Part shown: one piece after another, positions 1 to 64,000 of the stretch | Numbering within the stretch: position 1 is the first letter of the stretch | How the letters are laid out: every line of letters starts with the position of its first letter | Assembly: GCA_036785375.1 (NCBI GenBank) | Contig: JAWMAR010000070.1 | Location: 4,836,001 to 4,900,000, forward strand | Source: Leucoraja ocellata | Taxonomy: Eukaryota | Reading direction: 5' to 3' | DNA: 64,000 nucleotides | Program-made: the position numbers and the translations under genes | The notes under the pieces: model-generated | Database searches by the model: none | What the model saw: only the letters and a program-made list of their open reading frames with translations | Told to the model about the DNA's origin: nothing

Positions 1-126
1 GGGATCTGGGGAAAGGGCAGGAACGGGGTACTGATTGGGGATGATCAGCCATGATCACATTGAATGGTGGTGTTGGCTCGAGGGGCCGGATGGCCTACTC
101 CTGCACCTATTGTCTATTGTCTATTG
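1..126 (+). mobile_element. CR1 3'UTR/tail
   Basis: Matches the 3' end of the 17776-20037 element; (ctattgt)n tail. Confidence 0.65.
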
Positions 127-1432
127 AGTTCCACAGATTCATCACCCTCTGACTATAGGTTTATTGAGCAATTCTTTGCAATAATGCATCTGCAACTTAC
201 ATATCAACTGTGCCTTAAAGGTGTGTAAAAGTCTTGAGATTCTTCACAGCACCATGGTCAGGTTGAATTTGGCATCGAATCACATGCTGGTTAGATATAC
301 AGCATGGAAACAGACCCTTCGGCCCACCGAGTCCATGCTGACCATCGATCACCCGTTCACACTAGTCCCACATCCACACACCACGTATGCATGCACTCCC
401 TACACATTGAGTGCAATTCGACAAGAGGGCCAATTAACCTACAGAGCCACACGTCTTTGGGATGTGGGAGGAAGCCGGAGCACCCAGAAGACCCACGCTG
501 TCACAGGGAGAACGTGCAAACTCCTTACTGATAGCGCCGGAGATCAGAATCGAACCGGGGTCTCTGGGGGCGGTTGCAGTTCCACCTACAGCTAACCCAA
601 CCCCACAAATATCACCCAGAACAAGCCTCGCCATCTCCAGTGTAGCAGTGTTACAACACAATGTGAGCAACTCACGTCAAAATAGGTTGAGAAACAGGAA
701 GCCACAAGGAAGTACAGATGCAGTAATATCTGATAGTCTGCTCGGGTAGATTGCAACCCAATGGTGGGAACATTGAATTTTCTAGTTTTAAGTAACTAAC
801 CCACAACAATCCTTTCCACTAACCTCCGTCCCTTTCCACATATATATATCCTTTCTTCCAGCTTCACATTTCATGCCTCTTCTCTCCATATCTCACAGCC
901 TTTTATCTTCTTTCCATCTCTGGCCTTCATCCACCCATCAGCCAATAACCCTCCCTCCCTCACCTGTATCCACCTATCACTTGCCAGGCATCATCCTCCC
1001 CCCACCTCTCTCCCAGCTCTCTCCCCCCTACCACAATCAGCCTGAAGAAGGGTCCCAACCCAAAACGTCACCTATCCATGTTCTCTGGAGATGCTGCCTG
1101 GCCCATTTACTCCAGCATTACATGTCTGTTTTTGAGAAATAGGAAGTTGTGAAGTTGATAAGAAGATTTGAACACCAGTGTAAATATTTTGAAACCAAGT
1201 CATTGGTTCTTCGGGTTAGGGTTGGTATGACTATGCAGGGTGGGTTATCAGGTCTGTGAGGTGTGGAGAACTATGGTCAAGTCCAAATCCACCCACATGT
1301 CACATTGCCAGGGTGAGTGGGGCAGAGCAGGGCGGGGCACTGGCACCGGCGTTAAACTCATAGAGTCATACAGCACAGAAACAGGCCCTTCTTCCCAACT
1401 TGACCATGCTGACCAAACTGCCCACCTGCACT

Positions 1433-1735
1433 AGTTTAGTATAGAGGTACAGCGTGGAAACTGGCCCTTCGGCCCACCGAGTCCACACCAAACAGCAATC
1501 CCCACACATTAACACTATCCTACACGCACTAGGGACTATTTACACTTATTCCAAGCCAACTAACCTACAAACCTATACGTTTTTAGAGTGTGGAAGGAAA
1601 CTGAAGATCTCGGAGAAAACCCAGGCGGTCACGTGGAGAACGTACAAACTCCATACAGACAGCACCCGTAGTCGGGATCAAACCCGACTGTAAGCGCTGT
1701 AAGTCAGCAGCTCTACCACTGTTCCACCATGCCGC
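1433..1735 (-). repeat. tRNA-derived SINE, reverse orientation (others near 290-565, 13868-14135, 15828-16098, 23480-23775, 33165-33575 and their paralogs)
   Basis: Reverse complement of the same SINE family. Confidence 0.7.
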
Positions 1736-2129
1736 ACTAGTCCACTAGTCCCACTTGCCCCCGTTTGACCCATCTCCTCTTATATCGGTAAAGATCCAGT
1801 TTTTACCCTCAGTCCCGAGGTAGTGTCTCGGCCGGAATACAAACATACACTTTTTGTCTCCACAGATGCTGCTTGACCCGTTGAGTTTTTCAGGTGTTCT
1901 GCCTATTGTTCCAGATTCTAGTATATGCAATCTCCTTTATCTTCTCCCCTCACACAACCCTAATCCTACCTCAACAATATTATCTCACAGAAGCTGATGG
2001 GTACATGGAAGGAACATGTCCAGAGGAGCTAGTGGAGACTGGTACTAGTAACAACATTGAAAAGCATTAGGACAAGGTACGTGGATAGGAAAGGTTTGTA
2101 GGGACAGGGGTCAAATGCAGGCCTGGTTT

Positions 2130-2432
2130 TTACGGTGGCACAGCAGTAGAGTTGCTGCCTTACATTGTATAACAGCACCAGATACCCGGGTTCAATCCTG
2201 GCTACAGGTGCTCGTCTGTACATAGTCTGTACTTTCTCCTAGTGACCTGCGTGGGTTTTCGCCGAGAACTTCAGTTTCCTCCCACACTCCAAAGACGTAC
2301 AGGTTTGTAGGTTAATTGGGTTGGTGTAAATGTAAACATTTGTGTTGCTGTGCAGGGATCACTGGACGGTGCGGACACGGTGGGCCGGAGGGTTTGTTTC
2401 CCCACTGTATCTCTAAACTAAACTAAACTAAA
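2130..2432 (+). repeat. tRNA-derived SINE (copies near 38828-39123 and 56043-56337)
   Basis: A/B boxes and (ctaaa)n tail. Confidence 0.75.
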
Positions 2433-3314
2433 GAGGGACCAGCGTACATGGGACATCTTGATCAGCATTGGGCAAGCTGTTTCCCTGCTGTATCACTCTA
2501 TGATTTTATGAATCACATCCTCAAACTCAGCTTTACCCAGTCTCCGATGCTCAAGTATTTGAATTGTCTTTCAAGGAGTTTATCTGGTGACGTGAGTTGA
2601 CATCAGTTCGCATTTGACAATAGACAACAGACAATAGGTGCAGGGAGTAGGCCATTCGGCCCTTCGAGCCAGCATCACAATTCAATGTGATCATGGCTGA
2701 TCATCCATAATCCCCGTTCCTGCCGTCTCCCCATATCCCCTGACTCCGCTATCTTTAAGAGCCCTATCTAGCTCTCTCTTGAAAGTGTCCAGAGAACCGG
2801 CATCCACCGCTCTCCGAGGCAGAGAATTCCACAGACTCACAACTCACTGGGTGATGAAGTCTTTCCTCATCTCCGTACCGTTGGTGTCTTTTTTCTCCTG
2901 GGTAACGTTTCAACAGATGAGAAGCTGAGGAAGGCTGGACAAATTAGTGACGTGCATTTTGTGGTGGGTAAACAGATCACAAGCTCGCACGTTCCAGGAG
3001 TAGAATTTGGCCATTCGGCCCATCCAGTCTACTCTGCCATTCAAACATGGCTGATCTCTGCCTCCTAATCCCATACAAGTTCAGACACAGTGTGCCCGCA
3101 TTTGGGGGAGGGGTTGAGGGGGTGGGCAAGGGAATGTTTGCGGTGGTGGACAGAGTTCCAGTCAAGCGGGCAAATGTCACCAGGATGAAGCAGAGCTTCG
3201 AGGAGATGCTCCAATCCAGGCAACTGGAGAGTGTTGTAGCCCACTCCTGATAGGGGCATTGTCCGTGGTGAGGAGGCTGGGGGAGGTGGTAAGTGAGTCA
3301 CCAGGTTAGTCTTG

Positions 3315-3385
3315 AACCACTGCAAAGTCGTTTCCTGTGTAAACGGAAATTGACTGTTTGACTTCAGTTGTGAATGAGGAAGAGG
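3315..3385 (+). promoter_or_regulatory. Candidate TATA-less leukocyte promoter with ETS/PU.1-like GGAA cores (TTTCCTG 3331, CGGAAAT 3344, GAGGAAG 3376) and RUNX-like AACCAC
   Basis: Motif cluster 50-120 nt upstream of the ATG; the latter two GGAA cores are kept in all four genes. Motif match only. Confidence 0.35.
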
Positions 3386-3434
3386 ACAACTCAAACGCAG
3401 TGCAGGGACCAAACCGATCCAACGTAGCCGAGAC

Positions 3435-3531
3435 ATGGCGGTGGGACAGGGAGAATTCACCCACCAGAGACGGCCCAGATCCAGGGGAACAGTCGCTCTG
3501 TTGGTTCTTGTCGCTGTTGGTCTCACACCAG
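3435..3531 (+). CDS. Gene A leader exon MAVGQGEFTHQRRPRSRGTVALLVLVAVGLTP(G)
   Basis: ATG in acATGg context; basic n-region then hydrophobic h-region; phase-1 donor CAG|gtaaat. It joins the V exon start GSRG, which completes the signal peptide. Confidence 0.85.
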
Positions 3532-6500
3532 GTAAATCGTTGTTTTACAAAATGCTCTGTTCTGAGGAATTATTTACCAACGCCTTGAATTATTTGTAAC
3601 CACAGACCTCTCTGTACTGTGTGGGGAGCTGATGATCAATTGCTCAACACTCGTTAGTTCCTGTAGAGACTTCCATCAGCGGTTGTTGTCGTGTTGTGTG
3701 CAGCCAAGTCGCACACAGCTAGCTCCCTGTGGAGAAGGGAGATAACTATCTACAGCTTGCCTTGCCTTGTGGACCTCATTGAAACTTACTGAATAGTGAA
3801 AGGCCTGGATAGAGTGGATGGGGTGAAGATGTTTACACTAGTGGGAGAGTCTAGGACCAGAGGTCGCAGCCTCAGAATTAAAGGGTGTTGCTTTAGGAAG
3901 GAGATGTGGAGGAATTTTGTGAGACAGAAACTGTGGAATTCATTGCCACAGACTGTGGAGGCCATCAATAGGTATTTCTAAGGCCGAGATGGATAGATTC
4001 TTGATCAGTACTGGTGTCAGGAGTCCTGGGGAAAAGGTAGGAGGATTTAGTTGAGAGGGAAAGATAGATCAGCCATAATTGAATGGAGGAGAGTAGACTT
4101 GATGGGCCAAATGGCCTAATTCTGCTCCTAGTACTAATGAACTTATGATCTGTTCTTCAGAATTATTTGCCAGCACCTTGAATTATTTTGAGCCACAGAG
4201 CAGACTACTGGGCTACGAACTGCTAAAGATAAAATGCTTGCAGACTTGTTCTTCCCTGCACTAATGACTGTTGTGATGCTGTGTGCTCAGTGACTTGGCA
4301 GCAGATCAGCTAAATGCATTACCCCTTCCATATCGCTTGACTTCCTCCCTCCCTGACTGTGGGTCTGAAGAAAGATCTTGACCCGAAACGTCAGCCATTC
4401 CTTCTCTCCAGAGATGCCCCCTGACCCGCTGCGTTACTCCAGCATTTAGTGTCTATCAAAGGCACACGGCACTCCCTCCACGCACTGCAATGGGAAATGT
4501 TGAACCTAAACCTTAGCACATTCAAAGAAAAAACCTGTGGAAGCCAGCCATTGGGAACAGGCGTCATCTCAAATGAGGAAGCACCAGAGTGAATTTAGCA
4601 TTTGGAGAAGTTGCGGTAATCTCTCCCTTCTGAGAAAAACCAGCTGCCTTACAACAGACTCTGCTGCTCGAGCTGTTCTACACACTTTGCTTTCCCCAGC
4701 CTCTGAGTTCTCGTTCAAAGCATTTGTCTTGTGGCTTGTGAGCTGACCTGGACTGATGTGATGATGTGTCTCCACCCCAGCTCCTGAATCTGCAGAGTTT
4801 CACATGTGTTAGAGTCATAGAGTGATACAGTGTGGAAACAGGCCCTTCGGCCCAACTTGCCCACACCGGCCAACATGTCTCAGCAACACTAGTCCCACCT
4901 GTCCATGTTTGGTCCAAGTCCTTTCAAATCTGTCCTATCCATGTATCCAGAGGGTCCCACCCTCTCCGGAGACTAAGAAAAGCAGGTCTCCCTACTGTTC
5001 ACCTAAGGTCCTTCTACAGGGGCACCATCGAGAGTATACTGACCCACGGCATCGCTTCCTGGTTTGGGAGCTGCAAGGCTTATGAAGAAAAACAACTTAA
5101 CAGGATCGTGAAGACAGCCAGTAGGATCATTGGTGCTCCACTCCCTTTCCTGTTGGAGATCTATCAGAAGCGTAACATCAGCAGAGCCATCTCCATTATA
5201 AAGGACCCCTATCATCCATCACACCACATCTCACTCACTCCCAATTGGGCCCCGCGAGTAAGGGGGCCCCGTGCAGTGTAATCTACTCTCGGCTCAGGTA
5301 GATCTACCCCGGGTGGAGAGAGAGTAGAGGGGTGGAGGGGGAAGAAGGGGGTAGACGGGGAGGGGGGTGTGAGGGGGAATGGAGAAGGGGGAGAGGGGAA
5401 GGTGGGTCGTTCGCTCACGGCAGCGCTCCTGCCCCTCCAGTCGCCGTGCTTCACGCACACAGCCCTGGCTCCACCCCTCTCTCTCCCCGGGGAGAGGCGG
5501 TGAACAATACACGGAGGGCTGGGCCGGGGGTTGGGGCATCGTATATAAACATCGGCCTCAACTCACACCCGTCTGCCCGGACCCCGGCATCCCTCTCCCT
5601 CCCTTCTCTCCTTCCCTCCCTCCTTCCGCTCTTTTCCTTTCTCTCATTCGCTCCATCCCTTCTTTCTCTACTTCCCTCCCTCCCTCCCACACACACACAC
5701 ACATAACGCACAGACAACTAACACACACAACTAAGTTAAGATGGGGTAGAAACCTTTTCACCCAGAGTTGTGAATTTGTAGAATTCTCTACCACAGAGGG
5801 CAGTGGAGGCCAATTCACTGGATGTATTCAAGAGAGAGTTAGATTTAGCTCTTAGGGCTAATGGAATCATGGGATAACGGGAGCAAGCAGAACTGGGCAG
5901 TGCCGGCTCGAAGGGCCGAATTGTCTCCTCCTGCGCCTATTTTCTATGTTTATATGTTTCTATGAATCGTCACCTATCCACTTTCTCCAGAGATAGTTCC
6001 TGTCCAGTTTAAGGTTGTGACCTCAATAACGGGTAGGCCATTGAGGACTCAGATGAGGAAATATCTTTTCACCCAGAGAGTTCCTCTTTCTCCAGAGATA
6101 GTTCCTGTCCCGTTGTGTTACTCCGGCACTTTGTGTCCTTTTGTACATTAACCAGCATCTGCAGTTCCTTGTTTCTACTAGTTCAATGGGGAAGTGGGTT
6201 GTAGTGAGATTGAACACAGGGTGGGTCAGAGTGAGTGACAGGTTGGCTTCCTGTCACATGACCACCACTCAGGTCAAGCCACACCCACATGGAAGGAGGA
6301 TCTGGGCGCCAGGTAGATTCAGAAGCAGTGTTCAAGAAGGAACTGCAGATGCTGGAAGATAGATATCGCAGTGGAGTAGACAAAGTGTTCAAGAAGGAAC
6401 TCAGTTCTGCTTTCACTGGAACTTGGGGAACAATCCCGGTGAAATGGGAATTAACACCAGCGGGAAAAGCATTAAAGTGCAACAGGATCTATGCAGAAGA

Positions 6501-9500
6501 AGAGAGACACAAAATGCTGGAGTAACTCAGCGGGACGGGCAGCATCTCTGGGGAGAAGGAAATGGGCGAGGAAACATCACCCGTCGGTTTCTCCAGAGAT
6601 GCTGCCTGTCCCGCTGAGTTACTCCGGCTCTTTGTGTCTATCTTTGGTGTAAACCAGCACCTGCAGTTCCTTGCTACACATGATCTATGCGAAACCATGA
6701 ACCTGTCTGAACAGCACAAATGACATGTTTTTTATTGTTAAACCTCAGCTTGTGTTACTGCAGTGTGAGTGATCTTTCATCATTAATGTGCCCACAGGGT
6801 CAAGGGGAATAACTGAACCCGAGGAGGTGAGGGGAGAGTTGGGGCAGTCGGTCACAGTGGAATGTCAGTATGATCGGAAATACAAAGACAACGACAAGCT
6901 ATGGAGTAAAGGTGATTATTTCGTTCCATCTTCTACCGTGGTTTCTACTGATCACCCACAACAAGGGAGAACATCGATGACTGATGACAAATCACAACGG
7001 ATAGTTTCAGTCACCATCGACAACCTGGAGAAGAGTGATGAAGGACTCTACTGGTGTGTGATAGTAAAGGGAAATCATTTGCCCATTGTATCGACCTCCA
7101 TCTCATTGAAGGTTTCTGAAGGTAAGTTGCCGATCTCTCCTCACTCTCCCAGATGTGAAAATTCCAGCCTGTGAATTCCCGGCCTCGGTCCTGACGGTGA
7201 CTCGGTGCCACATCCCCGGGGGTCGCGGTAAGGGGGTTGGGTGGATAACTCACTTACTGGGGTCCTGGCCCGTGGGGCCACACCAAGAGCTCACTGTCCC
7301 AGGAGCAATATGGGGGGGGGGGGGGGGACTGTCAGACACCAGCCCCACGGAAGGTCCCATCTACCGGCGGTTCTGTTGCTGACGGCTCATTTCCACGAAG
7401 ACGATCGCTCCGGGACCAGAACCTCTGCCGCCCCCTCACTGGGGCAGGTGGTGGGAAACCCGGGTGGAGATAGGAGTCAATGGGGGAGGGGGCAGGTTAG
7501 TAGAAGATACTTAAAATTAGAGAACCAACGTTCAAACCGTTGGGTTGTAAACTACCTGAGCCCAATATGAGGTGCGGTTCCTCCAATTTGCATGTGGCCT
7601 CACTCTGGCAATGGAGGAGGCCCAGGACAGAAAGGTCAGTGTGGGAATGGGAAGGGACATGGACAGGGTTGGCAACCGGGAGATCAAGAATGGTCCCGAC
7701 CCGAAAAGGACACCTATCCATTTTCTCCAGAGATTCCGCCTGATCCGCCGAGTTACTCCAGCACTTTGTGTCTATCTTTGGTGTAAACCAGCACCTGCAG
7801 TTCCTTTCTACACATGATCTATGCGAAACCATGAACCTGTCTGAACAGCACAAATGACATGTTTTTTATTGTTAAACCTCAGCTTGTGTTACTGCAGTGT
7901 GAGTGATCTTTCATCATTAATGTGTCCACAGGGTCAAGGGGAATAACTGGACCCAAGGAGGTGAGGGGAGAGTTGGGGCAGTCGGTCACTGTGGAATGTC
8001 CGTATGGTCAGGAATACATTGACAACAAGAAGCAATGGAGGAAAGGTTATTATTACACACTATCTGATACCGTGGTTTCTACTGATGACCCACCACAAGG
8101 GAGAACATCGATGACTGATGACAAAACACAACGGATAGTTTCAGTAACCATCGACAACCTGGAGAAGAGTGATGAAGGATACTACTGGTGTGTCATAGTA
8201 CGATGGAACTTCAGTGAAAAGACCTCCATCTTATTGACGGTTTCTGAAGGTACGTTGACGATCTCTCCTCACTCTCCCAGAGGTGAACATTCCAGCCTGG
8301 GAATTCCCGGCCTCGGTCGTGAGGGTGACTCGGTGCCTCATCCCCGGCGGTCGTGGGGGGGGGGGGGGAGCTCATCAATGGGGACCGGCGGTCCTGCTGC
8401 TGGCGGCTCATTTCCCCAAACACGATCGCTCCAGGACCAGAACACATGGTGCCCCCTCACTGAGACGGGGGGGGGGGGGGGGAGAGATCTGCCCCCTCAC
8501 CCTCTCCCCCTGCCCGTCACTGTCACACCCACCACGCACACAACATCTGAAGAAGGGTCCCAACCTTAAACATCATCTATTCATTCCTTCCACGGATGCT
8601 GCCTGACCTGCTGAGTTACTCCAGCACTTTGTGTTTTGCTCAAGATTCCAGCACCTGCAATTCCTTGTGTCTCACAAACTTTGGTGAATCATGAGCTCAG
8701 TTTATTGTTGGCGTCTGTACTGAGGTACAGGGAAAAGCTTTTACCATGTTTCCAATGAGGGCCAAGTCATTGTGTATTTTCAGGTGGAGATTGACCGGTT
8801 CTCAATTAGTACGGGTGTCAAGCGATATGGGGAGAAGGCAGGAGAATGGGGTTAAGAGGGAGAGATAGATCAGCCATGATTGAAAGGCGGAATAGACTCA
8901 ATGGGCCAAATGGCCTCAATCTGCCCCTATCACTTATGAACTAATGAACTAAGAATCCTCATGAGATGAGTGATATAGACTTTACACTGAGTCACACAAA
9001 CTGTACAAGATGAGATACTCAACGGGTCGGGCAGCTTCTGTGGAGAGAGAACGAGAGTTAATGTTTCAGGTAGATACCTCCAACCAAATTGCATTATTTC
9101 CAATTCAGTCCGCGTAATGAAAATAGTCCATGGATCCTCCCGCTCCCAAGTTCTTCTCCAATGTAGAAGACATGTGCCTAACTCTAGCAGCAGGCAGATA
9201 ACACAGCCTGTGGGACTCTGAAGGGCATGAAAGAAGTCTCTGAATGCTTGCGACAATCTGGTGGCATCTTAATGGGTGAGCCTCCGGTCTAGATCAAGAG
9301 GCTTCGTCCATCTATGGTGGCCTCAGAAGGATCTTTGCTCAAATGTATGGATTGGGATTTGAACCCAGGAATCTCCCCACACAGAGCAAGAGCACTCCCG
9401 ACTGAGGCATCTCCCACACATCACTAAAGTGGCACAGAACGTGATTTCAGACATTTTTTTATTTATTTTATTTTATTTTTTTAATTTTTATTAGCAGTAC

Positions 9501-12500
9501 AGTAAATCACATTAATACATCGCATATATCTTATTACATTATGTTGTACCACTTCATTTTTTGAGCTTTAAAAAAGAAAGAAATAAAATAAATAAGAAAA
9601 GTAAGCAAGAATCGTGAAGGTGCAGGAAAGTGTTGGGAGAAAAGAACCCCTTAGGGAAGGAATTAGAGAAGGAAGCAAAGAAAATAAATAAGACCCTAGA
9701 ATGAAAAGAAAAAAAGGAAAAAAGGAAAGTCAGTCGCTCTATTGTAACACAAAACTCCGCAAAAAAGGATATACCAACCATGTTTTTATTAAAAATTTCT
9801 TTTATACCCCCCATTACCAGGTCCTGGTAGCCTTTATATTTTAATTTATTATTGCACCTTAGCTTGTAATAGTTCCATAAATGCAGACCACGTCTTTTGG
9901 AAGTGATCTGCTATACCTGCTAGGAGGAGACTCATCTCTTCCAAGTGTAATGTTTCGAACATGTTTGAAATCCACATTTTTGTTGTTGGTATTGGAGCAT
10001 TTTTCCAAAATTTAAGTATAAGCTTTTTTCCGATTATTAGCCCATAATTAAGTAAGTTATTTTGAAACATATTTAATTCTGGGTTACCTTCCGATATTCC
10101 AAAAATGATCAATTCTACTCTAGGTAGAAGTTTTGTTTTAAATAATTTTGTAAAGATTTCAAATATTTAGTTCCAGAATTTTTGAATTTTTATACAGAAA
10201 ACAAAAGAGTGCGCTATGTTAGCTTCTTGTACCTGACATTTATCACAAATGGGTGAGACATTGGGGAAGAGTTTATTTATTTTAGTTTTTTAATAATATA
10301 GTCTGTGTAATGTTTTATATTGGATTAGAGTATGTCGTACGTTGATCGAGCATTTATGCACATATAATAAGTGTTTATCCCAGCTCTCTTTTGAAATTTT
10401 TATAGCTAATTCTTGTTCCCAATCTCTTCTAATATTATCTGTTGTAGGTATTTCTATATTCAATATAATATTATATAAGTATGATATTAGATTTGCTGAT
10501 TCAGCCTTTATCTTCATGGCTTCATCTAATAAGTCTGGGGGCATATTATAATAGTCTTTTGTACATTTTTTCAGATAATTACGGATTTGAAGATATTTAA
10601 AATATTGATTATTTTTCAAGTTATATTTCAGTTGTAATTGTTGAAATGGTAATAATTTCCCTAATTTATACAGGTCTCCGAGCGTTTTGATTCCCGTTCT
10701 TTCCCATTGTGTAAATGATTTATCTATAATTGAGGGTTTAAACGAAGGGTTATTGGCTATTGGCATTAGCAGAGATAGATTTCTTAATTTTAAGTTCTGT
10801 TTTATTTGTTTCCAAGTTCTAATTGTATTATGTACTATTGGATTTTTATTATAATATTTGTTATTCAAATTCGTTGGTGAGAGGAGAGTCGCGCCTGTAT
10901 TACCAGGAGCGCAGTCCTCTCTCTCCATTATAATCCAGTCCACCTGCTGGGCAGAGTTGTCCAGCAGGTGAATCATATTTTTAATATTTACCGCCCAATT
11001 ATAGTACATAAAGTTAGGGAGCGCTAGACCACCCATCTCTTTTGGTTTACTGAGGTGTGCTCTTTGTATTCTGTGGGATTTATAATCCCATATAAAGTTT
11101 GTGATGTCTGAGTCTAATTTTTTGAAAAAAAATGTTGGAAGATATATTGGAATTGATTGAAATAAATATAGGATTTGTGGTAAAAAAAATCATTTTTATA
11201 GCATTTATTCGACCTATTAAAGACATAGGCAGCGTTTTCCAGAATTTAATTAGATTGTTTAATTTCTTAAGTAAGGGGCTATAATTAGCATTAAACATAC
11301 CGTGGTAATTTCTAGTGATTTCAATTCCTAAATATTTAAATTTTTCTGTAGCTATTTTAAAGGGGAATTTCAAAAGATGTGTTGAGTCTTTCGGTTTTAT
11401 TGACATAATTTCACTTTTGTTCCAGTTTATTCTGTATCCTGAGAAAGATCCGAAATCCTCGATTAGCTTTAATATGTTTGGTATACTGATTTGGGGTTTT
11501 GTGATATATAGTAATACATCGTCTGCATATAAGGATATTTTGTTATTTGAATGTTTTGTATTATACCCATAGATGTCAGGATGTGTTCTAATATTTTCAG
11601 CTAAGGGTTCAATTACTAGAGCGAATAGTAGCAGTGATAATGAACACCCTTATCTATTGCCCTTTGTTAATTGAAATTTCGTAGATACTATATATTATTA
11701 GTTAATATTCTAGCCGTGGGTTTGTTATATAATAATTTTATCCATGCGATAAAGCTCTCTCCCATTTGAAATTTTTGCAATACTTTAAACATATAATCCC
11801 ATTCTACTTGATCAAACGCTTTTTCTGCGTCCAATGAAATGATAGATAACTCTTGTTCTTGAGATTTGTGAGAGTGCATTATGTTAAGCAGACGTCTCAG
11901 GTTATTAAATGAGTGTCTCTTAGGTATAAATCCCGTCTGATCCTTATTTATTAATTTACTGACATATTGACTTAATCTTCTAGCTAGTATTTTCACTAAT
12001 ATTTTTTGATCAGTATTTAACAATGCAATAGCTCTGTATGATCCTGGTTCTTCTATATCTTTATCTTTTTTAAGTATTAGTGTGATCGTTGATTCTGCTA
12101 GTGTTTCAGGTAAGATTTGTTCTTTAAAAGCAAATGTATACATTTTCTGTAGACGTGGGGTCACTGTATCGTAAAAACATTTATAAAATTCATTACTGAA
12201 TCCGTCTGGTCCTGGTGTTTTTCCATTATTAAGTGTGTTTATTGTGTCTTCTATTTCCTTAGCTGTAATTTGTGCTCCCAGTTCCTCTTGTTCTTTCAAT
12301 TCTAATTTTGGGAGGTTACAATCGGTCAAAAATTCTGAAGCTTTGTTATTGTCTATTAGCGTTTTCGATGTATATAAGTTCTTATAATATTGAGCAAATC
12401 TTTTATTGATATCCTTAGGTGGTGTTAATAATTCCCCTCTATCTGATTTAATCTTCAAAATTGTATGATCTTTTTCCCGTTTTTTCAATTGGCGTGCCAA

Positions 12501-15500
12501 AAGTTTATGGGTTTAATCCCCAAATTCAAAACATTCTTGTTTGGTAGTTTGGAATAATCTTATAATCTTCTCTGATAGTAATTTATTTAGCTTAAATTTC
12601 AGAATTAAAATTTTGTTATGTTTATCCATAGTTGGATCTTTAGCATTATCTATATCTAGTTGTCTGATTTGTTCTTCTAATTGTCTTTGTTCATTTTTAT
12701 TCTTTTTGTTTTGAAAAGCTTGATACGAGATAATGACTCCTCTAATAAATGCTTTGAAGGATTCCCATAATAAAGTAGGCGAAATATCTGGTGTATCATT
12801 TATCTCAAAAAATAGATCCATTTGTTTTTTTAGATATATACTCCCTTGTGGGTCTTTCAAAATTTGCGAGTTAAACCTCCAGAACGATGTGTTCATAGAG
12901 ATTCCTTCCAATTTTAAAACAAAAGATAGCGGGGAATGATCTGAAATCGTATTAGTGTGGTATTTAGGGTTAAGAGTATAAGGAATTAGTTTTGAATCCA
13001 CTAGGAAATAGTCTATGCGTGAGTATGTTTTATGCACCATTGAATAAAACGAGTATTCCCTTCCAGTCGGGTTCGCGATCCTCCAAACGTCTCCTATATT
13101 TGTATTTTTTATATATGTATTTAAGAGTTCACTAGTTTTAGATTTCCTATTACCTCTTTGTTTTTGCATCGATTTATCTAAATACGGATCTAAAGCACAG
13201 TTGAAGTCTCCTCCAATTATAACATTTTGGTAGTTGGATTCTGCGATTTTATTCAGAATTTTATTAAAAAATTGAGGATTATCAACATTGGGCGCATATA
13301 TGTTTACCAAGGTGATTGGCGTAGCATAAATCTCTCCTGTGACTATAAGGTATCTCCCTTCCTTATCTGATATAATATTCTTTGATTTGAATGGTATTCC
13401 TTTGCGAATAATAATTGCGGTGCCTCTAGGTTTCGATGTGTATGAGGAGTGAAATGTTTGGCCTATCCATTTCGCCCTCAATCTCATCTGGTCTTGATGT
13501 TTAAGGTGCGTTTCTTGAAGAAACGAAATGTCCGTGTTATATGATTTCAACTGAGCTAGTATTTTGCCCCTTTTAATTGGTTCATTAATACCCCTTATAT
13601 TCCAGCTCCAGCTGTGATTCCTCCTTTAATGTCCAAAAACTTAATTCACTTTATCTCCACAAGGGTCTCAAACAAGCCGCCCAGACATGGTCATCACCAC
13701 CTCTGCAACAATAAACAGAAGGGCTCGGACCACCCTGCCTCAAGATGCACCAAGCACCCGGGCAGCAAGTTCCACTGAGTCTCATGGTTCAACACTTCCA
13801 AACAGGTTAGTAACTCGAAGAGCCAACTCAGCCTCACCTGAGAACAAATTAGTTAAGTTCAATTCAGCTCAGTTTAAAGATACAGCGTGGAAATGGACCC
13901 CTTGACCCACCGAGTCCGCTCTGAGCAGCGATCACCCCATACACCAGTTCTGTTCTACACACTAGGGGCAACTTACTACAAACCCGCACGTCTTTGGAAT
14001 GTGGGAGGAAACTGGAGAACCCAGAGTAAACTCTTGCGATCACAGGGAGAACGTACAGACTCTGCACTGACAGCACCGGTATCAGGATCAACCCCGCGTC
14101 TACTGTGCTGTGAGGCAGCAACTCTACCGCTGAGCTGACATCTCAATGGGCGAGCCTCATGTCTAGATCAAGGGGCTTGGTCCATCTATGGTGGCCTAGG
14201 AAGGATCCTTGCTCAAATCTCAGGTTTGGGATTCGAATCAAGAATCTCCCCACACAGAGCAAGATCGCCCCCAACTGAAGCATCTCCCACACGTCACTAA
14301 AGTGGCACAGAACGTGATTATAAACATTTAATGTTCAAAGACTTCATTCACTTTATCTTCACAAGGGTCTCAAACATATCACCCAGATATCCTCACCACT
14401 TTGGTGCGTGTGTGTGGGGGGGGGGGGGGGGGGGGGGGGTTGCACGGTGGCGCAGCGGTAGATTTGCTGCCTTACAATGCTTGTAGCGCCGGAGACCCAG
14501 GTTCGAACCCGACTACAGGTGCTGCCTGTACGGGGTTTGTACGTTATCCCACGACCGCATGGGTTTTCTCTGAGATCTTTGATTTCCTCCAACACTCTAA
14601 AGACATACAAGTATGTAAGTAGATTGGCTTGGCGTATGTGTCAATTGCCCCTAGTGTGTGTAGCCTAGTGTTAGTGTGCGAGGATCGCTGATCGGTGTGG
14701 ACTCCATGGGCCGTCGGGCCTGTTTCCGCGCTATATCTCAAAATTAAACTAAACTGGATTAAAATATGGTCACCACCACCTGAGGAACCACCACACCCAC
14801 TCTGCCTCCGGAAGCATCGACCACCAGGGGCTCCTGGTTCATCGCCTCGACACAGGTCAGTGACTCAAAGTCCCAGTACTTTGAGAAAGCGTGGCTGATC
14901 ACATTCCAGTCCATTGATAAATACTCCTTGGCACTGACTAAAGTCCCTCTGTCCTTAGTACACCCAGTGGCCCTACCATTGTGAATGTCTACCCTTATTT
15001 GATGCCAAAAACAAATAACTTCACACTTATCACGGTTCAATTTCTGCTGGCATTGCTCTGCCCAACATACCAGTTGCTTCTTATCCCTCTGTGGTCTATG
15101 ATTATCGTACTATCCAAAATGATACAATGTTGGTGTAATCTGTAAACTCGTAAATCATACTTCCAACATTAACATCTAAGGCCGGCAGATGGGACTAGTG
15201 TAGATAAGGACATCTTGGTCGGCGTGGGGGAAATTGGGTCAAAGGACATGTTTTCGTGCTCTATGTCTGACCATCAAAATGAACATCTAAGTTGTTAATG
15301 TATGTAGTCATGGAACACCTCCAAGGAATGGGTGCATGTTGCGATATCAACATCTCACCAATGTCCACGCCAAAACCATGGATCACACTGAATGATTCCG
15401 TGTGCAATATGATGAAAGAAAATTGCCAGCGTTGATCTGTGGTAACTCTGTGTGGAAGTAATAATATTTCCTTGGATTTCCAGGGACATCGTGCTGAACA

Positions 15501-16997
15501 TCGTTTGCCGTGTTTGGGGTGTGTTACGCTGGGTACTCTTTGGAATTCTGCTTCTCTTCCCGGTTTCCATCAGCTGTGTGACAACTTTGAAAAGGTGAAA
15601 GTTTGCAATCTCTTCACTCTGATGTTCACATTAAATTCAACTGGAAATGATGGGAATTTACTTTCGATTTGTAGAGATAAAGTGTGGACATACAGTGCCC
15701 TCCGTAATGTTTGGGACAAAGACCCTTCATTTATTTATTTGCCTCTGTATTCCACAATTTGAGATTTGTAGTTGAAAAAATCACATGTGGTTAAAGTGCA
15801 CATTGTCAGATTTTATTAAAGGGTATACAGCCAATCAAGTCCGCACCGACCAATGATCACCCCGTACACGCGCACTATCCTACACACGAGGGACAATTTA
15901 CAATTATACAGAGGCCAATTAACCTACAAAACTACACATCTTTGGATTGTGGTAAGAAACCGGAGCACCTGGATAAAACCCACGCTGTCACAGGCAGAAC
16001 ATACAAACTCCGTACAGACAGCACCCGTAGTCATGATCAAACCCGGGTCTCTGACGCTGTAAGGCAGCAACTCTACCGCTGCGCCACTGTGCCGCCCTGG
16101 GTCATTTCCTCGGGTAAAATTTGATGGTGGAGATTATAAACTGTGTTTTAATTGTTATTCAAGGAAAAAAACAGCCAAGACCTTGGAGATGGGGTCGGCA
16201 GTGGTGGAGGAAGGAGAGGAACAGCGCCGGTGAGCTGGCTGGGTGAGGCCTCACCTCGCATGGAGACGGCCGTGGGAGGCGAGAGGAAAGGGTGCGTTGG
16301 TGGGTCGAGGTGTGGGCGGAGTGCGAGTGGGCTGCTGGAGGCCCTGCAGCAGCCGGTGGATCGGGTACCGCTGGAGGCCCCACAGAGGTTGGGGACGAGC
16401 GCACGGATCGGACACGGCCTGCAGCGGCACGGAGCGGTGGTGGAGGCACCGACAACATCGCCAGGCCAGGCCGACCCCTGCAACTCCCACCCAGTGCCGT
16501 CTCCATGACAACGGGCCTTTAAGCCCAAAATAAAATGGGCCTTTAAGCCCAGTTTGATGTTTAAGAATATAAGATACTGCCAGAAATGTGGCAACTCTTG
16601 TGTACTGCATCATATAATCTGCTATTAATACTCTTGTTCTTAGCTTCAGCTGTGCTTATATCAAGTAAGATTTTTACTGAATTCTATACAAAAGAAATGT
16701 CACTGTACCCATGTGCATGAGACAATAAAGTACCATTGAACCATTGAACAATGGGGATATAAAAACGGTTAAATGATTACGTATTGAACTGTGGACACGC
16801 GTTAGAAGAATAAGATAAAAATGAAGGGTAATCGTTATATCAATATTGTTATTCTGACGGAATGACGCCCAATAATCATCGTTTAGCTTTTCAGGGCCAG
16901 AGAGGGTGTTCACCAGTTGGAGATGTACAAATCTCATCACCTTGACCCTACAGCATCACCACACCACACCTATGTCCAATCTACCTTGACCACTTGA
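3435..16997 (+). CDS. Gene A: two-Ig-V-domain CD300/pIgR-like (MDIR-like) type I membrane receptor, 364 aa, join(3435..3531,6798..7121,7932..8249,13664..13805,15484..15594,16895..16997)
   Basis: Six exons with GT/AG boundaries and compatible phases (1,1,1,2,2) total 1095 nt with no internal stop. They encode signal peptide, two V-set domains, mucin stalk, TM and tail. The last exon is the least certain. Confidence 0.85.
3785..4148 (+). mobile_element. Short CR1 3' fragment in intron 1 (copies near 40475-40835 and 57660-58020)
   Basis: KGLDRVD...SRTRG...WNSLP peptide and a typical 3' tail. Confidence 0.7.
4935..5232 (+). mobile_element. Rex1/Babar-like LINE fragment, 3'-deleted (same deletion in C at about 41652-41929)
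   Basis: Same peptide as the D copy, ending at HPSHHI. Confidence 0.75.
6798..7121 (+). CDS. Gene A Ig V1 exon (type alpha)
   Basis: cccacag| ... GAAG|gtaagt; GQSVTVEC, W, DEGLYWC V-set motifs; 324 nt. Confidence 0.95.
7932..8249 (+). CDS. Gene A Ig V2 exon (type gamma)
   Basis: tccacag| ... GAAG|gtacgt; DEGYYWC; 318 nt. Confidence 0.95.
9454..13627 (-). mobile_element. L1-clade LINE, 5'-truncated (ORF2 + 3'UTR + poly-A), degenerate, in the gene A V2-stalk intron
   Basis: APE endonuclease motifs (FLQETH, GDFN, YSRIDY, SDHSP), RT (PGPDG, LDAEKAFD, LYADD) and T-tract at the left end. Several frameshifts/stops. Empty site in B and D. Confidence 0.93.
13664..13805 (+). CDS. Gene A Ser/Thr-rich stalk exon
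   Basis: ctccacaag| GSQTSRPDMVITTSAT...STLPN |gttagt; phase 1 to 2. Confidence 0.8.
14366..14855 (+). pseudogene. Duplicate stalk pseudo-exon disrupted by a SINE (copies at 30300-30792 and 51056-51555)
   Basis: Same acceptor context (cttcacaag|ggtctcaaaca) and similar 3' end (...cacag|gt) as the functional stalk; upstream intron also duplicated. Confidence 0.7.
14438..14755 (+). repeat. tRNA-derived SINE inside the duplicate stalk exon (copies at 30377-30692 and 51138-51455)
   Basis: A box GTGGCGCAGCGG, B box GGTTCGA(A/T)CC, (taaac)n tail. Confidence 0.8.
15484..15594 (+). CDS. Gene A transmembrane exon (R)DIVLNIVCRVWGVLRWVLFGILLLFPVSISCVTTLK(R)
   Basis: atttccag| acceptor at phase 2, matching the stalk; hydrophobic span with Arg. 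Confidence 0.85.
15693..15822 (+). mobile_element. Tc1/mariner-like terminal fragment (copies at 31413-31542 and 52386-52515)
   Basis: TA|CAGTGCCCTCC(G/A)TAATGTTTGGGAC: TA target plus CAGTG terminus; no partner end seen. Confidence 0.55.
16895..16997 (+). CDS. Gene A putative cytoplasmic exon (R)AREGVHQLEMYKSHHLDPTASPHHTYVQSTLTT*
   Basis: gcttttcag| acceptor, phase-2 compatible, conserved in A/B/C, followed by a conserved AATAAA about 400 nt downstream. Confidence 0.55.
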
Positions 16998-17391
16998 GGA
17001 GGAATTTCTTTAGCTAGAGGATGATGAATCTGTGGAATTCATTGCCACAGGCGGCTGTGGAGGCCAAGTCAATGGATATTTTTAAATTGGAGATTGACAG
17101 GTTTATTCAGGGTGTCAAAGGTTGAGGGGAGAAGGCAGGAGAATGGGATGGAGGGGGAAAGATAGATCATCCATGATTGAATGGCGGAGTAGACTCGATG
17201 GAGCAAATGGCCGAATTCTGCACCTATGTTTGCAGACACGTCTGTACATCCTGACATTCACCCAAAAGACAGCAGAACATAGACTAGAACTCAAAGCTGG
17301 CTTTCCAGAATGTGAACTTTTAACTTTATTACCAAATTAATTGCTGTGGAAAACCCGGTACATTGAATAATGATTAAAATAATCAAACGTA

Positions 17392-17397
17392 AATAAA
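17392..17397 (+). terminator. Candidate polyadenylation signal AATAAA (also 33111-33116 and 54087-54092)
   Basis: Conserved in A/B/C about 400 nt after the stop; similarity of A to B/C breaks down about 30 nt further on. Confidence 0.5.
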
Positions 17398-17775
17398 GAT
17401 GGCTGAATTTTTGTCATAAAGTCATGTGAAAAGAGTAGTATTAGGCCATTCGGCCCATCAAGTCTACTTCACCATTCAATCATGGCTGATCTATCTCTTA
17501 CTCCCAACCCCATTCTCCAGCCTTCTCCCCATAACCTGTGACACATGTACTAATTAAGAATCTATCTGGTGACGTGAGTGGACGTACCTGATCACGTTTG
17601 GCGTTGTCTTATTTCACCTGGGTAATGTTTCAACAGATGAGAAGCTGAGGAAGGCTGGACAAATTAGTGACGTGCATTTTGAGGTGGGTAAACAGATCAC
17701 AAGCTCGCACGTTCCAGGAGTAGAATTTGGCCATTCGGCCCATCGAGTCTACTCCACCATTCAAACATGGCTGAT

Positions 17776-20037
17776 GGTTGAGTTCTTCATTAGGATGGAG
17801 GGTGACATTGTTAATTCAGAAACAAGGGTCCTGAACTTAAAGAAAGGTAACTTTGAGGGTATGAGAAGTGAATTGGCCAAGATAGACTGGCAATTGATTC
17901 TTAAAGGGTTGACGGCGGATATGCAATGGAAGGCATTTATAGGCTGCATGGATGAACTACAACAATTGTTCATCCCAGTTTGGCAAAAGAATAAATCAGG
18001 GAAGCTAGTGCATCCGTGGATAACAAAGAAAATCGGGGATAGTATCAAAACAAAAGATGAAGCATACAAATTAGCCAGAAAAGGCAGCCTACCAGAGTCC
18101 AGCAGAGGAGGGCAAAGGGGTTAATTAGGAAAGGGAAAATAGATTATGAAAGAAAACTGTCAGGGAACATAAAAACTGACTGCAAAAGTTTTTATAGATA
18201 TGTGAAGAGAAAAAGATTAGTGACAACAAATGTAGGTCCCTTCCAGTCAGAAACAGGTGAATTGATCATGGGGAACAAGGACATGGCAGACCAATTGAAT
18301 AACTACCTTGGTTCTGTCTTCACTAAGGAAGACATAAATAATCTGCCGGAAATAGCAGGGGACCGGGGTCAAATGAGATGGAGGAACTGAGTGAAATCCA
18401 GGTTAGCCGGGAAGTGGTGTGAGGTAAATTGAATGGATTAAAGACCGATAAATCCCCAGGGCCAGATAGGCTGCATCCCAGAGTACTTAAGGAAGTAGCC
18501 CCAGAAATAGTGGATGCATTAGTGATAATTTTTGAACACTCTTTAGATTCTGGAGTAGTTCCTGAGGATTGGAGGGTAGCTAATGTAACCCCACTTTTTA
18601 AAAAGGGAGGGAGAGAGAAAGTGGGGAATTACAGACCAGTTAGTCTAACGTCCGTAGTGGGGAAAATGCTGGAGTCAGTTATTAAAGATGGGATAGCAGC
18701 ACATTTGGAAAGTGGTGAAATCATTGGACAAAGTCAGCATGGATTTATGAAAGGTAAATCATGTCTGACGAATCTTTTAGAATTTTTCAGGATGTAACTA
18801 GTAGAGTGGATAAGGGAGAACCAGTGGATGTGTTATATCTGGACTTTCAGAAGGCTTTCGATAAGGTCCCACATAAGAGATTAGTGTACAAACTTAAAGC
18901 ACATGGTATTGGGGGTTCAGTATTGATGTGGATAGAGAACTGGCTGGCAGACAGGAAGCAACGAGTAGGAGTAAACGGGTCCTTTTCAGAATGGCAGGCA
19001 GTGACTAGTGGGGTACCGCAAGGCTCAGTGCTGGGACCCCAGCTATTTACCATATATATTAATGATTTGGACGAGGGAATTGAATGCAACATCTCCAAGT
19101 TTGCAGATGACACGAAGCTGGGTGGCAGTGTTAGCTGTGAGGAGGATGCTAGGAGGCTGCAAGCATAGGCTTGGATAGGCTGGGTGAGTGGGCAAATGCA
19201 TGGCAGATGCAATATAATGTGGATAAGTGTGAGGTTATCCACTTTGGTGACAAAAACAGGAAAGTAGATATTATCTGAATGGTGGACGATTAGGAAAAGG
19301 GGAGATGCAATGAGACCTGGGTGTCATGGTACACCAGTCATTGAAAGTAGGCATGCAGGTGCAGCAGGCAGTGAAGAAAGCGGATGGTATGTTAGCATTC
19401 ATAGCAAAAGGATTTGAGTATAGGAGCAGGGAGATTCTACTGCAGTTGTACAGGGTCTTGGTGAGACCACACCTGGAGTATTGCGTACAGTTTTGGTCTC
19501 CTAATCTGAGGAAAGACATTCTTGCTATAGAGGGAGTACAGAGAAGGTTCACCAGACCGATTCCTGGGATGTCAGGACTTTCATATGAAGAAAGACTGGA
19601 TAGACTTGGCATGTACTCGTTAGAATTTAGAAGATTGAGTGGGGATCTTATAGAAACGTATAAAATTCTTAAGGGGTTGGACAGGCTATATGCAGGAAGA
19701 TTGTTCCCGATGTTGGGGAAGTCCAGAACAAGGGGTCACAGTTTAAGGATAAGGGGGAAATCTTTTAGGACCGAGGTGAGAAAAACATTTTTCACTCAGG
19801 AGTGGTGAATCTCTGGAATTCTCTGCCACAGAAGGTAGTTGAGGCCAGTTCATTAGCTATATTTAAGAGGGAGATAGATATGACCCTTGTGGCTAAAAGG
19901 ATCAGGGGGTATGGAGAGAAAGCAGGTACGGGATACTGAGTTGGATGATCAGCCATGATCTTATTGAATGGCGGTGCAGGCTCGAAGGGCTGAATGGCCT
20001 ACTCCTGCACCTAATTTTCATGTTTCTATGTTTCTAT
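17776..20037 (+). mobile_element. CR1-clade LINE, 5'-truncated, inserted about 360 bp upstream of the gene B ATG
   Basis: [44 protein letters not shown] motifs; (tttctatg)n tail; splits 'catggctgat|ctctgcc', which is contiguous in A, C and D. Confidence 0.9.
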
Positions 20038-20396
20038 CTCTGCCTCCTAATCCCATACAAGTTCAGACAGTGTGGGGGAGGGGATTGAGGGGCAAGGGAA
20101 TGTTTGCGGTGGTGGACAGAGCGCCAGTCAAGCGGGTAAACGTCAACAGGATGAAGCAGAGCTTCGAGGAAATGCTCCAATCCAGGCAACTGGAGAGTGT
20201 TGTAGCCCACTCCTGATAGGGGCATTGTCCGTGGTGAGGAGGCTGGGGGAGGTGGCAAGTGAGTCACCAAGTTTCCAATCACTGCAAAGTCGATTCCTGA
20301 GTAAACGGAAATTGACGGTTTGACTTCAGTTGTGAATGAGGAAGAGGACAACTCAAACGCAGTGCAGGGACCAAACCGATCCAACGTAGCCGAGAC

Positions 20397-20493
20397 ATGG
20401 CGGTGGGACAGGGAGAATTCACCCACCAGAGACGGCCCAGATCCAGGGGAACAGTCGCTCTGTTGGTTCTTGTCGCTGTTGGTCTCACATCAG
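20397..20493 (+). CDS. Gene B leader exon
   Basis: Paralog of the A leader, ends ...VGLTS G|gtaaat. Confidence 0.85.
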
Positions 20494-23400
20494 GTAAATC
20501 GTTGTTTTACAAAATGCTCTCTTCTTTAGAATTACTTACTAGCGCCTTGAATTATTTGTAACCACAGACCTCTCTGTACTGTGTGGGGAGCTGATGATAA
20601 ATTGCTCAACACTCGTTAGTTCCTGTAAAGACTTCCATCAGCGGTTGTTGTCGTGTTGTGTGCAGCCAAGTCGCACAGGCTAGCTCCCTGTGGAGAAGGG
20701 AGATAACTATCTACAGCTTGCCTTGCCTTGTGGACCTCATTGAAATTTACTGAATAGTGAAAGGCCTGGATAGAGTGGATGGGGTGAGGATGTTTCCACT
20801 AGTGGGAGGGTGTAGGGCCAGAGGCCACAGCCTCAGAATTAAAATCCGCAGCTGGCCCTGTTGATCTTGGGTGTAGGGGTAACTCTTGGCCCCAGAACAG
20901 AGAGTTTACTCCACTATTCTGGTGCAAACTATCTCCAGGTGAACTTTCTCAGTGACTTGAGAGAGCAGACAGCAGATCGGCAAAGTGCCTGGGCAAAGTG
21001 ACATCACCTCCAGCAGTGGCGAGTTCCACCGGTACCGCACTCCCTCAGTCCTCGAGCTTCGGGAGTGGGAGTTGAACCAACGACTCTCTGACTCGGTGAC
21101 CAGAGTGCCACACGCTGACCTTTCGCTGGATGTCAATGCGGGCCTTTGGTGTGGCTCAGTTAGCCTGGGATTGAAGTTGTCCTCCTCTCCCCAACGAGAA
21201 TTCTGCAACACCCTGCCTCGCTGTTCCCCCTCTGTGATTCCACCTGCTCTCCGGCTCTGCGATCTACAATTCCTTCTCACCATCTGCTTCGATCTGTCGT
21301 TTTCACGCCTTACCCCTTGCATATCTGTTGACTTCCTCCGCCCTCCGACACTCGGTCTGAAGAAGGGTCTCGGCCCGAAACGCCACCCATTCCTTCTCTC
21401 CAGAGATGCCGCCTGATCCGCTGAGTTACTCCAGCATTTAGTGTCTATCAAAGACACACGGCACTCCCTCCACGCACTGCAATGGGAAATATTGAACCTA
21501 AACCTTAACACATTCAAAGAAAAAACCTGTGAAAGCCAGCCATTGGGAACAGGCGGGCATCTCAAATGAGGAAGCACCAGAGTGACTGTCCAATTTAGCA
21601 TTTGGAGAAGTTGTGGTAATCTCTCCCTTCTAAGAAAAACCAGCTGCCTTACAACAGACTCTGCTGCTCGAGCTGTTCTTCACACTTTGCTTTCCCCAGC
21701 CTCTGAGTTCTGCTTCAAGGCATTTGTCTTGTGGCTTGTGAGTCGACCTGGACTGATCTGATAATGTGTCTCCACCCCAGCTCCTGAATCTGCAGAGTTT
21801 CACATGTGTTAGAGTCATAGAGTGATACAGTGTGGAAACAAGCCCTTCGGCCCAACATGCCCACACCGGCCAACATGTCTCAGCAACACTAGTTGTCCAT
21901 GTTTGGCTAAACTTGTCCTATCCATATCCTATCCCTTCATACTTCACTTATCCATGTACCTGTCTAACTGTTTCTTAAACGATGGGATAGTCCCTGCCTC
22001 AACTACCTCCCCTGGCAGCTTCATCCATACACCCACCAGCCTTTGAGTGAAAAAGACACCTCATGGTTATTCCAGGTGGACGTGGAGTTTGAAACATCAG
22101 TGGCAGATCCAGCTTCCACCGCAGGCCTGGAAGTTTAGTTCAATGGGGCACAACGTGCTGGCGTAACTCTTCTTGTTCTTGGTTCTTGGTTTCTTGGTCC
22201 TCCAAAATATTCCAAATGGAATTTAAACTGGAGGTGGTGAAGGGAGGGATTAAGCCAGAAAGGGTTATTGGGAAGAAAGAGCTACTTTAAATTTAGTTGC
22301 ATCTGGTTGGGTAACTATAGTTGGGTGGAGATTATTCCATGCTTTAATTGTGCGGGGGAAGAACGAATTGCTGTACACATCTGTCTTTGTAGCTGGGATC
22401 ACAAATTGGATCGAATGCCCTCGTCTGCTAATTGGTTTGGGTTCGGTGTAGGTCTTGTAATCTATGTCTAGCTGACCATTTAACATTTTGTAAAAACAGG
22501 TTAAACGGTGAGCTTCACGTCTGTCTTGGAGTGGGTTCCACCCCAGAGAATTCAGAAGTTTGGTGACACTCGCTTCTCTGTCATAGGTGTTAGTAACAAA
22601 TCGAGCTGCCTGTCTTTGGACATGTTCGATGGAAGAAATGTTTTTATTTGTGTATGGGTCCCATGCTTCAACTGCGTAGTCCAAATGAGGTCTAACGAGG
22701 GTGAAATACAGCTTCTCCTTGACAGAAGTTGAACAATGATGAAAGTTGTGCCTCAGGAATTTTAGGACACCTGTTGCTTTCACCGTTGCATGATGAGTCT
22801 GACCATTCCAACGCAGATCATTCTGCAATTTGATGCCAAGATACTTGGTTTGTTTGGATTCTTCAAGAGTGGCACCAAGTATGTTGTAAGATGGATTCCT
22901 CTTTCTGGTGACACGCATGGTTTCACATTTGGAAGGGTTGAACTGCATGCCCCATTGTTGTGACCACTCAACCATAGTATCGAGATCCTTTTGGAGAGCA
23001 TCTTCATCATCAGCTGACTTAATTGGACGGTACAGCAAACAATCATCAGCGAATAGTCTGGTCGTACTTGCGACTTTTTCATGGATGTCATTTATGTAAA
23101 GCAAAAATAGGTGTGGGCCAAGTACTGTGCCCTGGGGTGTACCACTCAACACTGGATGCCAATTGGAGCTCTTTCCATTCACACACACATGCTGAAGATG
23201 TTTTGTCAGGAAACTGGAAATCCATTGTTTCGTGTTGGAACGAATACCATAGAAGTGAAGCTTCCGAAGCAGTCTCTGGTGTGGGATGACATCAAATGAT
23301 TTAGAAAAGTCCAGCACAACTAGAAAAGTCCAGCACAACTCAGTAGGTCAGGCAGTATCTCACGGTATCCCACAGATGCTGCCTGACCTGCTGAGTCACC

Positions 23401-26400
23401 ACAAGCAACTGGCTATTCAGCTTTAGTAAAACACAAAGTGCTGGAGTAACACTGCAGCTCAAGCTGCATCACTTGGTGACTTTAGAGACTTTAGAGATGC
23501 AGCACGGAAACAGGCCCTTTGGCCCATCAAGTCCACACCGTCCAGCGATCACCTGGCACACTAACACTATCCTACACACGAGGAACAAATTACAATTTTA
23601 ACGAAAGCCAATTAACCTACAAGCCTGCCCGTCTTTAGAGTGTGGGAGGAAACCGGAGCACCTGGAGAAAACCCACGCTGTCACGGGGAGAACGTACAAA
23701 CTCCGTACAGACAGCACCCGAGGTCAGGATGAAACATGTGTCTCTGGTGCTACCCATGTGCCACTGTGCCACCATGTCTCTACCCGTAACATTACCTATC
23801 CATGTTCTCCAGCGATTTTACCTGACCCGCTGAGCCATCACAGGCAGCTGGCTATTCAGCTTAAGTGCTGGAGTAAATCAGCAGGTCAGGCAGCATCTCT
23901 GGAGAACATGGAGAGGTTTGAGACCTGAATGAGGGGAAGGCTATTTAGGACTCGGATGAGGTAAAACCTTTTCACTCAGAGAATTTCTCTTTCTCCAGAA
24001 ATAGTTCCTGACCCGTTGAGTTACTCCAGCACTTTGTATCCTTTTGTGTATTAACCAGCATCTGCAGTTCCTTGTTTCTACAAGTTCAATGGGGAAGTGT
24101 GTTGTGGTGAGATTGAACACAGAGTGGGTCAGAGTGAGTGACAGGTTGGCTTCCTGTCACATGACCACCACTCAGGTCAAGCCACATCCACAGGGAAGGA
24201 GGATCTGGGCGCCAGGTAGATTCAGGAGCAGTTCTGCTTTCACTGGAACTTGGGGAACAATCCCGGTGAAATGGGAATTAACACCAGCAGGAAAAGCATT
24301 AAAGTGCAACTGGATCTATAGGGTGATTTCACGAAAGGTCACTGGAGCGTAGATCCGCACCCACGTGACCTAAAATCTCAAGTGGCGGACATGCTAGACA
24401 TCCGGTACATGTTAGTGGATGGGAAAACACGCACTTTCCCACCCGTTAAAAACATAGAATACGGCCAGGTTTTGATCTGCAATTTATTGTGCCAGTCGGG
24501 GTGACCGTGAGGCACAGCTACCTAGATTTACAGTCAAAAAAAAAAGATAGAAACTAAGGGAAATTAAAGAGGGAGCTGAAGGTGCCAATCCAGCGGAAGT
24601 GAACAGCGGACATTTGCCGTGGAGATTTAAAGGTCCAAAATATCGGGAATTATCGCGTTTGGTCACTGAATTTCATCAAAAGTAAGTCAATAACACAAAA
24701 GAAGAGAGACACAAACTGCTGGAATAACTCAGCGGGACAGGCAGCATCTCTGGAGAGAAGGAATGGGTGAGGGAACATCACCCGTCGGTTTCTCCAGAGA
24801 TGCTGCCTGTCCCGCTGAGTTACTCCGGCACTTTGGTGGAAACCAGCACCTGCAGTTCCTTGCTACACATGATCTATGCGGAATCATGAACCTGTCTGAA
24901 CAGCACAAATGACAAGTTTTTTATTGTTAAATCTCAGCTTGTGTTGCTGCAGTGTGAGTGATCTTTCATCATTAATGTGCCCACATGTCACACCCACCAC
25001 ACACAACCCCTGAAAAAGGATCCCAACACTATACATCGTGTATTCATTCCTTCCACAGATGCTGCCTGACCTGCTGAGTTACTCCAGCACTATGTGTTTT
25101 GCTCAAGATTCCAGCACCTGCAATTCCTTGTGTCTCACAAACGTTAGTGATTCATGAGCTCAGTTTATTGTTGTCGTCTGTACTGAGGTACAGGGAAAAG
25201 CTTTTACCATGTTTCCAATGAGGGCCAAGTCATTGGGTATTTTTAAGGTGGAGATTGACAGGTTCTCCATTAGTACGGGTGTCAAGCAATATGGGGAGAA
25301 GGCAGGAGAATGGGGTTGAGAGGGGGAGATAGATCAGACGTGATTGAATGGCGGGGTAGACTCAATGGGCCAAATGGCCTAATTCTGCCCCTATCACTTA
25401 TGAACTTGTGAACTAAGAATCCTCATGAGATGAGTGATATAGACTTTACACTGAGTCACACAAACTGTACAAGATGAGATACTCAACGGGTCGGGCAGCT
25501 TCTGTGGAGAGAGAACGAGAGTTAATGTTTTTAGGTAGATACTTCCAACCAAATTGCATTATTTCCAATTCAGTCCGCGTAATGAAAATAGTCCATGGAT
25601 CCTCCCGCTCCCAAGTTCTTTTCCTGTGTAGAAGACATGGGCCTAACTCTAGCAGCAGGCAGATAACACAGCCCGTGGGACTCTGAATGGCATGAAAGAA
25701 GTCTCTGAATGCTTGTAACCGTCTGGTGGTATCACAAAGTGCTGGAGTAGGTCAGCAGGTCAGGCAGCATCTCTGGAGAACATCGATAGGTGACGTTTTG
25801 GGTTGAGACCTGAATAAGGGGGTGGCCAGGTGGGGATAAACCTTTTCACCCAAAGTTGCGAATCTGTAGAATTCTCTACCACAGAGGGCAGTGGAGGCCA
25901 ATTCACTGGATGTATTCAAGAGAGAGTTAGATTTAGCTCTTAGGGCTAATGGAATCATGGGATAACGGGAGCAAGCAGAACTGGGCAGTGCCGGCTCGAA
26001 GGGCCGAATCGTCTCCTCCTGCGCCTATTTTCTATGTTTATATGTTTTTATGAATCATCATCTATCCACTTTCTCCAGAGATAGTTCCTGTCCAGTCTAA
26101 GGTTGTGACCTCAATAACGGGTAGGCCATTGAGGACTCAGATGAGGAAATATCTTTTCACCCAGAGAGTTCCTCTTTCTCCAGAGATAGTTCCTGTCCTG
26201 TTGTGTTACTCTGGCACTTTGTGTCCTTTTGTGCATTAACCAGCTTCTGCAGTTCCATGTTTCGACTAGTTCAATGGGGAAGTGGGTTGCAGTGAGATTG
26301 AACACAGGGTGGGTCAGAGTGAGTGACAGGTTGGCTTCCTGTCACATGACCACCACTCAGGTCAAGCCACGCCCACAGGGAAGGAGGATCTGGGCGCCAG

Positions 26401-29400
26401 GTAGATTCAGAAGCAGTGTTCAAGAAGGATCTGCAGATGCTGGAAGATAGATATCACAGTGGAGTAGACAAAGTGTTCAAGAAGGAACTCAGTTCTGCTT
26501 TCACTGGAACTTGGGGAACAATCCCGGTGAAATGGGAATTAACACCAGCGGGAAAAGCATTAAAGTGCAACAGGATCTATGCAAAAGAAGAGAGACACAA
26601 AATGCTGGAGTAACTCAGCGGGACGGGCAGCATCTCTGGAGAGAAGGAATGGGCGGGGAAACATCACCCGTCGGTTTCTCCAGAGATGCTGCCTGGCCCG
26701 CTGAGTTACTCCAGCACTTTGTGTCTTTCTTTGGTGTAAACCAGCACCTGCAGTTCCTTTCTACACATGATCTATGCAAAACCATGAACCTGTCTGAACA
26801 GCACAAATGACATGTTTTTTACTGTTAAACCACAGCTTGTGTTACTGCAGTGTGAGTGATCTTTCATCATTAATGTGCCAACAGGGTCAAGGGGAATAAC
26901 TGGACCCGAGGAGGTGAGGGGAAAGTTGGGGCAGTCGGTCACTGTGGAATGTCCGTATGATCGGAAATACAAAGACAACGACAAGCTATGGAGTAAAGGT
27001 GATTATTTCCTTCCATCTTCTACCGTGGTTTCTACTGATCACCCACAACAAGGGAGAACATCGATGAGTGATGACAAAGCACAACGGATAGTTTCAGTCA
27101 CCATCAACAAGCTGGAGGAGAGTGATGAAGGACTCTACTGGTGTGTGATAGTAAAGGGAAAACATTCGCTCATTGAATCGGCCTCCATCTCATTGAATGT
27201 TTCTGAAGGTACGTTGCCGATCTCTCCTCACTCTCCCAGATGTGAAAATTCCAGCCTGTGAATTCCCGGCCTCGGTCCTGACGGTGACTCGGTGCCACAT
27301 CCCCGGGGGGTCGCGGTAAGGGGGTTGGGTGGATAACTCATTTACTGGGGTCCCGGCCCGTGGGGCCACACCAAGAGCTCACTGTCGCTGGAGCAATATG
27401 GGGGGGGGGGGGGCTGTCAGACACCAGCCCCACGGAAGGTCCCATCTACCGGCGGTTCTGTTGCTGACGGCTCATTTCCACGAAGACGATCGCTCCGGGA
27501 CCAGAACCTCTGCCGCCCCCTCACTGGGGCAGGTGGTGGGAAACCCGGGTGGAGATAGGAGTCAATGGGGGAGGGGGCAGGTTAGTAGAAGATACTTAAA
27601 ATTAGAGAACCAACGTTCAAACCGTTGGGTTGTAAACTACCTGAGCCCAATATGAGGTGCGGTTCCTCCAATTTGCATGTGGCCTCACTCTGGCAATGGA
27701 GGAGGCCCAGGACAGAAAGGTCAGTGTGGGAATGGGAAGGGACATGGACAGGGTTGGCAACCGGGAGATCAAGAATGGTCCCGACCCGAAAACCAGCACC
27801 TGCAGTTCCTTGCTACACATGATCTATGCGAAACCATGAACCTGTCTGAACAGCACAAATGACATGTTTTTTATTGTTAAACCTCAGCTTGTGTTACTGC
27901 AGTGTGAGTGATCTTTCATCATTAATGTGCCCACAGGGTCAAGGGGAATAACTGGACCCAAGGAGGTGAGGGGAGAGTTGGGGCAGTCGGTCACTGTGGA
28001 ATGTCAGTATGGTCAGGAATACACTGACAACAAGAAGCTATGGAGTAAAGGTTATTATTTCACACTATCTGAGACCGTGGTTTCTACTGATTACTCACCA
28101 CAAGGGAGAACATCGATGACTGATAACAAAACACAACGGATAGTTTCAGTAACCATCGACAACCTGCAGAAGAGTGATGAAGGACGCTACTGGTGTGTGA
28201 TTGTAAAGGGAATATTTTCAAGCGATGAAAGGACCTCCATCTCATTGACGGTTTCTGAAGGTACGTTGACGATCTCTCCTCACTCTCCCAGATGTGAACA
28301 TTCCAGCCTGGGAATTCCCGGCCTCGGTCCTGACGGTGACTCGGTGCCACATCCCCGGGGGTCGGGGTGAAAGAGGGGGGAGCACATTTACTGGGGTCCC
28401 GGCCCATGGGGCCACACCAAGAGCCCACTGTCCCAGGAGCAGTGTGTGTGTGTGGGGTGTGGGGGGGGCTCATCAATGGGGACCGGCGGTTCTGCTGCTG
28501 GCGGCTCATTTCCCCAAAGACGATCGCTCCGGGTCCAGAACCTCTGCCGCCCCTCACTGGAGCAGGGGAACAGCCAGAACCTCTGGTGCCCCCTCACCCT
28601 CTCCCCCTGCCCGTCACTGTCACACCCACCACACACACATCTGAAGAAGGGTCCCAACCTTAAGCATTGTCAGTTCATTCCTTCCACGGATGCTGCCTGA
28701 CCTGCTGAGTTACTCCAGCACTTTGTGTTTTGTTCAAGATTCCAGCACCTGCAATTCCTTGTGTCTCACAAACTTTGGTGATTCATGAGTTCAGTTTATT
28801 GTTGTCGTCTGTACTGAGGTACAGGGAAAAGCTTTTACCATGTTTCCAATGAGGGCCAAGTCATTGGGTATTTTCAGGTGGAGATTGACAGTTTCTCCAT
28901 TAGTACGGGTGTCAAGTGATATGGGGAGAAGGCAGGAGAATGGGTTTGAGAGGGAGAGATAGATCAGCCATGATTGAAAGGCGGAATAGACTCAATGAGC
29001 CAATGGCCTCAATCTGCCCCTATCACTTATGAACTAATGAACTAAGAATCCTCAAGAGATGAGTGATATAGACTTTACACTGAGCCACACAAACTGTACA
29101 AGATGAGATACTCAACGGGTCGGGCAGCTTCTGTGGAGAGAGAACGAGAGTTGATGTTTCAGGTAGATACCTCCAACCAAATTGCATTATTTCCAATTCA
29201 GTCCGCGTAATGAAAATAGTCCATGGATCCTCCCGCTCCCAAGTTCTTCTCCAATGTAGAAGACATGTGCCTAACTCTAGCAGCAGGCAGATAACACAGC
29301 CTGTGGGACTCTGAAGGGCATGAAACAAGTCTCTGAATGCTTGTGACAATCTGGTGGCATCTTAGTGGGTGAGCTTCCGGTCTAGATCAAGAGGCTTGGT

Positions 29401-30339
29401 CCATCTATGGTGGCCTCAGAAGGATCTTTGCTCAAATCTCTGGATTGGGATTTGAACCCAGGAATCTCCCCACACAGAGCAAGAGCACTCCCGACTGAGG
29501 CATCTCCCACACATCACTAAAGTGGCACAGAATGTGATTTCACACATTTAATGTTCAAAAACTTCATTCACTTTATCTCCACAAGGATCTCAAACAAGCC
29601 GCCCAGACATGGTCAGCACCACCTCTACAACAATAAGCACAAAGGCTTCCACCACAACTCGGACCACCATGCCTCAAGATGCACCAACCACCGAGGCAGC
29701 AAGTTCCACTGAGTCTCATGGTTCAACACCTCCAAACAGGTTAGTAACTCGAAGAGCCAACTCAGCCTCACCTGAGAACAAATTAGTTCAGTTCAATTCA
29801 GCTCAGTTTAAAGATACAGCGTGGAAATGGGCCCTTTGGCCCACCGAGTCCGCTCTGAGCAGCGATCACCCCATACACCAGTTCTGTTTTACACACTAGG
29901 GGCAACTTACTACAAACCCGCACGTCTTTGGAATGTGGGAGGAAACTGGAGAACCCAGAGTAAACTCTTGCGATCACAGGGAGAACGTACAGACTCTGCA
30001 CTGACAGCACCGGTATCAGGATCGACCCCGCGTCTACTGTGCTGTGAGGCAGCAACTCTACCGCTGAGCTGACATCTCAATGGGCGAGCCTCATGTCTAC
30101 ATCAAGGGGCTTGGTCCATCTATGGTGGCTTAGGAAGGATCCTTGCTCAAATCTCAGGTTTGGGATTCGAATCAAGAATCTCCCCACACAGAGCAAGATC
30201 GTTCCGAACTGAAGCATCTCCCACACGTCACTAAAGTGACACAGAACGTGATTATAAATATTTAATGTTCAAAGACTTCATTCACTTTATCTTCACAAGG
30301 GTCTCAAACATATCACCCAGATATCCTCACCACTTTGGT

Positions 30340-30370
<31 letters not shown>

Positions 30371-32744
30371 GGGGGTTGCACGGTGGCGCAGCGGTAGAGT
30401 TGCTGCCTTACAACGCATGTAGCGCTGGAGACCCAGGTTCGATCCCGACTACAGGTGCTGCCTGTACGGGGTTTGTACGTTATCCCCATGACCGCATGGG
30501 TTTTCTCTGAGATCTTTGATTTCCACCAACACTCTAAAGACATACAAGTATGTAGGTAGATTGGCTTGGCGTATGTGTCAATTGCCCCTAATGTGTGTAG
30601 CCTAGTGTTAGTGTGCGAGAATCGCTGGTCGGTGTGGACTCCATGGGCCGTCGGGCCTGTTTCCGCGCTATATCTCAAAATTAAACTAAACTGGATTAAA
30701 ATATGGTCACCACCACCTCAGGAACCACCACACCCACTCTGCCTCCGGAAGCATCGACCACCAGGGGCTCCTGGTTCATCGCCTCGACACAGGTTGCTTC
30801 TTATCCCTCTGTGGTCTATGATTATCGTACTATCCAAAATGATACAATGTTGGTGTAATCTGTAAACTCGTAAATCATACTTCCAACATTAACATCTAAG
30901 GCTGGCAGATGGGACTAGTGTAGATAAGGACATAATGGTCGGCAATGGGGAAATTGGGTCAAAGGACATGTTTTCGTGCTCTATGTCTGACCATCAAAAT
31001 GAACATCTAAGTTGTTAATGCATGTAGTCATGGAACACCTCTAAGGAATGGGTGCATGTTGCGATATCAACATCTCACCAATGTCCACGCCAAAACCTTG
31101 GAGCACACTGAATGATTCCGTGTGCAATATGATGAAAGAAAATTGCCAGCGTTGATCTGTGATAACTCTGTGTGGAAGTAATAATATTTCCTTGGATTTC
31201 CAGGGACACCATGCTGAACATCGTTTGCCGTGTTTGGGGTGTGTTACGCTGGGTACTCTTTGGAATTCTGCTTCTCTTCCCGGTTTCCATCAGCTGTGTG
31301 ACAACTTTGAAAAGGTGAAAGTTTGCAATCTCTTCACTCTGATGTTCACATTAAATTCAACTGGAAATGATGGGAATTTACTTTAGAATTGTAGAGATAA
31401 AGTGTGGACATACAGTGCCCTCCATAATGTTTGGGACAAAGACCCTTCATTTATTTATTTGCCTCTGTATTCCACAATTTGAGATTTGTAATTGAAAAAA
31501 TCACATGTGGTTAAAGTGCACATGGTCAGATTTTATTAAAGGGTATACAGCCAATCAAGTCCGCGCCGACCAATGGTCACCCCGTACACGCGCACTATCC
31601 TACACACGAGGGACAATTTACAATTATACAGAGGCCAATTAACCTACAAAACTACACGTCTTTGGATTGTGATAAGAAACCGGAGCACCCGGATAAAACC
31701 CACGCTGTCACAGGCAGAACATACAAACTCCGTACAGACAGCACCCGTAGTCATGATCAAACCCGGGTCTCTGACACTGTAAGGCAGCAACTCTACCGCT
31801 GCGCCACTGTGCCGTCTGGGTCATTTCCTCGGGTAAACTTTGATGGTGGAGATTATAACTTGTGTTTTAATTGTTATTCAAGGAAAAAAACAGCCAAGAC
31901 CTTGGAGATGGGGTCGGCAGTGGTGGAGGAAGGAGAGGAACAGCGCCGGTGAGCTGGCTGGGTGAGGCCTCACCTCGCATGGAGACGGCCGTGGGAGGCG
32001 AGGGGAAAAGGGTGCGTTGGTGGGTCGAGGTGTGGGCAGAGTGCGAGTGGGCTGCTGGAGGCCCTGCAGCAGCCGGTGGATCGGGTGCCGCTGGAGGTCA
32101 CACAGAGGTCGGGGACGAGCGCGCGGATCGGACACGGCCTGCAACGGCACGGAGCGGTGGTGGAGGCACCGACAACATCGCCAGGCCAGGCCGACCCCTG
32201 CAACTCCCACCCAGTGCCGTCTCCATGACAACGGGCCTTTAAGCCCAAAATAAAATGGGCCTTTAAGCCCAATTTTATATTTAAGAATATAAGATACTGC
32301 CAGTAATGTGGCAACTCTTGTGTACTGCATCATATAATCTGCTATTAATACTCTTGTTCTTAGCTTCAGCTGTGCTTATATAAAGTAAGATTTTTACTGA
32401 ATTCTATACAAAAGAAATGTCACTGTACGCATGTGCATGATACAATAAAGTACCATTGAACCATTGAACAATGGGGATATAAAAACGGTTAAATGATTAC
32501 GTATTGAACTGTGGACACGCGTTAGAAGAATAAGATAAAAATTAAGGGTAATCGTTATATCAATATTGTTATTCTGACGGAATGACGCCCAATAATCATC
32601 GTTTAGCTTTTCAGGGCCAGAGAGGGCGTTCACCAGTTGGAGATGTACAAATCTCATCACCTTGACCCTACAACATCACCACACCACACCTATGTCCAAT
32701 CTACCTTGACCGCTACAGGAGGAATTTCTTTAGCCAGAGGGTGA
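20397..32744 (+). CDS. Gene B: paralogous two-V receptor, 379 aa, join(20397..20493,26885..27208,27937..28260,29586..29739,31204..31314,32615..32744)
   Basis: Same exon set and phases; 1140 nt open; no L1 in the V2-stalk intron. Confidence 0.85.
22170..23339 (-). mobile_element. 5'-truncated non-LTR retrotransposon (CR1/L2-group RT) with an uninterrupted 357-aa RT C-terminal ORF
   Basis: LDFSKSFD, GTPQGTVLGP, LFADD, RPHLDYA; (ccaagaa)n tail; inserted into an older repeat at 'aactc'. Confidence 0.88.
23940..25735 (+). pseudogene. Empty V-cassette relic in gene B intron 1
   Basis: Pre-V1 intron sequence fused to post-V2 intron sequence at 24985/24986. Confidence 0.75.
26885..27208 (+). CDS. 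Gene B Ig V1 exon (type alpha)
   Basis: AG/GT bounded, 324 nt, V-set motifs. Confidence 0.95.
27937..28260 (+). CDS. Gene B Ig V2 exon (type delta)
   Basis: AG/GT bounded, 324 nt, DEGRYWC. Confidence 0.95.
29586..29739 (+). CDS. Gene B stalk exon (4 codons longer and more Thr-rich than A/C)
   Basis: GSQTSRPDMVSTTSTTISTKASTTTRTT...; phase 1 to 2. Confidence 0.8.
31204..31314 (+). CDS. Gene B transmembrane exon
   Basis: DTMLNIVCRVWGVLRWVLFGILLLFPVSISCVTTLK. Confidence 0.85.
32615..32744 (+). CDS. Gene B putative cytoplasmic exon (extended C-terminus ...TYVQSTLTATGGISLARG*)
   Basis: Paralog of the A tail exon; the A/C stop is absent, so it reads into the adjacent CR1-derived sequence. Confidence 0.5.
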
Positions 32745-33861
32745 TGAATCTGTGGAATTCATTGCCACAGGCGGCTGTGGAGGTCAAGTCAATGGATATT
32801 TTTAAATTGGAGATTGACAGGTTTACTCAGGGTGTCAAAGGTTGAGGGGAGAAGGCAGGAGAATGGGATGGAGGGGGAAAGATAGATCATCCATGATTGA
32901 ATGGCGGAGTAGACTCGATGGTGCAAATGGCCGAATTCTGTACCTATGTTTGCAGACACGTCTGTACATCCTGACATTCACACAAAAGACAGCAGAACAT
33001 AGACTAGAACTCAAAGCTGGCTTTCCAGAATGTGAACTTTTAACTTTACTACCAATTGACTTGCTGTGCGAAACCCTGCACATTGAATAATGATTAAAAT
33101 AATCCAATGTAATAAAAGATGGCTGAATTTTTGTCATAAAGTCATAAGTGATAAGAGTAGAATTAGTTTGGTTTAGAGATAGCGCATGGAAACAGGCCCA
33201 TTGATCCACCGAGTCCATGCCGACCACTGATCACCTGTACACACTATGTTTAAGAAGGAACAGCACATGCTGGAAAAGCGAAGGTAGACAAAAACGCTGA
33301 GTTTCTCCAGCATTGTTGTCTACCTGTACACACACTAGTTCTGTTATCCCACTTTCTCATCCATTCCCTACACATTTGCGACAATCTTGCAGAGGTATTT
33401 AACCTACAAACTCGCATGGATTAGGGATGTGGGAGGAAGCCGGAGCACCTGGAGGAAACCCATGAGGTCACAGGGAGAACATTCAAACTCCACACAGACA
33501 GCACCCGTAGAGAGGATCGAACCCGGGTCTCTGGCGCTGTGAGGCAGCAGCAAACCGCTGCACCACCGTGCCGCCCTGAAGAGAGAGAGCAGGCTTGTGA
33601 GAGCAGACAGCAGAGCAGCAGGCCAGCTAAATGCCTCATCAGAGTGACAGCACCTCCAGCAACTTTAGACACAGTGCTTAGAACAAACGGAATCAAGGGA
33701 TATGGGGAGAGAGCAGGAACTGGGTACTGATTTATGTTGATCTGCCACGATCATATTGAATGGCGGTGCTGGTTCGAAGGGCCGAATGGCCTACTCCTGC
33801 GCCTATTTTCTATGCTTCTATGTTTCCATTGCGGAGCTCCCTCAGTACAACTCAGTACAAC

Positions 33862-34307
33862 AGTTACAGAGATAGGTTGAATAAGTTAGGCCTTTATTCT
33901 CTGGAGCGCAGAAGGTTAAGGGGGGACTTGATAGAGGTCTTTAAAATGATGAGAGGGATAGACAGAGTTGATGTGGACAAGCTTTTCCCTTTGAGAATAG
34001 GGAAGATTAAAACAAGAGGACATGACTTCAGAATTAAGGGACAGAAGTTTAGGGGTAATATGAGGGGGAACTTCTTTACTCAGAGAGTGGTAGCGGTGTG
34101 GAATGAGCTTCCAGTGGAAGTGGTGGAGGCAGGTTCATTGGTATCATTTAAAAATAAATTGGATAGGCATATGGATGAGAAGGGAATGGAGGGTTATGGT
34201 ATGAGTGCAGGCAGGTGGGACTAAGGGGAAAAAAAGTTGTTTGGCATGGACTTGTAGGGCCGAGATGGCCTGTTTCCGTGCTGTAATTGTTATATGGTTA
34301 TATGGTT
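33862..34307 (+). mobile_element. CR1 3' fragment, specific to the B-C spacer
   Basis: SYRDRLNKLGLYSLERRRLRGDLIEVFK...WNELP; tatggtta tail; empty paralogous site near 54822. Confidence 0.85.
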
Positions 34308-36389
34308 AACTCTCCCTCCGTGCTCGGCATTCTGGAGTGGGAACTGAACCAACATCTCTCTAACTCACTCAATAGTTTTCACCCACTGAGTTTGCACTGC
34401 AGGACCCAACACTGGGCCTTGGTGTGGCTCAGTTAGCGTGGTAAAGTCACACAGGACTCCTGCTAGAAACAGCGTGGGAAATGTTGAACCTAGACCACAG
34501 GTCACTCATTGAAAAACCATGTGAAACCCAACCAATTCTGAAAGTCTCAATGACTTCATTTTTGCATTCAAGGAATCTATGGCAACCTCTTTAGTTTAGC
34601 CAATTATAGTCACGTGTACCGAGATGCAGTGAAAAGCTTTTCTGTGTGTATGCTACCCAGTCAGTGAAAACATTGTATACAATTACAATCGATCCGTCCA
34701 CAGGTACAGGATAAAGGGAATAATGTTCAATGCAAGATACAGTCTAGTATAATCCGATTAAAGATAGTTCCAAGGTCTCGAATCAGGTAGTTGGGAGGTC
34801 AGGACCACTCTGAAGGGTCCCATCGAGAAATGTTACCCATCCTTTTTGTCCAGAGAAGCTGCTTGACCCGCTGAGATGCTCCAACACTTTGTGCCTATCT
34901 GTGGTATAAACCAGCATCTGAAGTTCCTTGTTTCTACATTCCGCCCTTGCAGACTTGTGTGCATCTAATTTGGACACAACAAGTTCCCTTTAAAAAACAA
35001 CAACTATCCTACAGATGACTTTGGTGTCCTTGGTTGATGGGATACCACTTGCCCCAGAACAAGGAGATCCTCCACTATTCTGGTGCGCACCATTACAAAA
35101 TGCTCTGTTCTTTAGAATTATTTACTCAGCGCCTTGAATGATGTTTAGCCACGGGCCTCACTGTACTGGGTGAGGTGCTAATGATAAACTGCTCAACACT
35201 CGATCGTTCCATCAACGGTTGTCGTCGTGTTGTGTGCAACCAAATTGCACACAGCTAGCTCCCTGTAGAGAAGGGAGATAACTACCTACAGCTTGCCTTG
35301 TTGATCTTGGTTTGTAGGGAGAACTCTTGCCCCCAGAACAAGGAGTCTCTCCCCTATTCTGGCACAAACTATCTCCAGGTGACCTCTCTCAGTGACTTGA
35401 GACAGAGCAGACAGCAGATCAGCTAAATGCCTCGGCAAAGTGACTTCACCTCCAGCAGTGGCGAGCTCCCTCAGAACTGCACTCCCTCAGTCCTCGGGCT
35501 ACAGGAGTGGGAGTTGAACCAACAACTCTCTGACTCAGATTTTTTTTTAAATTTCAAAATATACTTTATTCAAAAAATAAATATATGCAATACATGATCC
35601 TTACAAAACTCCATTCAACATTCTCGGTTGCTATGCGTACATGCAATACTGTTTACACAAATTAACCCCACACCTCGCCACTCGTGGACCACTGGCGTGG
35701 GATACCTTCTCTTATTTGGAGGTCCATCTCCACCACACCCTGCCACAAGCTGACCTTTCGCTGGATGTCTACACTGGCCCATGGTGTGGCTCAGTTAGCC
35801 TGTGAAAGTCACCCAAGCCACCCTCGAGAGAGAGGGTGATGAATCTGTGCCCTAGCCTCAGAATAAAAGGACATTCTTTGAGAAAGGAGATGAGAAGGAA
35901 TGTCTTTAGTCAGAGGGTGGTGAATCTGTGGAAATCATTGCGATAGAAGGATGTGGAGGTCAAGTCAATGGATATTTTGAAGGCTGAAATTGATAGATTC
36001 AAGATTAGTACGGGTGTCAGGGGTTACGGGGAGAAGGCAGGAGAATGGGGTCAAGAGGGAAAGATAGATCAGCCATGATTGATTGAATGGCGAAGTGGAC
36101 TTGATGGGCCGAATGTCCTAATTCTGCTCTTATAACTTATGAAACCTGGATTGATCTGCTCATCTGTATTCACACAGAGGTTCCTTGATCGTCAGTGGGG
36201 AGGGTGTGCTGCCTGTCCTATACCACTGTAGGACATTGGCTATTCGGTCCATCAAGTCTACTCCGCCATTCAATCATGGCCGATCCATCTCTCCCTCCTA
36301 ACCCAATTTTCCTGCCTCTCCCCATAACCTCTGACACCTGTACTAATTAAATTCAGACTAATTAATCTGAAAGAATCCATCTATCCACC

Positions 36390-37234
36390 GATAAAGGTGA
36401 ATTTATTATGGGGAACAAGGAAATGGCAGATGAGATGAACAGATACTTTGGATCTGTCTTCACTAAGGAAGACACAAACAATCTTCATGATATAGAAATG
36501 GCCAGAGGATCTGGGGGTGACAGAGGAACTGAAGGAAATCCACAATAGGCAGGAAATGGTGTTGGATAGACTGATGGGACTGAAGGCTGCTAAATCCCCA
36601 GGGCCTAATGGTCTGCATCCCAGGGTACTTAAGGAAGTGACTCTAGAAATCGTGGATGCATTGGTGATAATTTTCTATAGACTCAGGATCCGTTCCTGTG
36701 GATTGGAGGGTAGGTAATGTTATCCCACTTTTTAAGAAAGGCGGGAGAGAGAAAACGGGGAATTGTAGACCAGTTAGCCTGACATCGGTGGTGGGGAAGA
36801 TGCTGGAGTCAATTATAAAAGATGAAATAGCCGAACATTTGGATAGCAGTAACAGGATCGGTCCGAGTCAGCATGGATTTACGAAGTGGAAATCATGCTT
36901 GCCTTATCTTCCGGAATTTTTTGAAGATGTAACTAGGAAAATGGACAAGGGATAGCCAGTGGATGTAGTGTACCTGGACTTTCAGAAAGCGTTTGATAAG
37001 GTCCCACATAGGAGATTAGTGGGCAAAATTAGGGCACATGGTATTGGGGGTTGAGTGCTGACATGGATAGAGAAGTGGTTGGCAGACAGGAAGCAGAGAG
37101 TTGGGATTAAAAGGTCCCTTTCAGAATGGCAGGCAGTGACTAGTGGGGTACCGCAAGGCTCGGTACGGGGACCGCAGCTATTTATACAATATGCATCAAT
37201 GATTTGGATGAAGGGATTGAAAGTAACATTAGCA
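36390..37234 (+). mobile_element. Degenerate CR1 RT fragment, truncated by a deletion just before the FADD motif
   Basis: [28 protein letters not shown]; abrupt junction to a SINE remnant. Confidence 0.85.
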
Positions 37235-40126
37235 AATCGAACCGGGGTCTCTGGGGGCAGTTGCAGTTCCACCTACAGCTAACCCAACCCCACAAATATC
37301 ACCCAGAACGAGCCTCGCCATCTCCAGTGTAGCAGTGTTACAACACAATGTGAGCAACTCACATCAAAATAGGTTGAGAAACAGGAAGCCACAAGGAAGT
37401 ACAGATGCAGTAATATCTGATAGTCTGCTCTGGTAGATTGCAACCCAATGGTGGGAACATTGAATTTTCTAGTTTTAAGTAACTAACCCACAACAATCCT
37501 TTCCCCTAACCTCCGTCCCTTTCCACATATATATATCCTTTCTTCCAGCTTCACATTTCATGCCTCTTCTCTCCATATCTCACAGCCTTTTATCTTCTTT
37601 CCATCTCAGGCCTTCATCCACCCATCAGCCAATAACCCTCCCTCCCTCACCTGTATCCACCTATCGCTTGCCAGGCATCATCCTTCCCCCACCTCTCTCC
37701 CAGCTCTCTCCCCCCTACCACAATCAGCCTGAAGAAGGGTCCCAACCCAAAACGTCACCTATCCATGTTCTCTGGAGATGCTGCCTGGCCCATTTACTCC
37801 AGCATTACATGTCTGTTTTTGAGAAATAGGAAGTTGTGAAGTTGATAAGAAGATTTGAACACCAGTGTAAATATTTTGAAACCAAGTCATTGGTTCTACG
37901 GGTTAGGGTTGGTATGACTATACAGGGTGGGTTATCAGGTCTGTGAGGTGTGGAGAACTATGGTCAAGTCCAAATCCACCCACATGTCACATTGCCAGGG
38001 TAAAGGGTGAGTGGGGCAGAGCAGGGCGGGGCACTGGCACCCGCGTTAAACTTATAGAGTCATATAGCACAGAAACAGGCCCTTCTTCCCAACTTGACCA
38101 TGCTGACCAAACTGCCCACCTGCACTAGTTTAGTATAGAGGTACAGCGTGGAAACTGGCCCTTCGGCCCACCGAGTCTGCACCAAACAGCAATCCCCACA
38201 CATTAACACTATCCTACACGCACTAGGGACTATTTACACTTATTCCAAGCCAACTAACCTACAAACCTATACGTTCTTGGAGTGTGGAAGGAAACTGAAG
38301 ATCTCGGAGAAAACCCAGGCGGTCACGTGGAGAACGTACAAACTCCATACAGACAGCACCCGTAGTCGGGATCAAACCCGACTGTAAGCGCTGTAAGTCA
38401 GCAGCTCTACCACTGTTCCACCGTGCCGCCCTAGTCCACTAGTCCCACTTGCCCCCGTTTGACCCATCTCCTCTTATATCGGTAAAGATCCAGTTTTTAC
38501 CTTCAGTCCCGAGGTAGTGTCTCGGCCAGAATACAAACATACACTTTTTGTCTCCACAGATGCTGCTTGACCCGTTGAGTTTTTCAGGTGTTCTGCCTAT
38601 TGTTCCAGATTCTAGTATATGCAATCTCCTTTATCTTCTCCCCTCACACAACCCTAATCCTACCTCAACAATATTATCTCACAGAAGCTGATGGGTACAT
38701 GGAAGGAACATGTCCAGAGGAGCTAGTGGAGACTGGTACTAGTAACAACATTGAAAAGCATTAGGACAAGGTACGTGGATAGGAAAGGTTTGTAGGGACA
38801 GGGGTCAAATGCAGGCCTGGTTTTTACGGTGGCACAGCAGTAGAGTTGCTGCCTTTACATTGTATAACAGCGCCAGATACCCGGGTTCAATCCTGGCTAC
38901 AGGTGCTTGTCTGTACATAGTCTGTACTTTCTCCTAGTGACCTGCGTGGGTTTTCTCCGAGAACTTCAGTTTCCTCCCACACTCCAAAGACATACAGGTT
39001 TGTAGGTTAATTGGGTTGGTGTAAATGTAAACATTTGTGTTGCTGTGCAGGGATCACTGGACGGTGCAGACACGGTGGGCCGGATGGCTTGTTTCCCCAC
39101 TGTATCTCTAAACTAAACTAAAGAGGGACCAGCGTACATGGAACATCTTGATCGGCATTGGGCAAGCTGTTTCCCTGCTGTATCACTCTATGATTTTATG
39201 AATCACATCCTCAAACTCAGCTTTACCCGGTCTCCGATGCTCAAGTATTTGAATTGTCTTTCAAGGAGTTTATCTGGTGACGTGAGTTGACATCAGTTCA
39301 CATTTGACAATAGACAACAGACAATAGGTGCAGGGAGTAGGTCATTCAGCCCTTCGAGCCAGCATCACAATTCAATGTGATCATGGCTGATCATCCATAA
39401 TCCCCGTTCCTGCCTTCTCCCCTTATCCCCTGACTCCGCTATCTTTAAGAGCCCTATCTAGCTCTCTCTTGAAAGTGTCCAGAGAACCAGCATCCACCGC
39501 TCTCCGAGGCAGAGAATTCCACAGACTCACAACTCACTGGGTGATAAAGTGTTTCCTCATCTCCGTTCCGTTGGTGTCTTATTTCTTCTGGGTAACGTTT
39601 CAACAGATGAGAAGCAGCGGAAGGCTGGACAAATTAGTGACGCGCATTTTGTGGTGGGTAAACAGATCACAAGCTCGCATGTTCCAGGAGTAGAATTTGG
39701 CCATTCGGCCCATCCAGTCTACTCCGCCATTCAAACATGGCTGATCTCTGCCTCCTAATCCCATACAAGTTCAGACACAGTGTGCCCGCATTTGGGGGAG
39801 GGGCTTGAGGGGGTGGGCAAGGGAATGTTTGCGGTGGTGGACAGAGCGCCAGTCAAGTGGGCAAACGTCACCAGGATGAAGCAGAGCTTCGAGGAGATGC
39901 TCCAATCCAGGCAACTGGAGAGTGTTGTAGCCCACTCCTGATAGGGGCATTGTCCGTGGTGAGGAGGCTGGGGGAGGTGGTAAGTGAGTCACCAGGTTAA
40001 GTCTTGAACCACTGCAAAGTCATGTCCTGTGTAAACGGAAATTGACGGTTTGACTTCAGTTGTGAATGAGGAAGAGGACAACTCAAACGCACTGCAGGGA
40101 CCAAACCGATCCAACGTAGTCGAGAC

Positions 40127-40223
40127 ATGGCGGTGGGACAGGGAGAATTCACCCACCAGAGATGGCCCAGATCCAGGGGAACAGTCGCTCTGTTGGTTCT
40201 TGTCGCTGTTGGTCTCACACCAG
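40127..40223 (+). CDS. Gene C leader exon
   Basis: MAVGQGEFTHQRWPRSRGTVALLVLVAVGLTP G|gtaaat. Confidence 0.85.
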
Positions 40224-43200
40224 GTAAATTGTTGTTTTACAAAATGCTCTGTTCTGAGGAATTATTTACCAACGCCTTGAATTATTTGTAACCACAGACC
40301 TCTCTGTACTGTGTGGGGAGCTGATAAATTGCTCAACACTCGTTAGTTCCTGTAGAGACTTCCATCAGCGGTTGTTGTCGTGTTGTGTGCTGCCAAGTCC
40401 CACACAGCTAGCTCCCTGTGGAGAAGGGAGATAACTATCTACAGCTTGCCTTGCCTTGTGAACCTCATTGAAACTTACTGAATAGTGAAAGGCCTGGATA
40501 GAGTGGATGGGGTGAGGATGTTTACACTAGTGGGAGAGTCTAGGACCAGAGGTCGCAGCCTCAGAATTAAAGGGCGTTGCTTTAGGAAGGAGATGAGGAG
40601 GAATTTTGTGAGACAGAAACTGTGGAATTCATTGCCACAGACTGTGGAGGCCATCAATAGGTATTTCTAAGGCCGAGATGGATAGATTTTTGATCAGTAC
40701 TGGTGTCAGGAGTCCTGGGGAAAAGGCAGGAGGATTTAGTTGAGAGGGAAAGATAGATCAGCCATAATTGAATGGAGGAGAGTAGACCTGACGGGCCAAA
40801 TGTCCTAATTCTGCTCCTAGTACTAATGAACTTATGATCTGTTCTTCAGAATTATTTGCCAGCACCTTGAATTATTTTGAGCCACAGAGCAGACTACTGG
40901 GCTACGAACTGCTAAAGATAAAATGCTTGCACACTTGTTCTTCCCTGCACTAATGACTGTTGTGATGCTGTGTGCTCAGTGACTTGACTGCAGATCAGCT
41001 AAATGCTTTACCCCTTGCATATCGCTTGACTTCCTCCCTCTCTGACTGTGGGTCTGAAGAAAGGTCTCGACCCGAAACGTCAGCCATTCCTTCTCTCCAG
41101 AGATGCCCCCTGACCCGCTGCGTTACTCCAGCATTTAGTGTCTATCAAAGACACACGGCACTCCCTCCACGCACTGCAATGGGAAATGTTGAACATAAAC
41201 CTTAGCACATTCAAAGAAAAAACCTGTGAAAGCCAGCCAATGGGAACAGGCGGGCATCTCAAATGAGGAAGCACCAGAGTGACTGTCCAATTTAGCATTT
41301 GGAGAAGTTGTGGTAATCTCTCCCTTCAGAGAAAAACCAGCTGCCTTACAACAGACTCTGCTGCTCGAGCTGTTCTACACACTGTGCTTTCCCCAGCCTC
41401 TGAGTTCTCCTTCAAGGCATTTGTCTTGTGGCTTGTGAGCCGACCTGGACTGATGTGATGATGTGTCTCCACCCCAGCTCCTGAATCTGCAGAGTTTCAC
41501 ATGTGTTAGAGTCATAGAGTGATACAGTCTGGAAACAGGCCCTTCGGCCCAACTTGCCCACACCGGCCAACATGTCTCAGCAACACTAGTCCCACCTGTC
41601 CATGTTTGGTCCATGTACCTTCAAATCTGTCCTATCGATGTATCCGGAGGGTCCCACCCTCTCCGGAGACTAAGAAAAGCATGTCTCCCTACTGTTCACC
41701 TAAGGTCCTTCTACAGGGGCACCATCGAGATTATACTGACCCACGGCATAACTTCCAGGTTTGGGAGCTGCAAGGCTTATGTAGAAAAACAACTTAACAG
41801 GATCGTGAAGACAGCCAGTAGGATCATTGGTGCTCCACTCCCTTTCCTGTTGGAGATTTATCAGAAGCGTAACATCAGCAGAGCCATCTCCATTATTAAG
41901 GACCCCTATCATCCATCACACCACATCTCCCTCACTCCCAAATGGGCCCCGCGAGTAAGGGGGCCCCGTGCCAGTGTAATCTACTCTCGGCTCAGGTAGA
42001 TCTACCCCGGGTGGAGAGAGAGTAGAGGGGTGGAGGGGGAAGAAGGGGGTAGACGGGGAGGGGGGTGTGAGGGGGAATGGAGAAGGGGGAGAGGGGAAGG
42101 TGGGTCGTTCGCTCACGGCAGCGCTCCTGCCCCTCCAGTCGCCGTGCTTCACGCACACAGCCCCGGCTCCACCCCTCTCTCTCCCCGGGGAGAGGCGGTG
42201 AACAATACACGGAGGGCTGGGCCGGGGGTTGGGGCATCGTATACAAACATCGGCCTCAACTCACACCCGTCTGCCCGGACCCCGGCATCCCTCTCCCTCC
42301 CTTCTCTCCTTCCCTCCCTCCTTCCGCTCTTTTCCTTTCTCTCATTCGCTCCATCCCTTCTTTCTCTACTTCCCTCCCTCCCTCCCACACACACACACAT
42401 AACGCACAGACAACTAACACACACGACTAAGTTAAGATGGGGTAGAAACCTTTTCACCCAGAGAGTTGTGAATCTGTAGAATTCTCTACCACAGAGGGCA
42501 GTGGAGGCCAATTCACTGGATGTATTCAAGAGAGAGTTAGATTTAGCTCTTAGGGCTAATGGAATCATGGGATTCCGGGGGCAAGCAGAACTGGGCAGTG
42601 CCGGCTCGAAGGGCCGAATCATCCCCTCCTGCGCCTATTTTCTATGTTTATATGTTTCTATGAATCGTCATCTATCCACTTTCTCCAGAGATAGTTCCTG
42701 TCCAGTTTAAGGTTGTGACCTCAATAACGGGTAGGCCATTGAGGACTCAGATGAGGAAATATCTTTTCACCCAGAGAGTTCCTCTATCTCCAGAGATAGT
42801 TCCTGTCCTGTTGTGTTACTCCGGCACTTTGTGTCCTTTTGTGCATTAACCAGCATCTGCAGTTCCTTGTTTCTACCAGTTCAATGGGGAAGTGGGTTGT
42901 AGTGAGATTGAACACAGGGTGGGTCAGAGTGAGTGACAGGTTGTCTTCCTGTCACATGACCACCACTCATGTCAAGCCACGCCCACAGGGAAGGAGGATC
43001 TGGGCGCCAGGTAGATTCAGAAGCAGTGTTCAAGAAGGATCTGCAGATGCTGGAAGATAGATATCGCAGTGCAGTAGACAAAGTGTTCAAGAAGGAACTC
43101 AGTTCTGCTTTCACTGGAACTTGGGGAATAATCCCGGTGAAATGGGAATTAACACCAGCGGGAAAAGCATTAAAGTGCAACAGGATCTATGCAAAAGAAG

Positions 43201-46200
43201 AGAGAAACAAAATGCTGGAGTAACTCAGCGGGACGGGCAGCATCTCTGGAGAGAAGGAATGGGTGAGGAAACATCACCCGTCGGTTTCTCCAGAGATGCT
43301 GCCTGTCCCGCTGAGTTACTCCAGCTCTTTGTGTCTATCTTTGGTGTAAACCAGCACCTGCAGTTCCTTGCTACACATGATCTATGTGAAACCATGAACC
43401 TGTCTGAACAGCACAAATGACATGTTTTTTATTGTTAAACTGTGTTTGTGTTACTGCAGTGTGAGTGATCTTTCATCATTAATGTGCCAACAGGGTCAAG
43501 CGGAATAACTGAACCCGAGGAGGTGAGGGGAGTGTTGGGGCAGTCGGTCACAGTGGAATGTCAGTATGGTCAGGAATACAGTGACTACAGGAAGCTGTGG
43601 AGGAAAGGTGATTCTTACCAGAAATCTTATATTGTGCTTTCTACTGATGACCAACGACGAGGGAGAACATCGATGACTGATGACAAAGCACAATGGATAG
43701 TTTTAGTCACCATCGACAACCTGGAGAAGAGTGATGAAGGACTCTACTGGTGTGTGATAGTAAAGAGAAACGATTCACCCATTGAATCGACCTCCATCTC
43801 ATTGACGGTTTCTGAAGGTAAGTTGCCGATCTCTCCTCACTCTCCCAGATGTGAAAATTCCAGCCTGGGAATTCCCGGCCTCGGTCCTGACGGTGACTCG
43901 GTGCCACATCCCCGGGGGGTCGCGGTAAGGGGGCTGGGTGGATAACTCACTTACTGGGGTCCCGGCCCGTGGGGCCACACCAAGAGCTCACTGTCCCAGG
44001 AGCAATATGGGGGGGGGGGACTGTCAGACACCAGCCCCACGGAAGGTCCCATCTACCGGCGGTTCTGTTGCTGACGGCTCATTTCCACGAAGACGATCGC
44101 TCCGGGACCAGAACCTCTGCCGCCCCCTCACTGGGGCAGGTGGTGGGAAACCCGGGTGGAGATAGGAGTCAATGGGGGAGGGGGCAGGTTAGTAGAAGAT
44201 ACTTAAAATTAGAGAACCAACGTTCAAACCGTTGGGTTGTAAACTACCTGAGCCCAATATGAGGTGCGGTTCCTCCAATTTGCCTGTGGCCTCACTCTGG
44301 CAATGGAGGAGGCCCAGGACAGAAAGGTCAGTGTGGGAATGGGAAGGGACATGGACAGGGTTGGCAACCGGGAGATCAAGAATGGTCCCGACCCGAAAAA
44401 GACACCTATCCATTTTCTCCAGAGATTCTGCCTGATCCGCCGAGTTACTCCAGCACTTTGTGTCTATCTTTGGTGTAAACCAGCACCTGCAGTTCCTTTC
44501 TACACATGATCTATGCGAAACCATGAACCTGTCTGAACAGCACAAATGACATGTTTTTTATTGTTAAACCTCAGCTTGTGTTACTGCAGTGTGAGTGATC
44601 TTTCATCATTAATGTGTCCACAGGGTCAAGGGGAATAACTGGACCCAAGGAGGTGAGGGGAGAGTTGGGGCAGTCGGTCACTGTGGAATGTCCGTATGGT
44701 CAGGAATACATTGACAACAAGAAGCAATGGAGGAAAGGTTATTATTACACACTATCTGATACCGTGGTTTCTACTGATGACCCACCACAAGGGAGAACAT
44801 CGATGACTGATGACAAAACACAACGGATAGTTTCAGTAACCATCGACAACCTGGAGAAGAGTGATGAAGGATACTACTGGTGTGTCATAGTACGATGGAA
44901 CTTCAGTGAAAAGACCTCCATCTTATTGACGGTTTCTGAAGGTACGTTGACGATCTCTCCTCACTCTCCCAGAGGTGAACATTCCAGCCTGGGAATTCCC
45001 GGCCTCGGTCGTGAGGGTGACTCGGTGCCTCATCCCCGGCGGTCGTGGGGGGGGGGGGGGGGGGAGCTCATCAATGGGGACCGGCGGTCCTGCTGCTGGC
45101 GGCTCATTTCCCCAAACACGATCGCTCCAGGACCAGAACACATGGTGCCCCCTCACTGAGACGGGGGGGGGGGGGGGGGGAGAGATCTGCCCCCTCACCC
45201 TCTCCCCCTGCCCGTCACTGTCACACCCACCACGCACACAACATCTGAAGAAGGGTCCCAACCTTAAACATCATCTATTCATTCCTTCCACGGATGCTGC
45301 CTGACCTGCTGAGTTACTCCAGCACTTTGTGTTTTGCTCAAGATTCCAGCACCTGCAATTCCTTGTGTCTCACAAACTTTGGTGAATCATGAGCTCAGTT
45401 TATTGTTGGCGTCTGTACTGAGGTACAGGGAAAAGCTTTTACCATGTTTCCAATGAGGGCCAAGTCATTGTGTATTTTCAGGTGGAGATTGACCGGTTCT
45501 CAATTAGTACGGGTGTCAAGCGATATGGGGAGAAGGCAGGAGAATGGGGTTGAGAGGGAGAGATAGATCAGCCATGATTGAAAGGCGGAATAGACTCAAT
45601 GGGCCAAATGGCCTCAATCTGCCCCTATCACTTATGAACTAATGAACTAAGAATCCTCATGAGATGAGTGATATAGACTTTACACTGAGTCACACAAACT
45701 GTACAAGATGAGATACTCAACGGGTCGGGCAGCTTCTGTGGAGAGAGAACGAGAGTTAATGTTTCAGGTAGATACCTCCAACCAAATTGCATTATTTCCA
45801 ATTCAGTCCGCGTAATGAAAATAGTCCATGGATCCTCCCGCTCCCAAGTTCTTCTCCAATGTAGAAGACATGTGCCTAACTCTAGCAGCAGGCAGATAAC
45901 ACAGCCTGTGGGACTCTGAAGGGCATGAAAGAAGTCTCTGAATGCTTGCGACAATCTGGTGGCATCTTAATGGGTGAGCCTCCGGTCTAGATCAAGAGGC
46001 TTCGTCCATCTATGGTGGCCTCAGAAGGATCTTTGCTCAAATGTATGGATTGGGATTTGTACCCAGGAATCTCCCCACATGGAGCAAGAGCGCTCCCGAC
46101 TGAAGCATCTCCCACACATCACTAAAGTGGCACAGAACGTGCTTTCAGACATTTTTTTTTTTTTTTTTTAATTTTATTTTTATTAGCAGTACAGTAAATC

Positions 46201-49200
46201 ACATTAATACATCGCATATATCTTATTACATTAAGTTGTACCACTTCATTTTTTGAGCTTTAAAAGAGAAAGAAATAAAAGAAGTAAGGAAAGTAAGCAA
46301 GAATCGTGAAGGTGCAGGAAAGTGTTGGGAGAAAAGAACCCCTTAGGGAAGGAATTAGAGAAGGAAGCAAAGAAAATAAATAAGACCCTAGAAAGGAAAG
46401 AAAAAAAAGGAAAAAAGGAAAGTCAGTCGCTCTATTGTAACACAAAACTCCGCAAAAAAGGATATACCAACCATGTTTTTATTAAAAATGTATTTTATAC
46501 CCCCCATTACCAGGTCCTGGTAGCCTTTATATTTTAATTTATTATTGCACCTTAGCTTGTAATAGTTCCATAAATGCAGACCACGTCTTTTGGTAGTGAT
46601 CTGCTTTACCTGCTAGGAGGAGTCTCATCTCTTCCAAGTGTAATGTTTCGAACATGTTTGAAATCCACATTTTTGTTGTTGGTATTGGAGCATTTTTCCA
46701 AAATTTAAGTATAAGCTTTTTTCTGATTATTAGCCCATAATTAAGTAAGTTCTTTTGAAACATATGTAATTCTGGGTTACCTTCCGATATTCCAAAAATG
46801 ATCCATTCTACTCTAGGTAGAAGTTTTGTTTTAAATAATTTTGTAAAGATTTCAAATATTTCATTCCAGAATTTTTGAATTTTTATACAGAAAACAAAAG
46901 AGTGCGCTATGTTAGCTTCTTGTACCTGACATTTATCACAAATGGGTGAGACATTGGGGAAGAGTTTATTTATTTTAGTTTTTGAATAATATAGTCTGTG
47001 TAATGTTTTATATTGGATTAGAGTATGTCGTACGTTGATCGAGCATTTATGCACATATAATAAGTGTTTATCCCAGCTCTCTTTTGAAATTTTTATAGCT
47101 AATTCTTGTTCCCAATCTCTTCTAATATTATCTGTTGTAGGTATTTCTATATTCAATATAATATTATATAAGTATGATATTAGATTTGCTGATTCAGCCT
47201 TTATCTTCATGGCTTCATCTAATAAGTCTGGGGGCATATTATAATAGTCTTTTGTATATTTTTTCAGATAATCACGGATTTGAAGATATTTAAAATATTG
47301 ATTATTTTTCAAGTTATATTTCAGTTGTAATTGTTGAAATGGTAATAATTTCCCTAATTCATACAGGTCTCCGAGCGTTTTGATTCCCGTTCTTTCCCAT
47401 TGTGTAAATGATTTATCTATAATTGAGGGTTTAAACGAAGGGTTATTGGCTATTGGCATTAGCAGAGATAGATTTCTTAATTTTAAGTTCTGTTTTATTT
47501 GTTTCCAAGTTCTAATTGTACTATGTATCATTGGATTTTTATTATAATATTTGTTATTCAAATTCGTTGGTGAGAGGAGAGTCGTGCCTGTATTACCAGG
47601 AGCGCAGTCCTCTCCCTCCATTATAATCCAGTCCACCTGCTGGGCAGAGTTGTCCAGCAGGTGAATCATATTTTTAATATTTACCGCCCAATTATAGTAC
47701 ATAAAGTTAGGGAGCGCTAGACCACCCATCTCTTTTGGTTTACTGAGGTGTGCTCTTTGTATTCTGTGGGATTTATAATCCCATATAAAGTTTGTGGTCT
47801 GAGTCGAATTTTTTGAAAAAAATTTTTGGAAGATATATTGGAATTGATTGAAATAAATATAGGATTTGTGGTAAAAAAAATAATTTTTATAGCATTTATT
47901 CGACCTATTAAAGACATCGGCAGCGTTTTCCAGAATTTAATTAGATTGTTTAATTTCTTAAGTAAGGGGCTATAATTAGCATTAAACATACCGTGGTAAT
48001 TTCTAGTGATTTCAATTCCTAAATATTTAAATTTTTCTGTAGCTATTTTAAAGGGGAATTTCAAAAGATGTGTTGAGTCTTTCGGTTTTATTGACATAAT
48101 TTCACTTTTGTTCCAGTTTATTCTGTATCCTGAGAAAGATCCGAAATCCTCGATTAGGTTTAATATGTTTGGTATACTGATTTGGGGTTTTGTGATATAT
48201 AGTAATACATCGTCTGCGTATAAGGATATTTTGTTATTTGAATGTTTTGTATTATACCCATAGATGTCAGGATGTGTTCTAATTTTTTCAGCTAAGGGTT
48301 CAATTACTAGAGCGAATAGTAGCGGTGATAATGAACACCCTTGTCTATTGCCCCTTGTTAATTGAAATTTCGTAGATAGTATATTATTAGTTAATATTCT
48401 AGCCGTGGGTTTGTTATATAATAATTTTATCCATGCGATAAAGCTCTCTCCCATTTGAAATTTTTGCAATACTTTAAACATATAATCCCATTCTACTTGA
48501 TCAAACGCTTTTTCTGCGTCCAATGAAATGATAGATTACTCTTGTTCTTGAGATTTGTGAGAGTGCATTATGTTAAGCAGACGTCTCAGGTTATTAAATG
48601 AGTGTCTCTTAGGTATAAATCCCGTCTGATCCTTATTTATTAATTTACTGACATATTGACTTAATCTTCTAGCTAGTATTTTCGCTAATATTTTTTGATC
48701 CGTATTTAACAATGCAATAGCTCTGTATGATCCTGGTTCTTCTATATCTTTATCTTTTTTAAGTATTAGTGTGATCGTTGATTCTGCTAGTGTTTCAGGT
48801 AAGATTTGTTCTTTAAAAGCAAATGTATACATTTTCTGTAGATGTGGGGTCACTGTATCGTAAAAACATTTATAAAATTCATTACTGAATCCGTCTGGTC
48901 CTGGTGTTTTTCCATTATTAAGTGTGTTTATTGTGTCTTCTATTTCCTTAGCTGTAATTTGTGCTCCCAGTTCCTCTTGTTCTTTCAATTCTAATTTTGG
49001 GAGGTTACAATCGGTCAAAAATTCTGAAGCTTTGTTATTGTCTATTAGCGTTTTCGATGTATATAAGTTCTTATAATATTGAGCAAATCTTTTATTGATA
49101 TCCTTAGGTAGTGTTAATAATTCCCCTCTATCTGATTTAATCTTTAAAATTATATGATCTTTTTCCCGTTTTTTCAATTGGCGTGCCAAAAGTTTATGGG

Positions 49201-51105
49201 GTTTATCCCCAAATTCAAAACATTCTTGTTTGGTAGTTTGGAATAATCTTATAATCTTCTCTGATAGTAATTTATTTAGCTTAAATTTCAGAATTAAAAT
49301 TTTGTTATGTTTATCCATAGTTGGATCTTTAGCATTATCTATATCTAGTTGTCTGATTTGTTCTTCTAATTGTCTTTGTTCATTTTTATTCTTTTTGTTT
49401 TGAAAAGCTTGATACGAGATAATGACTCCTCTAATAAATGCTTTGAAGGATTCCCATAATAAAGTAGGCGAAATATCTGGTGTATCATTTATCTCAAAAA
49501 ATAGATCCATTTGTTTTTTTAGATATATACTCCCTTGTGGGTCTTTCAAAATTTGCGAGTTAAACCTCCAGAACGATGTGTTCATAGAGATTCCTTCCAA
49601 TTTTAAAACAAAAGATAGCGGGGAATGATCTGAAATCGTATTAGTGTGGTATTTAGGGTTAAGAGTATAAGGGATTAGTTTTGAATCCACTAGGAAATAG
49701 TCTATGCGTGAGTATGTTTTATGCACCATTGAATAAAACGAGTATTCCCTTCCAGTCGGGTTCGCGATCCTCCAAACATCTGCTATATTTGTATTTTTTA
49801 TATATGTATTTAAGAGTTCACTAGTTTTAGATTTCCTATTACCTCTTTGTTTTTGCATCGATTTATCTAAATACGGATCTAAAGCACAGTTGAAGTCTCC
49901 TCCAATTATAACATTTTGGTAGTTAGATTCTGCGATTTTATTCAGAATTTTATTAAAAAATTGAGGATTATCAAAATTGGGCGCATATATGTTTACCAAG
50001 GTGATTGGCGTAGCATAAATCTCTCCTGTGACTATAAGGTATCTCCCTTCCTTATCTGATATAATATTCTTTGATTTGAATGGTATTCCTTTGCGAATAA
50101 TAATTGCGGTGCCTCTAGATTTCGATGTGTATGAGGAGTGAAATGTTTGGCCTATCCATTTCGCCCTCAATCTCATCTGGTCTTGATGTTTAAGGTGCAT
50201 TTCTTGAAGAAACGAAATGTCCGTGTTATATGATTTCAACTGAGCTAGCATTTTGCCCCTTTTAATTGGTTCATTACTACCCCTTATATTCCAGCTACAC
50301 AGTGTGATTCCTCCTTTAATGTCCAAAAACGTCATTCACTTTATCTCCACAAGGGTCTCAAACAAGCCGCCCAGACATGGTCATCACCACCTCTGCAACA
50401 ATAAACAGAAGGGCTCGGACCACCCTGCCTCAAGATGCACCAACCACCCGGGCGGCAAGTTCCACTGAGTCTCATGGTTCAACACTTCCAAACAGGTTAG
50501 TAACTCGAAGAGCCAACTCAGCCTCACCTGAGAACAAATTAGTTCAGTTCAATTCAGCTCAGTTTAAAGATACAGCGTGGAAATGGACCCTTTGGCCCAC
50601 CGAGTCCGCTCTGAGCAGCGATCACCCCATACACCAGTTCTGTTCTACACACTAGGGGCAACTTACTATAAACCCGCACGTCTTTGGAATGTGGGAGGAA
50701 ACTGGAGAACCCAGAGTAAACTCTTGCGATCACAGGGAGAACGTACAAACTCTGCACTGACAGCACCGGTATCAGGATCGACCCCGCATCTACTGTGCTG
50801 TGAGGCAGCAACTCTACCGCTGAGCTGACATCTCAATGGGCGAGCCTCATGTCTACATCAAGCGGCTTGGTCCATCTATGGTGGCTTAGGAAGGATCCTT
50901 GCTCAAATCACAGGTTTGGGATTCGAACCAAGAATCTCCCCACACAGAGCAAGATCGCTCCCAACTGAAGCATCTCCCACACGTCACTAAAGTGGCACAG
51001 AACGTGATTATAAACATTTAATGTTCAAAGACTTCATTCACTTTATCTTCACAAGGGTCTCAAACATATCACCCAGATATCCTCACCACTTTGGTGTGTG
51101 TGTGT

Positions 51106-51136
<31 letters not shown>

Positions 51137-53693
51137 TTGCACGGTGGCGCAGTGGTAGAGTTGCTGCCTTACAATGCTTGTAGCGCCGGAGACCCAGGTT
51201 CGATCCCGACTACAGGTGCTGCCTGTACGGGGTTTGTACGTTATCCCCATGACCGCATGGGTTTTCCCTGAGATCTTTGATTTCCTCCAACACTCTAAAG
51301 ACATACAAGTATGTAAGTAGATTGGCTTGGCGTATGTGTCAATTGCCCCTAGTGTGTGTGTAGCCTAGTGTTAGTGTGCGAGGATCGCTGGTCGGTGTGG
51401 ACTCCATGGGCCGTCGGGCCTGTTTCCGCGCTATATCTCAAAATTAAACTAAACTGGATTAAAATATGGTCACCACCACCTCAGGAACCACCACACCCAC
51501 TCTGCCTCTGGAAGCATCGACCACCAGGGACTCCTGGTTCATCGCCTCGACACAGGTCAGTGACTCAAAGTCCCAGTACTTTGAGAAAGCGTGGCTGATC
51601 ACATTCCAGTCCATTGATAAACACTCCTTGGCCCTGACTAAAGTCCCTCTGTCCTTAGTACACCCAGTGGCCCTACCATTGTGAATGTCTACCCTTACAT
51701 CATGCCAAAAACAAATAACGTCACACTTATCATGGTTCAATACCTGCTGGCATTGCTCTGCCCAACATACCAGTTGCTTCTTATCCCTCTGTGGTCTATG
51801 ATTATCGTACTATCCAAAATGAGACAATGTTGATGTAATCTGTAAACTCGTAAATCATACTTCCAACATTAACATCTAAGGCCGGCAGATGGGACTAGTG
51901 TAGATAAGGACATCTTGGTCGGCAATGGGGAAATTGGGTCAAAGGACATGTTTTCGTGATCTATGTCTGACCATCAAAATGAACATCTAAGTTGTTAATG
52001 TAGTCATGGAACACCTCCAAGGAATGGGTGCATGTTGCGATATTAACATCTCACCAATGTCCACGCCAAAATCTTGGATCACACTGAATGATTCCGTGTG
52101 CAATATGATGAAAGAAAATTACCAGCGTTGATCTGTGGTAACTCTGTGTGGAAGTAATAATATTTCATTGGATTTCCAGGGACATCGTGCTGAATGTTCG
52201 CCGTGTTTGGGGTGTGTTACGCTGGGTACTCTTTGGAATTCTGCTTCTCTTCCCGGTTTCCATCAGCTGTGTGACAACTTTGAAAAGGTGAAAGTTTGCA
52301 ATCTCTTTACTCTGATGTTCACATTAAATTCAACTGGAAATGATGGGAATTTACTTTCGATTTGTAGAGATAAAGTGTGGACATACAGCGCCCTCCATAA
52401 TGTTTGGGACAAAGACCCTTCATTTATTTATTTGCCTCTGTATTCCACAATTTGAGATTTGTAATTGAAAAAATCACACGTGGTTAAAGTGCACATTGTC
52501 AGATATTATTAAAGGGTATACAGCCAATCAAGTCCGCGCCGACCAATGATCACCCCGTACACTCGCACTATCCTACACACGAGGGACAATTTACAATTAT
52601 ACAGAGGCCAATTAACCTACAAAACTACACGTCTTTGGATTGTGGTAAGAAACCGGAGCACCTGGATAAAACCCACGCTGTCAGAGGCAGAACATACAAA
52701 CTCCGTACAGACAGCACCCGTAGTCATGATCAAACCCGGGTCTCTGGCGCTGTAAGGCAGCAACTCTACCGCTGCGCCACTGTGCCGCCCTGGGTCATTT
52801 CCTCGGGTAAAATTTGATGGTGGAGATTATAAACTGTGTTTTAATTGTTATTCAAGGAAAAAAACAGCCAAGACCTTGGAGATGAGGTCGGCAGTGGTGG
52901 AGGAAGGAGAGGAACAGCGCCGGTGAGCTGGCTGGGTGAGGCCTCACCTCGCATGGAGACGGCCGTGGGAGGCGAGGGGAAAAGGGTGCGTTGGTGGGTC
53001 GAGGTGTGGGCGGAGTGCGAGTGGGCTGCTGGAGGCCCTGCAGCAGCCGGTGGATCGGGTGCCGCTGGAGGTCCTGCAGAGGTCGGGGATGAGCGTACTG
53101 TTCGGACACGGCCTGCAGCGGCACGGAGCGGTGGTGGAGGCACCGACAACATCGCCAGGCCAGGCCGACCCCTGCAACTCCCACCCAGTGCCGTCTCCAT
53201 GACAACGGGCCTTTAAGCCCAAAATAAAATGGGCCTTTAAGCCCAGTTTGATGTTTAAGAATATAAGATACTGCCAGTAATGTGGCAACTCTTGTGTACT
53301 GCATCATATAATCTGCTATTAATACTCTTGTTCTTAGCTTCAGCTGTGCTTATATCAAGTAAGATTTTTACTGAATTCTATACAAAAGAAATGTCACTGT
53401 ACCCATGTGCATGAGACAATAAAGTATCATTGAACCATTGAACAATGGGGATATAAAAACGGTTAAATGATTACAAGTATTGAACTGTGGACACGTGTTA
53501 GAAGAATAAGATAAAAATGAAGGGTAATCGTTATATCAATATTGTTATTCTGACGGAATGACGCCCAATAATCATCGTTTAGCTTTTCAGGGCCAGAGAG
53601 GGTGTTCACCAGTTGGAGATGTACAAATCTCATCACCTTGCCCCTACAGCATCACCACACCACACCTATGTCCAATCTACCTTGACCACTTGA
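40127..53693 (+). CDS. Gene C: paralogous two-V receptor, 363 aa, join(40127..40223,43494..43817,44624..44941,50354..50495,52180..52287,53591..53693)
   Basis: Same exon set and phases; 1092 nt open; the TM exon has an in-frame 3-nt deletion. Confidence 0.85.
41652..41929 (+). mobile_element. Rex1/Babar-like LINE fragment, gene C copy
   Basis: Paralog of 4935-5232. Confidence 0.75.
43494..43817 (+). CDS. Gene C Ig V1 exon (type beta)
   Basis: AG/GT bounded, 324 nt. Confidence 0.95.
44624..44941 (+). CDS. Gene C Ig V2 exon (type gamma, identical to gene A V2)
   Basis: AG/GT bounded, 318 nt. Confidence 0.95.
46152..50317 (-). mobile_element. Same L1 insertion in gene C (ORF2 in three pieces: 599, 268 and 395 aa)
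   Basis: Identical position to the A copy; SWNIRG...SDH endonuclease, LYADD RT, C-terminal CDKC...H...C knuckle. Confidence 0.95.
50354..50495 (+). CDS. Gene C stalk exon
   Basis: Paralog of the A stalk, phase 1 to 2. Confidence 0.8.
52180..52287 (+). CDS. Gene C transmembrane exon (DIVLNVRRVWGVLRWVLF...)
   Basis: 108 nt, in frame; juxtamembrane Cys replaced by Arg. Confidence 0.85.
53591..53693 (+). CDS. Gene C putative cytoplasmic exon
   Basis: Paralog of the A tail exon, TGA at 53691-53693. Confidence 0.55.
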
Positions 53694-55363
53694 GGAGGAA
53701 TTTCTTTAGCCAGAGGGTGATGAATCTGTGGAATTCATTGCCACAGGCGGCTGTGGAGGCCAAGTCAATGGATATTTTTAAATTGGAGATTGACAGGTTT
53801 ACTCAGGGTGTCAAAGGTTGAGGGGAGAAGGCAGGAGAATGGGATGGAGGGGGAAAGATAGATCATCCATGATTGAATGGCGGAGTAGACTCGATGGAGC
53901 AAATGGCCGAATTCTGTACCTATGTTTGCAGACACGTCTGTACATCCTGACATTCACCCAAAAGACAGCAGAACATAGACTAGAACTCAAAGCTGGCTTT
54001 CCAGAATGTGAACTTTTAACTTTACTACCAATTGAATTGCTGTGTGAAACCCTGCACATTGAATAATGATTAAAATAATCCAATGTAATAAAAGATGGCT
54101 GAATTTTTGTCATAAAGTCATAAGTGATAAGAGTAGAATTAGTTTGGTTTAGAGATAGCGCATGGAAACAGGCCCATTGATCCACCGAGTCCATGCCGAC
54201 CACTGATCACCTGTACACACTATGTTTAAGAAGGAACAGCACATGCTGGAAAAGCGAAGGTAGACAAAAACGCTGAGTTTCTCCAGCATTGTTGTCTACC
54301 TGTACACACACTAGTTCTGTTATCCCACTTTCTCATCCATTCCCTACACATTTGCGACAATCTTGCAGAGGTATTTAACCTACAAACTCGCATGGATTAG
54401 GGATGTGGGAGGAAGCCGGAGCACCTGGAGGAAACCCATGAGGTCACAGGGAGAACATTCAAACTCCACACAGACAGCACCCGTAGAGAGGATCGAACCC
54501 GGGTCTCTGGCGCTGTGAGGCAGCAGCAAACCGCTGCACCACCGTGCCGCCCTGAAGAGAGAGAGCAGGCTTGTGAGAGCAGACAGCAGAGCAGCAGGCC
54601 AGCTAAATGCCTCATCAGAGTGACAGCACCTTCAGCTACTTTAGACACAGTGTTTAGGACAAACAGAATCAAGGGATATGGGGAGAGAGCAGGAACTGGG
54701 TACTGATTTAGGTTGATCTGCCACGATCATATTGAATGGTTCAAATGGCCGAATGGCCGAATGGCCTACTCCAGCGCCTATTTTCTATGCTTCTATGTTT
54801 CCATAGCAGAGCTCCCTCAGTACAACTCTCCCTCCGTGCTCGGCGTTCTGGAGTGGGAACTGAACCAACATCTCTCTAACTCACTCAATAGTTTTCACCC
54901 ACTGAGCTTGCACTGCAGGACCCAACACTGGGCCTTGGTGTGGCTCAGTTAGCGTGGTAAAGTCACACAGGACTCCTGCTAGAAACAGCGTGCGAAATGT
55001 TGCACTTAGACCACAGGTCTCACATTGAAAACCATGTGAAACCCAACCGCTTCTGAAAGGAAGCACCGCGATGACTTTTCATGTTTGCATTCAAGGAATC
55101 TGTGGCAACCTCTTTAGTTTAGCCTATTATAGTCATGTGTACAGAGGTGCAGTGAAAAGCTTTTCTGATGTATGATATCCAGTCAGCGAAAACACTATAC
55201 GATTACAATCAAGCCATCCACAGGATACAGGTACAGGATAATCCGACCTCTACAATGTAATCTCACAGAGGCTGATGGGTACATGGAGGGAGCATGTCCA
55301 GAGAAGGTAGTGTAGACAGGTACTAGTAACAACATTGAAAAGCATAAGGACATGGTATGTGGA

Positions 55364-55990
55364 TAGAAACATAGAAATTAGGTGCAGGAGTAGGCCCTTC
55401 GAGCCTGCACCGCCATTCAATATGATCATGGCTGATCATCCAACTCAGTATCCCGTACCTGCCTTCTCTCCATACCCCCTGATCCCCTTAGCCACAAGGG
55501 CCACATCTAACTCCCTCTTAAATATAGCCAATGAACTGGCCTCAACTACCCTCTGTGGCAGAGAGTTCCAGAGATTCACCACTCTCTGTGTGAAAAAAGT
55601 TCTTCTCATCTCGGTTTTAAAGGATTTCCCCCTTATCCTTAAGCTGTGACCCCTTGTCCTGGACTTCCCCAACATCGGGAACAATCTTCCTGCATCTAGC
55701 CTGTCCAACCCCTTAAGAATTTTGTAAGTTTCTATAAGATCCCCCCTCAATCTTCTGAATTCTAGCGAGTACAAGCCAAGTCTATCCAGGCTTTCTTCAT
55801 ATGAAAGTCCTGACATCCCAGGAATCAGTCTGTTGAACCTTCTCTGTACTCCCTCTATGACAAGAATGTCTTTCCTCAGATTTGAAGACCAAAACTGTAC
55901 ACAATACTCCAGGTGTGGTCTCGCCAATACCCTGTAGAACTGCAGTAGAACCTCCCTGCTCCTATACTCAAATCCTTTTGCTCTGAAGGT
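55364..55990 (-). mobile_element. CR1 3' fragment, specific to the C-D spacer
   Basis: RPHLEYCVQFWS...SLEFRRLRGDLIETYK ORF; flanked by 'gatag'; absent at the paralogous site near 2085. Confidence 0.85.
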
Positions 55991-57342
55991 TTTGATAGGA
56001 AAGGTATGTAGGGACATGGGTCAAATGCAGGCCTGGTTTTTATGGTGGTTCAGCCATAAAGTTGTTGCCTTACATGGTATAACAGCGCCAGATAACCAGG
56101 TTCGATCCTGGCTATAGGTGCTTGTCTGTACATAGTCTGTACTTTCTCCCAGTGACCTGCATGAGTTTTCCCTGAGAACTTCAGCTTCCTCCCACACTCC
56201 AAAGACGTACAGGTTTGTAGGTTAATTGGGTTGGTGTAAATGTAAACATTTGTGTTGCTGTGCGGGGATCACTGGACGGTGCGGACACAGTGGGCCGGAT
56301 GGCTTGTTTCCCCACTGTATCTCTAAACTAAACTAAAGAGGGACCAGCGTACATGGGACATCTTGATCGGCATTAGGCAAGCTGTTTCCCTGCTGTATCA
56401 CTCTATGATTTTATGAATCACATCCTCAAACTCAGCTTTACCCGGTCTCCGATGCTCAAGTATGTGAATTGTCTTTCAAGGAGTTTATCTGGTGACGTGA
56501 GTGGACTTATCTGATCGCGTTTGGCAATAGACAATAGACAATAGGTGCAGCAGTAGACCATTTGGCCCTTCGAGACAGCATCACCATTCAATGTGATCAT
56601 GGCTGATCATCCACAATCAGTACCCCGTTCCTACCTTCTCCCCATATCCCCTGACTCCGCTATCTTTAAGAGGCCTATCTAGCTCTCTCTTGAAAGCATC
56701 CAGAGAACCGGCCTCCACCGCTCTCTTAGGCAGAGAATTCCACAGACTCAGAACTGTCTGGGTGAAAAAGTGTTTCCTCATCTCCGTTCCTTTGGTGTCT
56801 TTTTTCTCCTGGGTATTGTTTCAACAGATGAGAAGCTGAGGAAGGCTGGACAAATTAGTGACGCGCATTTTGTGGTGGGTAAACAGATCACAAGTTCACA
56901 CATTCCAGGAGTAGAATTTGGCCATTCGGCCCATCCAGTCTACTCTGCCATTCAAACATGGCTGATCTCTGCCTCCTAATCCCATACAAGTTCAGACACA
57001 GTGTGCCCGCATTTGGGGGAGGGGCTTGAGGGGGTGGGCAAGGGAATGTTTGCGGTGGTGGACAGAGCGCCAGTCAAGTGGGCAAACGTCACCAGGATGA
57101 AGCAGAGCTTCGAGGAGATGCTCCAATCCAGGCAACTGGAGAGTGTTGCAGCTCACTCCTGATAGGGGCATTGTCCGTGGTGAGGAGGCTGGGGGAGGTG
57201 GTAAGTGAGTCACCAAGTTAAGTCTTGAACCACTGCAAAGTCATGTCCTGTTAATCGGAAATTGACTGACTTCAGTTGTGAATGAGGAAGAGGACAACTC
57301 AAACGCACTGCAGGGACCAAACCGATCCAACGTAGCCGAGAC

Positions 57343-57439
57343 ATGGCGGTGGGACAGGGAGAATTCACCCACCAGAGACGGCCCAGATCCAGGGGAACAG
57401 TCGCTCTGTTGGTTCTTGTCGCTGTTGGTCTCACACCAG
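57343..57439 (+). CDS. Gene D leader exon
   Basis: Same peptide as the A leader; phase-1 donor. Confidence 0.85.
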
Positions 57440-60400
57440 GTAAATCGGTGTTTTACAAAATGCTCTGTTCTTTAGAATTATTTACCAACGCCTTGAATTA
57501 TTTGTAACCACAGACCTCTCTGTACTGTGCTGATGATAAATTGCTCAACACTCGTTAGTTCCAGTAGAGACTTCCATCAGCGGTTGTTGTCGTGTTGTGT
57601 GCAGCCAAGTCGGGAGATAACTATCTACAGCTTGCCTTGCCTTGTGGACCTCATTGAAACTTACTGAATAGTGAAAGGCCTGGATAGAGTGGATGGGGTG
57701 AAGATGTTTACACTAGTGGGAGACTCTAGGACCAGAGGTCGCAGCCTCAGAATTAAAGGGTGTTGCTTTAGGAAGGAGATGAGGAGGAATTTTGTGAGAC
57801 AGAAACTGTGGAATTCATTGCCACAGACTGTGGAGGCCATCAATAGGTATTTCTAAGGCCGAGATGGATAGATTCTTGATCAGTACTGGTGTCAGGAGTC
57901 CTGGGGAAAAGGCAGGAGGATTTAGTTGAATGGGAAAGATAGATCAGCCATGATTGATTGGAGGAGAGTAGACTTGATGGGCCAAATGGCCTAATTCTTC
58001 TCCTAGTACTAATGAACATGATCTGTTCTTCAGAATTATTTGGCAGCATCTTGAATTATTTTGAGCCACAGAGCAGACTACTGGGCTACGAGCTGCTAAA
58101 GATAAAATGCTTGCACACTTGTTCTTCCCTGCACTAATGACTGTTGTGATGCTGTGTGCAGCCAAATTGTACACAGCTAACTCCCTGTAGAAAATGACCC
58201 CACAGCTGGCCTTGTTGATTATGGGTGTAGGGGTAACTCTTGCCCCCAGAACAGAGAGTTTGCTCCACTATTCTGGTGCAAACTATCTCCAGGTGAACTT
58301 TCTCAGTGACTTGACAGCAGATCAGCTAAATGCTTTACCCCTTGCATATCTCTTGACTTCCTCCCTCTCTGACTGTGGGTCTGAAGAAAGGTCTCGGCCC
58401 GAAACGTCACCCATTCCTTCTCTCCAGAGATGCCCCCTGACCTGCTGCGTTACTCCAGCATTTAGTGTCTATCAAAGACACACGGCACTCCCTCCACGCA
58501 CTGCAATGGGAAATGTTGAACATAAACCTTAGCACATTCAAAGAAAAAACCTGTGAAAGCCAGCCAATGGGAACAGGCGAGCATCTCAAATGAGGAAGCA
58601 CCAGAGTGACTGTCCAATTTAGCATTTGGAGAAGTTGTGGTAATCTCTCCCTTCTGAGAAAAACCAGCTGCCTTACAACAGACTCTGCTGCTCGAGCTGT
58701 TCTACACACTTTGCTTTCCCCAGCCTCTGAGTTCTCCTTCAAGGCATTTGTCTTGTGGCTTGTGAGCTGACCTGGACTGATGTGATGATGTGTCTCCACC
58801 TCAGCTCCTGAATCTGCAGAGTTTCACATGTGTTAGAGTCATAGAGTGTTACAGTGCGGAAACAGGCCCTTCGGCCCATCTTGCCCACACCGCCCAACAT
58901 GTCCCAGCAACACTAGTCCCACCTGTCCACGTTTGGTCCAAGTCCCTTCAAACCTGTCCTATCCATGTATCCAGAGGGCCCCACCCTCTCCGGAGACTAA
59001 GAAAAGCAGGTCTCCCTACTGTTCACCTAAGGTCCTTCTACAGGGGCACCATCGAGAGTATACTGACCCACGGCATTACTTCCTGGTTTGGGAGCTGCAA
59101 GGCTTATGAACAAAAACAACTTAACAGGATAGTGAAGACAGCCAGTAGGATCATTGGTGCTCCACTCCCTTTCCTGTTGGAGATCTATCAGAAGCATAAC
59201 ATCAGCAGAGCCATCTCCATTATCAAGGACCCCTATCATCCATCACACCACATCTTCTCCATTCTGCCATCTGGGAAGAGGTACAGGAGCATCAGCTGCA
59301 AAACCAGCAGGATGCTCCACAGCTTCTTCCCACAGGCAATAAGACTGGTTAACGGACTGTGTCCCCTCCCCATACATCATACACCAACACATCTAACCTC
59401 GCCTATACTTTGACAGCTAGGCACCTGTCAAAGCAAAGCCACTGTTCGGTCTGAATGCCTGTTTTTATTTCAATTTTTAGGCCTATTTTAGATATGTTAC
59501 TTTTAATTTTAAATCTATATGTATTTATTCTGTTTTTATTAACTGCACTGACGGGAACTGATTGAGAAACAATTTTTAGTTTCTTCTGTGTATGTAAGTT
59601 AAAATGACATTAAAGTAAATACTGAATACTGAATACCCAGGGCCGGCCTTAAGCCGATTGGACCGATTGCTCCCAATTGGGCCCCGCGAGTAAGGGGGCC
59701 CCGCGCCAGTGTAATCTACTCTCGACGGGTAGATCTACCATGGGTGGAGAGAGAGTAGAGGGGTGGAGGGGGAAGAAAGGGGTAGACGGGGAGGGGGGTG
59801 TGAGGGGGAATGGAGAAGGGGGAGAGGGGGAGGTGGGTCGTTCGCTCACGGCAGCGCTACTGCCCCTCCAGTCGCCGTGCTTCACGCACACAGCCCCGGC
59901 TCCACCCCTCTCTCTCCCCGGGGAGAGGCGGTGAACAATACACGGAGGGCTGGGCCGGGGGTTGGGGCATCGTATACAAACATCGACCTCAGCTCACACC
60001 CGTCTGCCCGGACCCCGGCATCCCTCTCCCTCTCTTCTCTCCTTCCCTCCCTCCTTCCGCTCTTTTCCTTTCTCTCATTCGCTCCATCCCTTCTTTCTCT
60101 ACTTCCCTCCCTCCCTCCCACACACACACACATGACGCACAGACAACTAACACACACAACTAAGTTAAGATGGGGTAGAAACCTTTTCACCCAGAGAGTT
60201 GTGAATCTGTAGAATTCTCTACCACAGAGGGCAGTGGAGGCCAATTCACTGGATGTATTCAAGAGAGAGTTAGATTTAGCTCTTAGGGCTAATGGAATCA
60301 TGGGATTACGGGAGCAAGCAGAACTGGGCAGTGCCGGCTCGAAGGGCCGAATCGTCTCCTCCTGCGCCTATTTTCTATGTTTATATGTTTCTATGAATCA

Positions 60401-62686
60401 TCATCTATCCACTTTCTCCAGAGATAGTTCCTGTCCAGTTTAAGGTTGTGACCTCAATAACGGGTAGGCCATTGAGGACTCAGATGAGGAAATATCTTTT
60501 CACCCAGAGAGTTCCACTTTCTCCAGAGATAGTTCCTGTCCCGTTGTGTTACTCCGGCACTTTGTGTCCTTTTGTACATTAACCAGCATCTGCAGTTCCT
60601 TGTTTCTACTAGTTCAATGGGGAAGTGGGTTGTAGTGAGATTGAACACAGGGTGGGTCAGAGTGAGTGACAGGTTGGCTTCCTGTCACATGACCACCACT
60701 CAGGTCAAGCCACGCCCACAGGGAAGGAGGATCTGGGCGCCAGGTAGATTCAGAAGCAGTGTTCAAGAAGGAACTGCAGATGCTGGAAGATAGATATCGC
60801 AGTGGAGTAGACAAAGTGTTCAAGAAGGAACTCAGTTCTGCTTTCACTGGAACTTGGGGAACAATCCCGGTGAAATGGGAATTATCACCAGCGGGAAAAC
60901 CATTAAAGTGCAACAGGATCTATGCAAAAGAAGAGAGACACAAAATGCTGGAGTAACTCAGCGGGACGGGCAGCATCTCTGGAGAGAAGGAAATGGGTGT
61001 GGAATCATCACCCGTCGGTTTCTCCAGAGATGCTGCCTGTCCCGCTGAGTTACTCCGGCTCTTTGTGTCTATCTTTGGTGTAAACCAGCACCTGCAGTTC
61101 CTTGCTACACATGATCTATGCGAAACCATGAACCTGTCTGAACAGCACAAATGACATGTTTTTTATTGTTAAAGCTCAGCTTGTGTTGCTGCAGTGTGAG
61201 TGATCTTTCATCATTAATGTTCCCACAGGGTCAAGGGGAATAACTGAACCCGTGGAGGTGAGGGGAGAGTTGGGGCAGTCGGTCAAAGTGGAATGTCAGT
61301 ATGGTCAGGAATACAAGGACAACAGGAAGCTGTGGACTAAAGGTGATTCTTACCAGAAATCTTATATTGTGGATTCTACTGATCACCCACAACGAGGGAG
61401 AACATCGATGACTGATGACAAAAAAGAACGGATAGTTTTAGTCACCATCGACGACCTGGAGGAGAGTGATGAAGGTCTCTACTGGTGTGTGATAGTAAAG
61501 AGAAACGATTCACTCATGGAATTGGCCTCCATCTCATTGAAGGTTTCTGAAGGTACGTTGACGATCTCTCCTCACTCTCCCAGATGTGAACATTCCAGCC
61601 TGTGAATTCCCGGCCTCGGTCCTGACGGTGACTCGGTGCCACATCCCCGGGGGTCGCTGTAAGGGGGTGGGGTGGATAACTCACTTACTGGGGTCCCGGC
61701 CCGTGGGGCCACACCAAGAGCTCACTGTCGCCGGAGCAATATGGGGGGGGGGGGGGGACTGCCAGACACCAGCCCCACGGAAGGTCCCATCTACCGGCGG
61801 TTCTGTTGCTGACGGCTCATTTCCACGAAGACGATCGCTCCGGGACCAGAACCTCTGCCGCCCCCTCACTGGGGCAGGTGGTGGGAAACCTGGGTGGAGA
61901 TAGGTGTCAATGGGGGAGGGGGCAGGTTAGTAGAAGATACTTAAAATTAGAGAACCAACGTTCAAACCGTTGGGTTGTAAACTACCTGAGCCCAATATGA
62001 GGTGCGGTTCCTCCAATTTGCATGTGGCCTCACTCTGGCAATGGAGGAGGCCCAGGACAGAAAGGTCAGTGTGGGAATGGGAAGGGACATGGACAGGGTT
62101 GGCAACCGGGAGATCAAGAATGGTCCCGACCCGAAAAGGACACCTATCCATTTTCTCCAGAGATTCTGCCTGATCCGCCGAGTTACTCCAGCACGTTGTG
62201 TCTGTCTTTGGTGTAAACCAGCACCTGCAGTTCCTTGCTACACATGATCTATGCAAAACCATGAACCTGTCTGAACAGCACAAATGACATGTTTTTTTAT
62301 TGTTAAACCACAGCTTGTGTTGCTGCAGTGTGAGTGATCTTTCATCATTAATGTGTCCACAGGGTCAAGGGGAATAACTGGACCCGAGGAGGTGAGGGGA
62401 GAGTTGGGGCAGTCGGTCACTGTGGAATGTCAGTATGGTCAGGAATACAGTGACTACAAGAAGCTGTGGAGTAAAGGTTATTATTACCGGTCATCTTCTA
62501 TCGTGGTTTCTACTGATGACCCACGACGAGGGAGAACATCGATAAGTGATAACAAAACACAACGGATAGTTTCAGTAACCATCGGCAACCTGGAGAAGAG
62601 TGATGAAGGACGCTACTGGTGTGCGATTGCAAAGGGAACATTTTCAAGCGATGAAAGGACCTCCATCTCATTGACGGTTTCTGAAG
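57343..62686 (+). CDS. Gene D (partial): leader 57343..57439, V1 61229..61552, V2 62363..62686; stalk, TM and tail lie beyond the window
   Basis: Intact leader and two V exons. The window ends at ...ttcactttatctcca, immediately before the stalk acceptor seen in A-C. Confidence 0.85.
58975..59635 (+). mobile_element. Rex1/Babar-like LINE 3' end in gene D intron 1
   Basis: LRRLRKAGL...FYRGTIESILT...LPSGKRYRS...SFFPQAIRL; (tactgaa)n tail. Confidence 0.8.
59638..60130. mobile_element. hAT-like non-autonomous element end (CAGGGCCGGCC...) with purine/pyrimidine-rich interior; terminus deleted in the A and C copies
   Basis: Terminal motif typical of hAT MITEs; partner TIR not found. Confidence 0.4.
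61229..61552 (+). CDS. Gene D Ig V1 exon (type beta)
   Basis: AG/GT bounded, 324 nt. Confidence 0.95.
62363..62686 (+). CDS. Gene D Ig V2 exon (type delta)
   Basis: AG/GT bounded, 324 nt. Confidence 0.95.
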
Positions 62687-64000
62687 GTACGTTGACGATC
62701 TCTCCTCACTCTCCCAGATGTGAACATTCCAGCCTGGGAATTCCCGGCCTCGGTCCTGACGGTGACTCGGTGCCACATCCCCGGGGGTCGGGGTGAAGGA
62801 GGGGGGAGCACATTTACTGGGGCCACACCAAGAGCCCACTGTCCCAGGAGCAGTGTGTGTGGGGGGGGGGGGGGTGTGGGGGGGGGGGCTCATCAATGGG
62901 GACCGGCGGTTCTGCTGCTGGCGGCTCATTTCCCCAAAGACGATCGCTCCGGGTCCAGAACCTCTGCCGCCCCTCGCTGGAGCAGGGGAACAGCCAGAAC
63001 CTCTGGTGCCCCCTCACCCTCTCCCCCTGCCCGTCACTGTCACACCCACCACGCACACAACATCTGAAGAAGGGTCCCAACCTTAAACATTGTCAGTTCA
63101 TTCCTTCCACGGATGCTGCCTGACCTGCTGAGTTACTCCAGCACTTTGTGTTTTGTTCAAGATTCCAGCACCTGCAATTCCTTGTGTCTCACAAACTTTG
63201 GTGATTGATGAGCTCAGTTTATTGTTGTCGTCTGTACTGAGGTACAGGGAAAAGCTTTTACCATGTTTCCAATGAGGGCCAAGTCATTGGGTATTTTTAA
63301 GATTCACAGGTTCTGAATTAGTACGGGTGTCAAGTGATATGGGGAGAAGGCAGGAGAATGGGGTTGAGAGGGAGAGATAGATCAGCCGTGATTGAAAGGT
63401 GGAATAGACTCAATGGGCCAAATGGCCTCAATCTGCCCCTATCACTTATGAACTAATGAACTAAGAATCCTCAAGAGATGAGTGATATAGACTTTACACT
63501 GAGCCACACAAACTGTACAAGATGAGATACTCAACGGGTCGGGCAGCTTCTGTGGAGAGAGAACGAGAGTTAATGTTTCAGGTAGATACCTCCAACCAAA
63601 TTGCATTATTTCCAATTCAGTCCGCGTAATGAAAATAGTCCATGGATCGTCCCGCTCCCAAGTTCTTCTCCAACATAGAAGACATGTGCCTAACTCTAGC
63701 AGCAGGCAGATAACACAGCCTGTGGGACTCTGAAGGGCATGAAAGAAGTCTCTGAATGCTTGTGACCAACTGGTGGCATCTTAATGGGTGAGCCTCCGGT
63801 CTAGATCAAGAGGCTTGGTCCAACTATGGTGGCCTCAGAAGGATCTTTGCTCAAATGTATGGATTGGGATTTGAATCCAGGAATCTCCCCACACGGAGCA
63901 AGAGCGCTCCTGACTGAGGCATCTCCCACACATCACTAAAGTGGCACAGAACGTGCTTTCAGACATTTAATGTTCAAAAACGTCATTCACTTTATCTCCA

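Follow-up and report, generated by a model that had tools for sequence, protein, structure and literature searches.

Genes and domains at the locus

The 64,000-nucleotide stretch of Leucoraja ocellata DNA that we analyzed (the window) contains four tandem genes, A to D, each with a leader exon and two intact V-set exons, V1 and V2 (A1 and A2 in gene A, and so on). Ser/Thr-rich stalk, Arg-bearing transmembrane and short-tail exons are present in A, B and C; the rest of gene D runs past the window end. Gene models were built by homology, using tblastn of XP_055510911.1. None of the eight V exons is disrupted, and each has AG/GT borders and phase 1-1 and encodes one domain; A2 and C2 are 318 nt long, and A1, B1, B2, C1, D1 and D2 are 324 nt.

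548-17444 (+): duplication unit with gene A; self-BLAST 97.49% over 16,942 columns, paralogue 37235-54142
3435-3531 (+): gene A leader exon, 97 nt, phase 1 donor, ATG..CCAG|GTAAAT; tblastn of P0002 residues 1-35, 94%
6798-7121 (+): gene A V1 exon (alpha), 324 nt; Pfam V-set; best solved relatives pIgR and CD300/CLM-1
6868-7082 (+): discordant core of V1, putative gene-conversion tract, 209-215 bp; from site patterns and A-C mismatches
7738-9361 (+): near-identical A/C tract (in C about 44430-46059); 1 mismatch in 1,624 aligned bases
7932-8249 (+): gene A V2 exon (gamma), 318 nt, identical to C2
9457-13624 (-): LINE in the V2-stalk intron of A; self-BLAST block limits, insertion-site comparison
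13664-13805 (+): gene A stalk exon, Ser/Thr/Pro-rich
15484-15594 (+): gene A transmembrane exon, with Arg residues
16164-16233 (+): gene A tail exon, KKTAKTLEMGSAVVEEGEEQRR, stop
20397-20493 (+): gene B leader exon; tblastn 91%
23918-25733 (+): dead cassette in intron 1 of gene B, junction 24985/24986; self-BLAST blocks
26885-27208 (+): gene B V1 exon (alpha), 324 nt
27937-28260 (+): gene B V2 exon, 324 nt; delta CDR3 with gamma-like C'-C'' segment
29586-29739 (+): gene B stalk exon, 154 nt, exceeding A and C by 12 nt
31204-31314 (+): gene B transmembrane exon
31883-31952 (+): gene B tail exon
37235-54142 (+): duplication unit with gene C; self-BLAST, sliding identity
40127-40223 (+): gene C leader exon; tblastn 100% to P0002 residues 1-33
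43494-43817 (+): gene C V1 exon (beta), 324 nt
44624-44941 (+): gene C V2 exon (gamma), 318 nt
46155-50296 (-): LINE in gene C; ORFs of 599, 268 and 395 aa
50354-50495 (+): gene C stalk exon
52180-52287 (+): gene C transmembrane exon, 108 nt
52857-52926 (+): gene C tail exon
57343-57439 (+): gene D leader exon
61229-61552 (+): gene D V1 exon (beta), 324 nt
62363-62686 (+): gene D V2 exon (delta), 324 nt

All seven domains submitted to Pfam (C2 was left out as identical to A2) scored as V-set (PF07686) at 48 to 54.6 bits against a cut-off of 26, with E=1.5e-14 for V1 of gene A. The first 16 of the closest solved structures are pIgR/secretory component and CD300/CMRF35-like chains: pIgR is the top sequence match (whole-chain E=8e-29, best stretch in its domain 5), and CD300/CLM-1 is among the best (E=7e-16). 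The closest skate proteins bear the NCBI name 'pIgR-like' and other relatives 'CMRF35-like molecule', with 2 to 5 V domains per protein. A second intradomain disulfide, from the C to the C' strand, is a defining or typical mark of CD300/pIgR-type V domains. Only the two canonical Cys are found in each of the eight domains inspected; the extra pair is present in the ray and shark relatives P0003, P0004 and P0011.

The transmembrane segment reads ..RVWGVLRWVLFGILLLF.. and has a basic residue, the tail of about 23 residues (KKTAKTLEMGSAVVEEGEEQRR, then a stop) has no Tyr motif, and ITIM-like tails occur in the relatives P0157, P0156 and P0011, a combination that marks an activating-type receptor within a mixed family. 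From their sequence, the four genes would encode activating-type, two-V-domain, non-rearranging multigene receptors of the pIgR/CD300-like kind, with receptor function predicted. An earlier sequence-only reading of this DNA had likewise placed them with two-V-domain CD300/pIgR-like receptors, and the V-set scores, structure matches and NCBI names agree with it.

Duplication backbone

Genes A and C lie in a 16.9-kb duplication that is 97.5% identical (self-BLAST, 548-17444 against 37235-54142). Sliding identity is mostly 96 to 99%, and the background mismatch between A and C is 295/14,417, or 2.05%. The L1 previously noticed downstream of V2 in A and C, and absent from B and D, is confirmed as a LINE common to A and C only. 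It is inserted on the minus strand, has Exo_endo_phos and RVT_1 domains (seen in the C copy) and carries 65 A-C mismatches in 4,158; B and D have empty sites, that of D at about 63968.

The dead cassette in gene B has lost both V exons, while the intron before V1 and the flank after V2 remain, and its blocks match A 6015-6329, 6494-6796 and 8521-9268 at 91 to 94% in self-BLAST (6 to 9% divergence). Introns of the live cassettes are 96 to 100% alike across all four genes, and the V1-V2 introns 98 to 100% alike among paralogues. Rooted on the dead cassette, the 3' flank tree groups (A,C) at 98/94 and (B,D) at 87/92; the dead cassette is the longest branch both there and in the 5' intron tree. 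A weak third grouping, AD|BC, appears in the 5' intron at 5 sites (tree (B,C), 84/88), for which the simple conversion model does not account.

A discordant core within V1

The domain types are distributed as first described: alpha in A1 and B1, beta in C1 and D1, gamma (IVRWNFSEK) in A2 and C2, and delta (KG.FSSDERTS) in B2 and D2. These pairings are taken from one assembly. Genes A and C, near-identical over about 17 kb, were said to differ in V1 and to share V2, and the counts bear this out: 28 of 107 residues differ between A1 and C1, against 0 of 105 residues, and 0 nt, between A2 and C2.

There are 106 informative sites in A 5740-9456, and those supporting AB|CD cluster in 6873-7081. In that interval the ratio AB|CD:AC|BD:AD|BC is 21:1:0, compared with 0:73:0 in 7082-9310 (Fisher p=3.6e-20), and the pattern switches 9 times in all, the minimum over 100,000 shuffles being 28. 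In the PHI test on the four units, 0 of 10,000 permutations were as low as observed, and the exon tree joins (A1,B1) at 96/96 and (C1,D1) at 92/92, with A2=C2. The V1 and V2 groupings are thus incongruent and, as the sequence-only reading had argued, no single duplication tree fits them; recombination or gene conversion is therefore needed.

Within the V1 core, A and C mismatch at 34 of 215 positions where 4.4 would be expected (P=3.8e-19). The left border, at 6868-6873, falls just past the first Cys and the right border, at 7081-7083, in mid-CDR3, both inside the exon at 6798-7121. Unbroken, with a quartet topology of its own, sharp limits and flanks that go back to the backbone, the tract has the form of a gene-conversion mosaic; breakpoints at or outside the exon borders, as whole-domain (exon) shuffling leaves them, were not found for the V1 tract. 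Left of the core, in 6816-6867, B has 4 singleton sites where A=C=D. The switch point of the two pairs coincides to within 2 bp (7081/7083), which would not be expected from two independent conversions.

In the near-identical A/C tract the single mismatch in 1,624 compares with 33.3 expected (P=1.2e-13), and this stretch of 1.6 kb could be a recent homogenizing conversion or an artefact of assembly collapse or polishing.

When PHI was restricted to the seven distinct V exons it gave no significant signal (1,303/10,000), so exchange on a finer scale than the exon core is not proven within the window. The types themselves are not uniform along their length: over the C'-C'' segment B2 falls with A2/C2 (3 nt), leaving D2 by itself, and in CDR1 the nearest sequence to C1 is D2 (2 nt). 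About 25 of the 73 AC|BD sites come from A 8444-8489, which is rich in G and aligns poorly.

Divergence and selection

In all six pairs the V exons are 2.4 to 5.0 times more diverged than the introns, with p from 1e-5 to 4e-22. Ratios of nonsynonymous to synonymous differences are 15:1 for A1-B1, 24.5:1.5 for C1-D1 and 21.5:3.5 for B2-D2. Pooled over these three independent contrasts the ratio is 61:6 (binomial p=0.0035), while Fisher tests on single pairs are weak (p 0.05-0.24). Synonymous divergence is 0.014 for A1-B1 and 0.022 for C1-D1, in line with the backbone of about 2%; the higher value of 0.068 for A1-C1 is what a foreign patch should produce. When V exons of unlike type are compared, dS is 0.07-0.185, against an intron divergence of 0.7-3.6%.

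Motif mosaics in other skates

The loop motifs of the window genes recur, differently combined, in annotated pIgR-like and CMRF35-like proteins of Leucoraja and Amblyraja, and at least one motif type is common to different genera. For example, P0002_V3 of L. erinacea shows 1 difference when set against A1 in CDR1 and none against B2 in CDR3-G, P0157_V3 matches A2 throughout C'-C'' and shows 3 differences against B2 in CDR3, and P0159_V2 of A. radiata has a gamma CDR3 with the same 2-residue gap.

Origin of the pairings

We consider it likely that, on a duplication backbone, the locus has undergone one or two ectopic gene conversions over short tracts, together with recent homogenization of A and C and diversifying selection. 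Segmental duplication would have made the tandem genes, with an unrooted backbone AC|BD and A and C as a 17-kb pair about 2% apart. At least one short ectopic conversion would then have replaced the hypervariable core of a V1 exon, over 209-215 bp, leaving A with the core of its downstream neighbor B and C with the core it has in common with D; the putative donor may sit outside the window. Conversion rather than a double crossover, as well as its direction and timing, is what we infer from the mosaic and its limits. A single conversion tract on the AC|BD backbone can formally suffice for all four pairings. By the four-gamete argument the minimum number of exchanges is 1, and the root decides between one event and two: a root between AC and BD would require two such conversions. 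A second, very recent event would have left A and C nearly identical over about 1.6 kb around V2, and diversifying selection on the CDR-like loops would hold the exon cores more diverged than the introns around them. Ordinary ectopic conversion and diversifying selection would account for the features of the window, as they do in other tandem immune-receptor families.

Less likely, though deserving attention, is a history in which the cores of all four types, alpha to delta, are old lineages under balancing or diversifying selection and the introns and flanks have been repeatedly homogenized, so that the discordance comes mainly from the flanks. The excess of dS between unlike V exons over intron divergence, the close likeness of live introns in all four genes, the long branch of the dead cassette, which has escaped homogenization, and the motif type common to different genera all speak for it. 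However, a LINE and 17 kb that are collinear at an even 2% or so in A and C resemble descent rather than homogenization, and dS for A1-B1 and C1-D1 equals the backbone divergence. This history also overlaps the conversion model that we prefer, and still requires conversion. The sequence-only reading had gone further, to a germline domain-shuffling system in which whole V domains serve as modules of a combinatorial repertoire. Its call for recombination or gene conversion stands, but a dedicated system appears unlikely to us. All four pairings are found, the V exons belong to cassettes that recur with conserved flanks, relatives carry varying numbers of V domains, and intron 1 of B preserves a fossil of cassette-level duplication and deletion. 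Against this, the exchanged unit is a segment ending within the exon, off the exon and domain borders, one or two events explain the window, and nothing was found in it that points specifically to a dedicated mechanism.

An assembly artefact, that is, paralogue or haplotype switches in assembly or polishing that gave rise to the pairings or the identical tract, is improbable. The high similarity of V1-V2 introns among paralogues and the abnormally clean A=C tract would favor such switches, and DNA contigs of run X1 differ in letters from the assembly at several B-specific places. The k-mer contigs and short RNA reads that we compared cannot link V1 to V2 across the near-identical intron. On the other side, the window has no N, A and C differ by an even 2% or so on both sides of the tracts, so the assembler kept them apart, the V1 core switch is far below long-read length, and similar motif mosaics occur in L. 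erinacea and A. radiata, whose annotated genomes are independent of this one. Far less credible still is that there was no exchange and that parallel positive selection made the motifs independently in A/B and C/D: the nonsynonymous excess is strong, but 21 shared nucleotide states lie in one sharp block of 209 bp, and convergence yields no blocks.

A broader form of the conversion model is somewhat doubtful but worth stating. In it, germline conversion would recurrently target the cores, with frequent short-tract exchange among many V cassettes combinatorially reassorting CDR1, C'-C'' and CDR3 motif lineages older than the split of the skate genera. Conserved framework stretches, perhaps with flanking high-copy repeats and poly-G runs, would guide the exchange, which would link V1 with V2 slots and activating with inhibitory genes, and would also draw on dead cassettes. 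If true, an innate receptor family would have in its germline an equivalent of the pseudogene conversion of chicken immunoglobulin genes. Somatic conversion in these genes finds no support here, and we regard it as highly implausible.

Relation to known receptor families

True pIgR is a single-copy gene with a long cytoplasmic tail that bears sorting signals. It supplies the top structure matches, and the 'pIgR-like' name is shared with skate genes; in contrast to that single-copy transcytosis receptor, the window has four tandem genes with an Arg-bearing transmembrane segment and a tail of about 23 residues. Teleost PIGRL, DICP, NILT and NITR, whose gene content varies, are likewise multigene receptors that do not rearrange, and their domains are CD300/pIgR-like or V-type; they are likened to the skate genes by general description rather than by sequence.

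The window family is probably the MDIR (modular domain immune-type receptor) family of skates or a related one. MDIR domains reportedly vary in number and combination and are said to be of the I/C2-set, whereas the window domains score as V-set. According to PMC3031540, skate MDIRs are multigene activating and inhibitory Ig-type receptors with domains like those of CD300, TREM and pIgR; they resemble the window genes by description. None of the 16 relative clusters looked up carries the MDIR name.

Like the window family, CD300 has charged-transmembrane activating and ITIM-bearing inhibitory forms side by side. Mammalian CD300 has one V domain, as opposed to two in tandem in the skate genes, which are without the extra Cys pair. 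Gene conversion between Ig exons of the paralogues CD300A and CD300C in primates, as reported in PMC12447643, is read as keeping the pair alike, whereas the cores in the skate window stay unlike. The locus is a clear but familiar case of how such receptor families diversify, akin to KIR fusion genes, CD300A/C conversion and skate MDIRs. According to PMC7516082, primate KIR genes underwent segment-reshuffling recombination, with transposable elements at breakpoints and selection on the binding domains. They too form a head-to-tail array of Ig-type innate receptors diversified by recombination, but they belong to an unrelated Ig family in which crossovers with intron breakpoints mostly gave fusion genes, whereas the tract in the skate window spans about 210 bp inside an exon.

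Gene models and duplication units

Four tandem genes for two-V-domain receptors resembling pIgR and CD300 lie in the window (A to D; A1 and A2 are the V1 and V2 exons of A, and so on), which is without any N. Self-comparison showed paralogous units at 548-17444 and 37235-54142, with 97.49% identity over 16,942 columns, and shorter ones near 25828-34700 and 55994-64000. We located the V exons by a pattern search for exon borders, and searches were run exon by exon. All eight are open reading frames bordered by AG and GT and are in phase 1 on either side; the seven distinct domains each score above the V-set cut-off of Pfam, and the closest solved structures to A1 are pIgR and CD300/CLM-1. The closest protein in an exhaustive HMMER search with the A1 exon is P0002 (XP_055510911.1), a 'polymeric immunoglobulin receptor-like' protein of Leucoraja erinacea with three V domains, and from its tblastn alignment to the window and a reading of exon borders we built models of six exons each for A, B and C. 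Of gene D, the window contains the leader, V1 and V2 and ends before the rest.

Exons of the four genes. Leader, stalk, transmembrane and tail exons of A, B and C are from P0002 tblastn and border reading.
6798-7121, A1, V1 exon, 324 nt
7932-8249, A2, V2 exon, 318 nt
26885-27208, B1, V1 exon, 324 nt
27937-28260, B2, V2 exon, 324 nt
43494-43817, C1, V1 exon, 324 nt
44624-44941, C2, V2 exon, 318 nt
61229-61552, D1, V1 exon, 324 nt
62363-62686, D2, V2 exon, 324 nt
A 3435-3531, B 20397-20493, C 40127-40223, leader exons
57343-57439, leader of gene D
A 13664-13805, B 29586-29739, C 50354-50495, stalk exons, Ser/Thr/Pro-rich
A 15484-15594, B 31204-31314, C 52180-52287, transmembrane exons with Arg
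A 16164-16233, B 31883-31952, C 52857-52926, tail exons, ending KKTAKTLEM.SAVVEEGEEQRR and then a stop

Activating receptors are usually recognised by a basic transmembrane segment together with a short tail that has no Tyr motif, and by these marks the receptors of A to C are of the activating type, with a putative adaptor partner. B has 12 nt more in its stalk exon than A and C, and the transmembrane exon of C is 3 nt shorter and reads DIVLNVRRVW against DIVLNIVCRVW, which gives one extra Arg. The transmembrane exons end in AAAAG|GTGA (15590-15600, 31310-31320 and 52283-52293), where reading through the donor leads to a stop after two codons; the homologue P0002 runs on from this exon into the tail exon, and both spliced and unspliced 3' ends are possible.

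A discordant tract inside the V1 exon

The motifs by which the sequence-only reading had defined two V1 types (alpha in A and B, beta in C and D) and two V2 types (gamma in A and C, delta in B and D) are present as stated in the V domains. Between A1 and C1, 28 of 107 residues (38 nt) are different; A2 and C2 have no protein or nucleotide difference. The other differences are 15 residues and 16 nt for A1-B1, 21 residues and 26 nt for C1-D1, and 19 residues and 25 nt for B2-D2.

We aligned the four cassettes (A 5238-9456 and its counterparts) and classed each informative site by the grouping of genes that it supports. From A 5740 on there are 106 such sites, with 26 for AB|CD, 75 for AC|BD and 5 for AD|BC.

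Informative sites along the cassette alignment (positions in A; counts for AB|CD, AC|BD and AD|BC, in that order).
5740-6872: 2, 1, 5
6873-7081: 21, 1, 0
7082-9310: 0, 73, 0
9311-9456: 3, 0, 0

Fisher's test of 6873-7081 against 7082-9310 gives 3.6e-20, the series switches pattern 9 times against a minimum of 28 in 100,000 shuffles, and in our own implementation of PHI 0 of 10,000 permutations were as low as the observed value. About 25 of the 73 AC|BD sites fall within 8444-8489, a G-rich and indel-rich stretch where the alignment is unreliable; about 48 remain. The sequence pattern is real and statistically overwhelming, and the comparison of V1 and V2 trees that had been proposed as a check on it comes out the same way, congruent trees being rejected. 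In the tree of whole exons, the V1 slot and the V2 slot each form one group (97/97), with (A1,B1) at 96/96, (C1,D1) at 92/92 and A2 equal to C2, and the exon alone leaves the pair of B2 and D2 unresolved.

On the left, B carries singletons at four sites in 6816-6867 where A, C and D agree, so that A is not B-like there, and the first AB|CD site is 6873. On the right, AB|CD sites end at 7081 and AC|BD sites take over at 7083. These tight limits confine the discordant tract to 209-215 bp entirely within the V1 exon, from just past the first Cys to the middle of the CDR3-like loop. That loop is itself chimeric: KGNH/KRND follows AB|CD, and the residues after it follow AC|BD.

Two side observations concern the same alignment. 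At 9383-9444, immediately before the insertion point of a LINE, three AB|CD sites lie within 62 bp and the A-C mismatch rises sharply, to 6/95; a second patch, also short, may be present there. The intron preceding V1 holds five AD|BC sites at 6111-6793 together with a weak (B,C) grouping (84/88), and the simple model leaves this putative third history unaccounted for.

Backbone and probable exchange between neighbours

Away from two special tracts, the alignment of A and C has 295 mismatches in 14,417 bases (2.05%), evenly distributed.

A-C mismatches in and beside the special tracts (positions in A).
6868-7082: 34/215, expected 4.4, P 3.8e-19
7083-7737: 8/650, expected 13.3, not significant
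7738-9361: 1/1,624, expected 33.3, P 1.2e-13

These contrasts indicate that, since the duplication of A and C, one V1 core has been replaced and about 1.6 kb around V2 has been made identical; this stretch would have been homogenised between A and C very recently. A and C also share a LINE whose site is empty in B and D, and a V-less remnant of the cassette ('dead cassette') supplied an outgroup.

Elements used in the comparison.
A 9457-13624 and C 46155-50296, minus strand, LINE with endonuclease and reverse-transcriptase domains, in the intron between V2 and stalk
23918-25733, dead cassette in intron 1 of B, pre-V1 intron joined to post-V2 flank at 24985/24986, both V exons gone

With this outgroup, the tree of the 3' flank groups (A,C) at 98/94 and (B,D) at 87/92, the latter only moderate support, while the tree of the 5' intron gives just a weak (B,C) at 84/88. 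Across the leader region, divergence is 1.9-2.8% among A, C and D, with B an outlier at 4.3-6.1%. The unrooted backbone is AC|BD wherever it is resolved, and the V1 core is the sole strongly supported exception. We also considered the AC|BD signal as an exchange between B and D and rejected this reading; the signal is mostly backbone together with the recent tract of identity between A and C.

The four-gamete argument calls for at least one exchange. If the root lies on the branch of B, a single conversion into A, from B or from an alpha gene outside the window, would suffice; if it lies between AC and BD, two would be required. Both pairs switch partner inside the same 2 bp, and a single event or a hotspot would fit this better than would two events independent of each other. 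The genes that take part in each exchange, A with B and C with D, lie next to one another.

Selection on the V exons

Divergence of the V exons exceeds that of the cassette introns 2.4-5.0-fold in 6 of 6 gene pairs (Fisher p 1e-5 to 4e-22). By the Nei-Gojobori method dN/dS is 4.5 for A1-B1 (15 N, 1 S), 4.8 for C1-D1 (24.5 N, 1.5 S) and 1.9 for B2-D2 (21.5 N, 3.5 S). Tests of N against S for single pairs are weak (p 0.05-0.24); pooled, these three phylogenetically independent contrasts give 61 N to 6 S where the expected synonymous share is 0.224 (binomial p=0.0035). Variable positions are concentrated at residues 23-37 (9/15), 38-52 (9/15) and 88-107 (13/20), which we take to be the CDR1, C'-C'' and CDR3 regions, naming loops by the usual V-set layout and by alignments to solved relatives; among the first 22 residues 5 vary. 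Synonymous divergence is at the backbone level for A1-B1 (0.014) and C1-D1 (0.022) and above it for A1-C1 (0.068), as expected with one foreign core.

The CDR3s of gamma (NFS) and beta (NDS) contain N-glycosylation sequons (8196-8222 and 43770-43790), and those of alpha and delta are without them. Judged by these motifs, the V types may differ in glycan shielding of the loop.

Motif sharing within and between species

At a finer scale, the CDR1 of C1 is nearest to that of D2 (2 nt), closer than to D1 (5 nt); B2 groups with A2 and C2 in C'-C'' (3 nt) and with D2 in CDR3 (2 nt); and the C'-C'' segment of D2 is its own. When PHI was applied to the seven distinct V exons by themselves it did not reach significance (1,303/10,000), and this finer mosaic of V types within the window is not statistically secure.

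Annotated proteins of other skates, from separate assemblies, carry these motifs in different combinations. The third V domain of P0002 departs from A1/B1 once in CDR1 and matches B2 throughout CDR3-G. In P0157, a second L. erinacea protein, the third V domain matches A2 throughout C'-C'' and shows 3 differences from B2 in CDR3, and the second has 0 differences from B2 in CDR1 and is otherwise nearest to C1. The second V domain of P0159, from A. radiata, has a gamma CDR3 with the same two-residue gap and 3 differences. Since the window belongs to at most one of Leucoraja and Amblyraja, at least one motif type is common to both genera. Such sharing argues that exchange would be recurrent in the family and that the mosaic would not be peculiar to this assembly.

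None of the proteins found by search is encoded in the window itself, and their best V identity to it by tblastn is 83%; leader identity to Leucoraja and Amblyraja proteins is 94-100%. NCBI names relatives in sharks, rays and basal ray-finned fish 'pIgR-like' or 'CMRF35-like molecule'. The same V types occur with an uncharged transmembrane segment and an ITIM-like tail in P0157, P0156 (Rhinoraja longicauda) and P0011 (Hemitrygon akajei). Relatives have 2, 3, 4 or 5 V domains, so gain and loss of cassettes belong to the family's history. The Rhinoraja and Leucoraja models P0155, P0156 and P0157 have three or four V domains of these types and ITIM-like tails; P0155, with one uncharged and one Arg-bearing transmembrane segment, may be a read-through gene model.

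Reads, transcripts and assembly

The best DNA read sets (organism A) contain 0.53-0.65 of the words of C 42400-46150, and no RNA run is on record among the runs containing such words. Four runs were aligned to B 26750-32749 at 93% likeness. Depth of RNA comes from the oligo-dT run X24 of organism B, perhaps not the window's species, of which about 5% was read.

RNA depth along gene B (two read directions).
26950-27149, V1 exon: 1.45 / 2.65
27950-28149, V2 exon: 3.33 / 1.40
28150-28349, V2 exon: 2.81 / 2.25
29550-29749, stalk exon: 1.13 / 0.54
31150-31349, transmembrane exon: 1.28 / 0.71
27350-27549, non-repeat intron: 0.09 / 0
28350-28549, non-repeat intron: 0 / 0
29150-29549, non-repeat intron: 0 / 0
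30150-30349, non-repeat intron: 0 / 0
30950-31149, non-repeat intron: 0 / 0

Depth of this kind, low and restricted to exons, fits a spliced transcript of B or a close paralogue. No exon-exon joint on B 26750-32749 was found among the matches listed, where high-copy repeats dominate, and transcripts of B or a close paralogue are weakly supported.

Two features could instead be products of assembly. The identity of A and C over about 1.6 kb could reflect collapse by the assembler instead of homogenisation, and the pairings of V1 and V2 could be assembly chimeras. The DNA contigs are short k-mer contigs, unable to link V1 to V2, and are neutral on the pairings; the recurrence of the motifs in other skates argues against a mosaic peculiar to this assembly.

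Relation to known systems

No living lineage with antibody-type adaptive immunity is older than the cartilaginous fish. To our knowledge, there is little documentation, at the level of the genome, of how their germline Ig-type receptors diversify. The cluster provides a base-level case, with a conversion tract in an exon core whose limits are known to 2-6 bp, cores several-fold more diverged than introns, and loop motifs that are found, differently combined, in further skate genera. It is therefore suited to measuring conversion-tract lengths, hotspots and selection in an innate receptor family, and it allows one to ask whether activating and inhibitory partners draw their binding-site variants from a common pool.

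In PMC3031540 the MDIRs of skates are a multigene family of activating and inhibitory receptors resembling CD300, TREM and pIgR; by that description A to D may belong to this family or to a related one. CD300A and CD300C are reported to have undergone gene conversion between their Ig exons in primates (PMC12447643), and reshuffling of segments of tandem KIR genes by recombination, aided by transposable elements, is well described (PMC7516082). In the literature searched we found nothing on how skate CD300/pIgR-like clusters are organised in the genome, nor on conversion within them. The sequence-only reading had proposed a germline system of domain shuffling; the pattern is of a known kind of evolution and not a new system, and shows a duplicated cluster of receptors in which V exons have undergone gene conversion over short tracts, one tract has recently been homogenised and selection has been diversifying. 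It reveals no new mechanism and is a well-resolved new example of a known one.

Cassettes and repeats

V1 and V2, each with about 210 bp upstream and 120-330 bp downstream, are mutual tandem copies at 85-90% identity, and sites diagnostic of the V1 or V2 slot are very few. The dead cassette, after which the start of the cassette comes a second time at 25828, may be left from a former stage with four V exons or a duplicated cassette.

Poly-G runs of 11-18 bases lie about 100-230 bp downstream of 7 of the 8 V exons, and no run of at least 10 was found after B2. Their surroundings are the most indel-rich portion of the cassette, and a role in recombination is speculation.

Poly-G runs.
7312-7327
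8355-8368
8467-8482
27400-27413
44009-44019
45047-45064
45163-45180
61743-61757
62861-62888

Very high-copy interspersed repeats stand beside the exons of B at 27550-27949, 28550-29149, 29750-30149, 30350-30749 and 31350-31949. DNA-contig depth is 1e4-6e5 in interspersed repeats against about 12-36 in unique parts, and the repeats are abundant in the RNA runs too. Further RVT_1 reverse-transcriptase ORFs lie at 17672-19808, between A and B, and at 22265-23338, in intron 1 of B, and one high-copy element begins the repeated V cassette.

Follow-up and report, generated by a model that had tools for sequence, protein, structure and literature searches.

The 64,000 nt stretch of Leucoraja ocellata DNA analysed here (the window) carries four tandem CD300/pIgR-like genes, likely encoding activating paired receptors, and the disulfide between strands C and C' is missing from all eight of their V domains. 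We hold, with moderate confidence, that the ligand pocket of these receptors, bordered by the C-C' and F-G loops, has likely been remodelled under diversifying selection, and that the disulfide, likely dispensable, has been lost repeatedly. The feature is real; it represents a variant that recurs within an already known family of receptors rather than a novel antibody-like molecule.

Gene organization

All four genes (G1 to G4) lie on the + strand of the 64 kb window (Table 1). G1, G2 and G3 are complete and open, with exons bounded by AG/GT in the order leader, V1, V2, Ser/Thr stalk, transmembrane (TM) segment and tail, while G4 is cut off after V2 by the window end. The TM carries an Arg (GVLRWVLFGILLLFPVSISCV) in all three complete genes and is followed by a Tyr-free tail some 23 residues long. 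A TM Arg couples receptors to ITAM adaptors, and the skate proteins may, judged from this residue, recruit such an adaptor. The features of paired receptors are present: clustered paralogs with similar ectodomains, the Arg-TM/short-tail form in 3/3 complete window genes, and ITIM-type paralogs in other named skates and in sharks. Within the window itself neither ITIM-tailed paralogs nor flanking marker genes were found. Among named proteins, the closest are RefSeq models from three skate genera (68-90% identity), called 'polymeric immunoglobulin receptor-like' and 'CMRF35-like', so this is a skate locus with counterparts already annotated. RNA reads cover both G1 V exons in two of four runs, adjacent intron bins being empty, and seven reads (6 + 1, from two of the four runs) cross the V1-V2 splice joint; they stem from family members and differ from the window sequence, and thus document expression of the family rather than of G1 exactly.

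Table 1. Genes, V exons and C-C' positions in the window. The motif given for each V exon runs from Trp35 to residue 44.
Feature	Position	Strand	Description
G1	3435-16233	+	353 aa; exons 3435-3531 (leader), 6798-7121 (V1), 7932-8249 (V2), 13664-13805 (Ser/Thr stalk), 15484-15594 (TM with Arg), 16164-16233 (short tail without Tyr)
G2	20397-31952	+	359 aa; exons 20397-20493, 26885-27208, 27937-28260, 29586-29739, 31204-31314, 31883-31952
G3	40127-52926	+	352 aa; exons 40127-40223, 43494-43817, 44624-44941, 50354-50495, 52180-52287, 52857-52926
G4, 5' part	57343-62686	+	leader 57343-57439, V1, V2; remainder would lie past window end
G1 V1 exon	6798-7121	+	WSKGDYFVPS; Pfam V-set E 1.2e-14
G1 V2 exon	7932-8249	+	WRKGYYYTLS; identical to G3 V2
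G2 V1 exon	26885-27208	+	WSKGDYFLPS
G2 V2 exon	27937-28260	+	WSKGYYFTLS
G3 V1 exon	43494-43817	+	WRKGDSYQKS
G3 V2 exon	44624-44941	+	WRKGYYYTLS
G4 V1 exon	61229-61552	+	WTKGDSYQKS
G4 V2 exon	62363-62686	+	WSKGYYYRSS
G1V1 residue 36	6905-6907	+	AGT (Ser) at C-strand Cys position; preceding TGG (Trp35) starts 6902
G1V1 C-C' loop	6911-6928	+	GDYFVP, residues 38-43, between model strands 32-37 and 45-49
G1V1 residue 44	6929-6931	+	TCT (Ser) at C'-side Cys position; matches Cys44 of CD300lf and of horn shark P0080

Several smaller features of the locus may be recorded here. The leader exons (3435-3531 and others) encode a batoid N-terminal extension (MAVGQGEFTHQ...) ahead of the hydrophobic segment; in several shark relatives the start Met stands further along, where the window leaders have none. 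Downstream of each true stalk exon is a degenerate second copy of its start (14365-14400, 30299-30334 and 51055-51090). A LINE-type element (9852-13625, - strand), with endonuclease and RT domains (Pfam) split over several frames, occupies the G1 intron between V2 and the stalk. By sequence, a related copy is present in G3 (about 46500-50300, - strand), with none at the same place in G2, and further RT remnants are found at 18758-19165 (+) and 22268-23347 (-).

The V domains of the window

All eight V exons are open with AG/GT ends, and tblastn with V1 and V2 queries found no others in the window. Each domain retains Trp35 and the canonical B-/F-strand Cys pair (residues 22 and 86), and these are its only two cysteines; the absence of the C-C' disulfide from all eight, noted in the initial annotation, is therefore confirmed. 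So are the residues said to stand in its place: the one after Trp is S (AGT) in four domains, R (AGG) in three and T (ACT) in one, and the partner, residue 44, is Ser (TCT) in 8/8. The accompanying remark that AGT and TCT each lie one step from a Cys codon covers half of the position-36 codons, the other 4/8 being two steps away. The loops were read correctly as GDYFVP, GYYYTL, GDYFLP, GYYFTL, GDSYQK and GYYYRS, of which GDSYQK holds one aromatic residue only. Since the V2 exons of G1 and G3 are identical (0/315 nt differ), there are seven distinct domains and not eight. All seven fall within one skate-only clade (26 rows, support 99/97), so that the eight cases represent one inherited state or event.

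Fold and family

Both V domains scanned against Pfam matched V-set. An AlphaFold model of G1V1 reached pLDDT 93 without a C-C' bond, with strand C at residues 32-37 and C' at 45-49, and the top ten ranks of a Foldseek search were all CD300lf/IREM-1 structures (TMq 0.86-0.91). From the B-strand Cys to strand C' inclusive, mouse CD300lf and the skate domain show no alignment gap and share the same numbering (KYWCQGVPQRSC vs KLWSKGDYFVPS); over the same span horn shark P0080 also aligns gap-free and has Cys at 36 and 44. The gap-free match to CD300lf, the modelled strands and the fold matches together identify the missing bond as the CD300/pIgR C-C' disulfide. They also bear out the original assignment to the CD300/TREM/pIgR-type family, the best fold matches being CD300lf (TM 0.87-0.90).

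Two strict CD300 traits are absent. A second disulfide at C-C' with a YWCR-type motif, used as a CD300 criterion according to PMC3031540, occurs in 0/8 window domains, and in place of one V domain per receptor there are two V exons per window gene (several shark relatives have one). Neither do the exons resemble the rearranging V segments of antibodies or T cell receptors: they are complete, including strand G, and are joined directly by splicing. By both sequence and fold searches the nearest solved relatives are CD300/pIgR, not antibody/TCR.

History of the disulfide

Together, the window and the homologs found by searches in named cartilaginous and polypterid fish supplied 99 distinct domains, and 65 of these form one elasmobranch subfamily (97 SH-aLRT; 100/100 against three outgroup rows). 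Both C-C' cysteines are kept by 29 of the 65, so close relatives do have them; Cys36 alone is present in 8, Cys44 alone in none, and neither in 28. The single-Cys domains contradict the earlier picture of a paired loss, and their excess on the Cys36 side suggests that Cys44 was lost first. Ser occupies position 44 in 33 of the 36 bond-less subfamily domains.

A tree of 68 domains (the 65 and three outgroup rows; 97 columns, LG+G4, loop columns left out) requires five changes of disulfide state. A single origin is rejected (p-AU 0.0003; 1e-42 for the domains with neither Cys), and the bond-less domains, not being one clade, do not define the distinct subfamily that had been suggested. They occur in Leucoraja, Amblyraja, Rhinoraja, Narcine, Pristis, Heterodontus, Scyliorhinus, Pristiophorus and Heptranchias; among the domains found, those of Carcharodon, Cetorhinus, Mustelus, four carpet-shark genera, Hemitrygon, Hypanus and Mobula all have two Cys. 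On this tree, which has 97 columns and open basal nodes, shark and ray lineages likely lost the C-C' bond on several separate occasions; the direction, loss and not regain, rests on the outgroups. The number of losses within batoids is uncertain because Pristis may group with stingrays (p-AU 0.375).

Both cysteines are absent from 18/19 distinct named skate domains, and the exception, an Amblyraja domain with Cys36, could reflect either retention or reversion. In Narcine bancroftii (P0002, P0006-P0008 and P0013-P0017), whose proteins have up to five tandem domains, all four distinct domains carry an unpaired Cys36, possibly as a free thiol or in an inter-chain bond. A heuristic census of 409 complete domains outside the subfamily, drawn from representative matches (the best 150 of 1967), gave both Cys in 367, neither in 36, Cys36 only in 5 and Cys44 only in 1; among the matches listed, bond-less domains included those of sturgeon, paddlefish, a characiform and a catfish. 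The second domains of Acipenser and Polyodon proteins (P0050, P0059 and P0083) have Ser at both C-C' positions, apparently independently.

In the horn shark, Heterodontus francisci, P0080 and P0187 differ at 5/107 residues (about 95% identical), including C36R, K37E and C44S, and share the loop GYYYLS. P0080 has an ITIM-type tail and both Cys, and P0187 an Arg-TM and neither. P0188, from the same species, stands beside P0187 as the bond-less, activating side of the pair. A similar pair was seen in a catshark: P0201 is ITIM-type with Cys36 only, and P0088 is Arg-TM with no Cys. Bond loss does not track tail type, given that the ITIM-type P0003, P0004 and P0075 are also bond-less.

The C-C' loop and the ligand pocket

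Mouse CD300lf binds phosphocholine in a cleft between its CC' and CDR3 loops that norovirus also uses, and the floor of this cleft is formed by Cys36-Cys44 with Tyr34, Gln41, Arg42, Trp89 and Met100 (PMC6166816). Mouse strains vary at residues 39-42 (VPQR/AYWK), a difference that switches norovirus entry into macrophage-like cells (PMC7431780). Even with its bond intact, then, the C-C' loop is established as a variable surface for ligand binding. The same residues 39-42 are variable in the skate domains, which supports the annotated view of the loop as a variable, likely ligand-contacting surface. The label 'antibody-like' fits poorly: the CDR-like loops are B-C, C'-C'' and F-G (PMC4786434), the loop in question is C-C', and in CD300lf the latter is already variable with the disulfide in place. 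Nor does release from rigidity agree with human pIgR domain 2 (D2), which is described as having a similar C/C' orientation without the bond (PMC4786434).

Other parts of the pocket have changed as well. Tyr34 of CD300lf corresponds to Leu or Gln in the skate domains, and the F-G motif G-x-D occurs in 2/65 subfamily domains vs 14/33 others. Calcium is held in CD300lf by Lys94, Gly96 and Asp98 (PMC6166816), and an Asp in the Asp98 register was found, by eye, in 2/8 window domains. As Lys94 and Gly96 make their contacts through backbone carbonyls, according to the same source, sequence is not conclusive on this site; the pattern suggests that a CD300lf-type Ca2+/phospholipid head-group site was altered early in the subfamily.

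Aromatic loops also occur beside an intact bond. The annotation had placed a Tyr-rich loop where the disulfide should be, but Tyr-rich loops lie between two intact Cys in horn shark (WCKGYYYLSC), Mustelus (CKGNYYYVLQC), whale shark (CKGYHYITC) and zebra shark, and 60/367 two-Cys domains outside the subfamily (among the best 150 of 1967 matches) have two or more aromatics in the six loop residues. Within the subfamily, the loop is aromatic in 30/36 bond-less vs 8/32 two-Cys domains (the latter including three outgroup rows), with means of 2.1-2.25 vs 1.14 aromatics per six residues, a contrast due largely to 18 stingray and manta rows. An independent-pair test of loss against aromaticity had three supported pairs, with none going the other way, too few for significance (median p 0.5). 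Loss and aromaticity may be linked, and the aromatic residues may have had a permissive role.

Selection and gene conversion

Over the seven distinct window domains omega was 2.4-2.5 (2dlnL 11.9-13.5 vs omega = 1), or 3.2 (2dlnL 14.5) with the gapped F-G loop left out, values that gene conversion can inflate, the window copies being mosaics. Of 12 same-position pairs of V exons, 11 differ by 4.9-13.9% and the identical pair by 0%, vs 0-5% for flanking introns, as is typical where exons that bind ligands evolve under diversifying selection. Variability peaks in the F-G loop (0.96 amino-acid changes per N site), followed by C-C' (0.86), with the framework at 0.23. For the C-C' loop alone omega > 1 was not significant (2dlnL 1.1; binomial p 0.2); together with a framework omega of 1.9, this makes the selection signal domain-wide.

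G1 and G3 lie in a 16.9 kb duplication with 97.5% identity. In a comparison of 3000-9500 with 39690-46200, the V1 bin differs by 12.4%, and 7750-8750, which covers V2, has 0% mismatch. This contrast points to recent gene conversion or exon swapping.

Interpretation

The preferred reading is that of a remodelled pocket, and its parts are as follows. The aromatic loop would already have been there while the C-C' bond existed. Cys44 would have gone first, mostly to Ser, leaving an unpaired Cys36 that later became Ser, Arg or Thr. A subfamily without the CD300lf-type Ca2+/phospholipid head-group site may have had a relaxed need for the disulfide at the pocket floor, and the C-C' and F-G loops would now contact variable, probably microbial, ligands. 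A bolder version, which we regard as doubtful, is that a single route, Cys44 to Ser followed by loss of Cys36, removed the disulfide of the CD300 lipid pocket at least five times within an elasmobranch subfamily, and that the C-C'/F-G face thereby turned from sensing self lipids to recognizing pathogens. If that were true, the horn-shark pair, with an inhibitory member that has the bond and an activating twin that does not, would be the switch caught mid-way.

Neutral tolerance is another account, in which the C-C' disulfide adds little stability and drifted away several times with binding unchanged, the loop variability being a separate matter. Human pIgR D2 keeps its C/C' orientation without the bond (PMC4786434), the CxnC motif is given as missing in 39/127 zebrafish NILT domains (bioRxiv 2022.04.21.489081), the census counted 36/409 other complete domains with neither Cys (among the best 150 of 1967 matches), and Ser, dominant at position 44, is isosteric to Cys. 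Set against this are the bond's place in the CD300lf pocket floor (PMC6166816), its retention in 367/409 domains of that same census (best 150 of 1967 matches), and the horn-shark pair, in which three of five differences fall at 36, 37 and 44 and one replaces Cys with Arg. We consider drift of this kind unlikely. Much less can be said for an Ig-binding (pIgR- or FcmR-like) transport or Fc receptor, its missing bond a D2-like structural trait. The top PDB sequence matches are indeed pIgR, with a score summed over five domains, and several relatives bear the RefSeq name 'polymeric immunoglobulin receptor-like', but the best single-domain match is CD300lf (E 6e-16 vs 2.5e-9 for pIgR D5), as are the best fold matches. 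Rapid V divergence among activating and ITIM paralogs present in multiple copies suits paired receptors, and the short, Tyr-free window tails, the architecture and the copy number argue against pIgR proper, making such a role most improbable.

The model first proposed for these domains, that paired Cys loss freed a rigid loop to become an antibody-like aromatic surface defining a new subfamily, is largely refuted as stated, and we think it very unlikely. In its favour, bond-less loops are more aromatic and few parts of the domain vary as much as the loop. It does not accommodate the aromatic loops with both Cys, the eight single-Cys domains or the scatter of bond-less domains over more than one clade; C-C' is not a CDR (PMC4786434) and is hypervariable with the bond in mice (PMC7431780), and the aromatic contrast comes largely from the 18 stingray and manta rows.

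Comparison with known systems

The closest counterparts are proteins of Leucoraja erinacea, Amblyraja radiata and Rhinoraja longicauda (e.g., XP_055510917.1, XP_055510911.1 and XP_032898105.1), with V domains 68-90% identical to those of the window. The RefSeq skate proteins share the same leader, stalk and TM exons, and P0005 matches G3 at 100% identity over the TM and tail; they differ in having one to four domains and in including ITIM-tailed paralogs. Skate MDIR (modular domain immune-type receptors; Cannon et al. 2006, PMID 16738934) are likewise multigene activating/inhibitory CD300/TREM/pIgR-like receptors of a skate, as related second-hand in PMC3031540. No MDIR-named match appeared among 11 matches or among the best 120 of 223, a result weakened by clustering and word seeding. 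In the literature searched, which covers skate MDIR second-hand only (PMC3031540), no description of the cysteine state of this subfamily was found. The first domain of carp SITR is described as having one Cys pair only (PMC3031540).

Mouse CD300lf/CLM-1 (PDB 6e47, 5ffl and 1zox) shares the V-set fold (TMq 0.87-0.90, 34-36% identity), and the CD300 family shares activating and inhibitory paralogs and variable C-C' residues 39-42. Unlike CD300lf, the skate domains are without Cys36/Cys44 and the F-G G-x-D, and each receptor has two V domains where CD300lf has a single one. Human pIgR D2 is a CD300/pIgR-type V domain without a C-C' disulfide, by its own sequence and PMC4786434, but it lies among the inner domains of a transport receptor present in single copy, and PMC4786434 does not report it as a diversifying ligand surface. 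The 'atypical' NILTs of zebrafish form an expanded fish cluster in which, according to bioRxiv 10.1101/2022.04.21.489081, 39/127 Ig domains are missing the inner CxnC motif; they belong to a TREM/NKp44-like teleost family, some atypical domains lie in predicted pseudogenes, and the likeness is by published description.

A missing C-C' bond is therefore already in print for pIgR D2 (PMC4786434) and zebrafish NILTs (bioRxiv 10.1101/2022.04.21.489081), and nothing in the skate domains suggests a novel system of antibody-like kind. CD300-type domains are commonly said to be marked by the C-C' disulfide, which in CD300lf is the pocket floor for lipids and norovirus. What stays of interest is its repeated, apparently ordered loss within one shark-and-ray subfamily, beside the horn-shark pair, a natural pair whose five differences make it simple to probe what the bond does. 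The repeated loss also warns that the C-C' motif is unsafe for defining or excluding members of this family.

Follow-up and report, generated by a model that had tools for sequence, protein, structure and literature searches.

The 64,000-nt window of Leucoraja ocellata contains a tandem array of four genes, A-D (Table 1). Gene models built from tblastn matches of the little-skate 'pIgR-like' protein P0002 show the same layout for each gene, i.e., a leader, two V domains (V1 and V2), a stalk, an Arg-containing transmembrane (TM) segment and a short tail; the 3' exons of gene D fall outside the window. The V exon set has its first base at 6798 and its last base at 62686. As stated in the preliminary description, these exons are free of stops and frameshifts: all eight are in frame, have AG/G acceptors and G/GT donors in phase 1-1, and keep Cys22, Trp35 and the D-x-G-x-Y-x-C motif. 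All seven F-G motifs quoted in that description are present as well. The translated membrane span of gene A bears Arg residues (DIVLNIVCRVWGVLRWVLFGILLLFPVSISCVTTLK), and the cytoplasmic tail of this gene consists of 22 residues without a tyrosine, followed by a stop. The leader-V1 intron of gene B additionally harbors a ghost V module, in which the V-module upstream intron up to the acceptor (24789-24985) is fused to the post-V2 intron (24986-25733), while the exon is gone.

Table 1. Exons and other features of the four-gene array, in positions of the window.
Feature	Position	Strand	Description
Gene A V1 exon	6798-7121	+	324 nt, phase 1-1, FG loop KGNHLPIV; splice sites and open frame; Pfam V-set 2.2e-14; AF2 model pLDDT 94.1
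Gene A V2 exon	7932-8249	+	318 nt, FG loop RWNFSEK, N-glycosylation sequon at residue 92; Pfam V-set; identical to C2
Gene B V1 exon	26885-27208	+	KGKHSLIE; intact exon, Pfam V-set
Gene B V2 exon	27937-28260	+	KGIFSSDER; intact exon, Pfam V-set
Gene C V1 exon	43494-43817	+	KRNDSPIE; intact exon, Pfam V-set
Gene C V2 exon	44624-44941	+	intact; identical to A2
Gene D V1 exon	61229-61552	+	KRNDSLME; intact exon, Pfam V-set
Gene D V2 exon	62363-62686	+	KGTFSSDER; intact exon, Pfam V-set
Leader exons	A 3435-3531, B 20397-20493, C 40127-40223, D 57343-57439	+ (A)	tblastn with P0002 residues 1-35, 91-100% identity; ends approximate, from alignment
Stalk exons, Ser/Thr/Pro-rich	A 13664-13805, B ~29558-29740, C ~50326-50496	+ (A)	tblastn with P0002 and alignment; boundaries approximate
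TM exons	A 15484-15598, B ~31204-31318, C ~52180-52291	+ (A)	tblastn, 84-87% to P0002; boundaries approximate
Cytoplasmic exons	A 16164-16233, B ~31883-31952, C ~52857-52926	+ (A)	tblastn with P0002 and alignment; boundaries approximate
Ghost V module, gene B leader-V1 intron	24789-25733	+	blastn; junction read in sequence
A/C near-identity tract	7140-9064 (C counterpart ~43836-45760)		0-0.6% vs. 1.2-3.4% background; 500-nt windows, A/C alignment

The genes encode activating-type cell-surface receptors with two V domains; within the immunoglobulin superfamily, these receptors fall into the CD300/pIgR (CMRF35-like) branch. The proteins most similar to the window come from skates and rays, and the closest batoid proteins carry the NCBI name 'pIgR-like'. 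The best sequence matches in the PDB are pIgR and CD300/CLM-1. Like pIgR, which gave the top matches (7jg2_E, 1.3e-28, best to domain 5), the genes have V domains of that subtype arranged in tandem. However, they encode only two of them, together with an Arg-bearing TM segment and a tail of 22 residues that lacks sorting signals, and form a multigene array with hypervariable loops, whereas pIgR is a single conserved transport receptor; a C-C' disulfide is also absent. Families of this kind are known from skates as MDIR (modular domain immune-type receptors). In the clearnose skate, MDIR is reported as multigenic, with activating and inhibitory members whose V domains are similar to those of CD300, TREM/TLT and pIgR (PMC3031540). 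The likeness, i.e., a multigenic skate family with CD300/pIgR-like V domains, is one of description. A literature search for a selection analysis of MDIR V domains found none.

The AF2 model (pLDDT 94.1) is closest to mouse CD300lf (TM score 0.89-0.91, 34-36% identity). CD300 (mouse CD300lf/CLM-1; human CD300a, c, and f) shares the V-set fold as the best structural match, with a strong sequence match (6e-16), and is likewise a multigene cluster, in which activating members combine a short tail with a charged residue in the TM segment. Gene conversion between paired CD300 members is described in primates (PMC12447643). In contrast to the receptors described here, CD300 has one V domain per receptor, and its cleft differs. 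In the description of CD300lf, the floor of the cleft is formed by the Cys36-Cys44 disulfide with Tyr34, Gln41, Arg42, Trp89, and Met100 (PMC6166816). Residues 36 and 44 of the skate domains align with these cysteines, but the C-C' disulfide is missing from every one of the eight, where residue 36 is Ser, Arg, or Thr and residue 44 is Ser. Moreover, the cleft-equivalent residues are hypervariable among the paralogs rather than conserved for lipid head groups.

The claim that leader, TM segment, and introns barely change holds: among the genes compared, the four leaders differ at 0-3 of 105 nt, the TM region at 2-6 of 163, and introns at 1.5-3.0% (~2,750-2,830 sites per pair), with 1-3 differences in 131 nt of the tail and 4-17 in ~200 nt of the stalk. 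The V exons, in contrast, differ by 4.9-13.9%, apart from the identical A2 and C2. In 11 of 12 same-slot pairs, non-synonymous divergence in the exons (6-16%) exceeds intron divergence (1.5-3%), by 2.3- to 9-fold (p from 4e-3 to 2e-17 in pair tests that are mutually non-independent). Synonymous divergence is above the intron level in 8 of the 12 pairs, which suggests that much of the difference between the genes was imported or retained rather than made in place.

Comparison of the seven distinct V sequences, of 107 codons each, confirmed both hand counts of the preliminary description exactly. A1 and B1 differ at 16 nucleotides in 16 codons, 15 of the changes being non-synonymous and one synonymous, and 19 of the 20 codons that differ between B2 and D2 change the amino acid. 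The latter pair shows 25 nucleotide differences, i.e., 21.5 non-synonymous and 3.5 synonymous after path averaging; for C1 and D1, the figures are 24.5 and 1.5. The variable sites are distributed over codon positions 1/2/3 as 27/36/21. NG86 dN/dS exceeds 1 in 18 of 21 distinct V-exon pairs (range 0.86-4.8; 0.86-1.5 for pairs involving A2/C2), and D1/D2 alone among these 21 pairs reached p < 0.05 in a two-sided Fisher test. Without recourse to a tree, three independent pairs gave 61 non-synonymous and 6 synonymous differences (pN/pS 2.93; bootstrap CI 1.58-8.93; one-sided Fisher p = 0.0027), and an alternative trio of independent pairs gave a marginal result (1.84, p = 0.036). The sum over the 21 pairs was 1.57 (CI 1.03-2.74), and column-wise minimum steps amounted to 95.8 non-synonymous to 15.2 synonymous (p = 0.014). 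Thus, of the strong non-synonymous excess claimed earlier, a ratio jointly above 1 stands, but its size is moderate (about 1.6-2.9 overall), and single pairs are unconvincing.

Codon models were run in our own code, not in PAML or HyPhy. Calibration on 40 data sets simulated with omega = 1 gave a median estimate of 1.0; the LRT exceeded 3.84 in 5% of them, and none reached 2.39, which is the M0 estimate for the V exons under F3x4. Three other frequency models gave 2.33-2.89, and over all four the LRT against omega = 1 was 11.0-18.4 (p ≤ 0.0009). A double-hit rate, which is significantly above 0, left omega at 2.65 (p = 0.001). Among the site models, M1a/M2a gave an LRT of 43.6, with 34% of the sites at omega 6.75 (LRT 35.1 with double hits), and the M7/M8 comparison suggested in the preliminary description gave 43.9, with 43.6 for M8a/M8. 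Omega is near 0 at 23-27% of the sites. The ratio also stayed above 1 when recombination was allowed for by three partitions with their own trees (omega 2.78, p = 0.0002, M1a/M2a LRT 41.8), partitions that rest on a marginal parsimony test, since the PHI recombination test on the V exons was non-significant (p 0.12-0.46).

Change was said to cluster in the loops, and total change does concentrate there. Codons 23-57 and 83-104 (57 of 107) hold 73.8 of the 95.8 non-synonymous minimum steps, and their total rate is 3.5 times higher, synonymous sites included. However, 12.2 of the 15.2 synonymous steps fall in the same segments, and therefore omega is no higher inside them than outside (2.47 vs. 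2.46). Analyzed alone with their own branch lengths, the hypervariable segments gave an omega of 2.47 (p = 0.003) and an M1a/M2a LRT of 27.1. Residues 25-57 or 91-99 contain 12 of the 14 sites with a posterior above 0.95, a naive empirical Bayes value that is overconfident, and residues 41, 42, 92, 94, and 96 rank with the fastest. Judged by the topology of the fold and a Cys-anchored offset, the fast sites fall on one face of the domain, as anticipated. This face probably comprises the BC and CC' loops, the FG hairpin, and those residues of strands C, F, and G that point outward. By the same reasoning, the variable sites would map to the CC'/FG ligand cleft seen in the nearest solved structure, that of CD300lf.

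Several observations point to exchange between the genes. Genes A and C differ by ~2% over the surrounding 17 kb, yet by 11.7% in their V1 exons. The near-identity tract between them reads as a recent homogenizing conversion that would have covered the V1-V2 intron, V2, and ~0.8 kb downstream. D2 switches partner at nt 180, its first half grouping with C1/D1 and its second with B2 (parsimony breakpoint, permutation p = 0.03). The FG/G cassette of B2 matches, at 18 of 18 residues, that of the third V domain in little-skate P0002, and that domain is itself a mosaic of an A1/B1-type N-terminal part and the B2 FG cassette. Approximately half of the differences between A1 and B1 are states present in other exons, and 21 homoplasies occur in 126 steps. 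The synonymous excess over introns in 8 of 12 pairs and these plain mosaics together indicate that cassette exchange acts together with selection.

Diversifying selection on the ligand-binding face and homogenizing exchange thus probably shape the array jointly, and the diversifying selection proposed in the preliminary description is supported by the joint codon-model and tree-free tests. Unequal crossing-over and gene conversion would keep the introns, leader, stalk, TM segment, tail, and framework ends of the V exons alike, and the same exchange would carry V-exon cores or loop cassettes from gene to gene and across the V1 and V2 slots. Selection would favor amino-acid change at the BC loop, from the CC' loop into the start of C', in the C'-C'' region and at the FG hairpin, as well as at outward-pointing positions of strands C, F, and G; it may also resist homogenization on the ligand-binding face. 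Together, these two effects of selection would leave the V-exon cores far more different than their surroundings, with linked synonymous differences carried along. The receptors presumably signal via an adaptor that associates with the arginine of the TM segment, and the selective agent may be a variable ligand, e.g., a product of pathogens or a self molecule that is polymorphic.

Could exchange produce this pattern without selection? If patches were converted neutrally from diverged paralogs of the family, wrong trees and clustered multi-base changes might mimic an excess. The mosaics and homoplasies, the mosaic domain of P0002, the A1/B1 states shared with other exons, the A/C contrast, and the synonymous divergence above intron level all fit such shuffling, as does a gain of ~11 lnL units from the double-hit term. 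However, conversion copies synonymous and non-synonymous changes alike, so it cannot lift the ratio beyond the value found in the donors. Values above 1 are obtained without a tree, with partition-specific trees, and with the double-hit term, and also between the deepest groups (1.78 between V1 types; 1.55 between V1 and V2 slots). Furthermore, the ~5:1 ratio between types predicts ~11 synonymous differences in the close pairs, where 61:6 was observed. Neutral shuffling is therefore considered unlikely. A mutational bias, by which CpG decay, multi-nucleotide mutation, or AID-like targeting inflates replacements in the V exons, is considerably less likely still. It would be in line with the significant double-hit rate, with at least three states in 18 of 84 variable columns, and with the raised rate at synonymous sites of the hypervariable segments, but CpG transitions make up only 11 of the 84 columns, variable G/C columns show no enrichment for WRC/GYW motifs (odds ratio 0.93, p = 0.86), and a purely mutational process predicts an omega near 1, whereas 2.65 was found even with double hits.

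Relaxed constraint on redundant or unexpressed copies that drift to pseudogenes is, at a similarly low level, improbable. Four near-identical tandem genes do suggest redundancy, comparisons with A2/C2 lie near 1, and RNA depth on the V exons was ~0 in four runs, of which 5-32% each was read and whose tissues are not stated. Drift would bring omega near 1, in contrast to the 2.3-2.9 obtained (p ≤ 0.001), and it is at odds with the frame, splice sites, and hallmark residues kept in all eight exons, with the sites at omega near 0, and with the conserved leader, TM segment, and tail. Selection on splicing enhancers or codon usage, finally, might lower dS without any acceleration of amino-acid change. 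In the three closest pairs, pS is indeed near or below intron divergence (0.014, 0.022, and 0.048), but pN in these same pairs is 2.3, 3.3, and 3.1 times the intron value, in keeping with the excess of pN itself in 11 of 12 pairs, and pS is above rather than below the intron level in most pairs. Such a depressed synonymous rate is hardly credible.

The combination of selection with homogenizing exchange has parallels elsewhere. KIR, LILR, and NITR are further families of fast-evolving paired Ig-type receptors that show concerted evolution and selection. Near-identical CEACAM paralogs are described as homogenized by gene conversion, from which the ligand-binding N domains escape under selection (PMC7042247, PMC5112662). 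Unlike the skate array, these four families belong to other Ig subfamilies and other host lineages, and exchange in the array also takes place between the two V slots within a single gene. In the MHC, selection keeps old lineages of peptide-binding exons, whilst recombination homogenizes the flanking introns. Similarly, divergence in the exon cores of the array far exceeds that of the flanking introns, both at replacement sites and at the silent sites linked to them, although tandem paralogs in one haplotype are compared here and alleles in the MHC. Near-constant introns, signal peptides, and anchors next to fast-evolving ligand-binding parts are what an arms race against a changing target usually leaves behind.

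The 64-kb window, which is free of N bases, consists of large tandem repeats (548-17444 against 37235-54142 at 97.5%), and shorter blocks join four units. Each unit contains two V-set exons (Pfam PF07686), and the four corresponding genes are called A to D here, with the suffix 1 or 2 for the V1 or V2 exon slot. The V exons were placed via their splice flanks (see the table). All eight have an AG/G acceptor, a G/GT donor and phase 1-1, and all eight translate without stop or frameshift, as stated in the preliminary description. A2 and C2 are identical in sequence, and both are shortened by the deletion of two codons from the FG loop, the CDR3-equivalent hairpin of the domain.

V exons of the four receptor genes (positions in the window)
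Exon	Position	Strand	Basis	Length
A1	6798-7121	+	splice flanks, open frame	
A2	7932-8249	+	splice flanks, open frame	318 nt
B1	26885-27208	+	splice flanks, open frame	
B2	27937-28260	+	splice flanks, open frame	
C1	43494-43817	+	splice flanks, open frame	
C2	44624-44941	+	splice flanks, open frame	318 nt
D1	61229-61552	+	splice flanks, open frame	
D2	62363-62686	+	splice flanks, open frame	

The other exons were located by tblastn with P0002, a Leucoraja erinacea protein of 468 residues with three V domains that is named polymeric immunoglobulin receptor-like; homology searches were run exon by exon, and no joined spliced model was used as a query. Leader, stalk, transmembrane (TM) and tail exons were found in A, B and C. 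In D, the search located the leader, and the remaining exons 3' of V2 lie beyond the window end. The stalk exon is rich in Ser, Thr and Pro. In A, B and C, the TM exon translates into ...CRVWGVLRWVLFGILLLFPVSISCV..., with arginines inside the span, and the tail, KKTAKTLEMGSAVVEEGEEQRR, is a Tyr-free segment of 22 residues encoded by its own short exon. These three genes thus combine a basic TM residue with a short tail lacking ITIM/ITAM tyrosines, which is characteristic of the activating type. From the series of leader, two V domains, stalk, Arg-containing TM segment and short tail, the units can be recognized as four two-V-domain receptor genes of activating type, and we infer that the TM arginine may serve in adaptor binding. 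An inhibitory form was not found within the 64-kb window, where the three complete genes (A, B and C) are all of the activating type.

The introns contain several repetitive elements. A LINE on the minus strand, which is AT-rich (GC 0.30-0.36) and has endonuclease/reverse-transcriptase-like ORFs, is present at 10290-13550 in A and at 46542-50335 in C, the C copy having the longer ORFs (599, 268 and 395 aa). It is located in the V2-stalk intron of A and C and is absent from B, and the V2-stalk distance is 5.4 kb in A versus 1.3 kb in B. Since the element is common to the introns of A and C and not found in B, A and C are the most recent duplicates. A short interspersed repeat (…GATGCTGCCTG.CCCGCTGAGTTACTCCAGC…) is found at 6072-6739 and 7575-7908, with many further copies in the window, and a repeat of this type constitutes the 5' part of the upstream intron of every V module. 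Poly-G runs are present downstream of V exons (7310-7330, 8355-8372, 8466-8485 and counterparts). The leader-V1 intron of gene B contains a ghost V module without exon (24789-25733), in which a V-module upstream intron ending just short of the acceptor (24789-24985) is joined directly to a sequence normally found ~270 nt 3' of a V2 exon (24986-25733). Like P0002, gene B may at one time have carried three V modules.

The V-set family PF07686 matched seven of seven exon translations with 47.7-54 bits (gathering cut-off 26; C2 was omitted as identical to A2), and every one of the eight domains has the V-set residues C22, W35, D80, G82, Y84 and C86 (numbers refer to positions within the 107-codon V domain). 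An AF2 model of A1, based on a 31-sequence alignment, has a pLDDT of 94.1 and contains strands A' (9-13), B (18-24), C (32-37), C' (45-49), D (58-63), E (68-73), F (82-90) and G (94-106), with C'' as a short bridge only. Searches of the PDB with phmmer returned pIgR (1.3e-28) and CLM-1 (6e-16), and the top Foldseek matches were CD300lf, IREM-1 (human CD300f) and pIgR D1, with a TM score of 0.89-0.91 for mouse CD300lf; an NCBIfam search gave nothing informative. Among 1.84 billion cluster representatives, the closest protein is P0002, with 77% identity across one domain, followed by proteins from rays, sawfish and sharks that are named pIgR-like or CMRF35-like. The leader of P0002 equals that of gene C over 33 residues.

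Whereas CD300lf has an intrasheet disulfide, Cys36-Cys44, between strands C and C', the window domains are without it: residue 36 is Ser, Arg or Thr, and residue 44 is Ser in all eight. When aligned with pIgR D1, S36 and S44 sit on its two cysteines. Thus, the window domains are of the CD300/pIgR type by fold and sequence, minus the defining C-C' disulfide. In the A1 alignment, the C-C' columns are Cys/Cys in most homologues, and both cysteines are absent from a sawfish protein (P0060) and a catshark protein (P0073). As the cysteines are also missing in these two, their loss may define an older elasmobranch subfamily. The FG loops of P0060 and P0073, KGTFEFNEK and GTGAFKYDEK, are B2/D2-like. 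The available part of one report describes skate MDIRs (modular domain immune-type receptors) as multigenic activating and inhibitory receptors with CD300/TREM/pIgR-like V domains (PMC3031540). The window array is consistent with that account as a cartilaginous-fish multigene array with CD300/pIgR-type V domains, the match being one of description only.

The preliminary description had contrasted a strong non-synonymous excess in the V exons with leader, TM and introns that barely change. Its hand counts were exact: A1 and B1 differ at 16 nucleotides, 15 of them replacement and 1 silent, and 19 of the 20 codons that differ between B2 and D2 are replacements. Every FG motif that it quoted was found in the translated exons. 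The surroundings are indeed conserved, with 0-3 differences per 105 nt among the leaders, 2-6 per 163 nt in the TM region, and 1.5-3.0% per pair in the introns (~2,750-2,830 aligned sites). The intron counts omit 8320-8560, where mismatches were treated as alignment noise; at ~8433-8530, within an indel-rich stretch with poly-G runs, A/C and B/D align badly (27/97 mismatches). The tail shows 1-3 differences per 131 nt, and the stalk 4-17 per ~200 nt. The V exons, A2/C2 excepted, diverge by 4.9-13.9%. This divergence is confined to the exon interior: in all eight modules, the first 66 nt and the last few codons of the exon are near-invariant, and so are 145 nt of upstream and 105 nt of downstream flank.

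Replacement-site divergence amounts to 6-16% versus 1.5-3% in introns, and it exceeded the intron level in 11 of the 12 same-slot pairs (p 4e-3 to 2e-17), the twelfth being the identical pair A2/C2. Therefore, the high ratio stems from fast replacements and not from slow silent sites. Silent exon divergence also exceeded the intron level in eight of the 12 pairs, which indicates that the exon cores have deeper histories than their surroundings. In the three close pairs A1/B1, C1/D1 and B2/D2, silent divergence does not exceed the intron level, and replacement divergence is 2.3, 3.3 and 3.1 times that level, respectively, which points to replacements that were recently made or fixed.

Whether the excess is significant depends on the test. 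Pair by pair it is not, except for D1/D2, the only one of the 21 distinct pairs with p<0.05, although 18 of them have an NG86 dN/dS above 1 (range 0.86-4.8; the three below 1 all include A2/C2). As pairwise Fisher tests are too weak alone, joint tests were used instead, and in these the excess was upheld. Goldman-Yang codon likelihood, in our own implementation and on the seven distinct sequences, gave an M0 omega of 2.39 (2.33-2.89 with other codon-frequency models), with a likelihood-ratio statistic (LRT) against omega=1 of 11.0-18.4. Simulation of 40 data sets with omega=1 along the fitted tree gave a median estimate of 1.0 and an LRT above 3.84 in 5%, and the observed omega was reached in none. 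The LRT was 43.6 for M1a vs M2a, 43.9 for M7 vs M8, and 43.6 for M8a vs M8; M2a assigned 23% of the sites to a class with omega near 0, 42% to omega 1 and 34% to omega 6.75. Tree-free counting over three phylogenetically independent close pairs yielded 61 replacement and 6 silent differences, with a pN/pS of 2.93 (bootstrap CI 1.58-8.93; p=0.0027 in a one-sided Fisher test). Another trio of pairs gave 1.84 (p=0.036), a minimal genealogy per codon column 95.8:15.2 (ratio 1.8, p=0.014), and the sum of the 21 pairs 1.57 (CI 1.03-2.74).

Recombination, multiple hits, rate variation and mutational bias have to be weighed as other sources of such an excess. As expected under the diversifying selection that had been proposed, dN/dS stayed above 1 after allowing for recombination: with three partitions, delimited by a parsimony breakpoint scan and each fitted with a separate topology and separate branch lengths, omega was 2.78 (p=0.0002), and the M2a LRT was 41.8. 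Addition of a double-hit rate improved the fit and left omega at 2.65 (p=0.001) and the M2a LRT at 35.1. With respect to rate variation, the hypervariable segments (codons 23-57 and 83-104) have a rate 3.5 times that of the remainder, at replacement and silent sites alike. Hence, the concentration of change in the loops that had been claimed holds for the total rate but not for omega, which is alike inside and outside: the hypervariable segments alone, with their own branch lengths, gave 2.47 (p=0.003; M2a LRT 27.1), and the other V codons 2.46 (p=0.07; LRT 9.5). Mutational bias does not account for the excess. By direct count, CpG transitions account for 11 of the 84 variable columns; this count replaced a CpG enrichment test (odds ratio 5.6) that is biased by its own definition. 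WRC/GYW (AID-type) hotspots are not enriched among variable G/C columns (odds ratio 0.93), and variable sites are distributed 27/36/21 over the codon positions, second positions varying most. Diversifying selection on the V exons is therefore statistically supported and robust to recombination and rate variation, on the basis of seven sequences and our own code.

Recombination did not reach significance in the PHI test (p 0.12-0.46), and in the parsimony scan the permutation p was 0.03 for one break (nt 180) and 0.087 for two. At nt 180, D2 leaves the C1/D1 group and joins B2; homoplasies make up 21 of the 126 parsimony steps. Divergence between A and C is 1.2-3.4% over a stretch of 17 kb and 11.7% in the V1 exon. 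Directly adjoining this diverged exon is a tract of ~1.9 kb with 0-0.6% difference (7140-9064 in A, ~43836-45760 in C), which spans the intron between V1 and V2, the V2 exon and a further 0.8 kb and looks like a recent conversion tract. At the protein level, to which this comparison is confined, the third V domain of P0002 combines an A1/B1-type N-terminal two-thirds with an FG/G cassette identical to that of B2 (18/18 residues). Concerted evolution, by conversion and unequal crossing-over, would homogenize whatever selection leaves unprotected, and exon cores or loop cassettes would be exchanged alongside, with their linked silent differences kept. One 64-kb window would thus display both homogenization and selection opposing it.

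A posterior >0.95 for omega>1 was obtained for residues 29, 42, 43, 45, 52, 54, 65, 83, 92-96 and 98. The fast sites lie in the BC, CC', C'C'' and FG elements and at alternate residues of strands C (32/34/36), F (83/87/89) and G (98/102/104). Judged from side-chain alternation around W35 and C86 and from V-domain topology, these strand residues probably face outward on the G-F-C-C' sheet. According to the available part of a study on CD300lf, the floor of its cleft is formed by the Cys36-Cys44 disulfide, Tyr34, Gln41, Arg42, Trp89 and Met100, and CDR3 residues 94, 96 and 98 bind a metal ion (PMC6166816). Cys36 and Cys44 align, at identical spacing, to window-domain residues 36 and 44, and the HMMER ranges have a net four-residue offset. 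With a Cys-anchored offset, and assuming an indel-free FG loop, the CD300lf contacts map to 34, 41, 42, W85 and ~90-96; by this putative mapping, most of the matching residues would be among the fastest sites. Residues 29, 41-45, 52-54, 83 and 92-98 are candidates for determining ligand specificity, and loss of the C-C' disulfide may have allowed variation in the cleft. N-glycosylation sequons are absent from A1 and are found at N92 in the FG loop (A2, C2, C1 and D1), at N104 (B1) and at N63 (B2 and D2). Sequon sites, e.g., in the 7072-7080 region (A1) and at 8206-8214 (A2), are present or absent by domain.

In four RNA runs with the same species label, from unknown tissues and with 5-32% of each run read, the depth was about zero on both V exons and at most ~2 on the leader. 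The RNA reads pile up instead on intronic repeats of the type found at 6072-6739 and 7575-7908, with partial matches and inverted joints. As the reads are piled on an interspersed repeat, the gene's own signal is swamped, and, given the unknown tissues and the partial reading, the near-zero depth neither shows nor excludes expression.

A bolder and, in our estimation, rather improbable reading is that a CD300-type lipid-sensing cleft was rebuilt in this skate lineage into a germline-encoded variable recognition site, with cassettes shuffled between genes and V1/V2 slots to give a combinatorial innate repertoire. The floor disulfide of the cleft would have been lost, and the cleft walls (the CC' loop, the FG hairpin and the outward C, F and G residues) would have become hypervariable under positive selection. 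N-glycan sequons would have been gained and lost, and loops and exons reshuffled among tandem genes and V1/V2 slots, whilst conversion would have kept the backbone uniform.

In KIR, LILR, NITR and MHC introns, concerted evolution is likewise combined with selection on ligand-binding domains. The available parts of earlier reports describe this combination in CEACAM (PMC7042247, PMC5112662) and gene conversion in primate CD300A/C (PMC12447643). Selection and concerted evolution are thus known in other paired-receptor families, and the skate array is unsurprising to a specialist. No study of selection on the V domains of skate CD300/MDIR-like receptors came up in the literature searched, in which many subscription-journal papers are not included.

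When activating receptors of the Ig type evolve rapidly, this is interpreted as a trace of conflict between host and pathogen, and most of the well-studied cases are mammalian. The mammalian relatives, CD300, bind conserved lipids, and a norovirus uses them as its receptor. The window presents a statistically supported case of such rapidly evolving receptors in a cartilaginous fish. If the rebuilt-cleft reading were true, a small array would supply activating receptors with numerous V1 x V2 combinations in a jawed-vertebrate lineage that is among the oldest.

Follow-up and report, generated by a model that had tools for sequence, protein, structure and literature searches.

The question raised by this locus is how the V exons of neighbouring receptor genes came to share their sequence in a patchwork. 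The earlier note had attributed this to short gene-conversion tracts with any V exon as a donor. The window (the whole 64-kb stretch of DNA that was analysed) holds four tandem genes, A to D, each with the order leader, V, V, stalk, transmembrane segment (TM) and tail. The interval in question, 43494-43817 on the forward strand, is exactly one phase-1 V exon (preceded by cag and ending in GAAG before the donor gtaagt), namely the first V exon of gene C (C1), and it has seven sisters in the window. Gene C consists, all on the forward strand, of a leader exon (40127-40223), C1, which encodes a V-set domain lacking the second disulfide of CD300, a second V exon C2 (44624-44941) that is identical to A2, a Ser/Thr-rich stalk exon (50354-50495), a TM exon of putative activating type with an arginine in the membrane span (52180-52287, VWGVLRWVLF), and a short tail exon without tyrosine motifs (52837-52923, approximate limits from tblastn). 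In gene A the corresponding exons are the leader (3435-3531), A1 (6798-7121), A2 (7932-8249), stalk (~13660-13806), TM (~15479-15607) and tail (~16144-16230); those of gene B are at 20397-20493, 26885-27208 (B1), 27937-28260 (B2), ~29582-29740, ~31199-31327 and ~31863-31949. Gene D contributes its leader (57343-57439), D1 (61229-61552) and D2 (62363-62686), while its stalk and TM lie beyond the end of the window; all of these V exons are likewise on the forward strand.

A search of the animal's own genome returned 28 near-identical V exons, two to four per gene, with 21 in eight genes on the contig of the window (C70; genes P, Q, R, A, B, C, D and E) and 7 in three genes on a second contig (C1141; genes x, y and z). 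As the flanks of C1141 are 97.7-98.5% alike to those of C70 on both sides, C1141 is probably the other haplotype, carrying 3 genes and 7 V exons against 8 and 21; a single gene with a Tyr-motif tail stands last on both. Beyond the array, at C70:4932651-4938260, a unique flank compared with C1141 alternates between about 2.5% divergence and some 5.5 kb of near identity. Reading frame and splice sites are intact in 27 of the 28 V exons. The sole frameshifted one, E2 (C70:4917202-4917527, L038), is the middle domain of the Tyr-motif gene, and its frameshift may be either real or a sequencing error in a run of G. Seven of the eight C70 genes encode an Arg-bearing TM and a short tail, and the eighth a neutral TM and a tail with Tyr motifs. 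From what is known of the family, we take these to be activating and inhibitory forms, respectively, in a paired-receptor layout, and such an array would act as a paired-receptor cluster under pathogen pressure.

The V1 module of gene C (43285-43942, forward strand; the exon with ~210 bp of upstream and ~120 bp of downstream flank) shows 88% likeness to the V2 module (44414-45065), and this homology is a likely substrate for misaligned exchange. Each V module has SINE fragments at its 5' edge (e.g. ~43285-43370), and long G runs lie 120-200 bp downstream of V exons (e.g. 44009-44020 and 45047-45065); a role of either in duplication or breakage is possible. Between V2 and the stalk, genes C and A carry an AT-rich insertion of about 4.1 kb with a poly-T end (~46150-50300 and ~9460-13620, respectively), which looks like an antisense LINE; it is common to A and C and missing from B, so that A and C are sister units. 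The first intron of gene B (23918-24232 and 24696-25733) contains extra pieces of V1-upstream and V2-downstream intron joined without an exon, which would resemble a V1-V2 block stripped of its exons.

The C1 domain scores above the Pfam cut-off for V-set, its best sequence matches among solved structures (PDB) are pIgR and CD300f, and its predicted model (pLDDT 92) has the V-type strand order. The closest database proteins, at up to 84% identity (Leucoraja erinacea), are ‘pIgR-like’ and ‘CMRF35-like’ models of skates and rays. By sequence, the genes are predicted to encode type I membrane proteins that have a stalk and come in paired forms, activating and inhibitory. The array lies at the end of a cluster of MDIR-like exons of about 0.9 Mb (C70:3873298-4756510), in which at least 120 more distant CD300/MDIR-like V exons were counted (>120, a lower bound); one tested exon of this cluster matches MDIR3, MDIR5 and MDIR2 at 77, 73 and 68%, and further such exons occur at C1141:151879-362406. 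The cluster appears to be a large innate-receptor complex of the skate. The array V domains themselves are only 32-38% identical to MDIR V domains, and C1 only 32-37% identical to those of MDIR3, short of the high identity expected of MDIR proper (MDIR2/3/5), and their homologues are V-only, without the V-C2 modular layout. Skate MDIR2/3/5 share with the array the cluster and a similar TM segment (RWLLF in MDIR5), but the array genes differ in their long leader, in tandem V domains on a mucin-like stalk, and in the lack of C2 and of the second disulfide. Mammalian CD300 and pIgR resemble them, as judged from sequence, in the V domain, stalk and paired activating and inhibitory tails, but not in having 2-4 V domains per gene or in lacking the CC' disulfide. 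A synteny probe with the IL10 family gave no match, nor did its control probe, and the Tweety genes were found on contigs other than that of the array.

MDIRs, and the double disulfide of CD300 with the WC motif in strand C, are described in the available text of PMC3031540. The second (CC') disulfide is absent from all 27 in-frame local domains and present in the neighbouring MDIR-like exons; among homologues, stingrays have both cysteines and Narcine only the first. It is also absent in sawfish and half-kept in one Amblyraja domain, and the CC' loop (e.g. 43598-43640) is hypervariable in skates.

The strings and groupings quoted for the V exons in the earlier note are all present in the sequence. 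The alternation that it described along V1 is real and clustered but does not consist of micro-tracts: the 25 four-way informative sites of V1 and its donor read, in order, 18 that group A with B and C with D (AB/CD), 1 AC/BD, 3 AB/CD and 3 AC/BD, i.e. one AB/CD block of about 210 bp, a stray base within it and a switch to AC/BD. The block (43569-43777, forward strand), where C1 goes with D1 and A1 with B1 at 21 of 22 four-way sites, is densest at 43569-43659, which corresponds to the BC loop through the C'-D loop (residues 25-55 of the model); the FG loop is a second variable patch on the model. The lone AC/BD site, 43727, is the single base that separates LEKS from LEES. From 43779 the AC/BD pattern runs through the donor, gtaagt being found in A1 and C1 only, and continues in the intron at 43996, 44499 and 44693. 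This clustering of site order is significant in a runs test (P 0.012; 0.024 per codon; 5e-5 with introns).

The proposed exchange between C1 and D2 fared less well. The strings beginning cagtatggtcagg and tctactgatgacc do occur in C1 and D2 only, but as a conversion tract the shared stretch at 43553-43589 has a global P of 0.97 in a GENECONV-type test. The SDY stretch of C1 is matched also by P2, outside the window, and the RRG shared by C1 and D2 amounts to two CAA/CGA sites of CpG type. The string catcttcta.cgtggtt is indeed present in D2, as it is in A1 and B1, but what had been called alpha-like is mostly the majority state of both slot classes.

When exons are typed by their flanks, they fall into a first-slot and a last-slot class, plus hybrids. 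Three hybrids (P2, R2 and E2) have the upstream intron of V2 and the downstream intron of V1, and three others (P4, R4 and x3) part of the V1 upstream intron and a last-slot downstream intron; the clearest mixing of V1 and V2 is found in these single-crossover hybrid exons, outside the window. In the spacer between P3 and P4 a partial stalk exon is joined to a first intron. Such a partial stalk exon, its acceptor still intact, runs into a first intron between two V exons at C70:4785251-4785330 (L031), at 4824275 (L035) and in gene x; it would be what is left of a deletion by which two adjacent genes became one with three or four domains. The hybrid-flank exons and the P3-P4 spacer are products of crossover or deletion.

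Genes A and C can be aligned over 16.9 kb with 349 substitutions, a background of 1.9%. There are 38 substitutions in the 324-bp V1 (about 6 expected, P 6e-19) and none in V2, and this A1/C1 block within sister units has the internal-tract form of interlocus gene conversion. For 33 of the 38, each of the two alleles is also found elsewhere among the copies (29 with only the nine first-slot donors). The same is true of 131 of the 244 covered A/C sites outside V1, which indicates that the introns exchange too. About 1.1 kb (44430-45551, forward strand) is free of A/C substitutions against that background, and this stretch may be due to recent long homogenisation, shared recent ancestry or local collapse of the assembly; of all features, the identity of A2 and C2 is the one that a collapse artefact could most readily explain.

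P4 and x3, which lie on separate contigs and are one base apart, are a further mosaic. Their informative sites run in the order 14 R4-type, 13 P3-type, then 4, 7 and 1 (runs test P 1e-7 per base and 2e-5 per codon, the latter becoming 0.34 after correction for 13,800 triplets). They contain two internal tracts from the neighbouring domain, with the acceptor lineage resumed on both sides, as is characteristic of gene conversion. In the RefSeq Leucoraja protein P0005, domains 1 and 2 differ from gene x by 1 and 0 residues, and the third domain lacks both x3 tracts, which equal the second domain of P0005 (10p 7q 4p 5q 1p). The comparison offers a rare snapshot, before and after, of conversion between adjacent domains of one gene. 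A 3-bp insertion is common to P3, P4, R3, R4, E2, x2 and x3.

The idea that exchange is focused in the V exons was not borne out. Among nine first-slot modules (Q1 and y1 were left out of this comparison owing to flank deletions), incompatible pairs make up 0.51 of the site pairs upstream of the exon, 0.48 within it and 0.49 downstream, and since introns and exon do not differ in this respect, exchange appears to be general across the unit, with selection making it visible in the exon. Diversity in the same modules is 0.027 upstream, 0.096 in the exon and 0.017 downstream. By simple pairwise counts, uncorrected for recombination and excluding the frameshifted E2 (also left out of the protein tree), pN/pS is 1.87 over the exon and 1.7-5.6 in loop regions.

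Of the possible explanations we favour germline conversion and unequal crossing-over between neighbouring copies under diversifying selection, and we consider it probable that this made the V-exon mosaics. Gene units and V modules that are 85-98% identical would misalign and recombine in the germ line. Resolution as a crossover would give hybrid exons and the gain or loss of domains and genes; a non-crossover would leave a conversion tract of tens to about 200 bp, occasionally about 1 kb. Such exchange would extend over the whole unit, introns included, and selection for varied binding loops would keep the mosaics visible. It is conspicuous in the V exons because the diversity of loop variants is about 4-5 times higher there.

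In a single assembly a conversion and two close crossovers look alike. A first alternative dispenses with conversion: only unequal crossing-over and allelic recombination would have acted, on V alleles that were ancient and held in balance. A and C would have begun as alleles whose V1 lineages had diverged, and the mosaics with several switches would have accumulated through successive single crossovers. Several observations are in line with this. The hybrid exons show that crossovers happen, the AC/BD switch at 43779 carries on into the intron, the A-C background of 1.9% resembles the unique flanks of the contigs with their alternating blocks of ~2.5% and ~0%, and 23 differences separate P2 from x1 next to 4.5 kb of near identity. 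Nevertheless, P4/x3 would require four switches in about 200 bp, with both tracts matching the adjacent domain, and as the introns are kilobases long, the crossovers would have to pile up inside the exon. We regard crossing-over without conversion as unlikely.

A second alternative, with little exchange, takes in the case that the earlier note named as overturning its reading, point mutation recurring at a small number of selected sites, and extends it to CpG sites and to retained ancestral states. It accounts for LEKS/LEES (one base), for the two CAA/CGA sites of the RRG share and for the ‘alpha-like’ string of D2, and it is compatible with 34 of the 38 A1/C1 differences being scored as amino-acid-changing. 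A GENECONV-type test of our own, run on the eight exons and 120/80 bp of flank, gave a weak signal, with one of 28 pairs globally significant (A1-C1, 43705-43765, P 0.018) and none of the tracts that had been pointed out before; with silent sites alone, of which only 25-30 are polymorphic, none of the 28 pairs was significant, and this negative result also suits recurrent mutation. In a set of 25 exons (the 28 minus the near-duplicates x2, x3 and C2) 3 of 300 pairs were significant. A PHI-type test gave P 0.001-0.02 for the eight exons, 0.0003 for nine first-slot exons and 0.0002 for the 25 exons at 1-30 bp, the last losing significance at 6-40 bp (P 0.17-0.28). After Bonferroni correction, 3SEQ-type triplets numbered 6 of 336 (8 exons) and 31 of 13,800 (25 exons), and the best 8-exon triplet marks a block at 43569-43659 that separates C1 from A1.

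These figures were compared with simulations without recombination, in which per-codon rates were fitted on the ML tree and codons toggled among observed states only; this null holds no lineage-specific bursts, epistasis or co-evolving residues. For the 25 exons neither the triplet counts nor the near/far incompatibility ratio that had been observed was attained in any of 678 runs (the best single P was attained in 2%), and for the seven window exons the corresponding P was 0.003-0.012. Triplets confined to first-slot exons stayed within the null, being matched by 194 and 46 of 821 simulations, which counts against exchange. Overall, exchange among the V exons is supported, and recurrent mutation at selected sites is rejected overall and refuted as sole cause under that null; nor can it yield the shared 3-bp insertion, the hybrid flanks or the 1.1 kb of A/C identity. 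We give it little credence. Painting the exons with a copying model lowered mismatches from about 20 to about 8 per exon, with less gain and fewer switches than under the null (reached by 853 and 877 of 877 simulations). Because the painting performed no better than simulation, we rejected the tract lengths derived from it (median 52 bp) as evidence.

The same simulations bear on the donors. Cross-class triplets with a last-slot exon receiving from the first slot number 46 against a null mean of 1.5 (0 of 821 simulations), and those in the opposite direction 9 against 1.7 (18 of 821); the top cross-class tracts are all in the 5' two thirds of the exon. Most of the former have B2 as the backbone and may reflect the divergence of the B2 lineage itself. 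The class-diagnostic columns at 43743-43787, at the FG-loop end, are nearly fixed per slot class among non-hybrids, and opposite-slot donors contribute -4 and +11 log units to the copying model, below the null means of 45 and 49. That any V exon serves as a donor was therefore an overstatement, and cross-slot exchange likely exists but is limited. In the germline process that we favour, exchange would run mostly within a slot class, with crossing between first and last slots mainly affecting the 5' two thirds of the exon.

It is also improbable, to much the same degree as for recurrent mutation, that chimeric exons and the identity of A2 and C2 were produced during assembly or polishing from mixed reads of near-identical copies. 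The tandem units are 93-98% alike, A2=C2 over 1.1 kb is what local collapse would give, and no read record spans the stretch (4 of 24 runs were mapped, swamped by SINE repeats), leaving the phase of A1/C1 unconfirmed. Such an artefact would hardly have kept frame and splice sites in all V exons but E2, nor would it have produced P4 and x3 on separate contigs with a single base between them. Of six RefSeq Leucoraja domains, which contain only 0-3 unseen residues, four stand 7-16 residues away from whichever local domain is nearest, and for Rhinoraja as for Narcine the domains fall into a single supported clade of the species; this reassortment and these clades show that neither shuffling nor homogenisation is confined to this assembly. 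Run X1 yielded a contig of 148 bases that agrees with the A2/C2 exon at every position, a weak point in the same direction. RNA of another organism covered the exons at a depth of about 1-5 and 90% likeness, and is uninformative for this animal.

It is extremely unlikely that the mosaics arose by somatic, AID-driven templated conversion in leukocytes, as in the immunoglobulin genes of chicken and rabbit, a process that would let single cells display non-germline V domains as an antibody-like repertoire outside Ig/TCR and with which short tracts of templated appearance in the loop-coding V exons are consistent, because the mosaics are in genomic sequence and one is common to both contigs (P4/x3), 27 of the 28 exons are in frame inside genes rather than in an array of pseudo-V donors, no RSS was matched in 264 kb, and 7 of 38 private C/G changes in genomic sequence fall in WRC/GYW hot spots against a background of 17%, all of which points to the germ line.

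The mechanism itself is not new: the process is known in other vertebrate receptor clusters, and the new part is the little-studied batoid receptor subfamily in which it is found. The literature covered by our search contained no paper on gene conversion in a CD300/pIgR/MDIR-like family of cartilaginous fish. The results imply that a CD300/pIgR-like subfamily of these fish evolves in the manner of the KIR, Siglec, CEACAM and chicken BG clusters, with haplotypes that have different numbers of genes (8 vs 3) and of domains and with binding loops reassorted between copies, and the array genes are likely pathogen-facing receptors that are worth a ligand search. Besides the KIR clusters, gene conversion of chicken and rabbit immunoglobulin genes offers a familiar comparison. 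The paired receptors Siglec-11/16 and Siglec-5/14 are reportedly adjusted by conversion.

Chicken BG genes, according to the available portion of PMC4046983, include hybrid genes, change in copy number and have a scrambled V region (Phi test). As far as that source goes, they resemble the skate array in their tandem same-strand V genes, hybrids formed by unequal crossing-over or deletion, haplotypic differences in copy number and scrambling of V, but they belong to the butyrophilin family and have one V-like region per gene, whereas the skate genes also change their number of domains. For the paired CEACAM receptors of Xenopus, the excerpts of PMC5112662 describe conversion of the ligand-binding exon and fast non-synonymous change. 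To that extent, CEACAM and Siglec share with the skate genes conversion among activating and inhibitory V exons and rapid non-synonymous change on the CC'C''FG face; there, conversion is mainly homogenising and can be confined to the exon, whereas in the skate partial tracts reassort loops and introns exchange too. Short-tract interlocus gene conversion is described for the MHC in the accessible text of PMC12431779. The MHC differs from the skate receptors in family and function, but, within the scope of that text, is alike in having short tracts between loci in a polymorphic, selected exon that offers too few silent sites for a clean test.
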